Origin: Lachnoclostridium sp. An14
GTDB lineage: Bacteria > Bacillota > Clostridia > Lachnospirales > Lachnospiraceae
Direction: 5' to 3'
NCBI RefSeq assembly: GCF_002160755.1
Contig: NZ_NFLE01000013.1
Coordinates: forward strand, 11,906-75,905
Length of the DNA stretch: 64,000 nucleotides
Part shown: in pieces, positions 1 through 64,000 of the stretch
How the letters are laid out: each line of letters begins with the position of its first letter
Numbering within the stretch: position 1 is the first letter of the stretch
Program-made: the position numbers and the translations under genes
Notes under the pieces: model-generated
What the model saw: the letters and a program-made list of their open reading frames with translations, nothing else
The model's database searches: none
What the model was told of the DNA's origin: nothing

Positions 1-518
1 TCATCGGCATGGGAAATTCTGCCATGGATGTGGCCAGGACAGCCCTGCGCCACGGTTCCAGGGAGGTGACCTTATACGCCAGGGGAGAGGCCAGCAGCGC
101 CAGCCAGCACGAAACGGACTACGCGAAACTGGAGGGGGCTATGTTCCGTTTCAACAAGGCGATACAGGAGATTAATGACGACGGTCCGGTGTTTCGGGAG
201 ATTTACCGGAACGAGGAGGGAAATATTGCGGGATACTCCCAGGAGACGGAGCAGGTGTACGCGGACTCTGTGATTATTTCCGTGAGTCAGGGACCAAAGG
301 ATAAGCTGGTAAACACCACGGAAGGTCTGAAGGCCACCTCAAACGGGCTGTTGGAAACTACGGAGAACGGCGAAACCACGGTAGAAGGAATTTTTGCCTC
401 CGGAGATGTGGTTTTGGGGGCAAAGACGGTGGTGCAGGCTGTGGAATATTCCAAGAAAGTGGCAGATGCCATGGATTCCTATATGAAAGCCAAAAAACAG
501 CAGAATCACAACTTTTAA
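1..518 (+). CDS. C-terminal fragment of an FAD/NAD(P)-binding oxidoreductase (glutamate-synthase small-subunit / GltD-like family); 5' end outside window
   Basis: ORF 9..518 translation (…TLYARGEA…, …GIFASGDVVLGAKTVVQAVEYSKKVA…) resembles the C-terminal NAD(P)-binding/FAD region of GltD-like pyridine-nucleotide disulfide oxidoreductases. The frame is open to position 1. Confidence 0.5.
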   Translation, partial: IGMGNSAMDVARTALRHGSREVTLYARGEASSASQHETDYAKLEGAMFRFNKAIQEINDDGPVFREIYRNEEGNIAGYSQETEQVYADSVIISVSQGPKDKLVNTTEGLKATSNGLLETTENGETTVEGIFASGDVVLGAKTVVQAVEYSKKVADAMDSYMKAKKQQNHNF

Positions 519-623
519 GTTGTAGTTGATACAATTCCTTGACTTTAGCGTTTCTGTGTGATATAGTTTGGTCAATGGTTAGGAAAAGGTCGAAGGGGAC
601 GCTACTGGAGAAAGTGCGTCCTT

Positions 624-727
624 TTTATTTAACAGGAAAGAGCGTTTCCTGTTAAATAAAAATGTTTCGCAAGGAGGCGCGCTCCGCGCAGCATGGAAAT
701 GGATTTCTTTACGGCTGCGGCTCAGTC
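624..727. repeat. Intergenic palindromic repeat element, copy 1 (modules A+B)
   Basis: Perfect 14-bp hairpin TATTTAACAGGAAA/TTTCCTGTTAAATA, then …gcaaggaggcgcgctccgcgcag…ggctgcgg. Same modules recur at 15350, 24142, 43017, 54903, 55310, 57383(inv), 57965, 63252. Confidence 0.8.
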
Positions 728-832
728 CGAACGATATTTCCGGTGTATGGGAGATCTCGCCGGGGAGTGGACTTTTTCCAAATTCCAGCAAAATACTTCG
801 TAAAACGGAGATCAATGAGGAGGAAAACGATT

Positions 833-1684
833 ATGAAGAAATGGACAGCACTCACTTTAGCGGCAGTAATGGCAGCATCTATGGCAGGCTGTGGCGGCGG
901 CACGGACGCCGGGACGACGGCAGCTCCGGCAGCGGACACCACAGCGGCAGATACGGCAGCAGAGAGCACGGAGGCTGCGGCAGATGATACCGAGGCAGCA
1001 GACGCCGCATCTGATAAAGTTTATCAGATCGCAACGGATATTACTTTCAAGCCTTTCGAGTTTGAGAATGAGAACGGAGAGATGGTGGGAATCGACCTGG
1101 ATCTTTTAAAGGCAATCGCTGAGGATCAGGGTTTCACCTACGAGCTTCAGGTAGTAGGTTTTAACGCGGCAGTTATGGCTATGGAGACCGGCGCCGCTGA
1201 CGCGGTGATCGCGGGAATGTCCATCACTCCTGAGAGAGAGGAGTTATACGATTTCTCTGATCCCTACTTTGAGTCCGGCGTAGGCTGCGCAGTTCTTTCC
1301 ACCTCCGAGGCGACGGATTACAGCGATTTCGCAGGAATGCAGGTGGCTGCTAAGACCGGTACGGAGGGCTGCAAGTTTGCGGAGTCCATCGCAGAGGAGT
1401 ACGGCTTTACGGTAGTACAGTTCGACACCTCCGCAATGATGTATCAGGATGTAATGGCAGGAAACTCTGTAGCCTGCTTTGAGGACTACCCGGTTATGGG
1501 CTACGAGATCAGCCAGGGCATGGATCTGAAACTGTTAGATAAGCTGGAGTCTGCCAATAACTACGGCATCGCAGTGATGAAGGGCCAGAACGCGGAGCTG
1601 ATCGAGATGATCAACGCCGGCCTTGCGAACTTAAAAGAGAGCGGAAAGTACGACGAGATCATTGATACTTATATTAAGAAGTAA
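833..1684 (+). CDS. Polar amino-acid ABC transporter substrate-binding lipoprotein (Ala/Thr/Asp-rich linker after lipobox Cys)
   Basis: Start moved to ATG 833 (MKKWTALTLAAVMAASMAGCGG lipoprotein signal; RBS GAGGAGG upstream). The long ORF from 662 is an in-frame 5' extension over the repeat element. Type-2 SBP fold motifs; first gene of an SBP-permease-ATPase operon. Confidence 0.85.
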   Translation: MKKWTALTLAAVMAASMAGCGGGTDAGTTAAPAADTTAADTAAESTEAAADDTEAADAASDKVYQIATDITFKPFEFENENGEMVGIDLDLLKAIAEDQGFTYELQVVGFNAAVMAMETGAADAVIAGMSITPEREELYDFSDPYFESGVGCAVLSTSEATDYSDFAGMQVAAKTGTEGCKFAESIAEEYGFTVVQFDTSAMMYQDVMAGNSVACFEDYPVMGYEISQGMDLKLLDKLESANNYGIAVMKGQNAELIEMINAGLANLKESGKYDEIIDTYIKK

Positions 1685-1844
1685 TAAAAAGTGAATCTGA
1701 AGTCCGGCGGAGAGTTCGGGGGTACGGCCCCCGGACTTTCCGTGCGGTTTTCAAAAAATGGCCATGGGCAGCGGAGAGCGGAAACTGCGGATTTCGTTTT
1801 CCGGTGTTCACGGCAGAAAAACTGAGGAAAGCAGGTAAAGGACC

Positions 1845-2528
1845 ATGATACAGATCGCAGATATTCTGGCGAAGAATTTCCCTGTGCTGCTGGCGGCGCT
1901 GGGAGAGACTCTGAAACTGACGGTGGTAAGCTTATTTTTTGCCACCATCATCGGTGTGATTTTTGGATTGCTTAAGGTGTCTGGAAAGAAACCGCTGAAG
2001 ATCCTGGCAGATATTTACATCGACATTATCCGCGGCACGCCGCTGATGGTACAGACCATGATCATTTACTACGGCATCGGCCAGATGCTGCGTCCCATGG
2101 GATTTATGTGGGCGAACTACGGCGGCTCCTTTGCGGCGGCGGCAGTGACCCTGAGCCTGAACGCAGGCGCCTATATGGCGGAGATCATCCGCGGCGGAAT
2201 CGAGTCCGTAGATAAAGGACAGATGGAGGCGGCCAGAAGCCTGGGAATGTCCTATGCGAAATCCATGCAGAAGATCATTCTTCCCCAGGCGTTCCGGACG
2301 ATGCTCCCGTCCATTATCAACCAGTTTATCATCTCCCTGAAGGATACCTCCCTGGTATCTGTAATCGGAGTGTCCGAGCTTACGAAACGAGGAAATATCT
2401 TAACAGCGAATGCAGCGGCCCGCTCCATGGCAATCTGGGTGACGATCGCTCTGTTCTATCTGGTAATCTGCACCATTCTGTCCAGAGTGGCAAAAATCAT
2501 GGAAAGGCGGGTGTCTTATGGCAAATAA
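1845..2528 (+). CDS. Amino-acid ABC transporter permease (His/Gln/Glu polar amino acid family)
   Basis: 227 aa, multiple TM helices; EAA-like loop …[22 protein letters not shown]…; position between SBP and ATPase. Confidence 0.9.
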
Positions 2529-3249
2529 GATCGTGGTAAAGAACCTGAAGAAAACCTTTGGCCATCTTGAGGTTTTAAAGGATATTAATATGGAAGTGGA
2601 AGAAGGAGAGGTGGTCTGCCTCATCGGTCCCTCCGGATCGGGAAAGAGTACCTTTCTGCGCTGTCTGAACCGTCTGGAGGACATCACGGACGGCGTGGTA
2701 CTGGTGGATGGCCATGCCATGTCAGATAAAAAGATCAATTTAAATAAAATCCGGGAAAACATTGGAATGGTGTTTCAGCACTTCAATCTGTTTCCTCATC
2801 TGACGGTGCTGGATAATATCACCATCGCTCCGGTGGAGCTTAAGAAAATGACAAAGGCCGAGGCCAGGGACAAGGCCATGGAGCTTCTGGAAAAAGTAGG
2901 GCTGTCTGACAAGGCGTCCGCTTTCCCGGCCCAGCTTTCCGGCGGCCAGAAACAGCGTGTGGCCATTGCCAGGGCTCTCGCCATGAATCCGGACATCATG
3001 CTGTTTGACGAGCCCACCTCCGCTCTGGATCCGGAGATGGTGGGAGAGGTGCTGGAGGTAATGAAACAGCTGGCCGCGGACGGAATGACCATGGTGGTGG
3101 TGACCCATGAGATGGGCTTTGCCAGGGAAGTGGCGGACCGGGTAGTGTTTATGGACGGCGGTTATATTGTGGAGGAAGGCACCCCGGAGGAGGTATTCGG
3201 CCATCCCAAGGAGGAGCGGACCATCAGTTTCCTCAATAAGGTGTTGTAA
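2518..3249 (+). CDS. Amino-acid ABC transporter ATP-binding protein (GlnQ-like)
   Basis: Walker [10 protein letters not shown], signature [15 protein letters not shown], Walker [13 protein letters not shown]-loop; 243 aa; start overlaps the permease stop. Confidence 0.9.
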
Positions 3250-3533
3250 GCAGCGGGACGAGGGCTGGTAAGGTTGGGAAGTTCCGGAGCAATTTCGGAC
3301 ATAGGGGCGTTTCGCGGGACTCCCGTGAAAGCGCCTGTCCCGAAACCTGGTGTGATAAAGGAAAAAGGCACAAAACGTCAAACCGAAAAATCCGGTTCCC
3401 GTAAAAGGTTTCGTAAAAATTGCCGCTGTAAAAAGCTAAGGTAAAAAGCTAAAGCTAAAAAAATCCGGCTCCCGTAAAATTCTGCTTGCCAAATCCGGAT
3501 TTTATGGTATAATAAAAACTGTTCTTGAAACAG

Positions 3534-3604
3534 GCAGATGTAGTTCATCGGTAGAATATCAGCTTCCCAAGCTGAGGAGGCGGGTTCGATTCCCGTCATC
3601 TGCT
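3534..3604 (+). tRNA. tRNA-Gly (anticodon CCC)
   Basis: Cloverleaf by eye: acceptor GCAGATG/CATCTGC, D-arm GTTC…GAAT, anticodon stem TCAGC/GCTGA with loop TTCCCAA, T-arm GCGGG-TTCGATT-CCCGT, discriminator T, no encoded CCA. Promoter TTGCCA-17-TATAAT about 40 bp upstream. An antisense ORF with MTGIEPASS is the typical tRNA artefact. Confidence 0.85.
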
Positions 3605-3689
3605 TTCGAAATTATGAGAGGAACCCTTGAGCTATCAAGGGTTTTTTCTTCGTTTTACAGGAAGTTTTTGCCTTTTCCGGGTCTGTGGG

Positions 3690-4095
3690 AATGTCCGCAA
3701 GTCAGAGGGAATAGAGGAGATGTCTGCGAGCCAGAGGGAATCTTTGCAGACAAGAGGAAATCTCCGCAAGCCAGAGGGAATGCCGGCAAGTTAGAAGGGA
3801 CCTTCGCAAACCAGAGAGAATCTCCGTCAACCGGAGAAAGCCTCTGTAAATTAGTAGAAGGAGCCTCCGCAAGCCAGAGGGAACCTTCGCCAACCAGAGG
3901 AAACCTCCGCAAGCGAGAAGGAATCCCGCAAGCTGGAGTGAACCTCCGCAAATAAGAAGAAGACTCCGCCAGCCAGTGGGAATGCCAGCCAGCCAGAGGG
4001 AACCTTCGCCAGCCAGAAGGAATCCCGCAAGCTAGAGGGAACCTTCGCCAGCCAGAAGGAATGCCCGCAAGCCAGAGGGAACCTTCGCCAGCCCA
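3690..4095. repeat. Tandem array of ~19 degenerate 19-22 bp units (consensus ~CAAGCCAGAGGGAACCTTCGC) immediately downstream of tRNA-Gly
   Basis: Head-to-tail units with no spacers, more diverged near the tRNA and near-perfect towards 4095. All six frames give low-complexity translations. Confidence 0.8.
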
Positions 4096-4253
4096 TGCCC
4101 TCCCCCTTCGCCCCCTTCGCAGAAAAGCAGGAAAGAAAAGGCATCCTCCCTCCGCCCCCTCATCATCCCTACAAATTTCGCAGTACCCATTTGCTCTGCG
4201 GCATCCGTCGCAGCGTCAACCTCATACCTCAACCAAAGAAAGGAGGACAGCTC

Positions 4254-5945
4254 TTGCTGGCAGAAAATCGAAAGAAATGGAAAGAACGGTGGGATTCCTT
4301 CACCGCGGAATGTGGCCGCGGCCTCTGGCTGACGGTGTTTGCGGCAGTGTTTGTATACGGGATCCGGCTGGTGGAGGAAGACCTTTCCATCGACACGGAA
4401 ATTATGCTCAATAACCAGCAGGAGATGCTGGACTCCTGGATCGGAATCGGGCGTTTTGGACTGGTATTTACGAAAAAACTGTTTGGTTTTCAGCGTCTGG
4501 TGCCCTTTACGGAAAATCTGATGATGTTGCTGGCGCTGATCGCCGCGGGAGTGGTGCTGTCCTTCGCCCTTTGGACCTGGTGCGGGGAAGACCGGCGTTA
4601 CCGGACGTTTTGCGGGATTCTTCCCGCCCTTTTCCTCACTGGCCCCTGTTTTGCGGAGCAGTTTCACTTTACGCTGCAGGCGTTTCCAGTGGCCTTTGCC
4701 ATGGGATTGGCGGCTGCGGCGGTATTCTCCATGGAACAGTGGGCCTGGGAGAGAAGGAAGGTCTGGTGGCTGGCGACAGGCGTTCTTTTAGGGGCGTGGG
4801 CGGCAGGCACGTATCAGGTGCTGGCCGCCATGGAGGTGGCCCTGTTTGCCATGGCGTATTTCCTGCGGGTGACAGAGGCGAAGGGAGAGAAAACATGGCT
4901 TGTTTCCGGGATTCGCTCGGCGGCGGCCTTCGGGCTCACCATGGCCCTCTATGCCGGTCTTTCCGCGGCGGTAAAGGCGGTGACCGGCTCCTACTCCGCC
5001 TATGTGGAGGGACAGATGCACTGGGGCGAGGGGATCCGGGTCTGCCTGCACTACATTTTAAATGACGTGACCAGGATCTTAAAGAGTACGGAGATTTTTT
5101 ACCACCCGTGGACCGCGCCAGTGCTGGCGGTGTTTGCCCTGGCGGCGGGCTGGCGGATTGTCCGGCTGCCCGGATCCCTGGAGCGAAAGCTGTGCGCCTG
5201 GTTCAGCCTGGCGATGGTGGCGGCATCCCCCTTTTACCTGACAGTGGCCACCGGCTACTACCAGCCGGCCAGAGCGCAGCTGGTTTATCCCCTGGCCCTG
5301 GCCTTCTGGTGCAGCTACCTGACGGCCCCGTGGCCGGAACTTCGCGAAAAGGAATCCTGCGAAAAGGAGCCTTGTGAAAAGAGGGGAACGGAGGCAGAAC
5401 CTGGGGATTCCGTGCCCAGATCAGCTGCAGCCGTTCCATCTTGCAAAGCCGGAACTGGGAAACGTCCTCCGGCCCTTCCCTGGCTGAAATGGGCAGCCTG
5501 CCTTCTCTGCGCGGTGATCGCCGTGGATCAGGCCCAGGTGACCACGGGATTGTTCCGCACGGCGGCGGAGGTGAGCCGAAACGATCAGCAGCTGCTGAAC
5601 CGGATCTACAGCCGGGCGGAGGAAGTGGCGGACACGGAGGATATGTCCCAGGTGATGATCCTTCTGGTGGGCAAACGGGATCCCGTCCTGTCTCCGGACA
5701 GCCTCACAGGGGATACCATTGGCTATTCCTACTTTAACTGGGAGGACGACATCCTGGGAGTGACCGGCCGGATCTTTACGGAAAATGGCCTTGGCCGGGC
5801 CATGGGCCTAGAATACGGCCCGGTGAATACCCAGTCCTATGAAAACGCCGTGGCACAGGCAAAGGGCCGTCCCATCTGGCCGGCAAAGGACAGCGTCTGG
5901 GAAGTGAGCGAAGGCGTGGTGGCGGTAAAATTGGGGGAGGAATAG
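4254..5945 (+). CDS. Hypothetical polytopic membrane protein (N-terminal ~8-10 TM helices, Pro/Cys/Glu-rich linker, C-terminal ~200 aa extracytoplasmic domain)
   Basis: The ORF is open from 4095 inside the repeat array. The likely start is TTG 4254 (RBS AAAGGAGGA 7 nt upstream), giving an N-terminus LLAENRKKWKERW followed by the first TM helix. An alternative start is ATG 4404. No recognisable family by eye. Confidence 0.55.
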   Translation: MLAENRKKWKERWDSFTAECGRGLWLTVFAAVFVYGIRLVEEDLSIDTEIMLNNQQEMLDSWIGIGRFGLVFTKKLFGFQRLVPFTENLMMLLALIAAGVVLSFALWTWCGEDRRYRTFCGILPALFLTGPCFAEQFHFTLQAFPVAFAMGLAAAAVFSMEQWAWERRKVWWLATGVLLGAWAAGTYQVLAAMEVALFAMAYFLRVTEAKGEKTWLVSGIRSAAAFGLTMALYAGLSAAVKAVTGSYSAYVEGQMHWGEGIRVCLHYILNDVTRILKSTEIFYHPWTAPVLAVFALAAGWRIVRLPGSLERKLCAWFSLAMVAASPFYLTVATGYYQPARAQLVYPLALAFWCSYLTAPWPELREKESCEKEPCEKRGTEAEPGDSVPRSAAAVPSCKAGTGKRPPALPWLKWAACLLCAVIAVDQAQVTTGLFRTAAEVSRNDQQLLNRIYSRAEEVADTEDMSQVMILLVGKRDPVLSPDSLTGDTIGYSYFNWEDDILGVTGRIFTENGLGRAMGLEYGPVNTQSYENAVAQAKGRPIWPAKDSVWEVSEGVVAVKLGEE

Positions 5946-6147
5946 AAAATTTCCTTTAAAAGCGGCGCCTGCGCCCATTCCCCACAAGGTACAACCGGTC
6001 TTAAAGGCGGAACATTTCCCGTGGGCGGGCCGCAGGCCCTGTGCGCGGATTTCCGACTTTTGAGCCCGGTATCTTGCAAAACGAAAAAATTTATGCCATA
6101 ATCAGGTGGCATATGAACGGATAGAATACGAGATTTGGAGGCATTAC

Positions 6148-8067
6148 ATGGCAAAGACACAGTATAATGCGGACAGCATCACCGTGCTGGAGGGCCTGGA
6201 GGCGGTGCGCAAGCGCCCTGGTATGTACATCGGGGACGTGGGCACCAAGGGGTTAAACCATTTGATCTATGAAATCGTGGACAACGCGGTGGACGAACAT
6301 CTGGCGGGCTACTGCAACGAGATCTGGGTGACGCTGGAGGCGGACGGTTCCTGCACCGTAAAAGACAGCGGCCGCGGCATCCCGGTGGGAATGCACAAAA
6401 AAGGCATTTCCGCGGAGCGGGTGGTGTTAGCGACCCTCCACGCGGGAGGAAAATTTGACAATGAGGCCTACAAGACCAGCGGCGGCCTCCACGGCGTAGG
6501 CTCCTCTGTGGTAAACGCCCTGTCTGAGCGGATGGACGTGAAAATTTACCAGAACGGCGGCATCCATCACGACGCCTACGAGAGGGGAATCCCCACAGTC
6601 CAGCTGGAGAACGGCCTGCTGCCGGTGGTGGGAAAGACGAAGGCCACGGGAACGGAGATCAACTTCCTGCCGGACGGGGAAATCTTTGAAAAGACCAGGT
6701 TTAAGGACAAATGGCTGAAAAGCCGCCTGCACGAGACCGCTTACTTAAATCCGGCCCTGACCATTCATTACGAAAACCGCAGAGCCGGTGAGGAGGAGCA
6801 GGTGGACTACAGCGAGCCGGACGGAATCGTGGCCTACGTGCGGGAATTAAATGCTGGCAAGGAGACGGTGCACGAGCCGATTTATTATAAGGGGACGTCG
6901 GAGAAGATCGAGGTGGAGGTAGCCATCCAGTTTGTGGACGCCTTTGAGGAGAACACTCTGGGATTCTGCAACAACATTTTCACCCAGGAAGGCGGCACCC
7001 ATCTCATGGGCTTTAAAACCCGTTTCACCCAGCTGATCAACGGCTACGCCAGGGAGTTAGGGATCCTGAAGGAAAAGGATAGCAACTTCACCGGAGCGGA
7101 CACCAGAAACGGTATGACGGCCATCGTGGCGGTGAAGCACCCCGACCCCATTTTCGAGGGTCAGACCAAGACGAAACTGGCCAGCGCCGACGCCACCAAG
7201 GCCGTATTTTCCGTGACCGGGGACGAGCTTACCCGGTATTTTGACCGGAACTTAGAGGTGCTAAAGGGCATCATCGGCTGCGCCGAGAAATCGGCGAAGA
7301 TCCGCAAGGCGGAGGAAAAGGCCAAGACCAATATGCTCTCCAAATCCAAGTTTTCCTTCGACAGCAACGGAAAGCTGGCAAACTGTGAGAGCCGGGACGC
7401 CTCCAAGTGCGAAATTTTCATTGTAGAGGGAGATTCCGCCGGCGGCTCCGCCAAAACGGCCAGAAACCGCCAGTACCAGGCCATCCTGCCCATCCGAGGA
7501 AAGATTCTGAACGTGGAGAAGGCTTCCATGGACAAGGTGTTGGGAAACGCGGAGATCAAGACCATGATCAACGCCTTCGGCTGCGGCTTTTCCGAGGGCT
7601 ATGGAAACGATTTTGACATTGGAAAGCTGCGGTACAACAAGATCATCCTGATGACGGACGCGGACGTGGACGGGAGCCATATCGACACGCTGCTGCTCAC
7701 CTTTTTGTACCGGTTCATGCCGGAATTAATCTACAACGGCCACGTGTACATCGCCATGCCCCCCCTCTATAAGGTGATTCCCAAAAAGGGGCAGGAGCAG
7801 TATCTGTTTGACGACAGGGAGTTGGAGCGCTACCGGAAAACCCATACGGGAGAGTTTACCCTTCAGCGGTATAAGGGCCTGGGAGAGATGGACCCGGAGC
7901 AGCTCTGGGAGACGACCCTGGATCCGGAGCGGCGGGTACTCAAGCAGGTGGAGATCGAGGATGCCCGCATGGCATCGGAGATTACGGAAATGCTCATGGG
8001 CAGCGACGTGCCGCCCAGACGGCAATTCATTTACGACCACGCGGACGAGGCGGAGATTGACGCCTAG
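6148..8067 (+). CDS. gyrB: Type IIA topoisomerase ATPase subunit (DNA gyrase subunit B; ParE not excluded)
   Basis: MAKTQYNADSITVLEGLEAVRKRPGMYIGD…; GHKL ATPase, TOPRIM (EGDSAGGSAK), C-terminal tail; 639 aa. RBS GGAGG upstream of ATG 6148. Confidence 0.9.
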   Translation: MAKTQYNADSITVLEGLEAVRKRPGMYIGDVGTKGLNHLIYEIVDNAVDEHLAGYCNEIWVTLEADGSCTVKDSGRGIPVGMHKKGISAERVVLATLHAGGKFDNEAYKTSGGLHGVGSSVVNALSERMDVKIYQNGGIHHDAYERGIPTVQLENGLLPVVGKTKATGTEINFLPDGEIFEKTRFKDKWLKSRLHETAYLNPALTIHYENRRAGEEEQVDYSEPDGIVAYVRELNAGKETVHEPIYYKGTSEKIEVEVAIQFVDAFEENTLGFCNNIFTQEGGTHLMGFKTRFTQLINGYARELGILKEKDSNFTGADTRNGMTAIVAVKHPDPIFEGQTKTKLASADATKAVFSVTGDELTRYFDRNLEVLKGIIGCAEKSAKIRKAEEKAKTNMLSKSKFSFDSNGKLANCESRDASKCEIFIVEGDSAGGSAKTARNRQYQAILPIRGKILNVEKASMDKVLGNAEIKTMINAFGCGFSEGYGNDFDIGKLRYNKIILMTDADVDGSHIDTLLLTFLYRFMPELIYNGHVYIAMPPLYKVIPKKGQEQYLFDDRELERYRKTHTGEFTLQRYKGLGEMDPEQLWETTLDPERRVLKQVEIEDARMASEITEMLMGSDVPPRRQFIYDHADEAEIDA

Positions 8068-8101
8068 GCGGCGGGCATGGAAATAAGCGAGGAGAATTCA
8101 A

Positions 8102-10336
8102 ATGGCTGAAAAGATAATAAAGACGGAATATTCAGAGGAAATGCAGAAAAGCTACATGAATTATTCCATGAGCGTGATCACCGCCAGAGCCATCCCTGAC
8201 GCCAGGGACGGCTTGAAACCGGTACAGCGGCGGGTACTCTACGATATGAGCGAGCTGAGGCTGAACCACGACAAGCCCCACCGGAAAGCGGCCCGTATTG
8301 TGGGAGATACCATGGGTAAGTACCATCCCCACGGCGATAGCTCCATCTACGACACCCTGGTGGTCCTGTCCCAGGGCTTTAAAAAGGGAATGCCTCTGGT
8401 GGACGGACACGGAAACTTCGGCTCCATCGAGGGCGACGGGGCGGCTGCCATGCGTTACACCGAGGCCAGGCTGCAAAAATTTGCGGAGGAGGTCTATTTA
8501 AAGGATCTGGACAAGACCGTAAATTTTGTCCCCAACTATGACGAGACGGACAAAGAGCCGGAGGTGCTGCCGGTGCGGGTGCCAAACCTCTTGGTAAACG
8601 GCGCCGAGGGCATCGCCGTAGGCATGAGCACCAGCATCCCCACCCACAACCTGGGAGAGGTGGTGGACGCGGTGATGGCCTACATCGACAACCCGGACAT
8701 CTCCACGGCGGAGCTGATGGAAAAGCTGCCGGGCCCCGACTTCCCCACCGGCGGCATCATCGCCAATAAAAGCGATCTGCCCGCCATCTATGAGACCGGC
8801 TCCGGACGCCTGAAACTGCGGGGGCGGATCGAGGTGGAGCTGGGAAAACGGAAGGCGGACCGGGACAAGCTGGTGATCTCGGAAATCCCCTACACCATGG
8901 TGGGCGCCGGCATCAACAAGTTCCTGGTGGACGTGGCCGACCTGGTGGAGTCCAAAAAGCTGCCGGACGTGGTGGACATTTCCAACCAGTCCAACAAAGA
9001 GGGCATCCGCATCGTGCTGGAGCTGAAAAAAGACGCCGACGTGGAGAAAATCAAGGCCATCCTCTACAAAAAGACGAAACTGGAGGACACCTACGGCGTC
9101 AATATGCTGGCCATCGTGGACGGCCGCCCGGAGACCTTAAACCTGCGGGGGGTCTTAAAGAACTTCATGGACTTCCAGCACGAGAACACCACCAGGAAGT
9201 ACAAGGCCCTGCTGGAGAAAGAGCTGGAGAAAAAGGAGGTCCAGGAGGGACTGATCCGGGCCTGCGACATCATTGACCTGATTATCGCCGTGCTCCGGGG
9301 CTCCAGGAACTTAAAGGACGCCAAGGCCTGCCTGGTAAACGGCGACATTTCCAATATCCATTTCCGCACTCCCGGTTTTGAGGAGGACGCCAAGCGCCTC
9401 TGCTTTTCCGAGCGCCAGGCCACGGCCATCCTGGAAATGCGGATGTACAAGCTCATCGGCCTGGAGATTCTGGCCCTGGAAAAGGATTACAAGGAGACGG
9501 TGAAAAAGATCGAGCGGTATCAGAAGATTTTAAAAAGCCGGAAAACCATGGATCAGGTCATCAAGGACGACCTGCTGGCCATCCGGAAGGAATTTGCCAT
9601 TCCCAGGCGGACGGTCATCGAGGACAGCCGGGAGATCGCCTACGTGGAGACTCCCGCGGCGGAGCAGCCGGTGGTGTTTGTCATGGACCGGTTCGGCTAC
9701 TGCAAGACCCTGGACCGGGCCGTGTATGAGCGGAACCGGGAGACGGTGGACGGGGAGCACACCCACGTGGTGCCCTGTATGAGCTCCGACCGGATCTGCC
9801 TGTTTACGGACATAGGCGCCCTGCACCAGGTCAAGCTGGCGGATGTGCCCGCGGGAAAGCTGCGGGACAAAGGCGTTCCCATCGACAACCTGAGCCGGTT
9901 TGACGGCACGAAGGAGGAGATTGTTTACCTGGTGAACGGGGAATCCCTCTATGAGAGCACCCTGCTCTTTGCCACAAAGCAGGCTATGGTGAAACTGGTG
10001 CCTGGCAGCGAGTTCTGCACCAACAACCGCACCGTGGTTTCCACAAAGCTCCAGGAGGGAGACAGCCTGACGGCGGTGGTGCCTGTAAACGGGGAGCACG
10101 ACGTGATTCTCCAGACGGACGGCGGCGTATTCCTGCGGTTTTCCATGGAGGAAATCCCTGTGATGAAGAAGGCGTCCAAGGGCGTCCGGGGCATGAAACT
10201 GGCCGACGGAGAAAATTTAGAAAAAGTTTATTTATTAGGAGACGATCCTGTAGTAGAATATAAGGGAAAAGACGTCCATCTGAACCGGCTGAAACTGGGA
10301 AAGAGGGACGGAAAAGGAACCCGGGCGAGGCTTTAA
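8102..10336 (+). CDS. gyrA: Type IIA topoisomerase breakage-reunion subunit (DNA gyrase subunit A; ParC not excluded)
   Basis: …[18 protein letters not shown]…[15 protein letters not shown]… (QRDR-like) and active-site Tyr region. Only 744 aa, with a short C-terminal domain in which no canonical GyrA-box (QRRGGKG) is visible. Confidence 0.85.
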
Positions 10337-10370
10337 TCCCGCCCGAAACAAAGGAGAAGGAGGAAATTTT

Positions 10371-11090
10371 ATGCCAACACTGACAATTCCCACACCTCAT
10401 ATGACTGCGAAGGTAGGAGACGTAGCGGAGACCGTGCTGCTGCCGGGTGATCCCCTGCGGGCCAAATTTATTGCGGAGACGTTCTTAGAGGACGCCGTAC
10501 AGTTTAACGCCGTGAGAAATATTTTCGGCTACACCGGAACCTACAAGGGAAAGAGAGTATCCGTTATGGGTACCGGCATGGGCTGCCCGTCCATCGGAAT
10601 CTATTCCTACGAGCTGATCCACGGCTACGGCTGCAAAAACCTGATCCGCATCGGCTCCGCCGGCGCCTTAAATCCCAACGTAAAGGTGAAAGACCTGGTA
10701 TTTGGAATGGGCTCCTGCACCACGTCCAACTACGTGAGACAGTTCCGCCTTCCGGGAGATTACTCCTGCATCTGCAGCTATGAGCTGCTGGAGAAGGCCG
10801 TGGCAGCCGCCAAAGAGAAGAATCTGCGGTACCACGTAGGAAACCTGCTCTGCTCCGATATGTTCTACACCCCCAATATGCCGGAGATCGGCACGTCCTG
10901 GAGCGACATGGGCGTCCTGGCGGTGGAGATGGAGTCCGCAGCCCTTTACAGCAACGCGGCCGCGGCCGGCGTGAACGCCCTCTGCATCGTGACCATCTCC
11001 GATTCCGACATCACGGGAGAGGCCATGACGGCACAGGAGAGGCAGGAGAGCTTTACCGACATGATGGAGGTTGCTCTGGCCCTGGCCTGA
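10371..11090 (+). CDS. deoD: Purine nucleoside phosphorylase, DeoD-type
   Basis: Near-colinear with E. coli DeoD (…LLPGDPLRAKFIAETFLED…GTYKGKRVSVMGTGMG…VEMESAALY…); 239 aa; RBS GGAGG. Confidence 0.9.
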   Translation: MPTLTIPTPHMTAKVGDVAETVLLPGDPLRAKFIAETFLEDAVQFNAVRNIFGYTGTYKGKRVSVMGTGMGCPSIGIYSYELIHGYGCKNLIRIGSAGALNPNVKVKDLVFGMGSCTTSNYVRQFRLPGDYSCICSYELLEKAVAAAKEKNLRYHVGNLLCSDMFYTPNMPEIGTSWSDMGVLAVEMESAALYSNAAAAGVNALCIVTISDSDITGEAMTAQERQESFTDMMEVALALA

Positions 11091-11206
11091 TGTTTGCGTA
11101 GTGCGGACATTTGTTTGCATATCGGCAAAAAACACTTGAAATTTTCCTCGTCTTGTTATAGGATAGGAGAAAAATGTCGGCAAGACAGCGAAAGAGGAGA
11201 ATGATT

Positions 11207-12292
11207 ATGGAAAAGAAACTGAGAGTAGGCGTTCTCGGCGCCACGGGTATGGTGGGACAGCGGTTCATTTCCCTGCTGGCGGATCACCCCTGGTATGAGG
11301 TGGTAACTGTGGCGGCCAGCCCCCGTTCCGCGGGAAAGACGTATGAGGAGGCTGTGGGCGGACGGTGGAAAATGGCCGTTCCCATGCCGGAGGCCGTAAA
11401 AAAGCTGGTGGTGATGGACGTGAATCAGGTGGAGGCTGTGGCCGCCACTGTGGATTTCGTGTTCAGCGCCGTGGATATGACGAAAGAGGAGATCAAAGCC
11501 ATCGAGGAGGCTTACGCCAAGACGGAGACTCCCGTGGTATCCAATAACAGCGCCCATCGCTGGACTCCCGACGTGCCCATGGTGATTCCGGAGGTGAATC
11601 CGGAGCACTTCGAGGTGATCGCCGCCCAGAAGAAACGTCTGGGAACGGAGAGAGGCTTTATCGCCGTAAAGCCCAACTGCTCCATTCAGAGCTATGCCCC
11701 GGCCCTGGCCGCCTGGAAAGAATTTGAGCCCTACGAGGTGGTGGCGACCACCTACCAGGCTATTTCCGGAGCGGGGAAGACCTTTAAGGACTGGCCGGAG
11801 ATGGTGGAGAACATCATTCCCTACATCGGCGGCGAGGAGGAAAAGAGCGAGCAGGAGCCGTTGCGCATCCTGGGCACTGTGGAAAACGGGGAGATTGTGA
11901 AGGCGAAGGAGCCGGTGATCACCTGTCAGTGCATCCGCGTGCCCGTGCTGGACGGACATACGGCGGCGGCGTTCGTGAAGTTCCGGAAGAAGACGACGAA
12001 GGAGGAGCTGGTGGAAAAGCTGGTGAGCTTTAAAGGCCTTCCCCAGGAGCTGGATCTTCCCAGCGCTCCGAAACAGTTCATCCAGTATATGGAGGAGGAC
12101 AACCGCCCCCAGGTAACCCTGGATGTGGACTTTGAGAAGGGCATGGGCATCTCCATCGGCCGTCTGAGAGAGGACACGGTCTACGACTGGAAATTTGTGG
12201 GACTGTCCCACAACACCGTCCGCGGAGCGGCGGGAGGAGCTATCCTCTGCGCAGAGCTGCTGACGGCGAAGGGATATATCAGCGCGAAATAA
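11207..12292 (+). CDS. asd: Aspartate-semialdehyde dehydrogenase
   Basis: LRVGVLGATGMVGQRF (NAD(P) Rossmann), catalytic Cys region …KPNCSIQ…, C-terminal …GLSHNTVRGAAGGAIL… Start chosen at MEKKLRVG (RBS AGAGGAGA); the ORF extends upstream to 11174. Confidence 0.9.
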   Translation: MEKKLRVGVLGATGMVGQRFISLLADHPWYEVVTVAASPRSAGKTYEEAVGGRWKMAVPMPEAVKKLVVMDVNQVEAVAATVDFVFSAVDMTKEEIKAIEEAYAKTETPVVSNNSAHRWTPDVPMVIPEVNPEHFEVIAAQKKRLGTERGFIAVKPNCSIQSYAPALAAWKEFEPYEVVATTYQAISGAGKTFKDWPEMVENIIPYIGGEEEKSEQEPLRILGTVENGEIVKAKEPVITCQCIRVPVLDGHTAAAFVKFRKKTTKEELVEKLVSFKGLPQELDLPSAPKQFIQYMEEDNRPQVTLDVDFEKGMGISIGRLREDTVYDWKFVGLSHNTVRGAAGGAILCAELLTAKGYISAK

Positions 12293-12307
12293 GCGGAGGA
12301 TAACGCG

Positions 12308-13366
12308 ATGGCTTACAGCAAAACTTTATTCGGCGAAATGCCGGACGGGCGTCAGGTATACGCCTACACTCTGGTAAACGGCCATGGGACGGAATGTACC
12401 TTCCTGGACCTGGGCGCCATCTGGAACCGGATGGTGGTGAAGGATAAAAACGGAAAGAGCCGGGATGTGATCCTGGGCTATGACCGGCCGGAGGACTATC
12501 TCCAGGACGATTCCTTCTTCGGGGCGATCGTGGGCAGAAATGCCAACCGCATCGCCGGCGGCCGCTTTACCTTGGAAGGAACAGAGTACCAGCTCACCGC
12601 CAACAACGGCCCCAACAATCTCCACAGCGGCCTGGATTTTTACCGGAACCGCCTTTGGGAGGCCCAGGCCGGAGCGGACGAGACGGGGACCTATGCCGAG
12701 TTCTCCCTCTGGAGTGAGGACGGCGACCAGGGATACCCCGGAAAGGCCAGAATCGAAGTGCGCTACACCCTGGGAGAGGATGACAGCGTCTCCATCTCCT
12801 ACACCATGGTGGCCACCAAAACCACAGTGGCCAACTTTACCAACCACGTGTATTTCAACCTGGCCGGACAGGAGACCGGGACCATTCTGGATCAGAAGGT
12901 GCGGATCCTGGCGGAACAGTTTACCCCCACGGACGCCACGTCCATCCCCACCGGGGAGATTCTTCCGGTGGAGGGAACTCCCATGGATTTCCGGGAGTTT
13001 AAGGAGATCGGACGGGAGATTGGCGCCAGTTATGACCAGCTGATCATGGCCAAAGGCTACGATCACAACTGGGTGCTGGACGGCTACGACGGCAGCCTGC
13101 GGCTGGTGGCGGAGGCGGTGGACGAAAAGACCGGCATCGGCGTGGAGGTCTACACGGACCTTCCCGGCGTGCAGTTCTACACCGGCAACTACATCGACGG
13201 CACCCGTCCCGGAAAGGGCGGGGCGAAGTACCAGGAGCGGGCGGGTTACTGCTTTGAGACCCAGTACTATCCCGACGCCGTCAATCACCCTCAGTTCCCG
13301 TCCCCCATTCTGCCGGAGGGGAAGGAATATCACACCGTCACGGTGTACAAGTTTACGGTTCGGTAA
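12308..13366 (+). CDS. galM: Aldose 1-epimerase (galactose mutarotase)
   Basis: 352 aa; mutarotase motifs (…NRIAGGRFTLEGTEYQLTANNGPNNLHSG…, …HVYFNL…, …GYCFETQYYPDA…). Confidence 0.85.
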   Translation: MAYSKTLFGEMPDGRQVYAYTLVNGHGTECTFLDLGAIWNRMVVKDKNGKSRDVILGYDRPEDYLQDDSFFGAIVGRNANRIAGGRFTLEGTEYQLTANNGPNNLHSGLDFYRNRLWEAQAGADETGTYAEFSLWSEDGDQGYPGKARIEVRYTLGEDDSVSISYTMVATKTTVANFTNHVYFNLAGQETGTILDQKVRILAEQFTPTDATSIPTGEILPVEGTPMDFREFKEIGREIGASYDQLIMAKGYDHNWVLDGYDGSLRLVAEAVDEKTGIGVEVYTDLPGVQFYTGNYIDGTRPGKGGAKYQERAGYCFETQYYPDAVNHPQFPSPILPEGKEYHTVTVYKFTVR

Positions 13367-13458
13367 ACCGGCCGTGCACCGGCGTGAGCGTGCACCAGCA
13401 ACGCACATTTAATACAATATTTAATAGAAGAAACAGCTTGCCCCAAAAGGGCAGAGTG

Positions 13459-13507
13459 GGCCCCGGCGCGGGATTCTCAAAAGAGAGTTCCGCGCCGGGG
13501 CTTTTTG
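13459..13507 (+). terminator. Rho-independent terminator after galM
   Basis: GC-rich hairpin GGCCCCGGCGCGG…CCGCGCCGGGGC followed by CTTTTTG. Confidence 0.7.
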
Positions 13508-13979
13508 TGATCCCGGGCTGCCAGGGGCAAAGCGCTGTTTATCCCTTCATTATTATAGGAAGTATTATAGGAAGTTTCACGTTTGGCAAAACGAAAGCCG
13601 GAAGCGGAAACGCGCTCCAGGCAGAGGAACACGGCTGCTGCCCAGAGTCTCTCGGCAGAAACGTACCACTTCCAGTCCACTGGCAACTGGAAAAAATACC
13701 CATTTTTACGGAGTGCAGCGGAAAATAGCCGCGCAGACTGTGAAAATCCCACAACGTGTGCAGGAAGAACAATAAAAACATCTGAAAATACCAATATTTT
13801 GAGATAAATACAAAATTGATACAAATTGTGAAAAACGAAATCGACACATCCCACCAATATTGTACAGAAAAACAAAATTGGTACAGTTTTGCTATGTACA
13901 AATATCAAATTGGTACTTATTTTCTCAAAAAAATTGGAATAAAAGTAAAAAAACATGGGCAGAAAATACAAACGCTGTA

Positions 13980-14008
13980 TTGACAAACCTGGCGGCATGA
14001 TGTACAAT
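13980..14008 (+). promoter_or_regulatory. Sigma-A type promoter of the arabinose ABC transporter operon
   Basis: TTGACA (13980-13985), 17-nt spacer, TACAAT (14003-14008). It lies in a ~700-bp AT-rich island, ~150 nt upstream of the SBP start. Confidence 0.55.
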
Positions 14009-14116
14009 TTGACCATAAGATAAAGACGGACAAAAAACAGAACAGGCATAATGACAAGAACTTCTGAGTTGTCCCGGGGCCGAACTGGTCATTATCTGAA
14101 AAAGTAAAAAAGAGGC

Positions 14117-14135
14117 AAACTTGTATTTACAAGTT
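14117..14135. promoter_or_regulatory. Candidate AraR-type operator (palindrome AAACTTGTAtTTACAAGTT) in the 5' UTR of the ara transporter operon
   Basis: 8-bp perfect inverted repeat with a TTGTA…TACAA core, reminiscent of the B. subtilis AraR box (ATTTGTACGTACAAAT). It sits between the promoter and the RBS. Confidence 0.35.
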
Positions 14136-14163
14136 GCACTCAAAATAAAAAGGAGGAAGAAAC

Positions 14164-15333
14164 ATGAAAAAAAGATTATTCAGTGTAGCCCTTGCTACGG
14201 CCATGGCATTCTCCGTGGCAGCCTGCGGAAGCAATGAGACCGCTACCACAACGGCAGCGCCGGCAGGTGATACGGAGGCGGCAGCAGATGCAGCTGACAC
14301 GACCGAGGCGGCAGAGGCGTCCACCAGCGCGGAGGGAAAGAGAATCGGTATCTGTATGCCGACCCAGTCCGCAGAGAGATGGATCAACGACGCAGCCAAC
14401 ATGAAGAAGCTGCTTGAGGAGAAAGGCTACGCTGTAGATGTGCAGTTCGCGGAGGATGATCCTCAGGCTCAGGTTACCCAGGTTGAGAACTTTGTAGCTC
14501 AGACTGTGGACTGCCTGGTTATCGCGGCTGTTGACTCTGACGTTCTGGTAAACGCAGAGGCTCAGGCAAAATCCGCAGGCATCCCGATCGTAGCTTATGA
14601 CCGCCTGCTGATGAACACCGACGCAGTTTCTTACTACGCAACTTTCGATAACGTAGGCGTTGGCCGCGTAATCGGTAACTACATCAAGGACAACAAGGAT
14701 CTGGAAGGCGCCAGAGCAAACGGCGAGTCCTACACCATCGAGTTCTTCATGGGCTCCCCGGATGACAACAACGCGCTCCTTCTTTACAACGGAATCATGG
14801 AAGTTCTCCAGGAGTACTTAGACGACGGCACTCTGGTTTGCAAATCTGGCAGAACCAGCTTTGACGACACCTGTATCCTCAGATGGTCTCAGGAGACCGC
14901 TCAGGCGAACTGTGAGAACATCCTCACTGCTTACTACGCAGATGAGAAACTTGACATTGCCTGCTCCGCATACGACGGATTCTCCTACGGCATCAAGGCA
15001 GCTTTAATGGCAGCTGGCTACACCGTTGGCGGAGAGGACTGGCCGATGATCACCGGACAGGATTCCGACGCGATGGCAGTAAAGAACATCATCGAGGGTT
15101 CTCAGACCATGTCCATCTTCAAGGATACCCGTATCCTTGCTGACAAGTGCGCAAGCATGATCGACGCGGTTCTGGCCGGAGCTGAGCCGGAAGTAAACGA
15201 CACCGAGCAGTATGACAACGGCGTATTCGTAGTTCCCACCTATATGTGTGAGCCGCTGGCCGTTGATCAGAGCAACTATCAGGAGCTCCTGGTAGACAGC
15301 GGATACTACACTGCTGAGGATCTTGGCTTATAA
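14164..15333 (+). CDS. Sugar ABC transporter substrate-binding lipoprotein (CUT2 family; likely L-arabinose/pentose)
   Basis: Lipoprotein signal MKKRLFSVALATAMAFSVAACGS, low-complexity linker, type-1 periplasmic binding fold. It is followed by a two-domain CUT2 ATPase and a single permease, in a cluster with araR/araA/araD. Confidence 0.85.
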   Translation: MKKRLFSVALATAMAFSVAACGSNETATTTAAPAGDTEAAADAADTTEAAEASTSAEGKRIGICMPTQSAERWINDAANMKKLLEEKGYAVDVQFAEDDPQAQVTQVENFVAQTVDCLVIAAVDSDVLVNAEAQAKSAGIPIVAYDRLLMNTDAVSYYATFDNVGVGRVIGNYIKDNKDLEGARANGESYTIEFFMGSPDDNNALLLYNGIMEVLQEYLDDGTLVCKSGRTSFDDTCILRWSQETAQANCENILTAYYADEKLDIACSAYDGFSYGIKAALMAAGYTVGGEDWPMITGQDSDAMAVKNIIEGSQTMSIFKDTRILADKCASMIDAVLAGAEPEVNDTEQYDNGVFVVPTYMCEPLAVDQSNYQELLVDSGYYTAEDLGL

Positions 15334-15349
15334 TTTCTAGCGGATCATA

Positions 15350-15482
15350 TCTTTGTTTAACAGGAAACTTCGTTTCCTGTTAAACAAGAATGCTCCGCAA
15401 GGAGGCACACTCCGCGCAAAGGAAAATGGCTGCTGGCGTAGCCGCGCTCCGGCGCGAGTGTGCGCCAAGCGCACACTGTTTT
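15350..15482. repeat. Intergenic palindromic repeat element, copy 2 (modules A+B+C, most complete)
   Basis: Hairpin GTTTAACAGGAAAC-ttcg-GTTTCCTGTTAAAC, then gctccgcaaggaggcacactccgcgcaaagg…gctggcgtagccgcgctccggcgcgagtgtgcgccaagcgcacactg. It sits between the SBP and ATPase genes within an operon. Confidence 0.85.
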
Positions 15483-15614
15483 AAGACAGAATGACAGACT
15501 GATAAGGGCGGCGGCAGAAAACCGTCGCCTTTGTTATACGCAATCGCCGGCCGGAAGGGGGGATTGCGGTGGAACCATACCCGCGAGGAGGCGGGAGAGA
15601 GGAGAGGCGCAAGA

Positions 15615-17174
15615 ATGGCAGAATTAATTCTGGAGATGAACCACATAACCAAGAAGTTCTCCGGCGTCAAAGCTCTGGACGATGTGAACCTGAAGGTGGA
15701 AAAGGGAGAGATCCACGCGCTCTGCGGCGAGAACGGAGCGGGTAAATCCACGCTGATGAATGTTCTGTCCGGAGTGTACCCGGCGGGAACCTACGAGGGA
15801 GACATCGTCTACAAGGGCGAGACGTGTCACTTCAAAAACATCCGCGACAGTGAGGAAAAGGGAATCGTTATCATCCATCAGGAGCTGGCGTTAAGCCCGT
15901 ACCTGTCCATCGCCGAGAACGTGTTCATGGGCAACGAGCAGGTTTCCATGAAGGGCGTGATCGACTGGACGATGACGAAGAAGAAGGCAAAGGAAGCGCT
16001 GGAGAGCGTGGGCCTGGGTCACGAGAACGTGAACGCGCCGATCAATACCCTGGGCGTAGGAAAACAGCAGCTGATTGAGATCGCCAAGGCCATGGCAAAG
16101 AACGTGGATCTGCTGATCCTGGACGAGCCGACGGCGGCGTTAAACGACGAGGAGTCCGCTCACCTGCTGGAGCTGATGCTGGAGTTTAAGAAACGCGGCG
16201 TGACCTGTATCATTATTTCCCATAAGTTAAACGAGATCAGCTATGTGGCGGATTCCATCACCGTAATCCGTGACGGCCACACCATCGAGACCTTAAAGAA
16301 GGGCGTGGACGAGTTTACGGAGGACCGCATCATCAAGGGAATGGTTGGACGTGAGCTGAGCAACCGCTATCCGGAGAGGAAGGACTGCCCCATCGGAGAT
16401 GTGGTAATGGAAGTGAAGAACTGGACGGTATACCATCCGGAGATCGCCGACAAGAAGGTGATTGACAACATCAACATCAAAGTGCGGGCCGGAGAGGTGG
16501 TAGGCCTGGCAGGCCTGATGGGCGCCGGCCGTACCGAGTTTGCCATGAGCCTGTTTGGACACTCCTACGGCCAGAAGATTTCCGGCCAGGTGTTCATGCA
16601 CGGCAAGGAAGTGAGCACTAAGACGGTGCAGGATGCCATCAAGAACAAGATCGCCTACACCTCCGAGGACAGAAAGACCTACGGACTGGTGCTGATCGAC
16701 GACATCAAGCACAACACCACCATGGCCGCTCTGGGGACTTACTTCTCCAAGCACGGCATTGTGAATAAGAACGAGGAGATCCTGGCGGCTGAGGACTACA
16801 AGAAAAAGATGAACACCAAGGCTACCTCCATCAATCAGGCGGTAGGTTCTCTTTCCGGCGGAAACCAGCAGAAGGTGGTTCTGGCCAAGTGGATGGCCAC
16901 GCAGCCGGATGTCCTGATTCTGGATGAGCCTACGAGAGGTATCGACGTAGGCGCCAAGTACGAGATTTACTGTGTCGTCAATGAGCTGGCACAGTCGGGA
17001 CACGCGGTGATCATCATTTCCTCAGAGCTTCCGGAGCTGATCGGAACCTGTGACCGGGTGTACGTGATCAATGAAGGAAAGATCGCCGGCGAGGTGAGCC
17101 GGTCTGAGCTGACCCAGGAAAATGTTATGAAGACGATTATGGAACACAATAAGGAAAAGGGAGGAGAGCAGTAA
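15615..17174 (+). CDS. Sugar ABC transporter ATP-binding protein, two fused ABC domains (CUT2; AraG/RbsA/MglA-like)
   Basis: Two Walker A/signature/Walker B sets (GENGAGKST…LSGGNQQKV…). Start set at [15 protein letters not shown] (ATG 15615); the ORF is open upstream into the repeat element. Confidence 0.9.
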
Positions 17175-18343
17175 TGGAAAAAAAGAAATATATCAACATG
17201 GATATGAAATCCTATGCCATGATTCTCGCGCTGGTCGTGATCTTTGGCCTGTTTTACGTTCTGTCAAAGGGGGCAAACGCCACTCCGGTAAACATCAATA
17301 ACCTGATCATGCAGAATGGTTACATCATCATCCTGGCTACCGGTATGCTGCTCTGCGTACTGACCGGTAACATTGATCTGGGCGTTGGCTCTGTAGTAGC
17401 TCTCAGCGCCGCCTGCGCAGGCAAGCTGGTGATGGAGCAGGGCTGGTCCGTACCGGCCTCCTGGGCAGTTGCCCTTGGCATCGGCCTGGTGATGGGCGTA
17501 TTCGCCGCCGTATTCATCGCCTACCTGGACATCCCGCCTTTCGTTGTAACCCTGGCTACCCAGCTGATGGGCAGAGGACTTACATATACCTTACTTGCAT
17601 CCAAGACCGTTGGACCCCTTCCCACCAGCTACACACAGGTGGGCGCCGGTTTCCTTCCTTCTATTAAAGTGGCCTTCGGCAGCGGGCAGATCGACCTGCT
17701 GAGCGTGGCCGTGGCCGTGGTTGCCACCGCGTGCATCCTCCTTTCCGAGCTGCGCACCATCAAGACGAATAATAAGTATGGTTTCCCGAACATCACTCCC
17801 TGGCAGATGGTTGTGAAGAATGCCATCTTCATCGTACTGATCTGGTTCATTATGACCAGCCTTGGCAGAAACAACGGTATCCCGCTGCAGCTGCTCATCG
17901 TGGGCATCATCGTGGCCATCTACCACTTCATCACCAGCCAGACCGTTGCAGGCCGTCAGATTTACGCCCTGGGCGGTAACCAGAAGGCAGCCCGCCTCTC
18001 CGGTATCAATACGAGAAGGGTATTCTTCTGGATCTATGTAAACATGGGACTGCTTTCCGCCATCGCCGGAATCATTCTTTCCGCCCGTCAGGGCGCTGCC
18101 AACCCGAAGATGGGTGACGGCGTAGAGCTGGATGCCATCGCGTCCTGCTACATCGGCGGCGCGGCTGCGGCCGGCGGCGTTGGTACTGTTACGGGAGCCG
18201 TGGTTGGAGCCCTGGTTATGGGCGTTCTGAACAATGGTATGTCCATGATCGGTCTTCCTACGGACTTCCAGAAGGTAGTTAAGGGCGCGGTTCTGCTGGG
18301 CGCCGTTACCTTCGACGTGCTGAGCAAGAGAAAGAAAAACTAA
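17174..18343 (+). CDS. Sugar ABC transporter permease (CUT2; AraH/RbsC/XylH-like)
   Basis: 389 aa, ~10 TM helices, branched-chain/ribose permease-type sequence; start overlaps the ATPase stop. Confidence 0.9.
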   Translation: MEKKKYINMDMKSYAMILALVVIFGLFYVLSKGANATPVNINNLIMQNGYIIILATGMLLCVLTGNIDLGVGSVVALSAACAGKLVMEQGWSVPASWAVALGIGLVMGVFAAVFIAYLDIPPFVVTLATQLMGRGLTYTLLASKTVGPLPTSYTQVGAGFLPSIKVAFGSGQIDLLSVAVAVVATACILLSELRTIKTNNKYGFPNITPWQMVVKNAIFIVLIWFIMTSLGRNNGIPLQLLIVGIIVAIYHFITSQTVAGRQIYALGGNQKAARLSGINTRRVFFWIYVNMGLLSAIAGIILSARQGAANPKMGDGVELDAIASCYIGGAAAAGGVGTVTGAVVGALVMGVLNNGMSMIGLPTDFQKVVKGAVLLGAVTFDVLSKRKKN

Positions 18344-18415
18344 AGCTATTGCATTTTGTTTCCCGATGTATTAGGATAAGGACGAAATAGCGAACGAAAA
18401 GGAAACGGTGTAAAA

Positions 18416-19498
18416 ATGGCAAAGTATCTGGAAATCGTGAGATGGGTGGAGAACAGGATAAAAAACGGGGAGCTGGCAGACGGCGATAAGCTGCCGCCGG
18501 AGAACGAGCTGGGGGCCATGTTCGGCTACAGCCGTCAGACCGTGCGCCACGCCCTCTCTGTGCTGGGCAAAAAGGGGATCCTGGAGTCCAGGCAGGGAAG
18601 CGGCAACTATATCCGGAGCGGCCAGTCTGCGGTTTCCGAGGATACGAGAGAGAAACGGATCAAGGTCATCAGTACCTATATCAACAGCTATCTGTTCCCG
18701 AGGGTGCTCCAGGGAATGACAAGGACCCTGGAGGCGCACGGGTGCAGCGTCGGCATCGCCTTCACCTACAATCACATCGACGATGAGAAACGGGTGCTGG
18801 AGGAGGTGCTGGGAGAGGATGTGGACGGCGTCATCGCCGAGCCGGTGATGAGCGGAATCCCCAATGTAAACTGTGATCTCTATGAGAAAATACGGGAAAA
18901 AGGGATTCCGGTGCTGTTCTTCCACTCCTATTATCCCGGCCTTGGCATTCCCCACGTGTCTTTAAATGACGTGGAGGCGGGAAAGGCGGCCGCGGAATAC
19001 CTGATCAGTCTGGGACACCGCAGGATCGCGGGAATCTTTAAGAGCGACGACGGTCAGGGACAGCGCCGCTACCAGGGCTATGTGGAGGCGCTCCGCGCCC
19101 ATGACATCCCCATCCGGGAGAGCCGGGTGGTATGGCTGGACACGGAGGACGAGAGAAACTTCACCTACTCCAGAGACCGGATTTTAAATAGGATGAAGGG
19201 CTGCACCGCCTGCGTCTGCTACAATGACGAGGTGGCCCACGCCCTCACCGGCCTGCTCCAGGAGGAGGGGATCGCCGTACCAAACGAAGTATCCCTGGCC
19301 AGCGTGGACAATTCCGAGCTAGCCAGGCTCAACGCCGTGCCCCTCACCTCGGTGATCCATCCCATGGAGAGCCTGGGGGAACGGGCGGCGGAAAACCTTC
19401 TGGCTATGATCCGGGAACCGGATTTTGACGGGACCTACGAGTTTCCCGTGGAGATCAAGGTGCGGGAGTCGGCGGTGCGCTGCAGAGCGCGGGGATAG
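18416..19498 (+). CDS. araR: AraR-type transcriptional regulator (N-terminal GntR-family wHTH + C-terminal LacI/GalR-type sugar-binding domain)
   Basis: N-terminus …GDKLPPENELGAMFGYSRQTVRHALSVLGKKGILESRQGSGNYI (GntR HTH), then a periplasmic-binding-fold domain. 360 aa, the same architecture and size as B. subtilis AraR; located in the ara cluster. Confidence 0.8.
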   Translation: MAKYLEIVRWVENRIKNGELADGDKLPPENELGAMFGYSRQTVRHALSVLGKKGILESRQGSGNYIRSGQSAVSEDTREKRIKVISTYINSYLFPRVLQGMTRTLEAHGCSVGIAFTYNHIDDEKRVLEEVLGEDVDGVIAEPVMSGIPNVNCDLYEKIREKGIPVLFFHSYYPGLGIPHVSLNDVEAGKAAAEYLISLGHRRIAGIFKSDDGQGQRRYQGYVEALRAHDIPIRESRVVWLDTEDERNFTYSRDRILNRMKGCTACVCYNDEVAHALTGLLQEEGIAVPNEVSLASVDNSELARLNAVPLTSVIHPMESLGERAAENLLAMIREPDFDGTYEFPVEIKVRESAVRCRARG

Positions 19499-19545
19499 AG
19501 CGCCGAAACTGCGTACAGCGACAACAATGAAAAGGAGAGAGCGCT

Positions 19546-21048
19546 ATGTTAAATGCAAAAAAATATAAATTCTGGTTTTGTACCGGGTCTCAGGACCTGT
19601 ATGGAGACGAGTGCCTGGCCCATGTGGCGGAGCATTCCCACATTATCGTAGACGAGTTAAATAAGAGCGGCAAGCTGCCGTTTGAGCTGGTATGGAAACC
19701 GACCCTGCTCACCAACGAGATGATCCGCAGAACCTTCAACGAGGCAAATCAGGACGAGGAGTGCGCCGGTGTGATCACCTGGATGCACACCTTCTCTCCG
19801 GCAAAGAGCTGGATCCTGGGCCTTCAGGAGTACAGAAAGCCCCTGTGCCATTTACATACCCAGTTCAACCGGGAGATCCCCTATGACACCATCGACATGG
19901 ATTTCATGAACGAGAACCAGTCCGCTCACGGCGGCAGAGAGTACGGCCACATCGTAAGCCGTATGGGCATTGAGCGCAAGGTGGTGGTAGGCCATTGGGA
20001 GGATGAGGATGTGATCGCGTCCCTGGCCTCCTGGATGAGAACGGCCGTAGGCGTGGCAGAGTCCTCCCACATCCGCGTCATGCGTGTGGCGGACAACATG
20101 AGAAACGTGGCCGTAACCGACGGCGATAAGGTAGAGGCTCAGATCAAGTTTGGCTGGGAGGTAGACGCTTACCCGGTAAACGAGATCGTGGACGCTGTGA
20201 ACGCCGTTTCCAAGGCAGACACCGACGCTTTAGTGGAGGAGTATTACAGCAAGTACACCATCCTCTTAGAGGGACGGGACGAGAAGGAGTTCAGAGAGCA
20301 CGTAGCCGTACAGGCACAGATCGAGCTGGGCTTTGAGCGGTTCTTACAGGAGAAAAACTACCAGGCCATCGTGACCCACTTCGGCGATCTGGGCGGCTTA
20401 AAACAGCTTCCCGGCCTGGCCATCCAGAGACTGATGGAGAAGGGCTACGGCTTTGGCGCTGAGGGCGACTGGAAGACGGCAGCCATGGTGAGACTGATGA
20501 AGATCATGGCGGAGGGAACTCCCAACGCTAAGGGAACCACCTTCTTTGAGGACTATACCTACAACTTAATCCATGGCAAGGAAGGCATCCTGCAGTCTCA
20601 TATGCTGGAGGTCTGCCCCACCATCGCGGACGGCGAGATCTTTATCAAAGAGCAGCCTCTGTCCATGGGCGATAGAGAGGATCCGGCCAGACTGGTGTTT
20701 ACCGCCAAGGAGGGCAAGGGCGTTGCCACCTCCCTCATCGACCTGGGAGACCGTTTCCGCCTGATCATCAACGATGTGGACGTAAAGAAACCGGAGAAGG
20801 ATATGCCGAAACTTCCGGTTGCGAAGGCATTCTGGACGCCGCAGCCGGATCTGAGAACGGGTGCCGCAGCCTGGATCTACGCCGGCGGCGCACATCACAC
20901 CGCATTCTCCTACGATCTGACCGCAGAGCAGATGGGAGACTGGGCGGCCTGCATGGGCATCGAGGCGGTCTACATCGACAAGGACACCACGATCCGCAAC
21001 TTCCGCAACGAGCTTCGCTGGAATGAGGCTTACTACAAATTCCGCTAA
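19546..21048 (+). CDS. araA: L-arabinose isomerase
   Basis: 500 aa; [24 protein letters not shown]… and overall colinearity with AraA. Confidence 0.95.
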
Positions 21049-21068
21049 GACGGAGGAGGGGAGCACCT

Positions 21069-22685
21069 ATGGCTGAGGAAAGAGAAAAAATCATACAGGA
21101 TATTCGCGAGGGCCGGACGGCCATCGGAATTGAATTTGGTTCCACCAGAATCAAGGCGGTGCTGGTGGGGGAGAGCCTGGAGCCGGTGGCTCAGGGCAGC
21201 TATGAATGGGAAAATCATCTGGAAAATGGTATCTGGACCTATCCTCTGGATGAGATCATAAAGGGACTTCAAACGTGCTATGCCGATTTAAAGCAGGAGG
21301 TTCTAAATCTCTACGGAGAGGAGCTGACGACAGCCGGCTCCATCGGGGTCAGCGCCATGATGCACGGGTATATGGCTTTCGACGAGGCGGGGGAGCTTTT
21401 GGTTCCTTTCCGCACCTGGAGAAATACCATCACCCAGGAAGCGGCAGAAAAGCTGACTCAGATGTTTTCCTACAACATTCCCCAGAGGTGGAGCATCGCC
21501 CATCTGTACCAGGCTATGTTAAACAAGGAGGAGCACCTGCCCAGACTGTCCTACCTGACCACCCTGGCCGGTTTCATTCACTGGAAACTGACCGGTGAGA
21601 AGGTACTGGGCGTAGGGGATGCCTCCGGAATGTTCCCCATTGATACGGAAAAGGGCTGCTATTACGAGAGAATGGCAGACCAGTTTGACAAGCTGGTGGA
21701 GGAGGACGGGTACTCCTGGCGCCTTCGTCAGGTACTCCCTGCCATCCTCATGGCAGGAGAGCCGGCCGGCCGGCTGACAGAGGAGGGAGCGCGTCTTTTG
21801 GATGTGTCAGGCTCCTTAAAGGCGGGAATCCCCTTCTGTCCGCCGGAGGGAGACGCGGGTACGGGAATGGCTGCCACCAACAGTGTGGCGGTCCGCACCG
21901 GAAACGTGTCGGCAGGTACCTCCGTATTCGCCATGGTGGTGCTGGAGAAGGAGCTCTCCAAGGTCTATCCGGAGATCGACCTGGTTACCACTCCTTCCGG
22001 CCATCTGGTGGGAATGGTTCACTGCAACAACTGTACCTCAGACTTAAACGCCTGGGTATCCTTATTCGGCGAGTTCTGCGAGCTGATGGGAATGCCGGCG
22101 GACAAGGGAAAGCTGTACGGAGCCCTCTATAACCACGCCATGACGGGAGACCCGGACTGCGGCGGACTGCTGTCCTACTGCTACTTATCCGGCGAGCCGG
22201 TGACGGGCTTTGAGGAGGGACGCCCCATGTTTGTGCGTACCCCGGACAGCCGTTTCACCCTGGCGAACTTCATGAGGAGCCACCTGTACAGCTCTCTGGC
22301 CACCTTAAAGATCGGCATGGATCTGATGTTAAAGGAGGAGGGCGTGAAACTGGATCGCCTCATGGGCCACGGCGGACTCTTTAAGACAAAGGGCGTGGGC
22401 CAGAAGATCATGGCCGCGGCCGCGTCTACCCCGGTTTCTGTGATGGAGACGGCGGGAGAGGGCGGCGCCTGGGGAATCGCCCTGTTGGCTGCCTACACCG
22501 TGAGAAAGGCGGAGGGGGAGACCCTGGAGGACTTCCTGGCAAACAAGGTGTTTGCGGATGCCGTTTCCGTTTGTGAGGACGCGGACGAGAAGGACGCTGA
22601 GGGCTTTGGAGTGTTCGTGGAGCGCTATAAGGCCGGGCTGGCGGCAGAGAGAGCTGCCGTGGAGCACATTGAGCTGTTGAGCTGA
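21069..22685 (+). CDS. araB: FGGY-family carbohydrate kinase, probable L-ribulokinase
   Basis: 538 aa; N-terminal …[15 protein letters not shown]… (actin-like ATPase phosphate-1) and FGGY C-domain …HGGLFKT…; position between araA and araD. Confidence 0.75.
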
Positions 22686-22699
22686 TGGAGGGAAACCAG

Positions 22700-23392
22700 A
22701 TGCTGGAGGAATTAAAAAAGGAAGTATATGAAGCAAATATGAAACTGCCGGAGTATGGGCTGGTGACCTTTACCTGGGGCAATGTCTCCGGGATCGACCG
22801 GGAGAAGGGGCTGTTTGTGATCAAGCCGTCAGGGGTGGATTACGACAAGCTCCGCCCGGAGGATATGGTGGTCATGAACCTGGCGGGAGAGAAGGTGGAG
22901 GGAGACTTAAATCCCTCCTCCGACACCAAGACCCATGTGGTGCTCTACAACCGTTTTCCGGATATTGGGGGAGTTGTCCACACCCACAGTCCCTGGGCTA
23001 CGTCCTGGGCGCAGGCGGGAAGGGACATTCCCAGCTACGGCACCACCCACGCGGATTATATCTACGGACGGGTGCCCTGTGTGCGGAATCTGACGGCAGA
23101 GGAGCTGGAGGAGTACGAGAAGAACACGGGAGTGCTGATTGCCGATCACTTTGAGGCGCACGGTCTGGACCACATCGCGGTTCCCTGCGTGCTCTGCAAA
23201 AATCACGGCCCCTTCACCTGGGGCAAGGACGCCCACGAGGCGGTTCACAACGCCGTTGTACTGGAGGAGGTGGCCAAGATGGCTGCCAGATGCGAGTGGA
23301 TCAACCCCCATGTGGAGGAGACCCCTCAGTGCCTGCAGGACAAGCACTATCTGAGAAAACACGGCGCAAACGCGTACTACGGACAGAAATAA
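22700..23392 (+). CDS. araD: L-ribulose-5-phosphate 4-epimerase
   Basis: Class II aldolase/adducin fold …[10 protein letters not shown]…VKPSGVDY…[14 protein letters not shown]… Start at MLEELKK (RBS GGAGGG 7 nt upstream). The ORF could begin at 22685, overlapping the kinase stop. Confidence 0.9.
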
Positions 23393-23407
23393 GAAGGAGG
23401 TTCCGGT

Positions 23408-24061
23408 ATGAGATTTTTTATTGATACAGCGAATGTAGATGAGATCAGAAAAGCAAATGATATGGGAATTATCTGCGGAGTTACCACCAACCCGTCCCTG
23501 ATCGCCAAGGAGGGCCGTGATTTTAAGCAGGTGATCTCCGAGATCGCCTCCATCGTGGACGGCCCCATCAGCGGTGAGGTAAAGGCTACCACCACCGATG
23601 CCGAGGGCATGATCGCCGAGGGCCGGGAGATCGCCAAGATCCATCCCAACATGGTGGTAAAGATCCCCATGACCGTGGAAGGCTTAAAGGCTGTAAAGGT
23701 GCTGTCCGCTGAGGGCATTGCCACCAACGTGACTCTGGTATTCAGCGCAGCCCAGGCTCTGTTAGCCGCCAGAGCAGGCGCCACCTACGTTTCCCCGTTC
23801 TTAGGGAGACTGGACGACATTTCCATGCCGGGCATTGACCTGATCAACGACATCACGGAGATCTTTGGAATGCACGACATTCAGACGGAGATCATCGCTG
23901 CCAGCGTGCGTCATCCCATCCACGTGATCGACTGCGCGAAGGCCGGCGCGGACATCGCCACCGTTCCCTACAAGGTACTGGTGCAGATGACGAAACACCC
24001 GCTGACGGATCAGGGCATCGAGAAATTCCAGGCGGATTATAAGGCTGTATTCGGGGAGTAA
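23408..24061 (+). CDS. tal: Transaldolase (short, ~217 aa Tal/FSA subfamily)
   Basis: [39 protein letters not shown]…KIPMT… with the Schiff-base Lys region; RBS AAGGAGG. Confidence 0.9.
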
Positions 24062-24097
24062 TGGGCTGAGAGATCCCATTCCTCTGTGAAATAGGAA

Positions 24098-24141
24098 TCC
24101 AGGCCGGACCTTTGGATTGAGGGTCCGGCCTGGATTTTTTG
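24098..24141 (+). terminator. Rho-independent terminator ending the ara cluster
   Basis: TCCAGGCCGGACC…GGTCCGGCCTGGA hairpin followed by TTTTTTG. Confidence 0.75.
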
Positions 24142-24265
24142 TGTCAGAAACTGTGTTCCCTATGACACAAAAGTCTCCGGCGGGAGGCGCACTCCGCGCA
24201 GAGGAATAAGGCTGCTGACGCAGCCGTGTTTCGGCGCGAGTGTGCGCCAAGCCGTACACTGTTTA
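24142..24265. repeat. Intergenic palindromic repeat element, copy 3 (modules A'+B+C)
   Basis: ctgtgttccctatgacacaaaag + tctccggcgggaggcgcactccgcgcagagg…gctgctgacgcagcc + gtgtttcggcgcgagtgtgcgccaagccgtacactg. It lies between convergent tal and MATE genes. Confidence 0.85.
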
Positions 24266-24269
24266 TGTG

Positions 24270-25601
24270 CTACAGATACCCGTACTTCCTGCGATTAGCG
24301 GCCAGGAAGATCAGGGAGACGGCGAAGGCCAAAAGCTCTGCCACGGAGATGGAGTACCAGATGCCGTCCAGGCCCAGAACCAGGGGCAGGAGCAGGACGG
24401 AAAACACCTGGAACACCAGGGTCCGCAGGAAGGAGATGGCCGCTGAGACAGCCCCGTCGTTTAAGGCGGTGAAAAAGGAGGAGGCGAAAATGTTGGCTCC
24501 GGACAGCAGGAAGGAGAAGGCGAAAATCCGGAAGGCGTGCTTTGTCATGGCAAACAGCTCCTCATCGTAGCCCACGAAGATTCCGGCCAGAGGGCCGGCG
24601 AAGGCCCAGGCCAGGGCGGTCATGCCCACACCGGCAGCCGTCACCAGGAGAAAGCTTTTCTTTAACAGGTTGGTCAGCTCTCCCGTGTTGCCGGAGCCGT
24701 AGTGGTAGCCGATGATGGGGGCGGTGCCGATGGTGTAGCCGATAAATACGGCGATAAAGATAAACTGGATGTACATCAGGGTACCGTAGGCGGCCACGCC
24801 GTTTTCCCCGGCGAACTTCAGCAGCTGGAGGTTGTAGAGGACGCTGATCAGGGAGGTGGAAATGTTACTCATCAGCTCGGAGGAGCCGTTTACACAGGCC
24901 TTGATCAGGGGGCGGGCCTCCAGCTTTGCTTTGGCGAACCGCAGGCGGCTGGTGTTTGGTCGCAGGAAGTAGATCAGGGGCAGGAGGCCGCCGATGCACT
25001 GGCCGATGCCGGTGGCGATGGCAGCCCCGGCCACGCCCCACCGGAAGACGGCGATAAAAAGGGCGTCCAGCAGGATGTTTGCCAGCCCGGCGGTGGTGGT
25101 CACTGCCAGGCCCAGCTTTGGCTTTTCCGCGGTGGCCAGAAAGGTCTGGAACACGTTTTGCAGCATAAACGCCGCGTTAAAGGCCAGCACGATCCTTCCG
25201 TAAATCACGCAGTCCTCCAGCATAGCCTCCGTGGCGCCCAGCAGCAGGGAGATGGGGCGGATCAGGGCAATGCCTACCAGGGAGAGGATCACACCCAGGA
25301 TGGCGGTGAGCTTTACCAGCATGGTGAGGTAGCGGTTGGCCAGGTCCTGTTTCCCCTCGCCCAGGGTCTTGGCGATCAGGGCGCTGCCTCCGGTTCCGAT
25401 CATAAATCCCACGCCGCCCAGAATCATGAGGAAGGGCATGACGATGTTGACGGCGGCGAAGGGGGTTTTTCCCACGAAATTGGACACGAAAAATCCGTCC
25501 ACCACGCCGTAAATGGAGGTGAACACCATCATAATAATGGGGGAGATGCAGAAATAAAACAGTTTCTTGTAGGTAAAATGGCTGGATAACGTAATGCTCA
25601 T
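24270..25601 (-). CDS. MATE-family multidrug/oligosaccharidyl-lipid efflux transporter
   Basis: 443 aa, 12 predicted TM helices, MATE-like N-terminus (…ISPIIMMVFTSIYGVVDGFFVSNFVG…). Confidence 0.9.
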   Translation of the reverse strand: MSITLSSHFTYKKLFYFCISPIIMMVFTSIYGVVDGFFVSNFVGKTPFAAVNIVMPFLMILGGVGFMIGTGGSALIAKTLGEGKQDLANRYLTMLVKLTAILGVILSLVGIALIRPISLLLGATEAMLEDCVIYGRIVLAFNAAFMLQNVFQTFLATAEKPKLGLAVTTTAGLANILLDALFIAVFRWGVAGAAIATGIGQCIGGLLPLIYFLRPNTSRLRFAKAKLEARPLIKACVNGSSELMSNISTSLISVLYNLQLLKFAGENGVAAYGTLMYIQFIFIAVFIGYTIGTAPIIGYHYGSGNTGELTNLLKKSFLLVTAAGVGMTALAWAFAGPLAGIFVGYDEELFAMTKHAFRIFAFSFLLSGANIFASSFFTALNDGAVSAAISFLRTLVFQVFSVLLLPLVLGLDGIWYSISVAELLAFAVSLIFLAANRRKYGYL

Positions 25602-25636
25602 GTTTTCCTTCCTTTCTCGTCGTTCTGGTCTGTTTT

Positions 25637-26140
25637 TTATCCGGTTTGGCCGGGGGCATCCGGGATTTGCGGTTCCGGCTCCTCCGTCTGTTTCGTTTTG
25701 CTCAGCACAAGTTCCTCAAACCCGGCGTTTAAGCGCTGGCTAAAATATTCCAACGCCTCCACAAACTCCGGGGAAAAGTTTTGCAGGGTGTCCAGGATGG
25801 CCTGTTCCTCCGCCTGGTAGACGTCGTTTAACAAGCGGCGGGCGAGCTGGCGGCCCTGGTCCGTGAGCACCATGGCCTTTTCTTTGGTGTGCTGTCCGCC
25901 GTCAAAGACCAGGTTGCCGTCGGCTATCATGTGTTTGACGATGGAGTTTACGGTGGTGCGGGGGATCAGCCACTGGTCGCTGATTTCCTTCTGGGAGTGG
26001 GGCCTTTCGTCGTCCAGGGCATAGAGGAAGGCCAGGGTGTTTTCATTGACCCCGTAGTGTCTGCCCAAAAGGTAGTACAGGCCGTCGATCTGGTTGATGG
26101 CAAGCATGATGCGCCGGATGGTTTCATAGGGATGGTCCAA
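25637..26140 (-). CDS. MarR-family transcriptional regulator
   Basis: wHTH …RPHSQKEISDQWLIPRTTVNSIVKHMIADGNLVF… Probable TTG start at 26140 (RBS AGGAGG 7 nt upstream); an alternative ATG is at 26107. The annotated ORF extends to 26245 with an implausible N-terminus. Confidence 0.75.
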   Translation of the reverse strand: MDHPYETIRRIMLAINQIDGLYYLLGRHYGVNENTLAFLYALDDERPHSQKEISDQWLIPRTTVNSIVKHMIADGNLVFDGGQHTKEKAMVLTDQGRQLARRLLNDVYQAEEQAILDTLQNFSPEFVEALEYFSQRLNAGFEELVLSKTKQTEEPEPQIPDAPGQTG

Positions 26141-26255
26141 AAGAAAGCCTCCTTTTTTGTTTTTATAAGGTGAAAATGGTTCTGTTCTGATATTATAATA
26201 CGAAATCGTACTGATGATTATAATACGAAATGGGATTAAAGTCAACAGGGGAAAT

Positions 26256-26350
26256 AGGCGGATGAAGGCTGGAAGATAGACGGATGGAGGCGGAAAATGG
26301 GCGGACGGAGGCAGAAGATGGGCGAGCGGAGGCGGAAAATGGGCGGACGG
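26256..26350. repeat. 4-5 tandem copies of a 21-bp unit (GGCGGACGGAGGCGGAAAATG) in the marR / carD-like divergent intergenic region
   Basis: Direct head-to-tail repeats seen by eye; flanked by a short CTCC/GGAG-rich run. Confidence 0.7.
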
Positions 26351-26540
26351 AGACGGGAAATGCGCCGCGGTTTGGGATTGGAGAGGGGAAAAACCGGGGA
26401 AAGCACGAAAATTTTCACAAAAACTTCCCCGCCCTGTATGGGCAAACTTTCACAAATCGGGAAAAAACAGGAGATGGGGCCTTACACGGGGATCGGTTTT
26501 TGTATTAAAATAGAAGGAACAGGATAATCGTGTTTTAGAA

Positions 26541-27077
26541 TTGGAGATGAGAGGAATGTTTCAGGCTGGAGATGTGATCGTTTGCGGAACCCATGGCGTG
26601 TGCCGGGTGGAATGTGTGGGCCCCCTGGATGGGGGCGGGATTTCCAGGAGCGGAGTGGAGAAAGGCCGGATTTACTACACCCTGGTGCCGGTCTATGAGA
26701 AGGAGAGCGTGGTGTTTACCCCGGTGGACAATCAGAAAATAGTGATCCGTCCAGTGCTCTCCAGGGAGAAGGCCCTGGATCTGATCGACGGGATGCCCAC
26801 GGCGGAAATGCTGACGATCACCGACGAGAAACGGCGAGAGACGGAGTACCGGGAGGCCCTTTACGCCTGCCAGGCGGAGGCGCTGGTGAAGGTGTTAAAG
26901 ACCATTTACGCCAGGCGGCGCACCCGGCTGGCCAGAGGGAAGAAAGCCACGGACGCGGACAGCCGGTACATGAAACTGGCGGAGGACTGCCTCTACGGGG
27001 AGCTGGCCGTTTCCCTGGGGCTGGAGCGGGATCAGGTGCGGGGATTTATCCGGGACCGGATTGGGACGGCGGAGTAG
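26541..27077 (+). CDS. CarD/CdnL-family (CarD_CdnL_TRCF N-domain) RNA-polymerase-binding transcription factor
   Basis: MFQAGDVIVCGTHGVCRVECV… N-terminal RNAP-interacting Tudor-like domain and a helical C-terminal domain. ~175 aa; the start could be 26541 or 26556. Confidence 0.8.
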   Translation: MEMRGMFQAGDVIVCGTHGVCRVECVGPLDGGGISRSGVEKGRIYYTLVPVYEKESVVFTPVDNQKIVIRPVLSREKALDLIDGMPTAEMLTITDEKRRETEYREALYACQAEALVKVLKTIYARRRTRLARGKKATDADSRYMKLAEDCLYGELAVSLGLERDQVRGFIRDRIGTAE

Positions 27078-28077
27078 GTTCCAGGTTTCCCCAGAGCAGC
27101 TGGTGCTGGCGGCACACCCGTTCCCGCACCTGGGCTAAAAAGGGCTCCGGGCCCAGCACCTCCACCACCGGTCCGAAGGAGAGAATGTCGATGAGCAGCT
27201 CCGTCTCGTCAGCGGTGTCGTAGTAGATAGAGCAGAGCCAGCGGCCCTGTTCCTCGTCGTACTCCGTGTGCTTTTCGTAGTTGGCGAAGTGGAGCATACA
27301 CCGCTCCAGGGAATTGCGCTCTCCCCCGATGGAGAGCAGTACCGGCTCCTTTGCCCGTTTCACCGGACGGAAACGGAAACGGCCGGGGGAGACGGCGGGG
27401 CGCTCCGAGGAGAGGCGGCAGTCCCGGACGCGGCTTATATTCAGGATGGATTTGCGGGAGAAGAAACCGCGAAACCGGGCCAGTCCCAGAAGGCGCAGCT
27501 TGTCGTTTTTGGAGGAGAACTGAATCTGACAGGGAAAGATTTCAAAATGGCGGATCCGTCCCCCTTTTCCCTCGTAGGAGATCAGGAGAACCTGGCCCTC
27601 CTCCAGGGCGGTGAGGATGGTGTGGAACCGGGAGCGGTAGCCAGGATCTTCGTAGGGATCGCCGTCGGCAAACCGGTCGAAGTAGCGGAAATCCTCCTCC
27701 CGGTAGAGAGGTTCCACCCCGGAGAGGGACTGACGGAGCAGGGCGATTTCATCATCGTCGAAAAACAGGGCAAAGCGGCTGTCCTCCAAAAGGGCCCGCA
27801 GCCAGGCCTTCTGCAGGCTGGTGAGAGGGAGCTTTGGAGGCGGAGAGGCAAGGACGGAGCGGAATCCGTCTTTTTCTTTTTTTAAAAGGGGAACGGGGCC
27901 GCCGGTGAGTTTGGGAATCAGGGAGAGAAAGGTCTCCTGAAACCCGTAGGAGCGGCAGAGGTGTTCCATTTCCTGCCGTCCCACCGGGCGGGAGGCGGCG
28001 GCCTCTAAAATGTGGCGGGCGGCGGTATAGTAGCAGTTGTAGAGCTTGTCAAACAGTTCCATGGAGTTCCTCCTCAT
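27046..28077 (-). CDS. WYL-domain protein (PafC-like; degenerate N-terminal HTH, WYL-like core, C-terminal WCX-like extension)
   Basis: 343 aa; …VLLISYEGKGGRIRHFEIFPCQIQFSSKNDKLRLLGLARFRGFFSRKSILNISRV… fits the WYL-domain pattern (…Y…R.i.P…WYL-like…FR.dRI). Its start overlaps the stop of the upstream WYL gene (28074-28077). Confidence 0.6.
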   Translation of the reverse strand: MRRNSMELFDKLYNCYYTAARHILEAAASRPVGRQEMEHLCRSYGFQETFLSLIPKLTGGPVPLLKKEKDGFRSVLASPPPKLPLTSLQKAWLRALLEDSRFALFFDDDEIALLRQSLSGVEPLYREEDFRYFDRFADGDPYEDPGYRSRFHTILTALEEGQVLLISYEGKGGRIRHFEIFPCQIQFSSKNDKLRLLGLARFRGFFSRKSILNISRVRDCRLSSERPAVSPGRFRFRPVKRAKEPVLLSIGGERNSLERCMLHFANYEKHTEYDEEQGRWLCSIYYDTADETELLIDILSFGPVVEVLGPEPFLAQVRERVCRQHQLLWGNLEPTPPSQSGPG

Positions 28078-29354
28078 GGGGTATGGGGGCCGTACATCCG
28101 GTACATCCGTTCCCAGTCCCGGATGAGTTTCTGGATGTCGGTTTCGTTGGTGCCCTGGATGTCCAGAATGCGGCCGGTGAAGGATTTGATCCAGGATAGC
28201 ATTTCATTGGTGTCGAAGAAGGTGGCGTAGTAGAGGTACTCGCCGTCGCGGATTTTGGAAACCTCGCCGCCCCGGCCCTCCCGCTCCAAACGGTGCAGGA
28301 TGTGGCCTTCCGTGGCCTCGTCGATGGCAATGCGGATGGCCACCGTTTCCTGGCGGCCGGTCTGCTTTCCAAAGGATACGCCCCAGCAGCGGGATTCGTT
28401 GCGGTGCAGGGCGGCCATGGCTTGTTCAAAGGCGGGTGCGGGACCGGTGACGGTGACGGAGACAATGCCGTCCAGGCGGGCGGTGTTCAGCCGCCGGAAG
28501 TCGGGCTGGTAGTAGCAGAGGTAGCGGCGCCCTGTCTGGGTGCTGACGAAAATTTTTAATGGAATGCCGGAAAGGGAGGCGCCCCGCCCTGTCCGGCTGC
28601 TTTTGTATTCGCAGGTGATCTGGGAGCGGCTTTGGATGGCGTCCAAGAGCTGGGCCAGAATGCCGTCCTCCAGGGTGTGGACGATGAACTGGTGCTTGAA
28701 CTGGAACAGGCGGTTGGAGGCGTTTTCCCGGTCCAGAAGGGTGCTGCCGATGAATCCGAAGGGGGCGGCGCCCTGGAAGAAGGAAAGGGCGGCCGTCATC
28801 CGTTTCCAGAGAGGGGTCGTTTCCGCCTCTAAGGGCTGGGCCAGGCGGTAGGTCACCCGCTTTCCCTCTCTGGAGGAGAGGAACATCCCGGCGGTCTCGT
28901 ACTCCCGGCATTTCAGGCGGACGGTCTGGCTGTCAAACAGGGCCCCGTATTCTGCCGCCAGGAAGTCGCAGAGCTGGCTCACCGCCAGGCCCTGGGGGTG
29001 GGAGGTCAAAAGGTCCGGGAGAAGGAAGTGGAGGGCTAAGTCGTTGTCGGTGAATCCTTTGGATTTCCAGGCGGCGTAGAGGGGATTTTCCGGCACCTGC
29101 ATACTGTCCACGGTGATGGAAACCTGCTTTCCCCGGGCGGTGTAGCCGGAGGCCACCCAGGGGGAGAGCCAGCTCTCGATCCTGCGGCGCTCGTTGTCGT
29201 AGGTTCGAGAGCTTTTTTCGCCGAAATCGGCCCTGGATTTGAATCCATAGATGAAAAACTGACGCATATAGTCCCGGACACGGCTGAAGTTTTTGATCAG
29301 TTCCTGGAATTCCTGCATGGTTTGGCCTCCTTTTGGAGTGTAGGATGTTTTCAT
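28074..29354 (-). CDS. HTH-WYL-domain transcriptional regulator (PafB/BrxR-like)
   Basis: 426 aa; N-terminal wHTH (…FSRVRDYMRQFFIYGFKSRADF…); clear WYL motif …GRRYLCYYQPDFRRLNTARLDGIVSV…; C-terminal extension. Divergent from rtcB. Confidence 0.7.
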   Translation of the reverse strand: MKTSYTPKGGQTMQEFQELIKNFSRVRDYMRQFFIYGFKSRADFGEKSSRTYDNERRRIESWLSPWVASGYTARGKQVSITVDSMQVPENPLYAAWKSKGFTDNDLALHFLLPDLLTSHPQGLAVSQLCDFLAAEYGALFDSQTVRLKCREYETAGMFLSSREGKRVTYRLAQPLEAETTPLWKRMTAALSFFQGAAPFGFIGSTLLDRENASNRLFQFKHQFIVHTLEDGILAQLLDAIQSRSQITCEYKSSRTGRGASLSGIPLKIFVSTQTGRRYLCYYQPDFRRLNTARLDGIVSVTVTGPAPAFEQAMAALHRNESRCWGVSFGKQTGRQETVAIRIAIDEATEGHILHRLEREGRGGEVSKIRDGEYLYYATFFDTNEMLSWIKSFTGRILDIQGTNETDIQKLIRDWERMYRMYGPHTP

Positions 29355-29403
29355 TATCCCATCTCGACTGCGTCTCGATGGAGTTTCTCGTCAAACGCGG
29401 ATT

Positions 29404-29540
29404 CGTGCAAGCACGATCCGCGCTTTCCTCGTCATTATACCATGTGCACTAAATTCGTAAAATACCTCATTAAGTGCACAGGCATATGTTCTCACTAGGC
29501 TCGTGAAAAACCTCGCCAAGTGTTCACATTATACCACATT
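29404..29540. promoter_or_regulatory. Divergent WYL/rtcB control region with candidate operator repeats
   Basis: Inverted repeat TGTGCACT-N22-AGTGCACA (29443-29480). Direct repeat CATTATACCA at 29433 and 29527, each followed by GTGC(A/G)C. Palindrome CGTGCAAGCACG at 29404. Confidence 0.3.
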
Positions 29541-29647
29541 TTCCAGTGCGCAACATTTTTTAAATGATTTTCTGGAAAAAATGGGATATTTTGGGAGTGT
29601 AACCAAGATACAGACGCAGACAGAAGACGGAAAGGAAGTGGAAAAGA

Positions 29648-30883
29648 ATGTTTGTGATGTATGAGAAGGACAGCATGAAGGTTCCGGTGCGGATATGGCT
29701 GGAGGATGAGAGAGAGCTTGAGGAGACCTGTAAGGAACAGGCGATACATCTGGCAAATCTTCCGTTCCTGCACCGGTGGGTCTGCCTGATGCCGGACACC
29801 CACACGGGTATGGGAATGCCCATCGGCGGGGTGATTGCGGCAAAAGACGTGGTGATCCCCAACGCGGTGGGGGTGGACATCGGCTGCGGCATGGCCTACA
29901 CGGAGACCAATATCCCGGCGGCTCTCCTGCGGGAGACGGAGACGGGAAACGGCAATCTGCTCCAGGCCATCATCGGGGATGTGATGCGAAATGTCCCCGT
30001 AGGGTTCGCCCACCACAAGACGGTGATGCCCTGTTATACCATGGACCGGGCCATGGAGGAGTTTGACCGCTATGAGCGGGACGGAGAGCTTTTGGGGCAG
30101 CTGGAGGCGGGATATTTTCAGATCGGAACCCTGGGCGGCGGCAACCATTTCATCGAGCTCCAGGAGGACGGAGAGGGAATGGTGTCGGTGATGATCCATT
30201 CCGGCAGCCGTCACGTGGGAAAATCGGTGTGTGACTATTTCCACCGGATCGCCAGGGAGTTAAATGGGAAATGGTACAGCCAGGTTCCCGACGAGTACCG
30301 GCTGGCCTTTCTGCCCACAGATACGGACGAGGGAAAGCGGTATCTGGCCTGGATGCAGCTTTCCATGGATTTTGCCAAAGAGAACCGGGAGAAGATGATG
30401 CTGGCGGTAAAGGCGATCCTGGAAAAGTGGATCGGGAAGTACACCAGTCTGAATCTGGAGTTTTCCGGGGACATCAACTGCCACCACAACTACGCGGCCC
30501 TGGAGACCCACTACGGCGAGGAGGTGTGGGTTCACCGGAAGGGCGCCATGCGGGCGGGAGAGGGAGAGCGGGCAGTGATTCCCGGCGCCATGGGCTCCTT
30601 CAGCTACGTGGTGGAGGGAAAGGGAAATCCAGAGAGCTTTTGCTCCTCCTCCCACGGGGCAGGCAGAAGGTATTCCAGAAAGGGCGCCATGGCGGTGTTT
30701 TCCTGTGAGGAGGTCATGGTGGATTTAAAAGCTCAGTCCGTGGTCCTGGGAAAGAAAAACAAGGCGGACGTGGCGGAGGAGAGCCGGTTTGCCTACAAGG
30801 ACATTGAGGGGGTCATGGAGCGCCAGAAGGATCTGGTCACCCCTGTGAAACGGTTGAAAACCATCGGCGTCGTAAAGGGATAG
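29648..30883 (+). CDS. rtcB: RNA-splicing ligase RtcB (3'-phosphate/5'-hydroxyl RNA ligase)
   Basis: Colinear with E. coli RtcB, including metal/GTP motifs …GVDIGCGM…, …GGGNHFIEL…, …HSGSRHVG…, …NCHHNY…, …HRKGA…, …SSSHGAGR…, and C-terminal …YKDIEGVMERQKDLV…GVVKG. An alternative start is ATG 29675. Confidence 0.95.
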   Translation: MFVMYEKDSMKVPVRIWLEDERELEETCKEQAIHLANLPFLHRWVCLMPDTHTGMGMPIGGVIAAKDVVIPNAVGVDIGCGMAYTETNIPAALLRETETGNGNLLQAIIGDVMRNVPVGFAHHKTVMPCYTMDRAMEEFDRYERDGELLGQLEAGYFQIGTLGGGNHFIELQEDGEGMVSVMIHSGSRHVGKSVCDYFHRIARELNGKWYSQVPDEYRLAFLPTDTDEGKRYLAWMQLSMDFAKENREKMMLAVKAILEKWIGKYTSLNLEFSGDINCHHNYAALETHYGEEVWVHRKGAMRAGEGERAVIPGAMGSFSYVVEGKGNPESFCSSSHGAGRRYSRKGAMAVFSCEEVMVDLKAQSVVLGKKNKADVAEESRFAYKDIEGVMERQKDLVTPVKRLKTIGVVKG

Positions 30884-31010
30884 CCGAAGGATTCTGAATA
30901 TTGGCAGGCAGCCTAAGGGCGAGGCGTTCTTCCTGCGCCTCCCGGCGCCGCCCCCTCTGGCGGGAAGGTGTTCCGGCGGTCTGCAAATTCCCTGTAAAGG
31001 AAAAAGACAC

Positions 31011-31070
31011 GATTTTCGTGGGTTCAAATCCCACCGCATCAGGAATGCGTAGCTAAGCTTGGTATAGCAA
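31011..31070 (+). ncRNA. tRNA-like fragment downstream of rtcB (T-arm + acceptor-3'-like strand, then a D-arm-like hairpin); candidate Y-RNA-like or tRNA-derived element
   Basis: GTGGG-TTCAAAT-CCCAC (canonical T-loop) followed by CGCATCA-G, but no complementary 5' acceptor strand upstream. Nine nt later comes GCTA-AGCTTGGTA-TAGC (D-arm-like with GG). Antisense ORF …MGFEPTK… Not a complete cloverleaf by eye. Confidence 0.35.
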
Positions 31071-31420
31071 TCGTAAGGCATTGCACCACAGTGCCCCATC
31101 TATCAGGAAGGGAAGGAAAGCGCCCCAGGCTCCGGCCGGAACCAGACGAAAGGAAGGGAACGGCAGCCCTCCTGCCGGCCTGCGCCGCCTTAGTCACGGC
31201 CGTTTCCACGGCAGGGCAGACGGAATTTCCCTCCGGACAGCACCATCGTCCGGAAGAAATCCCGTTCCCCCTGTCCGGGAGGAAACGGCCCGCGGGACGG
31301 CCCCCGGCAGAGGGTGGAGCGGGGCACGTTCCTTTCTGTGACAGGAAGGAAAAGAAATGCCGGTGAAACGCGGCGCCTGTTCCCTGGAAGAATGACGGGA
31401 CATGGTTCAGGAGGAAGAAT

Positions 31421-32581
31421 ATGATAAAGAAAGTGATTATGAAGGATCAGGAATGTGGATATTTGTTGAGAAACGGGAAATATGAGCGGCTTTTGACGGC
31501 GGGGGTCCACTGGATTTTCCCGGCCTGGGGCTGCGAGGTGAAGAAGGTTTCCATGAAGGGGGAGGTGGACAGAAAGGGCATTCCGGAGGATGTGCTCATG
31601 AAGGATCCGGAGTTTGCCTCCAGGGTGGTGAAGACAGTGCTGCCGGACACCTCCATCGCCATCCGCTTTGTAAACGGCGCCTTCCACGAGGTGCTCACCA
31701 AGCCGGAAAACCTGTTCTGGAACGTGTTTGAGCGGAACGAGTTTCAGACGCTGGACATCACCGCCACGGATATGGAGGAGGTGCTGCCGCGGATGTACCT
31801 GGAGCTGATGCCGCCGAAGTTTTACAAGCGGTTTACGGTGAAGGAGGGAGAGGCGGGCCTGCTCTACATAGACGGCCGGTATGAAAGGCGGCTGGAGACG
31901 GGAACCTACTATTTCTGGAACTACGGCAGGGAGGTCACCATGCGTACCGTGGACCTGCGGGTGCGTCAGATGGAGATCGCCGGTCAGGAGATCCTGACAG
32001 CGGATAAGGTAGGAGTGCGGCTGAATGTGGTGTGCAGCTATCAGTTCACCGACCCGGAGCGTCTGGTAGCCACCATGGAAAACCCGGAAACGCAAGTTTA
32101 CGCCTTTGTCCAGCTGATCCTGCGGGAGTATGTGGGAAATTACCGGCTGGATGAGCTGTTAGCCAGGCGGGAGGAAATCGGCCGTCTCGTCTGGGAGCGG
32201 ATGAAAGAGCAGGGAGAGCGGTACTGCGCCAGGTTCCTCCTGGTGGGAATCAAGGACATCATCCTGCCGGGGGAGATTCGGGAGATTATGAACACGGTGC
32301 TGGTGGCGGAGAAAAAGGCCCAGGCCAACGTGATCATGCGCAGGGAGGAGGTGGCGTCCACCAGGAGCCTGTTAAACACCGCCAGACTCATGGAGGAGAA
32401 CCGGGTGCTGTACCACTTAAAGGAAATGGAATACTTAGAGCGGATCTGCGATAAGGTGGGTTCCATCTCTGTGGCCGGCGGCCGGGGAATCCTGGAGCAG
32501 CTGGGAGAGATGATGGGAACGAAGGAAAATGTAAAAAAACTCTTGACATTTTGCGGCCTCTTTGATACGATGAAAATGTAA
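31421..32581 (+). CDS. SPFH/band-7 domain protein (stomatin/flotillin-like), no obvious TM segment
   Basis: 386 aa. The central SPFH core …VGVRLNVVCSYQF…LDELLARREEIGRLVWERMKEQ…IKDIILPGEIREIMNTVLVAEKKAQANVIMRREEVASTRSLLNTARLMEE… matches the band-7 pattern; coiled-coil C-terminal region. Confidence 0.8.
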   Translation: MIKKVIMKDQECGYLLRNGKYERLLTAGVHWIFPAWGCEVKKVSMKGEVDRKGIPEDVLMKDPEFASRVVKTVLPDTSIAIRFVNGAFHEVLTKPENLFWNVFERNEFQTLDITATDMEEVLPRMYLELMPPKFYKRFTVKEGEAGLLYIDGRYERRLETGTYYFWNYGREVTMRTVDLRVRQMEIAGQEILTADKVGVRLNVVCSYQFTDPERLVATMENPETQVYAFVQLILREYVGNYRLDELLARREEIGRLVWERMKEQGERYCARFLLVGIKDIILPGEIREIMNTVLVAEKKAQANVIMRREEVASTRSLLNTARLMEENRVLYHLKEMEYLERICDKVGSISVAGGRGILEQLGEMMGTKENVKKLLTFCGLFDTMKM

Positions 32582-32617
32582 AAACATTTTGACATTGTAG
32601 AAAGGAGGCTGCTTTTT

Positions 32618-32941
32618 ATGAGGACAGCAACCAGTGTGATCGCGGTGGTGCTTTTTGTATTTTTGGGGATTTTTCTGGCCTGTGTCATTTCCATCTGCGC
32701 CATGCTCATTTCCCTGAGCCGCCAGGGGGATGAGAGGCGCCAGCTCATCCTTTCAAAGGCCAGCAGCCAGACTCTTTATATCACCGTCGGATTCCTCCTT
32801 CTCTCCAATATCGGGCAGATCGTGGGGATCGCCATGGGAGAGGGGACAGCGGAGGGGATCAATCCCTTTGTGATGCTGGCGGTGATTTCCCTGATCTTCG
32901 CGGTCTGCCTGCGGTTTTATAAGAGGAGGTTTGGAGACTGA
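32618..32941 (+). CDS. Small membrane protein (3-4 TM) forming a pair with the downstream XRE regulator
   Basis: 107 aa, hydrophobic helices; RBS AAAGGAGG; its stop overlaps the start of the HTH gene. Promoter-like TTGACA elements lie upstream (32543-32600). Confidence 0.6.
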   Translation: MRTATSVIAVVLFVFLGIFLACVISICAMLISLSRQGDERRQLILSKASSQTLYITVGFLLLSNIGQIVGIAMGEGTAEGINPFVMLAVISLIFAVCLRFYKRRFGD

Positions 32942-33134
32942 GATGGAGAACCGGATCCGGGAGTTTCGGAAGGAGCTGGGCCTGTCCCAGGAGGAGCTGG
33001 CCGCACGCTGCGGCGTATCCAGGCAGACGGTGAACGCCATTGAAAACAATAAATACGACCCCACCCTCGCTCTGGCTTTTGCCCTGGCAAGGGAGCTGGG
33101 GGTGACGGTGGACGGGTTGTTTTTGCCGTCCTAG
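32931..33134 (+). CDS. XRE-family (Cro/CI-type HTH) transcriptional regulator, 67 aa
   Basis: …LGLSQEELAARCGVSRQTVNAIENNKYDPTLALAFALARELGVTVDGLF… is a canonical HTH_XRE. Confidence 0.85.
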   Translation: METEMENRIREFRKELGLSQEELAARCGVSRQTVNAIENNKYDPTLALAFALARELGVTVDGLFLPS

Positions 33135-33437
33135 GGAGGCTGTTTTGGCAGCTGCCCGTCTGTTCTGAGGGAGAGGAACAGAGGAACAGAGGAACGGGAA
33201 GGGAAATTTGCGGGGATTTTGGGCATGATAAGGATAGGAGCCGGCCTGTAGGGCCCGAGTTCGCGGCGGCGCAGGGAAAAGGTTGCAGCATATCCTGTCA
33301 AAACCGGCGGGGCGCAGGATGGTTTTGACAAGTCCGGCAGGTTTCGGTAGAATAGAGGCAGTTGAGAATGGACGCAGGCGGGAATTGCCGCTGCCGGAAG
33401 GATATTCCCGAAAGGGAAGAACGGGCAAAGGCACCCC

Positions 33438-34913
33438 ATGAGACAGGAGGATGACAGGATGCAGGAGGAAAACACCAGAAGGAGCAGAGGGGAAATGGGG
33501 GAATCCAGACGGCCCCGGCAGGCGGGGCAGGTAGGAACTGTTTCCCGCGGCCGCAGCAGAGGGAGGGCAGTTTCCCGGAGGAGGAAAAAACGGGGGCCGT
33601 CTGTCCTGGCGCTGGGCCTTCTTCTGGCGATTTTATGTGTCGGCGGCGTGGGGGCTGCCGCCCTGCTTTCCCGCTCTCAGGGGCAGGGAGAGGAGGAACC
33701 TGGGAAAAGGATCCAGGGAGAGACCTTTCCGGGAGATCCGGGTGTTTCCGGCGAGAATGACGGTTCTGGAGCGGATCCGGCAGAGGGCGTCTCCGGCGGG
33801 CACGAAGGCGGGGAGAGCGGCGGAGACAGCAGCCAGAGAGCGGACACCTCCGGCACGGGCCGTTCCACCCCTCAGGAGCAGCTGGCAGCTATGACCCTGG
33901 AGGAGAAGGCGGCCCAGATTTTCCTGGTGACGCCGGAGGCCCTCACCGGCTACTCCCAGGTGACTCAGGCGGGAGAGGCCACCAGGGAGGCTCTGGAGAC
34001 CTATCCCGTAGGCGGCCTGATCTATTTTTCCCAGAACCTTCAGTCCCCGGAGCAGGTGAAGGCCATGACGGCGGGAGTCCAGGAGTACGCCAGGCAGATC
34101 CAGGGGCTGCCTTTATTTTTGGCCATTGACGAGGAAGGGGGAACAGTGGCCCGCCTGGGGAACCATCCGGCCTTCGGCCTTCCGAAAATCGAGAATATGG
34201 CAGAGATCGGGGCGAAAAAGGACGGAGAGCGGGCCTATGAGGTGGGAACGGTAATCGGTTCTTATTTAAAAGAATACGGGTTTAACATGGATTTTGCCCC
34301 GGACGCGGATGTGCTCACGGAGCCGGGAAACAGGGCCATCGGCTCCCGCTCCTTCGGAGACGATCCGGAGCTGGTGGCAGAGCTGTCCGGCCAGGTGGCT
34401 AAGGGGCTGCGGGAGCAGGGGATCATGCCGGTGTATAAGCATTTTCCAGGTCACGGGGCCACGGCGGGGGACACCCATGAGGGGTTCGCGGAGGCGGACC
34501 GGACGTTAGAGGAGCTGAAAGCGGCGGAGCTGATTCCTTTTCAGGCGGCGGCCCAGTCCGGGGCAGAGTGCATCATGGCGGCCCACATTTCCCTTCCCCA
34601 GGTGATCGGGGACGGGACGCCGGCGTCTTTGTCGCCGGTGATGCTCACGGAGGTGCTCCGGGGCGATCTGGGCTTTGACGGGCTGATTGTCACAGACGCC
34701 CTGAATATGGGGGCCATCACGGAGCACTACACCGCCGGTGAGGCGGCGGTAAAGGCCTTCCAGGCAGGAGCCGACCTCCTTCTCATGCCGGAGGATCTGC
34801 CGGCGGCTTACGAGGCCATTCTCCAGGCAGTGCGGTCGGGCAAGATCAGCGAGGAGCGGCTGGATCAGTCGGTGGGGCGGATTTTGGAGAGGAAGGCGGA
34901 GATGGAATGGTGA
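33438..34913 (+). CDS. Membrane-anchored glycoside hydrolase family 3 N-terminal-domain protein (beta-N-acetylhexosaminidase NagZ-like)
   Basis: Arg-rich cytoplasmic tail, one TM helix, Gly/Glu/Ser-rich linker, then a GH3 domain (…LAIDEEGGTVARL…, …KHFPGHG…, …GLIVTDALNMGAI…). Promoter TTGACA-17-TAGAAT at ~33333. The start may be an internal Met. Confidence 0.85.
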   Translation: MRQEDDRMQEENTRRSRGEMGESRRPRQAGQVGTVSRGRSRGRAVSRRRKKRGPSVLALGLLLAILCVGGVGAAALLSRSQGQGEEEPGKRIQGETFPGDPGVSGENDGSGADPAEGVSGGHEGGESGGDSSQRADTSGTGRSTPQEQLAAMTLEEKAAQIFLVTPEALTGYSQVTQAGEATREALETYPVGGLIYFSQNLQSPEQVKAMTAGVQEYARQIQGLPLFLAIDEEGGTVARLGNHPAFGLPKIENMAEIGAKKDGERAYEVGTVIGSYLKEYGFNMDFAPDADVLTEPGNRAIGSRSFGDDPELVAELSGQVAKGLREQGIMPVYKHFPGHGATAGDTHEGFAEADRTLEELKAAELIPFQAAAQSGAECIMAAHISLPQVIGDGTPASLSPVMLTEVLRGDLGFDGLIVTDALNMGAITEHYTAGEAAVKAFQAGADLLLMPEDLPAAYEAILQAVRSGKISEERLDQSVGRILERKAEMEW

Positions 34914-34918
34914 GAGCA

Positions 34919-34967
34919 GGAGCGAAATTTGTGAAAGACATACAAATTTTGCTCCTGTTTTTTGTTA
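34919..34967 (+). terminator. Rho-independent terminator after the GH3 gene
   Basis: ~16-bp stem CAGGAGCGAAATTTGT / ACAAATTTTGCTCCTG (1 mismatch) followed by TTTTTTG. Confidence 0.8.
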
Positions 34968-35014
34968 TAAATCACGTTGTTATACAGTGGAAAATTTGAT
35001 ATGATGATAACAGA

Positions 35015-35034
35015 TTTTGAAAGCGCTTTCAAAA
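35015..35034. promoter_or_regulatory. Palindromic LacI-family/cre-like operator TTTTGAAAGCGCTTTCAAAA upstream of the LacI-family gene
   Basis: Perfect palindrome with core TGAAAGCGCTTTCA (fits the cre consensus WTGNAANCGNWNNCW); ~20 bp upstream of the RBS. Confidence 0.5.
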
Positions 35035-35055
35035 TACACAAAAGGAGCAGAATCA

Positions 35056-36084
35056 ATGGCAGCATCCATCTACGATGTGGCGAAACGGGCGGGAGTATCC
35101 ATCTCCACCGTGTCCAGAATTTTAAACAACAGTGCAAATGTAAATGAAAAAAAGGCGGAGGCCGTCCGGGAGGCTATGGAGTATTACCAGTTTGTTCCCA
35201 ACCAGTTCGGGCGGGGGCTGGCAAAGCAGCAGTCGGAGATGGTTGGCGTCTACTTTCCTTATCAGCCGGATTCCATGTTTGAGAACGCCTACACCTTAGA
35301 GCTGTTGAAGGGGATTGAGAAGGTCCTGTCCGCCTGCGGCTACAGTATGGTGCTGATCGGCGAAAATCTGGACTATAAGAGCCGGAAGGCCTCTGAGCCT
35401 AAGTTTCTGGAATTTATCCGCCAGAAAAAGATCGACGGGCTCATCCTCAGCGGCGTATCCGACGAGGATCAGCTGAAACGGATCTGGCAGTGCATGGATG
35501 AAGATTACCCCATTGTGTACGTGGGACGAAAATTCCACGAGCGGGGGATGAACGTCTACGCCCAGCTGGAGACCTACATGGTGGAAATGCTCCAGGTGCT
35601 CTATGAAAAGGGGCATCGCCGGATTCTGTTTTACACCTCTTCCCTGCATCGGATCTATTTGGACAGCATTCTGAAACGGGCGAAGGAAACGATGGGAGAT
35701 CTGAATATCTTTCCGGTGGAAGGGGCTGATCAGGACTATCCCAGGGAGATGGTGCTGGCCGATTTAAAGGAGTATGTGGTGAAGAAGGGCTGTACGGCCA
35801 TCTGCACCTCTTTGATGGGCACAGCCCAGGGCATTTTAAACAGCTGCACGGAACTGAAACTTTCCGTGCCGGATCAGGTGTCCATTCTGGCGGTAGAGCA
35901 CCGTCTGGGGGCGGGAAGATTATTCTATCCTCAAATTTCAGCTTTTTACGTCCCAGCTCAGGATATGGGGCAGGGAGCGGCGGAGCTTTTGGTACGCCAC
36001 ATGGAAAAACGGGAGTTAAAGGAGACCTCCAGGGAATACATTACGAAATTTATAGAACGGGAGTCAATAAGGGCCATGGTGTAA
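35056..36084 (+). CDS. LacI-family transcriptional regulator
   Basis: MAASIYDVAKRAGVSISTVSRILNN… HTH_LacI plus a periplasmic-binding-fold effector domain. Start at ATG 35056 (RBS AAGGAG); the ORF is open from 35017. Confidence 0.9.
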   Translation: MAASIYDVAKRAGVSISTVSRILNNSANVNEKKAEAVREAMEYYQFVPNQFGRGLAKQQSEMVGVYFPYQPDSMFENAYTLELLKGIEKVLSACGYSMVLIGENLDYKSRKASEPKFLEFIRQKKIDGLILSGVSDEDQLKRIWQCMDEDYPIVYVGRKFHERGMNVYAQLETYMVEMLQVLYEKGHRRILFYTSSLHRIYLDSILKRAKETMGDLNIFPVEGADQDYPREMVLADLKEYVVKKGCTAICTSLMGTAQGILNSCTELKLSVPDQVSILAVEHRLGAGRLFYPQISAFYVPAQDMGQGAAELLVRHMEKRELKETSREYITKFIERESIRAMV

Positions 36085-36114
36085 CAGCCGGAAACCCTTT
36101 TGATTATCCCATTT

Positions 36115-36142
36115 TTGAAAGCGCTTTCTGAAAGCGCTTTCA
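36115..36142. promoter_or_regulatory. Two tandem/overlapping copies of the TGAAAGCGCTTTC(A) operator upstream of the sulfatase gene
   Basis: tttTGAAAGCGCTTTCTGAAAGCGCTTTCAaaag. Same core as the site at 35015, between the LacI gene and the sulfatase operon. Confidence 0.5.
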
Positions 36143-36230
36143 AAAGAAGAAAGCAGAGAAGAAACGAGGCAGAAACAGGCGGGCGGCCGCCCTGAAAAGC
36201 CGCAAATATAAAACGAAAGGCAGGAACCTT

Positions 36231-37727
36231 ATGAAAGCAATCATGGTGATGTACGATTCCCTGCGGAGAGATCTGCTGGAATCCTACGGCTGTGACTGGA
36301 CCATCACGCCGAACTTTAAGCGTCTGGCGGAAAAGAGCGTCCAGTTTGAGCAATGTTATGTGGGAAGTATGCCCTGTATGCCGGCCCGCAGGGAGCTCCA
36401 TACGGGAAGGGTAAATTTCTTTCACCGCAGCTGGGGGCCCATGGAGCCCTTTGACGACTCTATGCCGGAGATCTTAAAAAAAGGCGGGATATACACCCAC
36501 CTGGTGAGCGATCACCAGCACTACTGGGAAGACGGCGGATGCACCTATCACAACCGATACAGCTCCTGGGAGTGTGTACGGGGACAGGAGGGGGACCTGT
36601 GGAAGGCGGATCTTAGCTGCCGCTATGACAAAAAGACCGTATTTAAAAACAAGGAGGTCATGCTGGAATATCCCCCTTATTCCCGGATGATGGCCCAGGA
36701 TCTGGTAAACCGCAGCTACATGGACACGGAGGAGAAAACCTCCCAGGCGGTGACGTTCCAGGGAGGTCTGGAGTTCATAGAAAAGAACCACGGAGAGGAT
36801 GGTTGGTTTCTTCAGATCGAGACCTTTGATCCCCATGAGCCTTTTTACAGCTTAAAAGAGGACAAGGCCCTCTACCCCCACACGTTTTTGGGGGACGGGG
36901 AGATGGAGGCGGACTGGCCGCCCTATGCGCCGGTGGCGGAGGATGAGAACACCATCCAGCACGTGCGGTGTGAGTACGCCGCCCTTCTCACCAAATGCGA
37001 CCGCTATCTGGGAAAGGTGCTGGACCTTATGGACCGGTACAATCTGTGGGAGGACACGATGCTCATTGTAAACACCGACCACGGGTTCCTGCTGTCGGAG
37101 CACGGCTGGTGGGGGAAGACCAATATGCCCATTTATGAGGAGATCGCCCATATTCCCCTGTACGTATACGATCCCAGGAGGAAAGAGCTGGCGGGAGCAA
37201 AGCGGCATTCCATCGTGCAGACCATTGACTTAGCCCCCACCCTGCTGGAGTTTTTCGGAATGGAGATCCCGAAGGATATGGAGGGAAAACCGCTGTGTCA
37301 GGTAATGGACCGGGATGAGCCCATCCGGGAATATGCAGTGTTCGGCTACCATGGGAGCCAGGTGGACGTGACCGACGGACGGTATTACTACCTGCACGCG
37401 GCCAGCCATCCGGAGGCTCCGGTGTACGAGTACACTCTGATGCCCACCCATATGCGCTGTATGTTCCAGCCGGAGGAACTGGCGGACATGGAGTTAGCGG
37501 GCCCATTTTCCTTCACGAAAGGCTGCAAGGTGATGAAAATCCTTTCCAAAAACCGCATGGGGGACACCACTTCCTTCGGATCGGCCCTTTACGATCTGGA
37601 ACAGGATCCGGGCCAGAGCTATCCCATAGAGGACGAGGCTGTCCGAGCCAGGATGATGGGCTATATCCGGGAGTATATGGAGAAAAACGAGGCTCCTGAG
37701 GAGCTGTATGACCGGTTGGGACTCTAA
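36231..37727 (+). CDS. Sulfatase (formylglycine-dependent, Cys-type; arylsulfatase family)
   Basis: 498 aa; sulfatase signature …SMPCMPARRELHTGR… (C-x-P-x-R) near the N-terminus; alkaline-phosphatase-superfamily metal-binding residues (…VSDHQHY…, …NTDHG…). No signal peptide, so likely cytoplasmic. Confidence 0.9.
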   Translation: MKAIMVMYDSLRRDLLESYGCDWTITPNFKRLAEKSVQFEQCYVGSMPCMPARRELHTGRVNFFHRSWGPMEPFDDSMPEILKKGGIYTHLVSDHQHYWEDGGCTYHNRYSSWECVRGQEGDLWKADLSCRYDKKTVFKNKEVMLEYPPYSRMMAQDLVNRSYMDTEEKTSQAVTFQGGLEFIEKNHGEDGWFLQIETFDPHEPFYSLKEDKALYPHTFLGDGEMEADWPPYAPVAEDENTIQHVRCEYAALLTKCDRYLGKVLDLMDRYNLWEDTMLIVNTDHGFLLSEHGWWGKTNMPIYEEIAHIPLYVYDPRRKELAGAKRHSIVQTIDLAPTLLEFFGMEIPKDMEGKPLCQVMDRDEPIREYAVFGYHGSQVDVTDGRYYYLHAASHPEAPVYEYTLMPTHMRCMFQPEELADMELAGPFSFTKGCKVMKILSKNRMGDTTSFGSALYDLEQDPGQSYPIEDEAVRARMMGYIREYMEKNEAPEELYDRLGL

Positions 37728-37857
37728 GGGCGAGAACGAGAACGGAGGAAACCAGATATTGCCAGGCTGTCAAAAATGTGGTTCCATTTGAGATGGATGT
37801 CAGGATGGGCCTGGAATTGAAAAAATGGTCCTGCAGGGACCGGGAAAGAAGGTATTT

Positions 37858-39222
37858 ATGGAAGTAAAGTATGCAAAAGCGAAGTTTGTGGATGTGTTTA
37901 AGTATTCCTTTGGTGGGTTGGGATCCAATCTGGCATTTTTCCTGACTATGTCCTACCTGACATTTTTCTACACGGATATTTTTGGCATCAGCAGTATGGT
38001 GGTATCCGGCCTGATGCTGGTATCCCGGTTTATTGACGCCTTTACCGATCCGGTTATGGGTATGATTGGCGATCACACCCGTTCCAAGCTGGGCAAATAC
38101 CGCCCCTGGATCATTTACGGGGCTCCGGTGCTGGGGGTGCTTGTGTTCCTGCTGTTCACGGCGCCGGACCTGTCCCCCAACATGAAAATCGTGTATGCCT
38201 ACGTGGTTTACATCGCCTATTCCCTGGCATCTACGGTGGTAAACATTCCTTACCACTCCTTGACCCCAGTGATGTCCCAGGATCCCGATCAGAGAACGGT
38301 GATTGTTTCCTGGAAACAGGGGATGGGAACGGTTTCCCAGTTCATCGTTACCGTCCTGGCTCTGCCGTTAGTGGAGCTGTTCGGCGGCGGGAAACAGGGC
38401 TGGGCCATTTACGGCGCCTTCATCGGCATCCTCACCACCGTGGCCTTCTGGATCTGCGCCTGGGGAGGCAAGGAGTACGATCTCTGTGACATGGAGGAGG
38501 AGAAAAAACCTTTCAATATGCTCCATGACCTGAAACTGCTGATGAAAAACCGTCCCATGCTCATGCTGATGATCGCCTTCGGAACGGACGTGTTGGCCAA
38601 CGCCACTTACAGCGCCGTCAATATGTACTATTTTAAATACGTACTCCACAGAGAGGACCTGGTGGCTCCGGTGGCATCTGCCATCCTTTTTGCCGGCATT
38701 GTCTCCATCCCCCTTCTGCCCGTCCTGTCGAAGTGGATGGGAAAGAAAAAGCTCTACTGGCTGGGCAGTTTCTTCTCTATTTTCCCGCTGGTAGTGATGT
38801 GGCTGCGGCCCACCGCCGGGGTGTCCGTTCTCATGAGCATGATGGCTGCCTTCGGTTTTATTTCCAAAATTCCCTCTAACCTGGGCTGGGCCATGCTGCC
38901 GGAATGTTCCGACTACGCGGAGTGGAAATTTGGTCAGAGGGCGGACGGGCTGATGTCTTCCTCCCTCACCTTTATCAACAAATTCGGCATGGCCATCGGC
39001 GGTTTCATCGCCAGCTTTTTCTTAGGGCTGGTAAACTTCGTGCCCAACCAGGAGCAGACGCCCGCCGTCCTCTCCATGATCGTGTTCCTGCGGTTTGGAA
39101 TGCCGGTGTTAGGCTATGTGGCATCTCTGATTTCCATGGTGTTTTATGACATTACCAGCGAAAAGTACGCCCAGATCCGCAGCGAGCTGGACGAGAGAGC
39201 CAGGAAGGGGGCCGGAAGATGA
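37858..39222 (+). CDS. Glycoside-pentoside-hexuronide (GPH):cation symporter family transporter (MFS)
   Basis: …LAFFLTMSYLTFFYTDIFGIS…DPVMGMIGDHTRSKLGKYRPW… is a classic GPH N-terminus (MelB/GusB-like); 12 TM helices. Start at ATG 37858; the ORF is open from 37825. Confidence 0.85.
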   Translation: MEVKYAKAKFVDVFKYSFGGLGSNLAFFLTMSYLTFFYTDIFGISSMVVSGLMLVSRFIDAFTDPVMGMIGDHTRSKLGKYRPWIIYGAPVLGVLVFLLFTAPDLSPNMKIVYAYVVYIAYSLASTVVNIPYHSLTPVMSQDPDQRTVIVSWKQGMGTVSQFIVTVLALPLVELFGGGKQGWAIYGAFIGILTTVAFWICAWGGKEYDLCDMEEEKKPFNMLHDLKLLMKNRPMLMLMIAFGTDVLANATYSAVNMYYFKYVLHREDLVAPVASAILFAGIVSIPLLPVLSKWMGKKKLYWLGSFFSIFPLVVMWLRPTAGVSVLMSMMAAFGFISKIPSNLGWAMLPECSDYAEWKFGQRADGLMSSSLTFINKFGMAIGGFIASFFLGLVNFVPNQEQTPAVLSMIVFLRFGMPVLGYVASLISMVFYDITSEKYAQIRSELDERARKGAGR

Positions 39223-40133
39223 GAAGGTTTCTGGCGGTAGACATTGGCGGCACGGCGGTAAAATGGGCGGTGATGACCGAGGAGTTTCAGATCGGGGACC
39301 GGGGAGAATTCCCCACCCCCTACACCGACGCCCAGGATCTGGCCGGCCGCATCGCCGATCTCTGTAAAGAACGGCAGGGACAGCTTTCCGGTGTGGGCAT
39401 CAGCGTGCCGGGGACGCTGCAGGATGAGCCGGACGGCATCATTGACGGGGGAGGCGTCCTCCGCTACCTGCACCAGGTGCCCTTTGGGAAATTGGTGCGG
39501 GAACAAAGCGCCCTTCCCTGTTTCGTGGAAAACGACGGGAAAAGCTGCGCCCTGGGAGAATACGTGGCAGGCGCCTTAAAGGGCTGCCGCGTGGGCGTGG
39601 TCATGGTACTGGGAACGGGAGTGGGAGGCGGAATCGTCATCGACGGCCAGGTGTTTAAGGGCGTTCACGCCTTTGCTGGAGAATTCAGCTATTTATTTTG
39701 CCGGCCGGGGACCCGCCTGGGCTTTGGGGAGGATATTTTCGGATTTCAGGGAGGCTGGAAAAACGGCCTGTTATCTCTGATGCTAAAGAAAAAAGGGCTG
39801 CCGGCAGATACAAAGATGGACGGCCGGGAAATGTTCCGGCTGATTAACGGAGGAGATCAGGAGGGCATCGCTGCTCTGGAGGAGTATTGTCAGGGCATCG
39901 CTGTCCAGATTCACAATCTGCAGGCGATCCTGGATCCGGAGCTCTTTGCCATCGGCGGCGGCATCAGCAATCAGCCGGTACTCATGGAAAAGCTTGAGAA
40001 GGCCCTGGACGCCCTTTACGAGGGCACTGTGTTTACCCAGTTTCCCATCCCGAAGGTGGTCCGCTGTAAAAACGGCAGCGATGCCAACCTGCTGGGAGCC
40101 GTTTACCAGTGTATACAGAGAATGGAGAGGTGA
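39219..40133 (+). CDS. ROK-family sugar kinase (BglK-like beta-glucoside kinase / glucokinase)
   Basis: MRRFLAVDIGGTAVKWAVM… (ATP-binding DxGGT); ROK signature …VMVLGTGVGGGIVIDGQVFKG…; its start overlaps the GPH stop. Confidence 0.85.
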   Translation: MRRFLAVDIGGTAVKWAVMTEEFQIGDRGEFPTPYTDAQDLAGRIADLCKERQGQLSGVGISVPGTLQDEPDGIIDGGGVLRYLHQVPFGKLVREQSALPCFVENDGKSCALGEYVAGALKGCRVGVVMVLGTGVGGGIVIDGQVFKGVHAFAGEFSYLFCRPGTRLGFGEDIFGFQGGWKNGLLSLMLKKKGLPADTKMDGREMFRLINGGDQEGIAALEEYCQGIAVQIHNLQAILDPELFAIGGGISNQPVLMEKLEKALDALYEGTVFTQFPIPKVVRCKNGSDANLLGAVYQCIQRMER

Positions 40134-41552
<1,419 letters not shown>

Positions 41553-41715
41553 TAATGAAGGCATGGCCCCGGAGACGCGACAGGAGAGCAGGCGTTTCCG
41601 GGGCCGCGTCCGTCTGGAAACATACTTTTCCAAAAACCATGTTGATTTCTGAAATATTCTTTAGTATAGTATGTATAGATTATCGTGAGGCCAGAAGGCA
41701 GAAGGAGTATCAGAC

Positions 41716-42723
41716 ATGATAAGAATAGCAGTTGACGCCATGGGCGGGGACTACGCGCCGGGAGAAATCGTAAAGGGTGCCGTCCAGGCGGCAGGCAGGA
41801 GAGACGACATCCAGATCGTCCTGATCGGTCAGGAGGCTGTGGTGGCGGAGGAGTTAAAAAAACACACGTACCGGGAAGGCCAGATTGAGGTGAGAAACGC
41901 CACAGAGGTGATCGCCACCGAGGAGCCGCCGGTAAACGCCATCCGCAAAAAGAAAGATTCCTCCCTGGTGGTAGGGATGAACATGGTGAAGAAGGGAGAG
42001 GCCGATGCCATCGTGTCCGCCGGCAGTTCCGGGGCCATCCTGGTGGGCGGCCAGGTCATCGTCGGCAGGATCAAGGGCGTGGAGCGCCCGCCGTTAGCCC
42101 CCCTTATTCCCACGGAGACCGGTGTGTCCCTGCTCATCGACTGCGGGGCCAATGTGGACGCCAGGCCGTCCCATCTGGTCCAGTTTGCCAGAATGGGCTC
42201 CATCTATATGGAGAACGTGGTAGGCATCAAAAACCCCAGGGTCGCCATTGTAAACATCGGCGCCGAGGAGGAAAAGGGAAATGCCCTGGTGAAGGAGACC
42301 TTCCCCCTCTTAAAAGCCTGTGAGGACATCAATTTCATCGGCAGCATCGAGGCCAGGGAGATTCCTCACGGCGGGGCGGACGTGGTGGTCTGCGAGGCCT
42401 TTGTGGGCAATGTGATCCTGAAACTCTACGAGGGCGTGGGGGCTACCCTGATCTCCAAGGTGAAGGAGGGAATGCTCACCAGCCTGCGCAGCAAAATCGG
42501 CGCCCTCCTGGTAAAGCCTGCCCTGAAGGAGACCTTAAAATCCTTTGACGCCAGCAAGTACGGCGGCGCCCCCCTTCTGGGATTAAACGGCCTTGTGGTC
42601 AAGACCCACGGTAATTCCAAAGCAACGGAAGTGTGCAATTCCATCATCCAGTGCGTGACTTTTAAAGAGCAGGGCATCAACGAAAAGATCAGAGAGAGCC
42701 TTGGCACGGAAAAAACAGAGTAA
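41716..42723 (+). CDS. plsX: Phosphate acyltransferase PlsX
   Basis: [15 protein letters not shown]…; 335 aa; promoter TTGATT-17-TATAGT at ~41645. Confidence 0.95.
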
Positions 42724-42739
42724 GGAAAGGAATGAGGTC

Positions 42740-42970
42740 ATGGAATTTGAGAAATTGCAGACGATTATTGGAGAGGTATTAAACATCGAGCCGGACGAGA
42801 TCACCATGGAGTCCACCTTTGTGGACGATCTGGGGGCGGATTCCCTGGATGTATTCCAGATCATCATGGGCATTGAGGAAGAATTTGACATTGAGATCCC
42901 CAGCGAGGAGGCGGAGAAGATCGTTTCCGTGGGCGATGCGGTAGAGCAGATTAAAAATGCGCTGAACTGA
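42740..42970 (+). CDS. acpP: Acyl carrier protein
   Basis: …[26 protein letters not shown]… with the phosphopantetheine Ser in DSLD; 76 aa from ATG 42740 (the ORF is open from 42701). Confidence 0.95.
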
Positions 42971-42994
42971 AATTTAGGGGAGGCGTTGAGATAA

Positions 42995-43017
42995 AAGCCC
43001 TGACCCAGGGCTTTTTA
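42995..43017 (+). terminator. Rho-independent terminator after acpP
   Basis: AAGCCCTG-ACCC-AGGGCTT followed by TTTTA. Confidence 0.75.
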
Positions 43018-43216
43018 TGTTGTGTTGTAGAAAACAGCGTTCCCTATGGCACAACAGCCTCCGGCGCGGGTGTGCGCTGCTGCGCACACTTGTGCCATAG
43101 AAAACAGCATTCCTTATGGCACAACAGCCTCCGGCGGATGCACACTGCGCGCAAAGGGAAATAGCTGCTGACGCAGCTGCGCTCCGGCGCGGGTGTGCGC
43201 AGTAGCGCACACTTTT
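43017..43216. repeat. Intergenic palindromic repeat element, copy 4 (duplicated A' module + B + C; ~200 bp)
   Basis: …tagaaaacagcgttccctatggcacaacagcctccggcgcgggtgtgcgctgctgcgcacact / tgtgccatagaaaacagcattccttatggcacaacagcctccggcggatgcacactgcgcgcaaagggaaatagctgctgacgcagctgcgctccggcgcgggtgtgcgcagtagcgcacactt. Confidence 0.85.
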
Positions 43217-43272
43217 TAAAAGAAGGGCCGGGCCAAAGCGGGGCCGCGGCCCTTCGGGGAGAGAGGAGAATT

Positions 43273-43980
43273 ATGAATCGTAAATTGGAAAAGCTGGAGC
43301 AGGTTATCGGGTACCGGTTTCGGGACAAAACCCTTTTGTCCCATGCCATGACCCACAGTTCCTACGCCAACGAGAGACACTGGGAAAAAGCGAGAAACAA
43401 CGAGCGGCTGGAGTTTTTAGGCGACGCCGTGCTGGAGCTGGTCTCCAGCGACTTCTTATTTCAAAAAAGCGGACAGATGCCGGAGGGCGAGATGACCAGG
43501 ACGAGGGCCAGCATGGTCTGCGAGCAGGCCTTAGCCTACTGCGCCGGGGAGATCCATCTGGGAGAGTACCTGCTTTTAGGCCGCGGTGAGGAGGCCACGG
43601 GAGGACGGGAGAGAAGCTCCGTCGTGTCAGACGCCATGGAAGCGCTCATCGGCTCCATCTATTTGGACGGTGGTTTTGCTAGTGCAAAAGAGTTCATCCA
43701 CAGATTCATCCTGAACGACTTGGAGAACAAGCAGCTCTTTTATGATAGCAAGACTATTCTGCAGGAAATGGTGCAGGGAATGGGAAAAGAGACCCTCACC
43801 TACGAGCTTTTGGGAGAAGAAGGGCCGGAGCACAACCGCGTCTATGAGACCTGCGCAAAGATCGGCGGCCGGGAGATCGGCCGCGGCCAGGGACGCTCCA
43901 AAAAAGCGGCGGAGCAGATGGCGGCCTACAAGGGCATTTTAAAGCTCAAGGAGGAAGGCGCCAGGGAGCCGGAAGAATAA
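43273..43980 (+). CDS. rnc: Ribonuclease III
   Basis: …NERLEFLGDAVLELVSSDFLF… RNase III signature plus a C-terminal dsRBD. Start at ATG 43273 (RBS GAGAGGAGAA). Confidence 0.95.
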   Translation: MNRKLEKLEQVIGYRFRDKTLLSHAMTHSSYANERHWEKARNNERLEFLGDAVLELVSSDFLFQKSGQMPEGEMTRTRASMVCEQALAYCAGEIHLGEYLLLGRGEEATGGRERSSVVSDAMEALIGSIYLDGGFASAKEFIHRFILNDLENKQLFYDSKTILQEMVQGMGKETLTYELLGEEGPEHNRVYETCAKIGGREIGRGQGRSKKAAEQMAAYKGILKLKEEGAREPEE

Positions 43981-43991
43981 AAGGGGAATCT

Positions 43992-46900
43992 ATGTATTTA
44001 AAAAGTATTGAAATCCACGGTTTCAAGTCATTTGCCAACAAGATCGTATTTCAGTTCCACAACGGCATCACCGGCATCGTCGGCCCCAACGGCAGCGGAA
44101 AGAGCAACGTAGCCGACGCCGTCCGCTGGGTGTTAGGCGAGCAGAAGGTGAAACAGCTGCGGGGTTCCAGTATGCAGGATGTAATCTTTGCCGGTACGGA
44201 GCTCAGAAAACCTCAGGGCTTTGCCTCCGTGGCCATCACCCTGGACAACTCCGACCACAAGCTGCCAGTGGAATACGACGAAGTGACCATCACCAGGCGC
44301 ATTTACCGGTCCGGGGAGAGCGAGTACCTGATGAACGGCAGCGTCTGCCGCTTAAAGGACATCAACGAGCTGTTTTACGACACCGGTATCGGCAAGGAGG
44401 GCTACTCCATTATCGGCCAGGGCCAGATCGACAAGATCTTAAGCGGAAAGCCGGAGGAGCGCAGAGAGCTGTTTGACGAGGCCGCCGGTATCGTCAAGTT
44501 CAAGCGCCGCAAGGTGGTGGCCCAGAAAAAGCTGGAGGACGAGAAACAGAACCTGGTTCGCGTGACGGACATTCTCACGGAGCTGGAAAAGCAGGTAGGC
44601 CCCCTGGCCAGACAGTCCGAGACGGCCAAGGAGTACCTGCGGTTAAAGGAAGAATTGAAACGAAGCGACGCCAACGCCTTCCTTCTGGAGACAGAGGAAA
44701 TCCAGACCCAGAAACGGGAGCTGGAGGAAAAGGAGTCCATCGTCTCCGGCCATCTGGCGGATGTGAAACAGGCCTCCGAGGACTTAAAACAGGAGTATGA
44801 CCGCCTGACGGAGTCCATCGCCGCCCTGGACCAGGAGCTGGCGAAAAAGCGGGAGGAGCACACCAGCGCCGGGATGCTAAAGGGCAATTTAGAAGGCCAG
44901 ATCGGCGTGCTGCGGGAGCAGATCAACACCGAGCGGATGAACGCGGAGCACATCGCCTCCCGGGTGGCCGCCATCGACGGGGAGCTGGCAGAGAAAAACA
45001 CCCAGATGGCAGGCTACGAGGCGGAGCGGGACGAGGTGGCCGCCGAGGCGGAAACCTGCGTAAAGCGCCAGGAGGAGGCGGAGGAAACCCTGCGCCGCAC
45101 CGAGGAGTCCATCATGGTGCTGGACCAGCGCATCGAGGAGAACAAGGCCGCTATTATCACCAACTTAAATGAAAAGGCGTCCTTAGCCGCCAGAAAGCAG
45201 CGGTACGCCACCATGCTGGAGCAGGCCCAGGTGCGCCGCTCCGAGGTGGCCCAGCGCTTACTGAAATTTAAGAGCGACGAGTCCGTCCAGGACGAACAGC
45301 TGAAGGTGGAACGGGCGGCCCTTTCCGCCATTGAGGAGGAGCTTTCCAGTCTGGCGGAGCGTCAGGCGGCGTCGGAAGGCCGCATCGACGAGCTGGAGCA
45401 GGAAGTGCGCCGCTTAAACCGCAATTTAAACAACACCCAGCAGCAGTACCACACCAGCCACACCAAGTTAGACTCCCTCCGCAACCTGGCGGAGCGCTAC
45501 GAGGGCTACGGCGGCAGCATCCGCCGGGTCATGGAAGTGCGGGACCGGGTGCGGGGCATCCAAGGGGTGGTGGCGGACATCATCACCACGGAGAAAAAAT
45601 ACGAGGTGGCGGTGGAGACGGCCCTGGGAGGTAGCATCCAGAACATTGTCACCGACTCGGAGCAGACTGCCAAGCAGCTCATCGAGTATTTGAAGAAAAA
45701 TAAATACGGCCGCGCCACCTTCCTTCCCCTCACCAGCGTGAGCGGAAAAGGCGGATTCCATCAGGAGGCGGCCCTAAAAGAGCCGGGGATCATCGGCCTG
45801 GCCAACCGCCTGGTACACGTGGAGCCTCAGTACGAGGGGCTGGCGGACTACCTGTTAGGCCGGGTGGTGGTGGCGGAAAACATCGACTGCGCCATCGCCG
45901 TAGCCAGGAAGTACCGCTATTCCCTGCGGATCGTCACCCTGGAAGGCGAGCTGTTGAGCGCCGGAGGTTCCATGACGGGAGGCGCCTTTAAAAACACCAG
46001 CAACCTCCTTGGACGCCGCCGGGAGATTGAGGAGCTGGAGGAGGCCTGCAAAAAGGCCCTGGTCCAGGTGGACGAGATCCAGAAGGACCTGGCCTTAAAC
46101 GAGGGCCTGCTCTCCGAGGAAAAAGAGCATCTGGAGTCCATCAAAAGCTCCAGACAGGACGCAGTGCTGCGCCGGAATACGGTGCAGATCGGCATTTCCG
46201 GCCTGGAGGAGAAGAAGGCAGAGATCGCCGAGTCCTCCACCGACATGGTGCGGGAGAATAAGGACCTGGAGGAACAGCTGCGGGACATCGCCGCCAGCCA
46301 GAGCGAGCTGGGAAACGAGGAGCGGCAGCTGGAGGAGAAAAACGCCTCCATCACCCAGGAAATCGACGAATTAAACGGCAGGCTGGAGCAGGAAAAGCAG
46401 GCCAGCGTCCTGCGGAGAGAGGAGCTGGCGAAGGCCCAGTTAGAGACCTCCGGCCTGCATCAGAAACACCAGTTTGCCTTAGAAAATATCCGCCGCGTCC
46501 GGGAGGAGATGAAACGCCTGGACGAGGAAAAGCAGAGCCTTGGAAACGGGGCCGGCGACAGCAGCCAGGCCATCGCGGAAAAGGAGGCGGAGATCGGCCG
46601 CTTGACAGAGCTCATCGAAAACGCGGAGAAAAACGCCACCCGCCTGGCAGAGGAGCTCTCCGCCGCCACCCGCGACCGGGAGGAGCGGACGGCCAGGCAG
46701 AGCACCTTCTTTGAAAAGCGGGAGGAGCTCTCCGGGGAGGTGTCCCGCCTGGACAAGGAGATGTTCCGTCTCCAGAGCCAGGGAGAAAAGCTGGCGGAGC
46801 GTCTGGACAGCTACGTGGACTATATGTGGAGCGAGTACGAGCTCACCTATTCCCGGGCCGAGGCCCTGCGGGACGATGGCCTGCCGGGGCTTTCAGAGTT

Positions 46901-47552
46901 GAAAAAGCAGGTGGAGTCCTTAAAGGCCGCCATCCGTGCCCTGGGAAATGTAAACGTGAACGCCATCGAGGATTACAAGGAGATTTCCGAGCGGTATGAG
47001 TTCATGAAAGGCCAGCACGAGGACCTGGTGAAAGCGGAGGCCGTGCTCTTAAACATCATTGAGGAGCTGGACGCCGGTATGAGGCGGCAGTTTGAGGAGA
47101 AGTTCCGGGAGATCCGCGGCGAGTTCGACAAGGTATTTAAGGAAATGTTCGGCGGCGGAAACGGAAAGCTGGAGCTTTTGGAGGACGAGGACATCCTGGA
47201 GGCGGGCATCCAGATCATCGCCCAGCCGCCGGGAAAGAAACTGCAGAACATGATGCAGCTCTCCGGCGGGGAAAAGGCCCTGACGGCCATCGCCCTGCTG
47301 TTTGCCATCCAGAATTTAAAGCCGTCCCCGTTCTGCCTGCTGGACGAGATCGAGGCGGCCCTGGACGATTCCAACGTGGACCGTTTCGCCAATTACCTGC
47401 ACAAGCTGACAAAGTACACCCAGTTTATCGTCATCACCCACAGGAGAGGCACTATGGTGGCAGCGGACCGGCTCTACGGCATCACCATGCAGGAGAAAGG
47501 CGTTTCCACCCTGGTGAGCGTCAACCTGATCGAGGACGATCTGGACAAATAA
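43992..47552 (+). CDS. smc: Chromosome partition protein Smc
   Basis: 1186 aa; N-terminal Walker A …GPNGSGKSN…; long coiled coils; hinge; C-terminal …LSGGEKALTAIALLFAI…LLDEIEAALD…. Confidence 0.95.
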   Translation: MYLKSIEIHGFKSFANKIVFQFHNGITGIVGPNGSGKSNVADAVRWVLGEQKVKQLRGSSMQDVIFAGTELRKPQGFASVAITLDNSDHKLPVEYDEVTITRRIYRSGESEYLMNGSVCRLKDINELFYDTGIGKEGYSIIGQGQIDKILSGKPEERRELFDEAAGIVKFKRRKVVAQKKLEDEKQNLVRVTDILTELEKQVGPLARQSETAKEYLRLKEELKRSDANAFLLETEEIQTQKRELEEKESIVSGHLADVKQASEDLKQEYDRLTESIAALDQELAKKREEHTSAGMLKGNLEGQIGVLREQINTERMNAEHIASRVAAIDGELAEKNTQMAGYEAERDEVAAEAETCVKRQEEAEETLRRTEESIMVLDQRIEENKAAIITNLNEKASLAARKQRYATMLEQAQVRRSEVAQRLLKFKSDESVQDEQLKVERAALSAIEEELSSLAERQAASEGRIDELEQEVRRLNRNLNNTQQQYHTSHTKLDSLRNLAERYEGYGGSIRRVMEVRDRVRGIQGVVADIITTEKKYEVAVETALGGSIQNIVTDSEQTAKQLIEYLKKNKYGRATFLPLTSVSGKGGFHQEAALKEPGIIGLANRLVHVEPQYEGLADYLLGRVVVAENIDCAIAVARKYRYSLRIVTLEGELLSAGGSMTGGAFKNTSNLLGRRREIEELEEACKKALVQVDEIQKDLALNEGLLSEEKEHLESIKSSRQDAVLRRNTVQIGISGLEEKKAEIAESSTDMVRENKDLEEQLRDIAASQSELGNEERQLEEKNASITQEIDELNGRLEQEKQASVLRREELAKAQLETSGLHQKHQFALENIRRVREEMKRLDEEKQSLGNGAGDSSQAIAEKEAEIGRLTELIENAEKNATRLAEELSAATRDREERTARQSTFFEKREELSGEVSRLDKEMFRLQSQGEKLAERLDSYVDYMWSEYELTYSRAEALRDDGLPGLSELKKQVESLKAAIRALGNVNVNAIEDYKEISERYEFMKGQHEDLVKAEAVLLNIIEELDAGMRRQFEEKFREIRGEFDKVFKEMFGGGNGKLELLEDEDILEAGIQIIAQPPGKKLQNMMQLSGGEKALTAIALLFAIQNLKPSPFCLLDEIEAALDDSNVDRFANYLHKLTKYTQFIVITHRRGTMVAADRLYGITMQEKGVSTLVSVNLIEDDLDK

Positions 47553-47784
47553 AAGGGATACAAAATGGACATGACCGCTAACGCGGTCATCACAAATCAT
47601 GAAAGCCAGATGGCTCCACGCCTACGGCGTTCCCGCCATCTGCCGACGGTATTCGAAATCCGGGCTGCCGCCCTACTTTCTCATACCGTCTTGCCCGTCT
47701 GATGCCGATATATCTATGCGCGAGGGCGCGCCCATCTATATCGTCGCCATCCGGGGCTTTCATAGTAAATAGGAGGAAAAGTGT

Positions 47785-48720
47785 ATGGAGGAGCAGAAAA
47801 AAGGATTTTTTGGCAGGCTGGTGGAGGGCCTGACCAAGACCAGGAACAACATCGTGTCGGGAATCGACTCCATTTTCAGCGGATTTTCCGCCATCGACGA
47901 CGACTTTTATGAGGAGATTGAGGAAACCCTCATCATGGGCGATCTGGGGATCCAGACCACCACGTCCATCATCGAGCACCTGCGCCAGACCGTAAAGGAG
48001 CAGCACATCAAGGAGCCTGCGGAGTGCAAGCAGATTCTCATCGACAGCATCAAAAAGCAGATGGACCTGGGGGAAAACGCCTACGAGTTTGAAAACCGCA
48101 AGTCCGTGGTGTTAGTCATCGGCGTCAACGGCGTGGGAAAGACCACCTCCGTAGGAAAGCTGGCGGGGCAGCTAAAGGACAGCGGCCGCAAGGTGCTTTT
48201 GGGGGCGGCGGACACCTTCCGCGCCGGAGCCATCGAGCAGCTGACGGAGTGGGCCAACCGGGCGGGGGTGGACATCATCGCCCAGCAGGAGGGCTCTGAC
48301 CCGGCCGCCGTGGTCTACGACGCCGTCTCCGCGGCCAAATCCAGGAACGCGGACGTGCTGATCTGCGACACCGCCGGCCGCCTTCACAACAAGAAGAACC
48401 TGATGGAGGAGTTAAAAAAGATCAACCGCATCATCGACAAGGAGTACCCGGAGGCCTACCGGGAGAACCTGGTGGTACTGGACGGCACCACCGGGCAGAA
48501 CGCCCTGTCCCAGGCCAGACAGTTTATGGAGGTGGCGGACGTGACCGGCATCATCCTCACCAAGCTGGACGGCACCGCAAAGGGCGGCATCGCCGTGGCC
48601 ATCCAGTCGGAGCTTGGCATCCCGGTGAAGTATATCGGGATCGGTGAGAAGATCGACGACCTGCAAAAATTTGACGCCGGCGCCTTTGTCAACGCGCTGT
48701 TCGACATAAAAGAAAACTGA
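47785..48720 (+). CDS. ftsY: Signal recognition particle receptor FtsY
   Basis: SRP GTPase NG domain …[17 protein letters not shown]…DTAGR…[10 protein letters not shown]…; 311 aa. Confidence 0.95.
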
Positions 48721-48745
48721 AGAAACGGACCGGAGGGGGAAAAGT

Positions 48746-50005
48746 ATGGGCCGGTTTGATGTGAAGACTCCTTTGAGGAGCAATCTGCATTATTTTTTGA
48801 AATGGACATTTATATCCTGCGTCATCGGGATTGCGGTGGGGCTTGTGGGAGCGGTGTTTGGCCGGGCGATCACCTGGGTTACCGCCTTCTGGCATGATCA
48901 TTCCTGGACGCTGTTTCTGGCGCCTGCCGCGGGCCTGGCCATCGTCTGGCTGTACCGCACCTTCCACGAGGAGGGCAACCGGGGCACCAACCTGGTGCTG
49001 GAGGCCATCTCCGCCAACGAGGAGGTATCCCTGGCCACGGCGCCTCTGATTTTCTTAGGGACGCTGCTGACCCATTTCGTGTCCGGCTCTGCCGGACGGG
49101 AGGGGGCGGCCCTGCAGCTGGGAGGCAGCCTGGGAAACCAGCTGGGAAAGTGGATGCGGCTGGACGAAAAGGATAAAAAGATCGCCGTGATGTGCGGCAT
49201 GAGCGCCTGTTTCGCGGCGCTGTTTGGCACGCCCATGGCGGCGGGGATCTTTTCCCTGGAGGTGGTGAGCATCGGCGTGCTGTACTACGCGGCCCTGGTG
49301 CCCTGCGTGTTTGCCTCCTTTATCGGGGCGGCCATCTCCCGGCAGTTCGGAAACCTGCCGGAGCAGTTTCTGCTGGAGGGGGCGCCGGCTTTCGGCATTT
49401 CGGAGGCGGTGTTTACCGTGGGCCTTGGGGTGGCCTGCGCCCTGGTAAGCGTCCTGTTCTGTATCATCCTGCACCAGTCGGAAAAGCTGTACCGGAAATA
49501 TTTTCCAAACAGCTACCTGCGGATCCTGGCGGGCAGCGTCCTCTTTGTGGGCCTGACTCTCCTGGTGGGAAACCGGGAGTACAACGGCAGCGGCATCCAT
49601 CTGGTGGCGGAGATCATGGAGGGAGGACAGGTGGGCCTGTTTGCCTTCCTGTTAAAAATGGTGTTTACCGCCGTGGCCCTGGGCGCCGGCTTTAAGGGCG
49701 GAGAGATCGTTCCCACCCTGTGCGTAGGGGCGGCCTTCGGCGCGGCGGTGTCCCAGATCACCGGCATGGATCAGGCCCTCTGCGCGGCCTGCGGCATGGC
49801 GGCCCTGTTTGTGGGCGTCACCAACTGTCCCATCGCCTCGGTGATCCTGGCCTTTGAGATGTTTGGCTATGGGGCCATGCCCTACTTTGCCATTATCGTG
49901 GCGGTGAGCTTTACCCTGTCCGGCTACTACGGACTGTACAAGAGCCAGAAATTTGTGTACTCCAAGCTGAAGGCGGAGTATATCAATATTCGCTCTCACG
50001 AGTGA
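48746..50005 (+). CDS. ClC-family anion channel/antiporter (short ~419 aa form; possibly the CLC-F fluoride subclass)
   Basis: …GSAGREGAALQLG… (GREG motif with gating Glu), N-terminal GTNLV-type first motif, ~10 TM helices. It immediately follows ftsY, with no room for a riboswitch. Confidence 0.8.
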   Translation: MGRFDVKTPLRSNLHYFLKWTFISCVIGIAVGLVGAVFGRAITWVTAFWHDHSWTLFLAPAAGLAIVWLYRTFHEEGNRGTNLVLEAISANEEVSLATAPLIFLGTLLTHFVSGSAGREGAALQLGGSLGNQLGKWMRLDEKDKKIAVMCGMSACFAALFGTPMAAGIFSLEVVSIGVLYYAALVPCVFASFIGAAISRQFGNLPEQFLLEGAPAFGISEAVFTVGLGVACALVSVLFCIILHQSEKLYRKYFPNSYLRILAGSVLFVGLTLLVGNREYNGSGIHLVAEIMEGGQVGLFAFLLKMVFTAVALGAGFKGGEIVPTLCVGAAFGAAVSQITGMDQALCAACGMAALFVGVTNCPIASVILAFEMFGYGAMPYFAIIVAVSFTLSGYYGLYKSQKFVYSKLKAEYINIRSHE

Positions 50006-50124
50006 GGAAACTTGGAAATAGGCTGTCTGTGGGACGGAGGTGAGAATGTCTGCGGTACACGGACAAATGAAGGTGTCCGCAGTACACGGACAGACGGGAG
50101 AGAAAGAAAGGAGGCGTTTTCCTG

Positions 50125-50886
50125 GTGAAGATCATCATTTCCCCGGCGAAGAAAATGGAGACGGAGACGGACCTGATGGAGGCCTTGGGAGAGCCGGTGT
50201 TTCTGGAGCGGGCGGAGCGGATCCGGGACGTGCTGCGGGGGCTTTCCAGGGAGGAGTTAAAGGAGCTCTACCAGGCCAACGACAGCATTACGGAGTTAAA
50301 CTACCGCCGCCTCCAGGAGATGGATGTCCGCCGGGGGCTGACACCGGCGGTACTGTCCTATGTGGGCATTCAGTACCAGTCCATGGCGCCGCGGGTGTTT
50401 ACGGACCGCCAGTGGGAGTACGTGAGGGACCACCTCTGTATTTTAAGCGGGTTTTACGGCATTTTAAAGGCCATGGACGGGGTAGTGCCCTACCGGCTGG
50501 AGATGCAGGCGAAACTGTCTGTGGACGGGAGCCGAGATCTGTACGGATACTGGGGAGACGCCCTTTACCGGGAGCTGACGGCGGGAGAGGAGCGGCCGGT
50601 GATCGTAAATCTGGCCTCCAAGGAGTACAGCCGCGCCGTGGAGCCCTATCTGCGGCCGGAGGACCGTTTCATCACCTGTGTGTTCGGGGAGCTGGCCCAG
50701 GATAAAAAGGGAAACCCGAAGGTAAAGGTGAAGGCCACCCAGGCCAAGATGGCCAGGGGCAGCATGGTGCGATACCTGGCTGCGGTTCAGGGGGAGGAGC
50801 CGGAGGTGATGAAGGAATTCCGGGAGGACGGGTTCCGGTTTTCGAAGGAGCTTTCTGCGGAGAACGAGTACGTGTTTTTAAAGTGA
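50125..50886 (+). CDS. yaaA: YaaA-family (DUF328/UPF0246) peroxide-stress protein
   Basis: (V)KIIISPAKKM… canonical YaaA N-terminus; GTG start at 50125 with RBS AAAGGAGG 8 nt upstream; 253 aa. Confidence 0.85.
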   Translation: MKIIISPAKKMETETDLMEALGEPVFLERAERIRDVLRGLSREELKELYQANDSITELNYRRLQEMDVRRGLTPAVLSYVGIQYQSMAPRVFTDRQWEYVRDHLCILSGFYGILKAMDGVVPYRLEMQAKLSVDGSRDLYGYWGDALYRELTAGEERPVIVNLASKEYSRAVEPYLRPEDRFITCVFGELAQDKKGNPKVKVKATQAKMARGSMVRYLAAVQGEEPEVMKEFREDGFRFSKELSAENEYVFLK

Positions 50887-51050
50887 GAGCCGCCGTTTCT
50901 CTGCGGAAGGCAGAGGCGGAAAAACGGCGCGGAACAGGGGAGTTTTCCCGTGATTTTCCAGAAGTTTTTCAGGGATTTCACAGAGGGTTTTCCGGAAAAG
51001 ACTGAAAGAAGGTCTTGAAAAATACCTGGAAAAAATTTTTTCACAGGGGA

Positions 51051-51079
51051 TTGACAAGCCGGAAAAACAGCGCTATGAT
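51051..51079 (+). promoter_or_regulatory. Sigma-A promoter of a T-box-like leader
   Basis: TTGACA (51051) -17- TATGAT (51074). Confidence 0.5.
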
Positions 51080-51085
51080 ACACCT

Positions 51086-51351
51086 AAATTCATAGTTCGC
51101 GATGACGAGGAGGAGTAGTCGGACGGGAATCTACAGAGAGCTGCCGGTTGGTGCAAGGCAGTGAGGAAGGTCCGGTGAATATCACCTCAGAGCTTTCGGG
51201 CTGAAACGGTTTGCAGTAAGCCTGGACGGAGAACAGCCGTTATCCTGTTGCCCATTGTCAGATGGGAGCGAGTGGCCGTGCAAGCGGCAAAAAGAGTGGT
51301 ACCGCAGAGGTTTGAGCCTTTGTCTCTTGGAGTAGAGACAAGGGCTTTTTT
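51086..51351 (+). promoter_or_regulatory. T-box-like riboswitch leader (stem I with GA/K-turn motif and AGAGAG box; T-box-like AGAGUGGUACCGCAG; intrinsic terminator)
   Basis: …GCGATGACGAGGAGGAGTAG… (GA motif) and …CAGAGAGC… (AG box). AAAAAGAGTGGTACCGCAGAGG (51291-51310) matches the T-box consensus AGGGUGGNACCGCG at 11 of 14 positions. Terminator GCCTTTGTCTC…GAGACAAGGGC + TTTTTTG (51315-51351). The next gene (BASS transporter) starts ~260 nt downstream, which is unusually far. Confidence 0.5.
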
Positions 51352-51610
51352 GTTTCCTGTGAAACAAAACCGCATTTCCGGATTTCCTCCAATCCTGGAA
51401 ACGCGGCGTTTCCAGGAGGAGGGAAACAGCCATTCCTTTCGCTGCGGAACGGTGTCTGAGGGCAGAGATGCCGGCAGACCGGACGAGAGGTTGTCAGGAC
51501 GCCCCGGATCAGGTTCCGGGGCGGGTAAAAAACCTGGGTCAGCCGCAGCCGCCCGCCCGGCCCTCGCCGGTCGCGGAGATGGAGAATGATAGGGAAAAGG
51601 AGAAACTGTT

Positions 51611-52594
51611 ATGGAAACATTAAAAAAGGTAACCGGATTTGTAAGCCGAAATATGGCAGTGATCGTGATCGCTGTGGCGGCCCTGGCGCTGTTTGCACCC
51701 TCCACCGTCAGCTTTTTAAAGACCAGCTACGTCAATCCCCTGCTTGGCATCGTGATGTTCGGCATGGGACTGACCCTGAAACCGGGAGATTTTAAGGTAG
51801 TGTTCAGCCGCCCGAAGGACGTGGTCATCGGCTGCATCGCCCAGTTTACGGTGATGCCTCTGCTGGCCTTCGGCCTGACGAAACTCTTTGGCCTCTCCCC
51901 GGAGTTGGCCATCGGCGTGATCCTGGTGGGAACCTGCCCCGGCGGCACTTCCTCCAACGTGATGACCTACCTGTCCAAGGGAGATGTGCCCCTGTCTGTG
52001 GGAATGACGGCTGTTTCCACGGTGCTCGCTCCCTTCCTCACCCCCTTCCTCACCTACGTTTACGCAGGCGCCAGGGTGGACGTGGATATGATGAGTATGT
52101 TTGTCTCCATCGTGCAGGTGGTGATCGTGCCCATCGCTGCAGGTTTCGTCATCAACCATTTCTTCCAGAAGTTTACGGAGGCTGTGGTGGAGGTTCTGCC
52201 CCTGGTGTCCACCACCGCCATTGTGGCCATTGTAGCGGCCGTGGTTTCCGCCAACTCCGCCAAGCTTATGACCTCCGGCCTTCTGATCGTGGCCGTGGTA
52301 ATTCTTCACAACGTGCTGGGGTACGTCCTGGGCTACGGCATCGGCAAGGCGTTAAAGCTGGATGTGACCAAGTGCCGCGCCATCTCCATCGAGGTGGGAA
52401 TGCAGAACTCCGGCCTGGCCACCTCCCTGGCGGCCACCCACTTTGCCCAGTATCCCCTGGCCACCATTCCAGGGGCGGTGTTCAGCGTGTGGCATAACGT
52501 GTCCGGAGCCATTCTGGCAAACTTCTTTGCGAGAAACGCGGAAGGTCAGAAGAATGAGAGTGCCGCGGGCACCGAAAGGACGGCCCAGGCGTAA
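51611..52594 (+). CDS. Bile acid:sodium symporter (BASS/SBF) family transporter
   Basis: 327 aa, ~10 TM helices, …GLTLKPGDF…VILVGTCPGGTSSNVMTYL… is typical of BASS/Acr3-related sodium symporters. RBS AAAAGGAG. Confidence 0.85.
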   Translation: METLKKVTGFVSRNMAVIVIAVAALALFAPSTVSFLKTSYVNPLLGIVMFGMGLTLKPGDFKVVFSRPKDVVIGCIAQFTVMPLLAFGLTKLFGLSPELAIGVILVGTCPGGTSSNVMTYLSKGDVPLSVGMTAVSTVLAPFLTPFLTYVYAGARVDVDMMSMFVSIVQVVIVPIAAGFVINHFFQKFTEAVVEVLPLVSTTAIVAIVAAVVSANSAKLMTSGLLIVAVVILHNVLGYVLGYGIGKALKLDVTKCRAISIEVGMQNSGLATSLAATHFAQYPLATIPGAVFSVWHNVSGAILANFFARNAEGQKNESAAGTERTAQA

Positions 52595-52986
52595 GGAAGG
52601 ACGGGACGGAAAGCGGCCCGCTGCCATGAAAAATTTGTTACAGAAATTTGTTATAGAAAACGGTTATAGGAATCTGCCGTAGAAATTTGTCCTGGAGATC
52701 TGGTGACATGACGGCAGCAGGAGAGGAAACGGACTGTCTGATCCGCGGAGAAATGGGCCGCGGGCGGGCAGTCCGTTTTGCGCGGAGCCGGGAGGCGGGA
52801 AACGCGGGAGGGGATGGGGGAGATGCTGCGGAGAATTTGGTGGCATTTAAAATGCTTTTAAACAAAATTGCTGAAATAACTCTTAAATAAAAATGACATC
52901 TTTTTTTGAGAAAATAGTTGACATATACCAATAACAGAGGTATAGTTAACATATGCCAATAATATCCTGGAAGAAGGAGGACACAG

Positions 52987-53748
52987 ATGGCGAGACCGGT
53001 AAAGGGAAAGCAGGTGGAGCGGCTGCCCAGATACAGCCGTTTTCAAGCGGAAGGCAGGGGAGAAACGAGCCATGGGATCCGGATGGCGGTGGAGGAGTAC
53101 GAGACGATCCGTCTCATCGACTATCTGGAGCTGACCCAGGAGGAGTGCGCTGTCCGTATGGGCGTAGGCCGCGGGACGGTGCAGAGCCTGTACGCGTCCG
53201 CCAGGAAAAAGCTGGCCAGGTTTCTGGTGGAGGGAGCCGGGCTGGTGATCGACGGCGGTGAGTTTGTGCTGCGCGGGCCGGAGCATCCGGCCGTTTCCGG
53301 GATAGGGCCGGCAGGGAAAGGAGATTTTACGATGAAAATTGCAGTGACATATGAAAATGGAGAGGTATTCCAGCATTTCGGACATTCGGAACAGTTTAAG
53401 ATTTACGAGACGGAGAACGGGGCCATCGTCTCCTCCCAGGTAGTGGATACCAACGGCAGCGGCCACGGCGCCCTGGCCGGTTTCCTGGCGGACAGAGGGG
53501 TGGAGGTGCTCATCTGCGGCGGCATCGGAATGGGAGCGAAAAACGCCCTGGCAGAGGCCGGCATCCGCTTATACCCCGGGGCTTCCGGCGACGCGGACCG
53601 TCAGGTGGAGGCGTTCTTAGCAGGCAGCCTGTCCTACAATCCGGATACCCAGTGCAGCCATCATCACGGCCACGGCGAGGGACACTCCTGTGGGGAGCAC
53701 GAAGGCCACGGACATAGCTGCGGCGGCCACGGACACACCTGCGGCTGA
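52987..53748 (+). CDS. Fusion of a DUF134 (UPF0251) putative DNA-binding domain with a NifX/NifB-type dinitrogenase FeMo-cofactor-binding (Nitro_FeMo-Co) domain and a His/Cys-rich C-terminal tail
   Basis: N-terminus MARPVKGKQVERLPRYSRF…ETIRLIDYLELTQEECAVRMGVGRGTVQSLYASARKKLA (DUF134 pattern). From MKIAVTYENGEVFQHFGHSEQFKIYE…GVEVLICGGIGMGA it is NifX-like. The tail is …CSHHHGHGEGHSCGEHEGHGHSCGGHGHTCG. A strong internal RBS (AAAGGAG) 9 nt before ATG 53332 suggests the second domain can also be made alone. There is no in-frame stop between the domains. Confidence 0.65.
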   Translation: MARPVKGKQVERLPRYSRFQAEGRGETSHGIRMAVEEYETIRLIDYLELTQEECAVRMGVGRGTVQSLYASARKKLARFLVEGAGLVIDGGEFVLRGPEHPAVSGIGPAGKGDFTMKIAVTYENGEVFQHFGHSEQFKIYETENGAIVSSQVVDTNGSGHGALAGFLADRGVEVLICGGIGMGAKNALAEAGIRLYPGASGDADRQVEAFLAGSLSYNPDTQCSHHHGHGEGHSCGEHEGHGHSCGGHGHTCG

Positions 53749-53797
53749 TGAAAGTGGCGGCGGCCAGAACCCGCTGAGAATAAAGAACGAAGACAAA

Positions 53798-53842
53798 ACG
53801 TACCGGCAGAACCTGAAAAAGGCGTTGCCGGTACGTTTTTGT
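53798..53842 (+). terminator. Rho-independent terminator after the DUF134/NifX-like gene
   Basis: ACGTACCGGCA…TGCCGGTACGT followed by TTTTTG. Confidence 0.8.
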
Positions 53843-53981
53843 CCGTGGTGGACGTACGTTCGGAAGGGATGAGTGGAGGGAGGACGCAGGGCTTATTTTG
53901 CGGTGCAGGCCGGAAAATGCTTTGCGCCGTCCCGTTTTTGCGGTATAATGGGGAAAGCGTTTTAAAGGGGGAACAGATGAG

Positions 53982-54911
53982 ATGACAGCAGTAATCACAG
54001 AAAAAATCATGGAGATGGTATTTTTGCTGGCGGTGGGAGCCGCCGTGCTGAAAACTGGGGTGATCGACGGGGCAGCGAATAAGAAACTGTCCAACTTTCT
54101 CCTTATGGTGGTTTCCCCGGCCCTGATCATCAGCTCCTATCAGATGGAGTTTGAGCCCCGTCTGCTCACGGAGCTGCTGCTCACCGTTGCCCTGTCGGCG
54201 GTGAGTTTCGCGGCCATCATTTTTCTGTGCCATTTCATTCTCCCGCCCCGTCCGGGGTTAGACAGCCCGGTGGAGAAGATGGCGGTGATTTACTCCAACT
54301 GCGGCTTTATCGGCATTCCCCTGATCAACGGCATCCTGGGGGCGGAAGGGGTGTTCTGCATGACCGCCTACACCACCGTCTTCAACGTGCTGGTGTGGAC
54401 CCACGGGGTGATCCTTATGAGCGGAGGCGGGGAGCACGTGCGGGTTCGGGATATGTGGAGAAACCTGGTCACTCCGGCGGTGATCGCCGTGGTGACCGGC
54501 CTGTGCCTGTTTCTGACCGGGACCAGGCTGCCGGAGGTGGTGGCAAACCCCATTTCCAGCGTGGGAAATATGAATACCCCCATCGCCATGATCGTGGCGG
54601 GGGCGAACCTGGCCCAGGGCAACCTTCTGGACAGCTTAAGGAAGGTCCGGGTGTACTACATCAGCTTTTTAAAACTTCTGGTGGCCCCGGCGGTGACGGC
54701 TCTGCTGTTATTTGTGCTTTCCCCCAGCTTTCCCGTGTCCCTGACCATTTTCATCGCCGCCGCCTGCCCGGCCGGCGCCATGGGCACCATGTTTGCCCTC
54801 CGCTACAACCGGGACAGCGGCTACGCGTCGGAGCTCTTTGCCGTCTCCACCCTGCTGTCCATGGTGACCATCCCCCTGCTCTCCGCGGCGGTGCTGCCGT
54901 TTTTTGTTTAA
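53982..54911 (+). CDS. AEC-family (auxin efflux carrier / Mem_trans) transporter
   Basis: 309 aa, 8-10 TM helices, typical AEC N- and C-terminal repeat halves. Its stop codon TAA (54909-54911) lies inside hairpin A of repeat copy 5. Confidence 0.85.
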   Translation: MTAVITEKIMEMVFLLAVGAAVLKTGVIDGAANKKLSNFLLMVVSPALIISSYQMEFEPRLLTELLLTVALSAVSFAAIIFLCHFILPPRPGLDSPVEKMAVIYSNCGFIGIPLINGILGAEGVFCMTAYTTVFNVLVWTHGVILMSGGGEHVRVRDMWRNLVTPAVIAVVTGLCLFLTGTRLPEVVANPISSVGNMNTPIAMIVAGANLAQGNLLDSLRKVRVYYISFLKLLVAPAVTALLLFVLSPSFPVSLTIFIAAACPAGAMGTMFALRYNRDSGYASELFAVSTLLSMVTIPLLSAAVLPFFV

Positions 54912-54985
54912 CAGGAAACAGTGCTTCCTGTTAAACAAAAATGCTCCGCAAGGAGGCGCACTCCGCGCCAAGCGCGCACTTTTTT
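54903..54985. repeat. Intergenic palindromic repeat element, copy 5 (A + truncated B/C)
   Basis: GTTTAACAGGAAACagtgCTTCCTGTTAAAC + aaaaatgctccgcaaggaggcgcactccgcgccaagcgcgcactttttta. Confidence 0.8.
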
Positions 54986-55023
54986 AGGTGAGGACGGGAC
55001 GGATCACGCCTTCTGTAAAAACC

Positions 55024-55052
55024 CTTGACAAACCCCATGCCCGTGACTATAA
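55024..55052 (+). promoter_or_regulatory. Sigma-A promoter of the thrS T-box leader
   Basis: TTGACA -17- TATAAT, consensus spacing. Confidence 0.6.
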
Positions 55053-55059
55053 TCGAACG

Positions 55060-55314
55060 TGAACAGAAAACCCAGAAAAGCGAAGATGGGGACAGTACAG
55101 AGCAGGCAGCCATGCAGAGAGAGGCGCGTTTGGTGCGAGCGCCTTATGGAGGCAGTTTTTGGAAAACCACCCCGGAGCGTCCCTTAATCGGGAACGGTGA
55201 TTCCGTTATCATCAGAAATGAAGTGGTCCGGCGCGCGGCGCGCGGCGGGCAAGCAGGGTGGAACCGCGATGAAAGATCGTCCCTTGCCGTAGGCGCTACG
55301 GCAGGGGACTTTTT
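55060..55314 (+). promoter_or_regulatory. T-box riboswitch leader of thrS (probable Thr/ACC specifier)
   Basis: AGAGAG box; candidate specifier region …GAAAACCACC…; T-box AGGGTGGAACCGCG (55254-55268); terminator GTCCCTTGCCGTAG…CTACGGCAGGGGAC + TTTTT (55279-55314). thrS is T-box-regulated in Firmicutes generally. Confidence 0.75.
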
Positions 55315-55370
55315 ATTATTTAACAGGGAACTGCGTTTCCCGTGACACGAGAGCCTCTGGCGGGATGCGC
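55310..55370. repeat. Intergenic palindromic repeat element, copy 6 (A/A' hybrid + partial B), inside the thrS 5' UTR after the T-box terminator
   Basis: ttatttaacagggaactgcgtttcccgtgacacgagagcctctggcgggatgcgcacattg. Confidence 0.7.
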
Positions 55371-55409
55371 ACATTGTTGCTTTATTTGTTTTCAGAGAGG
55401 AGAGATACC

Positions 55410-57344
55410 ATGAAAATTACGTTAAAAGACGGCTCCGTAAAGGAGTACGGACAGTCCATGGCTGTCATTGACATTGCGAGAGACTTAAGCGAGGGGCTGG
55501 CCAGAGTGGCCTGCGCCGGCGAGGTAAACGGCGAGGTGGTGGACCTGCGCACGGTGGTAGACCAGGACGCCCAGGTAAACATTCTCACCGCAAACGACGA
55601 GGGCGGACTTTCCACCCTGCGCCACACCGCCAGCCATGTGATGGCCCAGGCCATCAAGCGCCTGTACCCGAATACCAAGCTGGCCATTGGCCCGTCCATC
55701 TCCGACGGTTTCTACTATGACGTGGATCCGGAGAACCCCCTTACGGCCGACGATATGGCAAAGATTGAGGGAGAGATGAAAAAGATCGTGAAGGAGGCCC
55801 TTCCCATCGAGCGTTTCACCCTTCCCAGGGAGGAGGCCATCGCCCTGATGAAGGAGAAGGACGAGCCCTACAAGGTGGAGCTTATCGAGGACCTTCCGGA
55901 GGGAGAGGAGATCAGCTTTTACAGACAGGGCGAGTTTACGGACCTGTGCGCCGGCCCTCACCTGATGAACACCAAGGATCTGGGCAAGGCCTATAAGCTG
56001 ATGAACCTGGCAGGCGCCTACTGGAGAGGCAGCGAGAAGAATAAGATGCTCACCCGCGTGTACGCCACGGCGTTTGCGAAGAAGGCAGATTTAGAGGCCT
56101 ACATCACCATGATGGAGGAGGCCAAAAAGAGAGACCACAGAAAGATCGGCAAGGAGCTGGGCCTGTTTATGATGCACGAGGCCGGTCCTGGATTCCCCTT
56201 CTTCCTTCCCAAGGGAATGGTGTTAAAGAACACCCTGTTAGATTACTGGAGAGAGATTCACCGCAAGGCGGGCTACGTGGAGATTTCCACCCCCATCATC
56301 TTAAACAGGAGCCTGTGGGAGACCTCCGGCCACTGGGATCACTATAAGGAGAATATGTACACCACCGTCATCGACGGCGAGGACTACGCCATTAAGCCCA
56401 TGAACTGCCCCGGCGGCGTGCTGGTATACGCCTCCGAGCCCCGTTCCTACAGAGACCTGCCCCTGCGCATGGGCGAGCTGGGACTGGTACACCGCCACGA
56501 GAAATCCGGCCAGCTTCACGGCCTGATGCGGGTGCGCTGCTTTACCCAGGACGACGCTCACATTTTCATGACGCCGGAGCAGATCAAGGACGAGATCAAA
56601 GGCGTTGCCAACTTAATCGACCAGGTGTATTCCCTGTTCGGGTTCAAGTACCATGTGGAACTCTCCACCAGACCGGAGGACAGCATGGGAAGCGACGAGG
56701 ACTGGGAGATGGCTACGGACGGCCTGAGAAGTGCCTTGGACGAGCTGGGACTTCCCTACGTGGTAAACGAGGGCGACGGCGCGTTCTACGGCCCGAAGAT
56801 CGACTTCCATCTGGAGGACTGCATCGGCCGTACCTGGCAGTGCGGAACCATCCAGCTGGATTTCCAGCTGCCCCAGCGGTTTGAGCTGGAGTACACGGGA
56901 GCGGACGGGGAGAAACACCGCCCCATCATGATTCACCGGGTGGCCTTCGGCTCCATCGAGCGGTTTATCGGCATTCTGATCGAGCACTTCGCAGGGGCCT
57001 TCCCCACCTGGCTGGCTCCGGTGCAGGTAAAGGTTCTGCCCATCTCCGATAAGCATATGGCTTACGCGGAGGAAGTGACGAAGACTCTGTTTGACGCCGG
57101 TATCCGCGCGGAGGTGGATACCCGTTCCGAGAAGATCGGCTACAAGATCCGCGAGGCGCAGATGATGAAGATTCCCTATATGCTGGTGGTTGGCCAGAAA
57201 GAGGAGGAGGAGAAGACCGTTTCCGTGAGGAGCCGGTTTGCCGGTGACGAGGGCAGCCTGGAGCTGGCGGCTTTCATTGCGAAACTCCAGGAGGAAATCG
57301 CCTCCAGAACGAACCGTCCCGTAGAGAAGGCGGAGGAGAAATAA
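55410..57344 (+). CDS. thrS: Threonine--tRNA ligase
   Basis: MKITLKDGSVKEYGQ… TGS domain, editing domain, class II core motifs, anticodon-binding domain; ~644 aa. Start at ATG 55410 (RBS GAGAGGAGAGA); the ORF is open from 55365. Confidence 0.95.
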   Translation: MKITLKDGSVKEYGQSMAVIDIARDLSEGLARVACAGEVNGEVVDLRTVVDQDAQVNILTANDEGGLSTLRHTASHVMAQAIKRLYPNTKLAIGPSISDGFYYDVDPENPLTADDMAKIEGEMKKIVKEALPIERFTLPREEAIALMKEKDEPYKVELIEDLPEGEEISFYRQGEFTDLCAGPHLMNTKDLGKAYKLMNLAGAYWRGSEKNKMLTRVYATAFAKKADLEAYITMMEEAKKRDHRKIGKELGLFMMHEAGPGFPFFLPKGMVLKNTLLDYWREIHRKAGYVEISTPIILNRSLWETSGHWDHYKENMYTTVIDGEDYAIKPMNCPGGVLVYASEPRSYRDLPLRMGELGLVHRHEKSGQLHGLMRVRCFTQDDAHIFMTPEQIKDEIKGVANLIDQVYSLFGFKYHVELSTRPEDSMGSDEDWEMATDGLRSALDELGLPYVVNEGDGAFYGPKIDFHLEDCIGRTWQCGTIQLDFQLPQRFELEYTGADGEKHRPIMIHRVAFGSIERFIGILIEHFAGAFPTWLAPVQVKVLPISDKHMAYAEEVTKTLFDAGIRAEVDTRSEKIGYKIREAQMMKIPYMLVVGQKEEEEKTVSVRSRFAGDEGSLELAAFIAKLQEEIASRTNRPVEKAEEK

Positions 57345-57382
57345 AAATCATTTGACCGATCCGGTTTTCATAAAAAATGCGT

Positions 57383-57496
57383 GCATCCGCCGGAGGCTTT
57401 TGTGCTATAGGGAACGCGGTTTCCAATGACATGAACGTGTGCGCAGCTGCGCATACCCACGTCAGCAGCTATCTTCCTCTGCGCGGAGCGCGAAAA
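57383..57496. repeat. Intergenic palindromic repeat element, copy 7 (inverted orientation, mosaic B-C-A'-B)
   Basis: The reverse complement reads cgcgctccgcgcagaggaagatagctgctgacg…tgcgcagctgcgcacacg…ccctatagcacaaaagcctccggcggatgcacgc, matching copies 3, 4 and 8. Confidence 0.75.
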
Positions 57497-57497
57497 A

Positions 57498-57526
57498 ACG
57501 CCCATGAATAAAATGGGCGTTTTTGC
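57498..57526. terminator. Bidirectional-looking intrinsic terminator (thrS 3' side)
   Basis: AAAAAACGCCCAT-gaataaa-ATGGGCGTTTTTG: an 8-bp GC-rich stem flanked by an A-run 5' and a T-run 3'. Confidence 0.7.
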
Positions 57527-57577
57527 ATATCCTAAGGGTGTTTCAGACAATATTCATCACCGAAGGAGGAATGTGCG

Positions 57578-57892
57578 ATGACAAAGCTGGACTGTAATGT
57601 GACAAGCTGCGTGCATAACGCGGACAACTGCTGCTGCAAGCAGGAGATCATCGTGGAGGGCAGCTCCGCCAACAAGCGCTGCGACACCTGCTGCGGCAGT
57701 TTCGACGAGAGCAGGGACGGTTCCTTTAAAAATATGTTCAAGTCCCCGGAAAGCCGCCTGGAAATCGAGTGTGAGGCGGTAAACTGCGTGTACAACGCCA
57801 GCCGGCGCTGCACCGCGGACCGTGTGGGAATCACCGGCCTGGGGGCCAGCAAGGCGGGAGACACGGAGTGCTCCACCTTTAAAGCCAGATAG
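57578..57892 (+). CDS. DUF1540-family Cys-rich small protein (two repeats of the C-x-V-x-xC-x-H/Y-N … C-x-x-x-x-I-x-V-x-G motif)
   Basis: 104 aa; MTKLDCNVTSCVHNADNCCCKQEIIVEGSSA…RCDTCCGSF… and a second repeat …IECEAVNCVYNASRRCTADRVGITG…TECSTFK; RBS GAAGGAGG. Confidence 0.75.
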   Translation: MTKLDCNVTSCVHNADNCCCKQEIIVEGSSANKRCDTCCGSFDESRDGSFKNMFKSPESRLEIECEAVNCVYNASRRCTADRVGITGLGASKAGDTECSTFKAR

Positions 57893-57964
57893 GAGACTGG
57901 AAAGCAATAGGACGAAAAATCAGGAAAGCGGGGCTGTTTCGCGGATTGCTGCGGGGCGGCTCCG

Positions 57965-58100
57965 TTTTGTCATGTCATAATAGGAAAAAGCGTCCCCCTA
58001 TGACACAAAAGCCTCCGGCGGGAGGCGCATTCCGCAGGGAGGAAACTGGCCGCTGCCGCAGCCGCGCTCCGGCGCGCGTGTGCGCTGCTGCGCACACTTT
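57965..58100. repeat. Intergenic palindromic repeat element, copy 8 (A'+B+C)
   Basis: catgtcataataggaaaaagcgtcccctatgacacaaaag + cctccggcgggaggcgcattccgcagggaggaaactggccgctgccgcagcc + gcgctccggcgcgcgtgtgcgctgctgcgcacactttttg. Confidence 0.85.
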
Positions 58101-58304
58101 TTGTGTTTTCCGGGCGCGGAAGGGCTGTTGGAAAAAGAAAAAGGGGACGGCGTCGCGGCCGTTTCCGGGCGGGGGCCGCTATCTGTTGGAAATTTGATAA
58201 AATTTTCTGATTTTTGTGATGGGTCACAGTGAAATCCGGTACACAAATGGAGTAGAATAAAGTATAATCAGAATAAAGCATAAATGCGGGAAGGGGGTAA
58301 GAGG

Positions 58305-59135
58305 ATGATCAGGATTCTGACGCTCATGGAAAACCGGATGGGAGAGCACAAAGGGCTGACAGCGGAGCACGGCCTGTCCTTTCTGATTGAGGGGGACGGG
58401 AAACGGATCCTTTTTGACTGCGGCAGCGGGGAGAACACCCTGAAAAATGCCGTGAAGCTGAACGTGGATCCGGCATCCGTGGACATTCTGGCCTTCAGCC
58501 ACAGCCATTACGACCACGCCGCCGGCTTTCTCAGCCTGGCGGAGCAGGGCCTGCGGGCGGAAACGTACATAGGGGAAGGATTTTTCCAGGAAAAGTACGC
58601 AGACTGCGGACAGGGAAAATACACCTACCTGGGCTGCGGCTTTTCCGAGGCGTATTTAAGGGACCATGTCTCCTCCCTCACAGTAAACCAGGGAACGGTG
58701 CGTCTGACGGACCACTGTGTGCTGGAGACGTCATTTCCCCGCGTCCATGCCTTTGAGCAGGTTCCGTCCCGTTTCGTGAAATGGGATGGGAAGGAGATGG
58801 CGCAGGACCTTTTTGAGGATGAACAGTGCCTGGTGCTGGATTTGGGAGAGGAGATCGCCGTGGTGGTGGGCTGCAGCCATCCGGGGATCCTAAATATGCT
58901 GTCTGAGGTGCGCCGCCGCTGGCAAAAGCCCATCTGCGCCGTGCTGGGCGGCACCCATCTGGTGGAGGCGGACGAGGAACGGACCAGGCAGACCATCCGG
59001 GAAATGAAGGCCATGGGGATCCGGAACCTGGGCTTAAACCACTGCTCCGGCGCCCAGGCGGAGGAATGGATCGACCAGGACGAGACGGTGATCCACACCC
59101 ACCTGTCGGTGGGGGCCTGTATGTTTATGGAGTAA
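58305..59135 (+). CDS. MBL-fold metallo-hydrolase
   Basis: …ILAFSHSHYDHAAG… (HxHxDH metal-binding motif); ~276 aa from ATG 58305 (the ORF is open from 58284). Confidence 0.85.
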   Translation: MIRILTLMENRMGEHKGLTAEHGLSFLIEGDGKRILFDCGSGENTLKNAVKLNVDPASVDILAFSHSHYDHAAGFLSLAEQGLRAETYIGEGFFQEKYADCGQGKYTYLGCGFSEAYLRDHVSSLTVNQGTVRLTDHCVLETSFPRVHAFEQVPSRFVKWDGKEMAQDLFEDEQCLVLDLGEEIAVVVGCSHPGILNMLSEVRRRWQKPICAVLGGTHLVEADEERTRQTIREMKAMGIRNLGLNHCSGAQAEEWIDQDETVIHTHLSVGACMFME

Positions 59136-59168
59136 GGCGCGGATACGAGGGAGAAGGAAGGAGACGGC

Positions 59169-60293
59169 ATGGCGTTTGCGGGATATGCCCAGGACTTTGT
59201 GGAGGCCACTTCCAAGCTGGTGAAGGGAAGAACCATCAATATCATGGACCGGAGAGGCTGCATCGTCGCCTCCACGGAGAAGGAGCGGATCGGCACCTTC
59301 CATGCGGGAGCCTACGAGGTGCTCCAGACGGGGGAGCCGGTGCTGATCTCCGAGGAAAATGTGGAACGCTACCCGGGAGCCAAAAAGGGATACAACCTGC
59401 CCATCTGGAACGGGGACCGGATGGAAGGGGTGATCGGCATTTTCGGAAATCCGGAGGAGGTGGAGGACATCGCGAACCTCCTTCGGGTCTACGTCACCCA
59501 GTATTTTAAGACCCGCACCAGCGCCAGGCGGGAGCGCCTGGAGACGGAGGTACGCCAGCAGATTCTCCTCCGCCTTCTCTCCGGAGAGGAGGCAGAGGAG
59601 GGGATGGACTGGGAAATGTTGGGGGTGCGGCTCCGTTACCCGGCCCGGGTGATGGCGGTGCGCTCCGGCCAGTACCGGCGGGAGACCAGCTCCTATCCCA
59701 GAATTGAAAAGCTGATGTTAGAAAATGCCTTGCTGCGGCCGGAGCGGGATCTTTACGGAATGGTGGGGAACTGCTATATCGCCCTGGTATCCGGCCTTAC
59801 TCAGGAGCGGCTGCCAGCCTATCTGGAAAGCCTGCGGCTGTTTCTGGAGACCAGGGGATTTAAGGAAGTGCGGATCGCCCTGGGAGAGGAATGCGCCGGA
59901 AAGGAACAGGTGCCCATTTCTTATAAGGAAGCAACGGCTCTCTTAAAAGACCGGGATGCAGGAATGGTGTCCTCCATCAGCGACCCCGGCTGCCGGATGC
60001 GGTACTACAAGGCCGTGCTGGCCGGCGGGGAGGCGGAGGCGTTTTTAAACCGGCTCCAGCAGCGGGCCCTGGCCGACATGGACCGGGAAAGCCTGTTTCA
60101 GTGCCTGGACACGGCAAAGGCCTACTACGGCTGGGACCGAAGCGTCCAGAAGGCGGCGCAGCAGCTCCACATCCACAAGAACACGCTGCTGTACCGCATG
60201 GGACGGCTGTATAAATGTCTGGGGCTGGAGGAGGAAGGGGATTACACAAAAGAGTTTTTTATCCGGCTGCTGATTGTGCGGCTGGAGAGATAG
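59169..60293 (+). CDS. CdaR/SdaR-family sugar-diacid regulator (N-terminal diacid-recognition domain, C-terminal PucR-type HTH)
   Basis: …GRTINIMDRRGCIVASTEKERIGTFHAGAYEVL…GYNLPIWNGDRMEGVIGIFGNPEEV… is colinear with the CdaR Diacid_rec domain. C-terminal …HIHKNTLLYRMGRLYKCLG… is an HTH_30. Confidence 0.85.
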   Translation: MAFAGYAQDFVEATSKLVKGRTINIMDRRGCIVASTEKERIGTFHAGAYEVLQTGEPVLISEENVERYPGAKKGYNLPIWNGDRMEGVIGIFGNPEEVEDIANLLRVYVTQYFKTRTSARRERLETEVRQQILLRLLSGEEAEEGMDWEMLGVRLRYPARVMAVRSGQYRRETSSYPRIEKLMLENALLRPERDLYGMVGNCYIALVSGLTQERLPAYLESLRLFLETRGFKEVRIALGEECAGKEQVPISYKEATALLKDRDAGMVSSISDPGCRMRYYKAVLAGGEAEAFLNRLQQRALADMDRESLFQCLDTAKAYYGWDRSVQKAAQQLHIHKNTLLYRMGRLYKCLGLEEEGDYTKEFFIRLLIVRLER

Positions 60294-60311
60294 AAAAAGG
60301 AGGTAGAGAGT

Positions 60312-61658
60312 ATGTCAGGAGCTTTTATGTTTGCGGTGATTATCCTATCGGTGGTGGCTATGGTGCTTGCCATCTCCAAGTGGAACCAGCACCCGTTTCT
60401 GGTGCTGACCATCATTGCGGTCGTGGTGGGCCTGCTGTGCGGAATGGACACAGAGACGGTGATCACCACGGTGAAAAACGGATTCGGTAATATTTTAGCC
60501 AGCATCGGCATTGTGATCCTGTGCGGCACCATTATCGGAACGGTGTTAGAGAAAACGGGCGCGGCCCTCACCATGGCCAACAGCATTCTGAAGGTGGTGG
60601 GAAAGAAAAACAGCGTGCTCACCATGGGCCTCACCGGCTATGTGACCGGCATTCCCGTGTTCTGTGATTCCGGTTTCGTTATTTTAAGCCCCATTTCCAG
60701 GGCCCTCGCCAGCCAGTCCAACATTTCTCTGGCAGTGATGGCCACAGCCCTGTCCGGCGGCCTGTACGCCACCCACTGTCTCGTTCCGCCCACTCCCGGC
60801 CCCATCGCCATGGCCGGAACCCTGGAGGCGGATCTGGGACTGACCATTTTGATCGGCCTGATTATTTCCATCCCGGCTACGGCGGTAGCCATCCTGTACG
60901 CGAAAAAGGTGTCTGCCACCGTACAGATCGACGCCAACCCGGAGTACACCGTGGAGGAGCTGCAGGCCAAATACGGAAAGCTTCCGGGAGTGCTCCACAG
61001 CTTTTCCCCCATCCTGCTGCCCATTATCCTCATCGCCTTTAAGTCCGTGGGAGACTTCCCCAGCAATCCTCTGGGCACCGGGATGTTAAAGACGGTGGTA
61101 TCCTTTATCGGAAACCCGGTGATCGCCCTGTTGATCGGCGTATACCTTTCCTTCACCCTGATCCCGAAGGAGGAGAAGAAAAACACCTTAAAATGGGTGG
61201 GAGAGGGCGTCACCAACTCCGCCGGCATTCTTGCCATCACCGGAGCGGGCGGTTCCTTCGGAGCCATTCTTCAGGCTCTGCCCATCGCGGATCAGCTCAC
61301 CGGTATGCTGGGCAATGTGGGCCCGGTGGCAGGCATTTTAGTGGCCTTTGCCATCGCCTCCTGCTTAAAGCTGGCCATGGGCGCGTCCACCGTTGCCATG
61401 ATCACCACCTCCGCCATGGTGGCTCCCATGATGGCCGGCCTGGGGCTGACCTCGGACATCGCCAAGGTGCTGATGATTATGGCCATCGGCGCAGGCTCCA
61501 TGACAGCCTCCCACGCCAACGACTCCTATTTCTGGGTAGTATCCCAGTTCTCCGACATGAACACCTCCCAGGCCTATAAGTGCCAGACCGGCATGACGGC
61601 TGTGATGGGAATTACCACGATTATTGTGGTGACAGCGCTGGCGTTTTTCTTCGCGTAA
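60312..61658 (+). CDS. GntP-family permease (gluconate/glycerate/diacid:H+ symporter)
   Basis: 448 aa, 12-13 TM helices, GntP-like N-terminus and central amphipathic loop; adjacent to CdaR. Confidence 0.9.
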   Translation: MSGAFMFAVIILSVVAMVLAISKWNQHPFLVLTIIAVVVGLLCGMDTETVITTVKNGFGNILASIGIVILCGTIIGTVLEKTGAALTMANSILKVVGKKNSVLTMGLTGYVTGIPVFCDSGFVILSPISRALASQSNISLAVMATALSGGLYATHCLVPPTPGPIAMAGTLEADLGLTILIGLIISIPATAVAILYAKKVSATVQIDANPEYTVEELQAKYGKLPGVLHSFSPILLPIILIAFKSVGDFPSNPLGTGMLKTVVSFIGNPVIALLIGVYLSFTLIPKEEKKNTLKWVGEGVTNSAGILAITGAGGSFGAILQALPIADQLTGMLGNVGPVAGILVAFAIASCLKLAMGASTVAMITTSAMVAPMMAGLGLTSDIAKVLMIMAIGAGSMTASHANDSYFWVVSQFSDMNTSQAYKCQTGMTAVMGITTIIVVTALAFFFA

Positions 61659-61768
61659 GCGGTATGTGAAAGGGGCGGTCCCAGGCGGGCCGCCCTATGT
61701 TTCTGTGCGGACGCGCTGTCATAAAAAAGGTCACAAGGGTGACAAAAAATATAATCTGGAAAAAATAG

Positions 61769-61997
61769 TTGACAACCAGGGCGGCATATGCTATCATAAC
61801 AAAAGTTGTGAGAACGACTGACAGGAAAGCAGGTATCCGCCTCACCCTGGCACGAGCAAGTGACCTGGGTTCATATCGCAAGCACCCCGCGGGAAAGCTG
61901 ATAAAAGGCTTTGCAGGGAAATGGGAATGGCTCTGAAAGGAGAATGTTTGCGGCACAGACGACGGCGGATGGGATGTTTTTTCCCATCTGTTTTTTT
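61769..61997 (+). promoter_or_regulatory. infC-rpmI-rplT promoter and L20-leader-like 5' UTR with attenuator terminator
   Basis: TTGACA (61769) -17- TATCAT (61792). A ~190-nt structured leader ends in the hairpin GATGGGA-tgtttttt-TCCCATC + TGTTTTTTT (61968-61997), immediately upstream of the infC RBS. Confidence 0.5.
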
Positions 61998-62025
61998 GTC
62001 CAATTCACTTTGGAGGTGCACGGCT

Positions 62026-62532
62026 ATTAGCGATTTAATGATTAACGAGCAGATTCGCGACAAAGAGGTCCGTCTGATCGGAGAGAATGGGGAGCAGCTG
62101 GGGATCATGTCCGCGAAGGAGGCCTACAAGATGGCTCAGGACGCGGAGCTGGATCTGGTAAAGATCGCCCCGACGGCAAAGCCGCCTGTATGCAAGATCA
62201 TCGACTACGGAAAGTATTGCTACGAGCAGGCGAGAAAAGAAAAGGAAGCCAAGAAGAAACAGAAGGTCATCGAGGTGAAGGAGGTTCGCTTATCTCCCAA
62301 CATCGACACCAATGATCTGAACACCAAGACCAGCGCGGCCAGAAAGTTCCTGGAGAAGGGCAACAAAGTAAAGGTCACCCTGCGTTTCAGAGGCCGTGAG
62401 ATGGCGCATATGTCAAAGTCCAAGTACATTCTGGACGATTTCGCGGAGAGCTTATCCGACATCGCTGTCATCGACAAGCCGTCCAAGGTGGAGGGACGGA
62501 CTATGGTCATGTTTTTAACTGCAAAGCGTTAA
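62026..62532 (+). CDS. infC: Translation initiation factor IF-3, probable ATT (AUU) start codon
   Basis: …INEQIRDKEVRLIGENGEQLGIMSAKEAYKMAQDAELDLVKIAPTAKPPVCKIIDYGKY… RBS GGAGGTG is 7 nt upstream of ATT 62026. The next in-frame ATG is at 62038 (M of MINEQ). The long ORF from 61921 runs through the attenuator and is not credible. Confidence 0.9.
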   Translation: MSDLMINEQIRDKEVRLIGENGEQLGIMSAKEAYKMAQDAELDLVKIAPTAKPPVCKIIDYGKYCYEQARKEKEAKKKQKVIEVKEVRLSPNIDTNDLNTKTSAARKFLEKGNKVKVTLRFRGREMAHMSKSKYILDDFAESLSDIAVIDKPSKVEGRTMVMFLTAKR

Positions 62533-62563
62533 AAAATAGACAACTATCAAGGAGGAAAATACA

Positions 62564-62761
62564 ATGCCGAAATTAAAAACAAGCAGAGCTGCTGCAAAGC
62601 GTTTCAAAGTAACGGGAACAGGAAAGTTAGTAAGAAATAAGGCTTACAAATCTCACATCTTAACTAAGAAGTCCACAAAGAGAAAGAGAAATCTTAGAAA
62701 AGATATTATTACCGACGCTACCAACGCAAAGGTAATGAAGAAGATTTTACCGTATCTGTAA
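62564..62761 (+). CDS. rpmI: 50S ribosomal protein L35
   Basis: [21 protein letters not shown]…; 65 aa. Confidence 0.95.
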
Positions 62762-62795
62762 GGATTTTTGAAATTAAGAAGGAGGAAATTGACCG

Positions 62796-63152
62796 ATGGC
62801 AAGAGTAAAAGGCGGTTTAAACGCAAAGAAGAAACACAATAGAATCTTGAAGATGGCGAAGGGCTACAGAGGCGCCCGTTCCAAACAGTACCGGATCGCA
62901 AAGCAGTCCGTAATGAGAGCTCTGACCAGCTCCTATGCTGGACGTAAGGAGAGAAAGAGACAGTTCAGACAGCTGTGGATCGCCCGTATCAACGCGGCTG
63001 CCCGCATCAACGGCTTATCCTACAGCAAGTTCATGTACGGCTTAAAGCAGGCCGGCGTGGAGATGAACAGAAAGATCCTTTCTGACATGGCCATCAACGA
63101 CGCAGAGGGCTTTGCAAAATTAGCTGAGCTGGCAAAATCCAAGCTGGCTTAA
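62796..63152 (+). CDS. rplT: 50S ribosomal protein L20
   Basis: [29 protein letters not shown]…; 118 aa. Confidence 0.95.
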
Positions 63153-63199
63153 GGAAACCCGGCCCATAGTGCGACGGAAACGAACATCAGAAATAAAGA

Positions 63200-63251
63200 C
63201 TGCTGCAGACAGAAGAACCCGCGAAGGGGGCTCTGGCTGCGGCAGTTTTTT
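63200..63251 (+). terminator. Probable intrinsic terminator after rplT
   Basis: CTGCTGCAG…CTGCGGCAG stem (one G-U) followed by TTTTTTG; large loop. Confidence 0.45.
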
Positions 63252-63360
63252 GTATTTAACAGGAAACTGCGCTCCCTGCAGCACAAAAAGCCCCCAGCGG
63301 GAAACGCACTCTCCGCAAAGGAAACCGGCCGCTGGCGCAGCCGCGCTCCGGCGGGCCGCC
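63252..63360. repeat. Intergenic palindromic repeat element, copy 9 (A variant + B + partial C)
   Basis: gtatttaacaggaaactgcgctccctgcagcacaaaaag + cccccagcgggaaacgcactctccgcaaaggaaaccggccgctggcgcagcc + gcgctccggcgggccgcc. Confidence 0.8.
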
Positions 63361-63517
63361 CCTCCCAACCGCTCCAGGGCGAAAAAGATTGACAGTATTT
63401 GGGAACAGGAGTATAATTTTGAGAAATCAGCCTGTTTTTAGCGGAAAGACATTTGGACGTCACGGAGAGAAGTCCAGGATGAAAAAACGGGCAAATACAT
63501 AGTTGTGAGGGAAAAGT

Positions 63518-64000
63518 ATGGTTCGATATTTTGCGAAACGGATCGGCATCATGATCATCGCCCTGTTCATGATCGCGCTGGTGACCTTTGTCATCATGCA
63601 CTCCATTCCAGGCGGCCCCTTTACCAGCGACCGAAAGACGTCGCCGGAGGTGGAGGCGGCCTTAAATGCCAAGTTCAATCTGGACGCTCCCCTTCCGGAG
63701 CAGTTTTTCGACTATGTGGGCGGGCTGCTCCACGGAGATTTCGGCCCCTCCTACAAATACCCCGGAAAAACGGTAAACGACTTCATCTACAACGGATTCC
63801 CCGTCTCCGCCAAGTTAGGCGGAATCACCATCCTGTTTGTGCTGCTGGCGGCCATCCCCATGGGTGTGGTAGCGGCGGTGAAAAACGGAAAATGGGTGGA
63901 CATGGCGGTGATGGCCCTGGCCACCATCGGGGTGACGATCCCGTCGTTTATCATCGCCTCCCTGCTCATTTACCTGTTTTCCTACCGGTTAAACTGGCTG
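63518..64000 (+). CDS. Oligopeptide/dipeptide ABC transporter permease (OppB/DppB-like), N-terminal part; continues beyond the window
   Basis: MVRYFAKRIGIMIIALFMIALVTFVIMHSIPGGPF…LDAPLPEQFFDYVGGLLHGDFGPSYKY… is a canonical OppB N-terminus. Promoter TTGACA-17-TATAAT at ~63390-63418; RBS GAGGGAAAAG. Not in the ORF table because there is no stop codon within the window. Confidence 0.8.
   Translation, partial: MVRYFAKRIGIMIIALFMIALVTFVIMHSIPGGPFTSDRKTSPEVEAALNAKFNLDAPLPEQFFDYVGGLLHGDFGPSYKYPGKTVNDFIYNGFPVSAKLGGITILFVLLAAIPMGVVAAVKNGKWVDMAVMALATIGVTIPSFIIASLLIYLFSYRLNWL

Follow-up and report, generated by a model that had tools for sequence, protein, structure and literature searches.

Repeats in the 64-kb window

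The window, by which we mean the whole 64-kb stretch of DNA that was analysed, holds at least 10 copies or remnants of a repeat of about 130 bases, which lie beside genes for transporters, transaldolase, acyl carrier protein (acpP), thrS and rplT, and after T-box leaders. The unit is composed of a T-run, hairpins P1 to P5, a GC-rich hairpin P6 and a closing T-run. A related sequence was found at 9 of 9 sites given in the initial annotation, and each of these coordinates proved to be a member of one single family. The 14-mer GTTTAACAGGAAAC occurred 10 times in the window at two or fewer mismatches compared with 0.38 expected, and the repeat search of the window placed families D1, D2, D5 and D8 and the inverted pairs I1-I18 at exactly those sites. 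An HMM built from four full copies returned 12 significant segments and a broader HMM 10 separate sites, with three or four further relics beyond the nine. The window copies are 74-79% identical to one another, and are given below.

621..702, + strand: copy 1, T-run, P1, P2 and P3, then degenerate, the 5' part of the unit (E=1.6e-13)
13368..13410, + strand: weak P5-P6-like relic, GTGCACCGGCGTGAGCGTGCACC..GCACAT (E=0.11)
13545..13641, + strand: degenerate copy, P1 left arm duplicated (ATTATAGGAAGT twice), P3-P4 remnants recognisable (E=6.8e-5)
15350..15482, + strand: copy 2, full unit, P1-P6 and T-run (E=7e-39)
24133..24266, + strand: copy 3, full unit (E=1e-40)
43017..43091, + strand: copy 4a, short form with P1 running straight into P5/P6
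43089..43219, + strand: copy 4b, full unit in tandem behind 4a (E=2e-38)
51346..51373, + strand: relic, mini-palindrome TTTTTTGTTTCCTGTGAAACAAAA corresponding to the P1 outer arms, not significant alone by HMM
54900..54978, + strand: copy 5, full unit that has lost 48 internal nt, so that P1-P3 run into what is left of P6
55312..55372, + strand: copy 6, P1, P2 and the start of P3 only
57381..57492, - strand: copy 7, P3/P4/P6 of one unit, then P1-P2 of the next
57969..58104, + strand: copy 8, full unit (E=1e-38)
63247..63353, + strand: copy 9, P1-P5 without P6 (E=5e-18)

Copy 1 starts in the T-run of a terminator-like hairpin at about 603-626, with a Pyr_redox_2 gene fragment on one side and an SBP_bac_3 gene on the other, and the relic at 13368..13410 lies immediately 3' of the stop codon of the ORF at 12308-13366. 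The placement of copy 2 inside an operon, between a binding-protein and an ATPase gene, holds: it separates the Peripla_BP_4 gene from the ABC ATPase gene of one transporter operon, and has no strong hairpin upstream. Copy 3 begins in the T-run of a strong terminator (24095-24137) and lies, as had been annotated, between convergent genes, transaldolase (+) and MatE (-). The duplication noted at 43017 consists of two units in tandem; copy 4a follows the acpP terminator (42993-43015), and the upstream hairpin of copy 4b is the P6 and T-run of copy 4a. The relic at 51346..51373 is immediately 3' of the terminator of the first T-box leader. Copy 6 was correctly placed after a T-box terminator, being immediately 3' of that of thrS (55279-55309) with the thrS start codon 38 nt downstream. 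Copy 7 is indeed inverted, and in it the 3' portion of one unit runs into the 5' portion of its neighbour; the bidirectional thrS terminator (57495-57525) adjoins the copy with its A-run side, and the sole transcript able to cover copy 7 is antisense to it. Copy 8 follows a terminator-like hairpin 3' of a DUF1540 gene, and copy 9 has the rplT terminator upstream and the opp operon promoter downstream.

Architecture of the unit and origin of the short forms

The end-to-end alignment comprised 55 full-length copies from genome loci, with lengths of 127-140 nt, and 93 from metagenome loci. P1 is a long AT-rich hairpin of 14-18 bp whose outer stem varies and whose apex is conserved (ATAGGAAA..TCCTAT), and P2 has the form CTCC-N4-GGAG. 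P3, P4 (GGCTGC-TGNC-GCAGCC) and P5 (GCGC-TCCG-GCGC) are small hairpins within a nearly invariant GC-rich core. P6 is a GC-rich hairpin of 9-11 bp followed by a T-run; it resembles an intrinsic terminator, was scored terminator-like in the consensus scan, and its stem sequence is swapped wholesale among subfamilies (GTGTGCGC, GAGTCCGGC, GAGTTTCGC and GAATGTGCC). Against P6 as an efficient terminator stands a full copy at L030, with P6 and six Ts, that lies in a 5' UTR after a T-box. A small protein gene was considered from the sequence AAGGAA-N-ATGG, which resembles a ribosome-binding site and start codon, and was rejected, as the ATG is absent in copies 3, 4b, 8 and 9 and the covarying changes in P4 would be non-synonymous.

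The copies had been described as a mosaic of recurring modules. They do vary in content, but the modules are not independent, being segments of the one unit of about 130 nt, and the two called A and A' are covarying sequence variants of the same hairpin P1. The comparison of strains shows directly how the shorter forms come about, namely by truncation, by tandem repetition and by loss of internal sequence between short direct repeats. The short form of copy 4a (A'-C) is a full unit minus the stretch between its two CTCCGGCG octamers, and the deletion in copy 5 is seen against the full copy retained at this site in five other strains. The number of tandem units is polymorphic between strains, one strain (L215) having at the 4a/4b site a single short unit with 123 nt fewer, and at L063, L014, L025 and L098 units are repeated in tandem about every 126 nt. 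The apparent mosaic is thus due to the decay of old copies by short-direct-repeat deletion and truncation.

Covariation of the stems

Compensatory changes in the hairpins, a check which the initial annotation had proposed, were found, and the P1, P4 and P6 stems retain pairing through many of them. In the outer stem of P1, as many as four or five types of pair occur at a single position (for example CG 56 / AT 26 / TA 24, and TA 61 / AT 26 / GC 14 / CG 10), with pair counts of CG 91 / TA 14 and TA 111 / CG 22 in P4, and AT 84 / TA 43 and CG 84 / GC 44 in P6. When true left and right arm pairs were folded in comparison to chimeras combining the arms of different copies, the energy was -15.1 versus -7.9 kcal/mol for P1 (p=7e-35) and -12.6 versus -8.1 kcal/mol for P6 (p=2e-14), and true arms also folded better for P4 (p=0.003). 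The wobble pairs in the stems show no strand bias, the plus strand carrying no excess of G:U pairs, and the structure may thus matter in either RNA or DNA.

Distribution and activity

Pattern scans gave at least 80 genome loci and at least 120 metagenome loci, with the matches listed being almost all from Lachnospiraceae; in all, about 150 different copies of full length were obtained. The family occurs in many Lachnospiraceae gut bacteria and spans many genera, which bears out the initial view of a dispersed family. A local duplication or assembly artefact limited to the window, which could point to the high local density of 10 sites in 64 kb and to no other support, is refuted: these copies also occur in nine independent metagenome assemblies of the source species, relatives are found in other genomes by the dozen and in over 100 contigs from metagenomes, and the window copies are too divergent, at the identity given above; we regard this reading as having practically no chance of being right. 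The density of about one copy per 7 kb stands for the window and not for other genomes. The flanks of copies elsewhere contained about one extra site per 190 kb by the broader HMM, and no copy was found in the 44 kb of the sister species scanned.

In the sister species (L090, ThrRS 95% identical), the terminators are intact and copies are present at 0 of 5 orthologous sites, and in the more distant L092 and L093, 4 of 5 sites have no copy. Copies 7 and 9 have no counterpart in L090, L092 or L093, and copy 8 none in L090 or L092, while the position of copy 6 has partial copies in L092 and L093 and none in L090, the closest. A second, unrelated repeat was observed at post-terminator positions in the sister species. 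The statement that copy 5 supplies the stop codon of the AEC transporter gene was confirmed by this comparison, in that the AEC/Mem_trans gene takes its last three codons (FFV) and its stop from TTTTTTGTTTAA, and the proteins of sister species have the same length and end in ...PILS* or ...PLLG*; the 5' T-run of copy 5 apparently arrived with the element.

In the source species, 5 of 5 compared copies were fixed across nine strain contigs, and hence there is no sign of current mobility in it. In the mouse isolate CAJTEM, dispersed copies are 96-100% identical with unrelated flanks (49% identity), and judged from these sequences recent activity has apparently occurred. On a plasmid, a tandem copy with covaried P4 and P6 adjoins MobC/relaxase genes, and this is counted in favour of a horizontal route.

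Association with intrinsic terminators

The family's most distinctive feature, absent from the initial annotation, is its abutment on intrinsic-terminator hairpins with a common T-tract. Among 73 copies whose 5' end is intact, 75% have structure of -10 kcal/mol or stronger in the 38 nt upstream, in comparison to 12% of control T-runs. In the independent metagenome sample, a strong hairpin with its foot within 3 nt of the T-run was found for 61 of 89 copies, in comparison to 10% of controls. Overall, the T-tract in which a copy starts lies at the 3' foot of a strong hairpin of terminator type in about 70-75% of cases (controls 10-12%), and about 25-30% of copies, including copy 2, have no strong upstream hairpin. 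The orientation of the element is constant relative to the hairpin and T-run, even at the bidirectional terminator of copy 7; co-orientation with the upstream gene was 70% only, based on crude ORF calls. The results showed that new copies are placed in one orientation, directly on the 3' foot of a pre-existing terminator-type hairpin, with the T-tract in common.

The same association could in principle be a survivorship effect of untargeted insertion, in which only copies 3' of genes survived selection. SPRITE, RUP, BOX and IS elements are enriched between convergent genes, which has been attributed to such selective survival (PMC3049150), and the second repeat of the sister species occupies post-terminator positions as well. 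Survival, however, does not account for the precision of the junction, with the foot of the hairpin within 3 nt of the T-run and the junctions not spread across the downstream spacer, nor for the fixed orientation to hairpin and T-run at a bidirectional terminator, and copies are also present 3' of T-box terminators within 5' UTRs, which are not neutral places. We therefore give this reading little credence.

It was also considered that the unit is an RNA element selected by the host, for which a useful transcript would be primary and spread secondary. Candidate roles would be a back-up terminator, an exonuclease-blocking stabiliser of 3' ends as for REP in malE-malF, or an sRNA derived from the 3' UTR or sponging protein. 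The compensatory changes that maintain the stems, the terminator-like P6 and T-run, and the location of copy 2 at a binding-protein and ATPase junction, a classic site of stabilising or attenuating hairpins, speak for this, and bcr1 (PMC3184786) and BOX (PMC3049150) are reported to be transcribed. The majority of copies, however, are immediately 3' of a strong terminator, and little transcription is therefore expected; in addition, copy 7 is antisense, G:U pairs are not in excess on the plus strand, the copies revealed no conserved promoter, orthologous sites in the sister species are empty without replacement by the family, and copies decay freely by deletion. Taken together, host selection of an RNA is unlikely, if somewhat less so than survivorship.

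Comparison with known families and search for a mobilizing enzyme

The family had not been recognised as a described one in the initial annotation, and this stands, as Rfam yields no match on either strand and the literature searched for the core sequence gave no paper containing it. At gathering thresholds, Rfam 15 identified in the whole window only two T-box leaders, a Clostridiales-1 RNA and a tRNA, and permissive scans of copies 8 and 2 on either strand gave matches at chance level only, the best being a plant miRNA hairpin at 29.5 bits against a threshold of 90. Of the initial label of REP/BOX/MITE-like, the comparison with BOX is apt, but the hallmarks of REP/RAYT and of classical MITEs were not found. 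No terminal inverted repeats were present in roughly 135 aligned copies, only P1 being internally palindromic, and the T-run with AT-rich P1 at the 5' end is not the reverse complement of GC-rich P6 with its T-run at the 3' end. TTTNT motifs flank both sides, and the variable base matched in 33% of 63 copies versus 34% expected; the check for target-site duplications proposed at the outset thus revealed no copy-specific TTTNT duplication in the 63 copies, although one of Ts only may be present. No exact empty site was obtained for a recent insertion.

The sequence around the copies contained no longer element bounded by P1 arms and carrying a transposase, that is, no full-length IS with the same ends, and no transposase family recurred among 1,138 ORFs near copies. 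A tblastn search with approximate IS200 TnpA and E. coli RAYT queries gave no match for Y1/RAYT in 1.9 Mb of copy neighbourhoods, and no conserved GTAG or CGTC tag was found at a hairpin foot of the unit, which has about 130 nt and six hairpins. Three known types were rejected: an IS200/IS605-derived PATE, which needs similar, imperfect subterminal hairpins at its left and right ends for recognition by one TnpA, P1 and P6 being alike in neither sequence nor shape; bcr1 group A, as there is no copy-specific 5-bp repeat and the hosts are Lachnospiraceae; and a group IIC intron or derivative, as no group II intron model matched at E<=10 and the unit has no ORF.

That no inverted termini, target duplication or partner enzyme were found fits a spread that needs no transposase. 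T-tracts would be the sites of template switching or of recombination by short homology: a nascent strand would stall at a hairpin and T-run and jump to the T-run preceding a distant copy, and copying would proceed to that copy's own hairpin and T-run before the strand switches back. T-runs bound the unit on both sides and its end is a hairpin with a T-run, tandem arrays are present, and the orientation rule would follow automatically. On the other hand, this is a model only, and we know of no precedent for it in a bacterial repeat family; it leaves the pairing of P1-P5 and the nearly invariant core unexplained, and the dispersed, nearly identical copies of a single genome point to a dedicated and efficient process. 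We hold it to be improbable, to about the same degree as survivorship.

Proposed explanation

We favour, with some reserve, the explanation that the family is a non-coding, non-autonomous mobile repeat with a length of about 130 nt, that terminators are its target, and that its movement depends on a putative enzyme acting in trans. Against this count the searches that gave no mobilizing enzyme, terminal inverted repeats or exact empty site, the fixation of the compared copies in the source species, the copies without a strong upstream hairpin and the modest co-orientation with upstream genes. It has most likely spread through Lachnospiraceae genomes and is still spreading in some lineages. Insertion would occur in one orientation, next to a terminator-type hairpin that is already present, at its 3' foot and with the T-tract common to both. 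Termination would survive, since the unit itself has a 3' end that mimics such a target. For the same reason this 3' end could itself receive the next copy, which would give rise to the tandem arrays, and old copies decay through truncation and through deletions between short direct repeats within the unit. The hairpins may be retained because the trans-acting machinery requires nucleic acid in a folded, single-stranded state, because copies do no harm only when they are rich in hairpins and compatible with terminators, or for both reasons. As far as can be judged from sequence, effects on neighbouring genes are likely and could include extra termination; copy 2 could protect the 3' end of the upstream mRNA, copy 5 could furnish new 3' coding ends, and copy 6 could add structure to a 5' UTR.

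Relation to known repeat systems

REPs are single palindromes of 20-40 nt that carry a GTAG or CGTC tag, are frequently paired in inverted orientation and have a cognate Y1 transposase. The REP/BIME elements of Enterobacteria and Pseudomonas lie at gene ends and within operons (malE-malF), form mosaic BIMEs, and have been proposed to act in mRNA stabilisation and termination. Similar to these, the Lachnospiraceae unit is a palindromic extragenic repeat at gene ends and in operons with mosaic arrangements, but neither a short palindrome, tag and inverted pairs nor, in the copy neighbourhoods, a Y1 transposase was found for it. Group IIC introns are ribozymes with a length of about 2 kb and a reverse transcriptase gene of their own. 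They lie directly 3' of terminator motifs (an inverted repeat, then Ts) in fixed orientation, and are the sole well-documented class of mobile element at that position (PMC1702495). Only the position after terminators is common to both, the unit having 130 nt and no ORF.

The bcr1 repeats were studied by Okstad (2004), Klevan (2007) and Kristoffersen (2011), whose work is reviewed in PMC3184786 and PMC6542083. The bcr1 or group A BCR of the Bacillus cereus group is a repeat of about 155 bp with a non-conserved distribution between related strains, independent stem-loops with compensatory changes, a T-rich TTTAT motif at the borders and 5-bp direct repeats flanking the copies (PMC3184786, PMC6542083). 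The two families share a Bacillota host, similar size, a distribution that is not conserved among related strains, compensated stem-loops and a T-rich border motif. In contrast to the 5-bp direct repeats of bcr1, the TTTNT motifs at the ends of the Lachnospiraceae unit match no more than by chance; the host clade and sequence also differ, and adjacency to terminators is not described for bcr1 (PMC3184786, PMC6542083).

SPRITE and BOX are small (100-200 nt), non-coding, hairpin-rich interspersed repeats of pneumococcus, for which transposition is rare and most copies are fixed in the species (PMC3049150), and the window copies are likewise fixed in the source species where compared. SPRITE has a terminator-like hairpin with a T-rich tract, 'termini' of AAAA/TTTT only, a location near gene 3' ends, no demonstrable target duplication, no matching IS and a GC content of 28% (PMC3049150), whereas the Lachnospiraceae unit is GC-rich, with no sequence relationship seen or expected. 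The content of BOX varies through the number of boxB modules (PMC3049150), whereas here it varies through deletions of one six-hairpin unit. SPRITE and BOX are confined to S. pneumoniae and S. mitis, in contrast to a family found in many genera, and the abutment on terminator hairpins present in the Lachnospiraceae unit is unreported for either of them. The resemblance to BOX and SPRITE is functional and architectural only. The closest analogues are SPRITE and BOX of pneumococcus and bcr1 of Bacillus cereus, and the family is real and apparently undescribed, of a familiar, BOX/SPRITE/bcr1-like kind rather than a new type of system.

Structure of the repeat unit

The initial annotation had reported a dispersed repeat at nine sites of the window (624, 15350, 24142, 43017, 54903, 55310, 57383 on the minus strand, 57965 and 63252; copies 1 to 9), and several searches confirmed that the repeat is real at these coordinates. 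A 14-mer of its hairpin A occurred 10 times with at most 2 mismatches in comparison to 0.38 times expected from shuffles, the repeat search of the window returned direct families D1, D2, D5 and D8 and many inverted pairs exactly at these sites, and inspection and alignment of the sequences established one family at all of them. An HMM built from the four full copies gave 12 significant segments in the window, to which a broader HMM added a degenerate copy and a weak relic.

Full copies and remnants of the repeat in the window
15350-15482, copy 2, full unit
24133-24266, copy 3, full unit
43089-43219, copy 4b (second unit of the tandem copy 4), full unit
57969-58104, copy 8, full unit
13545-13641, degenerate copy, broader HMM
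13368-13410, weak P5-P6 relic, broader HMM
51346-51373, relic, a mini-palindrome of the outer P1 arms just after the first T-box terminator

The unit is 127-140 nt long, and the four full window copies can be aligned over their whole length with 51 full-length copies of other genomes.

Order of features in the unit, 5' to 3'
T-run
P1, hairpin
P2, hairpin, CTCC-N4-GGAG
P3, hairpin, GCGC-ACTNC-GCGC
Purine-rich linker, AAGGAA
P4, hairpin, GGCTGC-TGNC-GCAGCC
P5, hairpin, GCGC-TCCG-GCGC
P6, GC-rich hairpin of 9-11 bp, followed by Ts

P6 was scored terminator-like by a consensus scan in copies 2, 3, 4b, 5 and 8, and the T-tails of its subfamilies include TTTTTT and TCTTTGTTC. The earlier description of a modular mosaic of four modules is thus replaced by one unit, of which the short forms are derivatives, as indicated by the end-to-end alignment and by strain comparison; modules A and A', listed separately before, are both P1. 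Decay proceeds by internal deletion. Copy 4a, a short form, corresponds exactly to the product expected from a deletion between two CTCCGGCG octamers located in P2 and P5, and at this site one strain has just one short unit in place of the short and the full unit of the window. The 48 nt absent from copy 5 are still kept in five other strains of the same species, and copy 7, read on the minus strand, runs from the 3' part of one unit into the 5' part of the following one.

Some copies are longer. In place of the usual 4 nt, the P1 loop holds 10-55 nt of unrelated sequence between ATAGGAA and TTCCTAT in L060:5440-5520, L048, L026, L032, L019 and L049 (the CAOKPU MAG), loci from other genomes, and in several metagenome copies. 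In other copies, P1-like half sites (ATCATAGGA...) also lie beyond the 3' T-run; the P1 apex itself may be a recombination or insertion point. Two loci from different genomes (L003:7740-7840 and L024:5555-5597) have in common an additional insert of about 45-100 nt (TTGCTGAGTGCCAGTGGCACTCGTTT..GCAACGACCGA..) between P2 and P3, which suggests a subfamily with an additional hairpin.

Other non-coding features were noted in the window. Between the tRNA-Gly and a GtrII-type glucosyltransferase gene, 18 tandem copies of a 20-nt unit AGCCAGAGGGAACCTCCGCA occupy 3729-4093 (and 3645-3670), with a period that is no multiple of three. The 20-nt unit (CTCCGCAAG+CCAGAGGGAA) is similar to the 5' half of P2 fused to CAGAGGAA, which is found after P3, and a sequence like the left arm of P1, TTTTACAGGAAG, lies downstream of the tRNA terminator; this array may be a rearranged, minisatellite-bearing copy of the family. 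A purine-rich 21-nt unit AAATGGGCGGACGGAGGCGGA is repeated five times in tandem at 26252-26362, in the spacer of divergent MarR-like and CarD-like genes. A Clostridiales-1 RNA (Rfam RF01699, 107.6 bits) lies at 47600-47762 on the minus strand in the smc/ftsY spacer, and T-box leaders lie at 51093-51330 (5' of an SBF-family transporter gene) and 55074-55287 (thrS).

Distribution and density

The family is widely distributed. A pattern of 21 specified bases from P4-P5, scanned against species-representative genomes, matched at least 80 loci, and among the matches listed the hosts were mostly Lachnospiraceae, including Hungatella, Faecalicatena, Ventrimonas, Cuneatibacter MAGs, strain M18-1, JLR.KK009 and mouse isolates. 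The few matches in GC-rich actinobacteria and proteobacteria are presumably due to chance since the HMM search found no element in them. A second, independent pattern from P2-P3 matched at least 120 loci in metagenomes, mostly from the gut, which gave 93 full copies (85 distinct), and about 150 copies were collected overall. In addition, a plasmid deposited under the name Clostridium perfringens has a tandem copy adjoining MobC/relaxase genes, and the family is also found on six unannotated gut "Bacteriophage sp." contigs. With this spread over many genomes and metagenomes, a local duplication confined to the window is ruled out. The density of about 1 per 7 kb given previously is applicable to the window (10 sites in 64 kb) but not elsewhere, where the flanks of copies carry about 1 extra site per 190 kb; in the sister species no site was found in 44 kb. 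Recurrent neighbors of the copies (L157, L184 and related loci) are rimP-nusA, at six or seven loci of different metagenomes, and pheS, at six; such copies may go back to old shared insertions or mark sites that are used repeatedly.

Compensatory changes in the hairpins

The initial annotation had asked for evidence of compensatory changes, and these were observed for P1, P4 and P6. The P1 apex ATAGGA/TCCTAT is conserved in sequence, while the outer stem varies freely yet stays paired, with pair counts such as CG 56, AT 26 and TA 24 at one position and TA 61, AT 26, GC 14 and CG 10 at another. At least four stem versions of P6 were found, every one paired, and in a sample not selected on P4, the counts for this hairpin were CG 91 and TA 14, and TA 111 and CG 22. 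As the MAFFT seed alignment misaligned the 3' arm of P1, anchor-based and arm-swap tests were used in place of a formal covariance model. Swapping arms between copies weakened the folding energy from -15.1 to -7.9 kcal/mol for P1 (p=7e-35) and from -12.6 to -8.1 kcal/mol for P6 (p=2e-14), and the effect was also significant for P4 (p=0.003). P3 and P5 hardly vary, an invariance partly imposed by the search patterns, and are thus uninformative on compensation.

Hairpins maintained in this way could form a host-selected RNA module, an explanation we consider unlikely. The comparison of plus and minus folds and of G:U and A:C pair counts (totals 47 vs 60) gave no consistent strand bias of structure, with the minus strand slightly favored overall and P5 and P6 slightly favoring plus. 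Most copies are preceded by a terminator and transcription through them is probably poor, so the hairpins would more likely serve mobilization, as folded single strands, than an RNA function.

Gain, loss and recent activity

The ThrRS encoded in the window is 100% identical to that of Lachnoclostridium sp. An14, which places the window in this strain or its species. Copies 5-9 were present in all nine contigs of this source species (98-100% identical) and are old and fixed in it. The sister species (L090, ThrRS 95% identical) has the same genes and intact terminators with a copy at none of the five sites, and in two more distant species (L092, 93% identical, and L093, 87%) the five sites hold nothing but a partial P1-P2 copy behind the thrS T-box, establishing absence at orthologous sites in relatives. 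At copy 5, the element alters the AEC transporter gene: the sister proteins are of equal length and end in PILS* or PLLG*, while the window protein ends in PFFV*, the divergence starting exactly at the element's TTTTTTGTTTAA.

The window copies are 74-79% identical to one another. In CAJTEM, a cultured mouse isolate, five contigs hold seven copies at six loci, which share 96-100% identity despite unrelated flanks, so the family has been amplifying recently in some lineages. An exact empty site for a recent insertion was not found through the CAJTEM flanking protein, for which the closest relatives were 82-84% identical with unalignable spacers. In a CAJTEM relative, at the position orthologous to a young insertion (L225:3395-3445), the terminator itself is a P1-like hairpin (CCTGATAGGAAA..TTTCTATCAGG; CCTGATAGGAAAGGTGTTCTTTTCTATCAGG plus TCTTTT), either a solo P1 remnant or a coincidence.

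Association with transcription terminators

The association with terminators, which the initial annotation did not contain, is the feature most worth following up. In most copies whose flanks were inspected, the T-run of the element is the T-tract of a strong upstream hairpin, and the copies abut these hairpins in fixed orientation. Among the 73 copies whose 5' end is intact, 75% had a structure of -10 kcal/mol or below in the 38 nt upstream; control T-runs were preceded by one in 12% of cases, and random positions in 21%. In an independent metagenome sample the foot of the hairpin lay within 3 nt of the T-run in 61 of 89 copies in comparison to 10% of controls. In the window, copies 1, 3, 4a, 6, 7, 8 and 9, but not copy 2, abut a terminator hairpin, that of copy 6 being the thrS T-box terminator and that of copy 7 the minus strand of a bidirectional terminator. 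In tandem arrays (L063, L014, L025, L098 and window copy 4b) the preceding unit's P6 forms the upstream hairpin, so the 3' end of a unit acts like a target.

Untargeted insertion filtered by selection might also leave copies next to terminators. Copies after T-box terminators within 5' UTRs (window copy 6, the 51346 relic, L030, L012, L092 and L093) are hard to account for by neutral survival alone, and we give this explanation little credence. The idea that P6 is always lost in 5' UTRs fits copies 1, 6 and 9 and L092 and L093 and is contradicted by L030.

In the sister species, an unrelated repeat TTTCRTGGTTCGTGGTGTCYGCGTTAGCGGGCACGGAGGTTTGCGCGATACGCYCGGCAAGCGGCCGCCA lies 3' of a DUF1540 gene and of rplT (L090:12440-12530 and L090:15640-15730), in both cases immediately behind a hairpin; more than one repeat family seems to be drawn to positions after terminators in this genus.

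Element class and possible mode of movement

No Rfam family matched on either strand at gathering or permissive thresholds, and the core sequence was not found in the literature searched. The family is thus real and, as previously suggested, undescribed as far as Rfam 15 and this literature go, although of a familiar kind. Aligned copies have no terminal inverted repeats, flanking TTTNT motifs gave no copy-specific match indicative of target-site duplication, and no longer element bounded by P1 arms and no split elements enclosing ORFs were found. Approximate query sequences gave no Y1 transposase match in 1.9 Mb of copy neighborhoods, where no transposase family recurs; the recurrent families there are MatE, ABC ATPases, LysR, response regulators, RimP, NusA and PheS. 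Given these negatives on ends, duplication, transposase and Rfam, the tested defining features of MITEs, REP/RAYT elements, IS200/IS605 PATEs and group IIC introns were not found, and the REP/MITE-like class assigned earlier is not retained.

Other candidates were rejected. For a small ORF starting at AAGGAA..ATGG, the ATG is absent in four window copies and the P4 covariation is non-synonymous. For an integron attC site, window P1 (GTTTAAC/GTTAAAC) fits the RYYYAAC/GTTRRRY cores, and other P1 variants misfit. In one strain of the source species (L087:14100-16011, near window 61676), an IS with a DDE_Tnp_1/DUF772 transposase sits in a terminator-like hairpin 3' of gntP; its ends (GCTGTTGCAAAAGTAGATGATCATCTACC...) are unrelated to the repeat.

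The most likely mechanism, which we consider more probable than not, is that of a non-autonomous mobile element moved in trans; its insertion machinery would recognize a hairpin and T-tract, and its own P6 and T-run would preserve termination and seed tandem insertions. A further proposal, which we rate as possible rather than probable, is a mini-element homing to terminators: a 130-nt non-coding DNA that would read a folded hairpin and T-tract, probably in single-stranded DNA, insert in fixed orientation and rebuild a terminator at its 3' end. It would be mobilized by an unrecognized, possibly host-encoded enzyme conserved across Lachnospiraceae, or by transposase-free template switching. Template switching at T-tracts as the whole explanation would call for no transposase partner, and we think it improbable. 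Under terminator homing, insertions would go almost unnoticed by the host and every copy would serve as a new target.

Significance and comparison with known systems

The Lachnospiraceae rank among the most abundant bacteria of the gut, and annotation of their non-coding DNA is poor. The family is worth annotating as it can reach one site per 6 kb, abuts terminators, alters 3' coding ends, breaks short-read assemblies and is found downstream of T-box riboswitches within 5' UTRs. The copies collected could serve to build an HMM or covariance model, and terminator and sRNA prediction in these genomes would benefit from having the copies annotated. Deletion and tandem-number polymorphisms between strains are usable as typing markers. 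If the terminator T-tract association reflects targeting, the question becomes which enzyme reads the terminator hairpin.

The closest analogues by way of working, not as relatives, are the pneumococcal SPRITE, BOX and bcr1. SPRITE has a terminator-like hairpin and T-tract and A/T-only termini, has no target duplication or IS partner, and lies at gene 3' ends, and BOX is variable in content (PMC3049150). The bcr1 element, from the Bacillus cereus group, measures about 155 bp; compensatory changes preserve its independent stem-loops, TTTAT motifs lie at its borders, and no transposase is known for it (PMC3184786, PMC6542083). In target preference the family resembles group IIC introns, which are located after an inverted repeat followed by Ts (PMC1702495), and if terminator homing is true, it would be the first demonstrated case of a small non-autonomous element that follows the target logic of these introns.

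What the first reader, a model, noticed from the sequence alone, without database searches (positions are those of the whole stretch)
3690..4095. About 400 bp array of degenerate 21-bp tandem repeats between tRNA-Gly and a membrane-protein gene
About 19 head-to-tail units (consensus ~CAAGCCAGAGGGAACCTTCGC) begin ~85 bp after tRNA-Gly and run up to the likely RBS of the downstream membrane-protein gene. There are no spacers, so this is not CRISPR. The units degenerate progressively towards the tRNA-proximal side. The 21-bp period is two helical turns, so every unit presents the same face. This is typical of iterated transcription-factor or nucleoid-protein binding sites, and of slipped-strand (phase-variable) promoter arrays. 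tRNA 3' flanks are also classic integration and rearrangement hotspots. A second, different 21-bp array lies at 26256-26350.
Basis: seen in the sequence. Interest (0 to 1): 0.6.

Follow-up and report, generated by a model that had tools for sequence, protein, structure and literature searches.

The report
Species-specific 20-bp minisatellite upstream of gtrII
The repeat array is real, but it looks like an ordinary, slowly changing non-coding minisatellite confined to one gut Lachnospiraceae species, with no sign that it is a regulatory device.

Summary
The array exists at window 3677-4093. It has 20 head-to-tail units plus a 7-bp stub, and the period is 20 bp, not 21. Identity at lag 20 is 0.56, against at most 0.36 in 1000 shuffles.

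It lies between the terminator of tRNA-Gly(CCC) and a 146-bp C-rich leader. That leader precedes the true RBS and TTG start (4254) of a GtrII-family membrane glucosyltransferase. The organism is Lachnoclostridium sp. An14.

- **Variation within the species:** Thirteen contigs carry six alleles of about 18, 20 or 25 units. All differences are whole-unit indels, and each allele is tied to one flanking haplotype. The same allele recurs in up to four independent samples.
- **Absence elsewhere:** Three sister species share the synteny (GyrB 94-95% identical) but have no array.
- **No other copies found:** Pattern scans of representative genomes, metagenomes and viral contigs, BLAST against phage and plasmid records, and a protein search over 5.8 billion clusters all found none.
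- **No sign of constraint or function:** The array diverges between strains at about the synonymous rate. I found no promoter, terminator, RNA family, significant fold, terminal inverted repeats or conserved reading frame. Affinity for the anti-Shine-Dalgarno sequence is at background level.

Two more copy-number-variable repeats (VNTRs) lie nearby.

Verdict: a lineage-specific VNTR made by block duplication and probably neutral. Low interest.

The parts
3486..3513 (+). Sigma-70-like promoter of tRNA-Gly (TTGCCA-16-TATAAT with an extended TG). It is the only such promoter between the ABC transporter and gtrII.
   Evidence: The same promoter is conserved in three sister species.
3533..3605 (+). 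tRNA-Gly, anticodon CCC
   Evidence: ARAGORN. Rfam tRNA, 65 bits.
3618..3647 (+). Intrinsic terminator after the tRNA (13-bp stem followed by a T-run)
   Evidence: It is homologous to the terminator in sister species L115.
3677..3868 (.). Older, more degenerate half of the 20-bp array: 9 units, including irregular units of 29 and 23 bp. This half matches unit for unit in all strains.
3869..4093 (.). Younger half of the array: two 99-bp (5-unit) blocks at 3869-3967 and 3968-4066, then one unit and a 7-bp stub. All copy-number differences between strains lie in or at the edge of this half.
   Evidence: TRF period 99, 77% matches. Lag-99 identity 0.75. Allele alignment.
4047..4086 (.). Two units (40 bp; the register is ambiguous within the repeat) that are present in the window haplotype and absent from the 535-, 544- and 545-bp alleles
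   Evidence: Alignment of the six alleles.
4094..4239 (+). C-rich, non-repeat leader between the array and the RBS. It carries small indels between strains and, like the array, has no counterpart in the sister species.
4240..4256 (+). RBS AAGGAGGA (4240-4247) and TTG start codon (4254-4256) of gtrII
   Evidence: Duplex with the anti-SD sequence is -16.3 kcal/mol. The start agrees with RefSeq WP_162612834.1 and with gene calls in other strains.
4254..5945 (+). GtrII-family polytopic glucosyltransferase gene (563 aa)
   Evidence: Pfam PF14264, E = 4e-35.
3851..4144 (-). Spurious 97-aa ORF over the array. The equivalent ORF is called as 97, 167 or 189 aa in other strains.
   Evidence: Frame and length change between alleles. 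The minus strand is A-poor, so stop codons are rare. Homologues exist only at this locus.

Best explanation
The array is a lineage-specific, non-coding minisatellite (a VNTR) in Lachnoclostridium sp. An14.

**Origin.** It arose after this species split from its sister species, inside the spacer between the tRNA-Gly terminator and gtrII. It grew by duplication of whole units and multi-unit blocks of 40 and 99 bp. The likely mechanism is replication slippage or unequal exchange between units. Older units sit on the tRNA side. The younger, more uniform and still polymorphic units sit on the gene side.

**Evolution.** It changes length rarely and drifts in sequence at about the neutral rate.

**Likely role.** It most likely has no dedicated function. 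Any effect would be indirect, by lengthening the untranslated stretch that a read-through transcript from the tRNA-Gly promoter must cross to reach gtrII.

**Shown:** the array's existence, period, block structure, polymorphism, species restriction and lack of detectable constraint or signals.
**Inferred:** the duplication mechanism, neutrality, and co-transcription with the tRNA.
For: - **Period and significance:**
- **Block structure:** TRF period 99 at 77% matches, and lag-99 identity of 0.75 in the 3' half.
- **Polymorphism:** six alleles in 13 same-species contigs, with spacer lengths of 535, 544, 545, 573, 573 and 666 bp. The array length differences are whole-unit indels of 40 bp, or of 79 bp and more.
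- **Slow change:** alleles co-segregate with flanking SNP haplotypes. The 573-bp allele is identical in four samples and the 545-bp allele in four samples.
- **Species restriction:** three sister species with the same order (ABC transporter, tRNA-Gly(CCC), gtrII, gyrB, gyrA) have only about 84-200 bp between tRNA and gtrII and no repeats. Their GyrB is 94-95% identical at the amino-acid level.
- **No constraint:** divergence between strains is 3.4-3.5% in the array. It is 3.5-5.4% at fourfold sites of gtrII, 1.8-2.5% at fourfold sites of gyrB, and 2.8% in the upstream intergenic region.
- **No signals:**
  - no Rfam match;
  - fold z-scores of -1.2 and -0.1;
  - no promoter or terminator in or after the array;
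  - no terminal inverted repeats;
  - anti-SD affinity of units -7.05 kcal/mol against a background of -5.9 +/- 3.4.
- **No other copies found:**
- **General tendency to form repeats:** two further VNTRs lie in the same window. One is a 21-bp intergenic array with 4, 5 or 6 units. The other is an in-frame 15-bp repeat inside gtrII that gives products of 563, 568 or 573 aa.
Against: - Neutrality rests on few substitutions (6-8 per about 200 bp) and cannot exclude weak selection.
- Conservation across units is uneven by position (G1, C2, A4, A8, G9, A10, A14 in 17-20 of 20 units; positions 3 and 16 in 10-12). This could reflect a constrained motif, though the A/B unit subfamilies also explain it.
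- The array sits upstream of a fast-evolving surface-glycan-modifying gene, a class that is often under variable expression.
- The contigs are short-read consensus assemblies. They hide within-population length heterogeneity and can mis-assemble repeats.
- The species' own representative genome was not recovered in the genome scan, so the absence of other copies in this genome is only weakly tested.
Confidence: 0.66

Rival explanations
1. A copy-number 'rheostat' or phase-variable repeat. Expansion and contraction of the array would tune gtrII expression, as reported for promoter tandem repeats in M. tuberculosis, and so generate surface-glycan diversity.
For: - Copy number differs between strains, and the changes are concentrated at the gene-proximal end.
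- The downstream gene is a GtrII glucosyltransferase that evolves fast (65-68% aa identity against 94-95% for GyrB in sister species). It also carries an in-frame VNTR of its own.
- A precedent exists: promoter tandem-repeat copy-number variation in M. tuberculosis (PMC12817950).
Against: - The units are only about 64% alike, which is poor substrate for frequent slippage.
- No promoter is detectable in or next to the array.
- Each flanking haplotype has one allele, and identical alleles recur in up to four samples.
- The array ends 146 bp before the RBS.
Confidence: 0.1
2. An array of iterated DNA binding sites for a transcription factor or nucleoid protein that controls gtrII or the tRNA terminator region.
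For: - There are twenty same-orientation sites at a regular 20-bp spacing.
- A core (GC.A...AGA.G.AA) is more conserved than the tail of the unit.
Against: - The array is absent from sister species that keep the same genes.
- It diverges at about the neutral rate.
- The period is 20 rather than 21 bp, so the sites do not stay on one helix face.
- The unit occurs nowhere else in the 64-kb window.
- No regulator gene lies next to it.
Confidence: 0.08
3. An RNA-level element. The array would be transcribed in the gtrII leader, and its roughly 20 purine-rich AGAGGGAA/AGAAGGAA motifs would bind ribosomes (like a STAB-SD stabiliser) or a GGA-binding protein such as CsrA (like a CsrB sponge).
For: - The array is in the same orientation as gtrII, with no terminator between them.
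- The + strand is strongly A-rich and T-poor (AT skew +0.4 to +0.5).
- Most units contain GGA.
Against: - Unit affinity for the anti-SD sequence equals the genome background (-7.05 against -5.9 +/- 3.4 kcal/mol; true RBSs are -9 to -17).
- There are no significant hairpins (z = -1.2).
- There is no Rfam match, even at E = 10.
- The array has no promoter or terminator of its own.
- There is no csrA in the window, which is not decisive.
- It is absent from sister species.
Confidence: 0.07
4. A remnant or single copy of a minisatellite-bearing mobile element (a MITE like BrickBuilt of Porphyromonas gingivalis) inserted next to the tRNA.
For: - The anatomy resembles BrickBuilt: about 20-23-nt spacer-less tandem units, always intergenic, with non-repeat 'leader' and 'tail' flanks (PMC4596501).
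- The array and its C-rich flank are a species-specific insertion of about 560 bp.
Against: - No terminal inverted repeats.
- No second copy in the window, in the pattern scans of genomes, metagenomes or viral contigs, or among the called ORFs of 5.8 billion protein clusters.
- No phage or plasmid similarity.
Confidence: 0.05
5. The array is translated, either as the minus-strand ORF that gene callers predict or as an N-terminal extension of GtrII.
For: - Gene callers predict 97-189-aa minus-strand ORFs with a GGAGG just before the ATG.
- The frame upstream of TTG 4254 is open for 75-104 codons in all alleles. The ATG at 4095 stays in frame through compensating indels.
Against: - A 20-bp unit is not a multiple of three.
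- The 40-bp indel changes the frame and length of the minus-strand ORF between alleles.
- No Pfam family and no homologue outside this locus.
- The openness is explained by composition (12% T on the + strand).
- The first start codon in the gtrII frame is 4095, after the array.
- The segment from 4095 to 4253 is frameshifted between haplotypes and is missing in sister species.
Confidence: 0.02

Closest known systems
Bacterial intergenic minisatellites / VNTR loci (for example the MIRU-VNTR loci of Mycobacterium tuberculosis)
   Same: - Head-to-tail units of tens of bp in an intergenic spacer between co-oriented genes.
- Whole-unit copy-number differences between strains, stable enough to mark lineages.
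- No spacers.
   Different: - The units are shorter (20 bp against 40-100 bp) and much more degenerate.
- It is a single locus as far as tested, not a dispersed family.
- It is not known to carry small ORFs that couple translation.
BrickBuilt minisatellite-MITE of Porphyromonas gingivalis (PMC4596501)
   Same: - A spacer-less tandem array of about 20-23-nt units.
- Strictly intergenic and species-restricted.
- Flanked by non-repeat segments.
   Different: - BrickBuilt has inverted-repeat ends, occurs 19 times per genome and contains promoter elements.
- Here I found no terminal inverted repeats, no other copy and no promoter.
Promoter tandem repeats with phase-variable copy number in M. tuberculosis (PMC12817950), and classical simple-sequence contingency loci
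   Same: A repeat array upstream of a gene, with copy number differing between strains.
   Different: - Those repeats include promoter elements or lie between -35 and -10 or inside a coding sequence. They are near-perfect and vary within clonal populations.
- This array is degenerate, contains no detectable promoter, and is fixed per haplotype.
CsrB/RsmZ-type protein-sponge RNAs
   Same: About 400 nt with roughly 20 regularly spaced GGA-containing purine motifs.
   Different: - The motifs are not presented in hairpin loops.
- There is no promoter or terminator of its own.
- There is no Rfam hit.
- It is not conserved beyond one species.

Membership tests
Bacterial VNTR / minisatellite | Head-to-tail tandem units of about 10-100 bp, beyond chance | tested here: met
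   TRF: period 20, 18.2 copies, score 204. Lag-20 identity is 0.559 against at most 0.362 in 1000 shuffles.
Bacterial VNTR / minisatellite | Copy number differs between strains by whole units | tested here: met
   Six alleles in 13 contigs, with about 18, 20 or 25 units. The array length differences are indels of 40 bp, or of 79 bp and more, in register with the units.
Bacterial VNTR / minisatellite | Non-coding, or coding in frame | tested here: met
   The unit is not a multiple of three. The ORFs over the array are not conserved between alleles.
Phase-variable contingency locus (slipped-strand) | Near-perfect repeats that allow frequent slippage | tested here: not met
   64% matches between units. 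Only 2 of the 20 units equal the consensus.
Phase-variable contingency locus (slipped-strand) | The repeat lies within a promoter spacer or a coding sequence, so that unit number switches expression | tested here: not met
   No sigma-70-like promoter in 3650-4254. The array ends 146 bp before the RBS and lies outside the coding sequence.
Phase-variable contingency locus (slipped-strand) | High-frequency, reversible variation within clonal populations | not testable with these tools
   Only consensus assemblies are available. At the population level, one allele per flanking haplotype, shared by up to four samples, argues for a low rate.
CRISPR array | Conserved repeats separated by unique spacers | tested here: not met
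   The units abut one another without spacers.
MITE with internal minisatellite (BrickBuilt-like) | Terminal inverted repeats and multiple dispersed copies | tested here: not met
   No terminal inverted repeats. No other copy in the window, the pattern scans or the ORF-level search. The complete genome of the species was not available.
CsrB/RsmZ-type sponge RNA | GGA motifs exposed in hairpin loops, with own promoter and terminator | tested here: not met
   Fold z = -1.2. No promoter or terminator. No Rfam match at E <= 10.
STAB-SD-type 5' mRNA stabiliser | Strong complementarity to the 3' end of 16S rRNA | tested here: not met
   Mean for the units is -7.05 kcal/mol, against a background of -5.9 +/- 3.4 and -16.3 for the true RBS.
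Iterons / iterated transcription-factor sites | Specific protein binding, and conservation where the regulated gene is conserved | tested here: inconclusive
   Binding cannot be tested here. The array is absent from three sister species that keep the gene and evolves at about the neutral rate.

The most novel reading that the evidence does not exclude
The array is transcribed as part of a read-through transcript from tRNA-Gly to gtrII. Its unit number would set how much transcription or translation reaches gtrII. It would then be a slowly switching copy-number rheostat for modification of a surface glycan in a gut commensal, perhaps through a protein that recognises the AGARGGAA core.
Probability: 0.08. 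Interest if true: 0.5.

Novelty: new member of a known kind. Interest (0 to 1): 0.15.

Why it matters
- **Practical value.** It gives a strain-typing marker for Lachnoclostridium sp. An14 in gut metagenomes, together with two neighbouring VNTRs.
- **Annotation warning.** The array and its T-poor composition make gene callers emit spurious 97-189-aa ORFs. They also led to a 53-aa false N-terminal extension of GtrII in the original GenBank record.
- **If the array did modulate gtrII.** It would be an example of repeat-number control of surface glycosylation in a Firmicute commensal. Nothing found here points that way.

Tried and rejected
- **RNA family or structure.** Rfam at E <= 10 found only the tRNA. 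Folding of both strands over 3660-4260 was not better than shuffles. The leader's apparent sequestration of the SD sequence has z = -1.1.
- **Pairing between adjacent units.** The tail of one unit against the core of the next fits only in the four youngest units, which are recent copies of each other (inspection of the units).
- **SD-like array.** Rejected on duplex energies.
- **Antisense match of B-type units to gtrII codons 13-16 (GAAGGAATCCC at 4291).** Matches of 10-11 nt to array k-mers occur at about 1.3 per kb across the window, so this is chance.
- **Search for the same array elsewhere.**
  - The three-core pattern in 185,579 representative genomes gave 105 hits, none related.
  - A 25-nt junction pattern in JGI metagenomes gave the same locus once and one chance hit inside a coding sequence.
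  - Viral contigs, phage records and plasmid records gave nothing.
  - The spurious minus-strand ORF, used as a protein query, hit only its own cluster.
- **Seed for the array in sister-species spacers.** No convincing homologue was found.
- **csrA in the window.** None.
- **More alleles through the permease gene.** This returned the same five contigs.

Full report
**What is in the sequence.**
- The window carries a strong sigma-70-like promoter at 3486-3513.
- It is followed by tRNA-Gly(CCC) at 3533-3605 and an intrinsic terminator at 3618-3647.
- From 3677 to 4093 there is a spacer-less tandem array.
- TRF reports 3729-4093 with period 20, 18.2 copies, 64% matches and score 204. It also reports higher-order periods of 59, 79 and 99 bp that match better, at 72-77%.
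- Segmentation gives 20 units plus a 7-bp stub, with consensus GCAAGCCAGAGGGAACCTTC.
- Thirteen units are 20 bp and three are 19 bp. One is 21 bp, and two irregular units are 29 and 23 bp.

**Period and significance.**
- Identity at lag 20 is 0.56, against 0.33-0.34 at lags 19 and 21.
- The best lag between 10 and 40 in 1000 dinucleotide shuffles reaches at most 0.36.
- The 20-mer matches five times with up to 3 mismatches, against 0.01 expected, and only inside the array.

**Structure of the array.**
- The 3' half consists of two 99-bp five-unit blocks that are 75% identical.
- Its last units alternate between an A type (GCAAGCYAGAGGGAACCTTC) and a B type (GCCAGCCAGAAGGAATSCC).
- The decay of unit quality towards the tRNA is weak, at 15.0/20 against 16.8/20.
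- The + strand is 12% T, with an AT skew of +0.4 to +0.5.

**What flanks it.**
- The downstream gene is a GtrII-family polytopic glucosyltransferase (PF14264, E = 4e-35).
- Its start is TTG 4254, preceded by AAGGAGGA at 4240-4247. That RBS pairs with the anti-SD sequence at -16.3 kcal/mol.
- This start is the one used by RefSeq (563 aa) and by the gene calls in all other strains.
- The array therefore ends 146 bp before the RBS, with a C-rich non-repeat leader (4094-4239) in between.
- Upstream lies an amino-acid ABC transporter. Downstream lie gyrB/parE-like and gyrA/parC-like genes.
- The proteins are identical to those of Lachnoclostridium sp. An14, a member of the Lachnospiraceae.

**Comparison within the species.**
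- I looked up exact copies of the ABC ATPase and GyrB proteins in public assemblies and added one pattern hit in the JGI metagenome contigs. With the window, this gave 13 contigs of the same species.
- The stretch between the terminator and the RBS is 535, 544, 545, 573, 573 or 666 bp long, which makes six distinct alleles.
- The first nine or so units match unit for unit in all strains.
- The array length differences are whole-unit indels. One is a 40-bp two-unit indel near the gene-proximal end. The 666-bp allele has insertions of 79 bp and more, giving roughly 18, 20 and 25 units. The smaller length steps come from short indels in the C-rich leader.
- Each allele goes with one flanking SNP haplotype.
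- The 573-bp allele is identical in four independent samples, the 545-bp allele in four, and the 535-bp allele in two. One contig (L123) looks recombinant.
- So the locus is a VNTR, but a slow one. I saw no variation within a haplotype.
- Consensus short-read assemblies cannot show heterogeneity within a sample.

**Comparison between species.**
- GtrII homologues at 65-68% identity led to three sister species (L111, L114, L115).
- They have the same gene order: ABC transporter, tRNA-Gly(CCC), gtrII, gyrB, gyrA.
- Their GyrB is 94-95% identical at the amino-acid level and gyrB is 84-85% identical at the nucleotide level.
- In them the tRNA-to-gtrII distance is only about 84-200 bp, with no repeats.
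- The array and its C-rich leader are therefore an addition of about 560 bp in one lineage.
- In all four species the only sigma-70-like promoter between the ABC transporter and gtrII is the conserved tRNA-Gly promoter.
- I infer from this that gtrII is reached by read-through from that promoter. This inference is untested.

**Is it constrained or functional?**
- Divergence between haplotypes is 3.4-3.5% in both halves of the array.
- It is 3.5-5.4% at fourfold sites of gtrII, 1.8-2.5% at fourfold sites of gyrB, 2.8% in the intergenic region upstream of the tRNA, and 2.5-6.3% in the leader.
- This gives no sign of purifying selection, although the counts are small.
- There is no Rfam match at E <= 10 and no fold better than shuffles on either strand.
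- There is no promoter or terminator within or after the array and no terminal inverted repeats.
- Unit affinity for the anti-SD sequence is at background: -7.05 against -5.9 +/- 3.4 kcal/mol.
- Conservation differs by position within the unit. This follows the A/B subfamily structure and is not independent evidence of a motif.

**Is it translated?**
- Gene callers place a minus-strand ORF over the array, of 97 aa in the window haplotype and 167 or 189 aa in others.
- The 40-bp indel changes its frame and length.
- It has no Pfam family, and its only homologues among 5.8 billion protein clusters are at this same locus.
- The long ORFs follow from the A-poor minus strand.
- In the gtrII frame, the first start codon is 4095, after the array.
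- The 4095-4253 segment stays open and in frame in all four haplotypes through compensating indels (+2/+1 and +2/-2).
- However, its amino-acid sequence is frameshifted over 8-32 residues between haplotypes, and the segment is missing in sister species.
- My rough estimate of the chance of such agreement in frame is about 0.1.

**Is it found elsewhere?**
- A three-core pattern scan of representative genomes of 185,579 species returned 105 stretches, none related to this array or locus.
- The species' own representative genome was not recovered, so this test is weak for the An14 genome itself.
- A 25-nt junction pattern in JGI metagenomes found only the same locus once, plus one chance hit inside a coding sequence.
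- Viral contigs, phage records and plasmid records gave nothing.

**Interpretation.**
- The best-supported reading is an ordinary lineage-specific minisatellite.
- It would have been built by unit and block duplication through slippage or unequal exchange, growing at the gene-proximal end and drifting neutrally.
- It sits in a spacer that is evolutionarily labile in this genus.
- Two further VNTRs in the same window support a general tendency of this genome to form such repeats.
  - The 21-bp array at 26252-26362 lies between a MarR-like gene and a CarD-like gene and has 4, 5 or 6 units among strains.
  - An in-frame 15-bp repeat inside gtrII (5344-5381) gives products of 563, 568 or 573 aa.
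- Regulatory readings (copy-number rheostat, protein-binding array, RNA sponge or stabiliser) are not excluded. None of their testable defining features was met.
- The closest described objects are the MIRU-type VNTRs and the BrickBuilt minisatellite-MITE of P. gingivalis.
- The array differs from MIRU-type loci in being single-locus and more degenerate.
- It differs from BrickBuilt in lacking inverted-repeat ends, dispersed copies and promoter elements.

**Verdict.** The regulatory interpretation is not supported. Novelty is that of a new member of a known kind, and interest is low.

Noticed in passing
window 26252-26362: The second array (21 bp, 5.2 copies) lies between a divergent MarR-like gene (25637-26245, minus strand) and a CarD-like gene (26556-27077, plus strand). 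It is also a VNTR, with 4, 5 or 6 units among five other strains. Most units carry GGAGG-N7-ATG in frame, so gene callers emit ORFs of 69, 76 or 83 aa whose length follows the unit number.
   Followed up: partly
window 5344-5381: An in-frame 15-bp tandem repeat (EKEPC-like pentapeptide) inside gtrII varies between strains and gives products of 563, 568 and 573 aa.
   Followed up: partly
window 4254-5945: GtrII evolves much faster than its neighbours. It is 65-68% identical at the amino-acid level in sister species, where GyrB is 94-95% and the ABC ATPase 92-95%. It is 96% identical within the species, where the neighbours are 100%.
   Followed up: partly
window 4095-4253: The reading frame upstream of the TTG start stays open, and the ATG at 4095 stays in frame with gtrII, in all four haplotypes. 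This happens through compensating indels (+2/+1 and +2/-2), although the encoded residues between the indels are frameshifted. The original GenBank record (OUQ17821.1, 616 aa) starts at 4095 and RefSeq (WP_162612834.1, 563 aa) at 4254.
   Followed up: partly
window 4092-4170: C-rich tracts follow the array directly (CCCTCCCCCTTCGCCCCCTTCG, CCTCCCTCCGCCCCCTC). On the minus strand, 4092-4115 reads GGGGGCGAAGGGGGAGGGCATGGG, a canonical G-quadruplex motif.
   Followed up: no
window 3486-3513 and 4254; L111, L114, L115: In four related species, the only recognisable sigma-70-like promoter upstream of gtrII is the conserved tRNA-Gly promoter. This suggests that a protein-coding gene is expressed by read-through from a tRNA gene.
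   Followed up: partly
window 3387-3405, 3461-3479, 3490-3503; 3428-3461: Three copies of AAATCCGG(Y)TCCCGTAAAA-like sequence lie upstream of and within the tRNA-Gly promoter region. One overlaps the promoter spacer. There is also a 13-bp repeat with 2.5 copies at 3428-3461.
   Followed up: no
window 47600-47762 (-), 51093-51330 (+), 55074-55287 (+): Rfam matches above the gathering score: Clostridiales-1 RNA (107.6 bits) and two T-box leaders (126.9 and 99.5 bits). A 22-bp repeat with 2.4 copies lies at 50941-50992, just upstream of the first T-box.
   Followed up: no
L123 1475-2047: One contig combines the 5' SNPs of the 545-bp haplotype with the 3' array and leader of the 573-bp haplotype. 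This suggests recombination within or next to the array.
   Followed up: no
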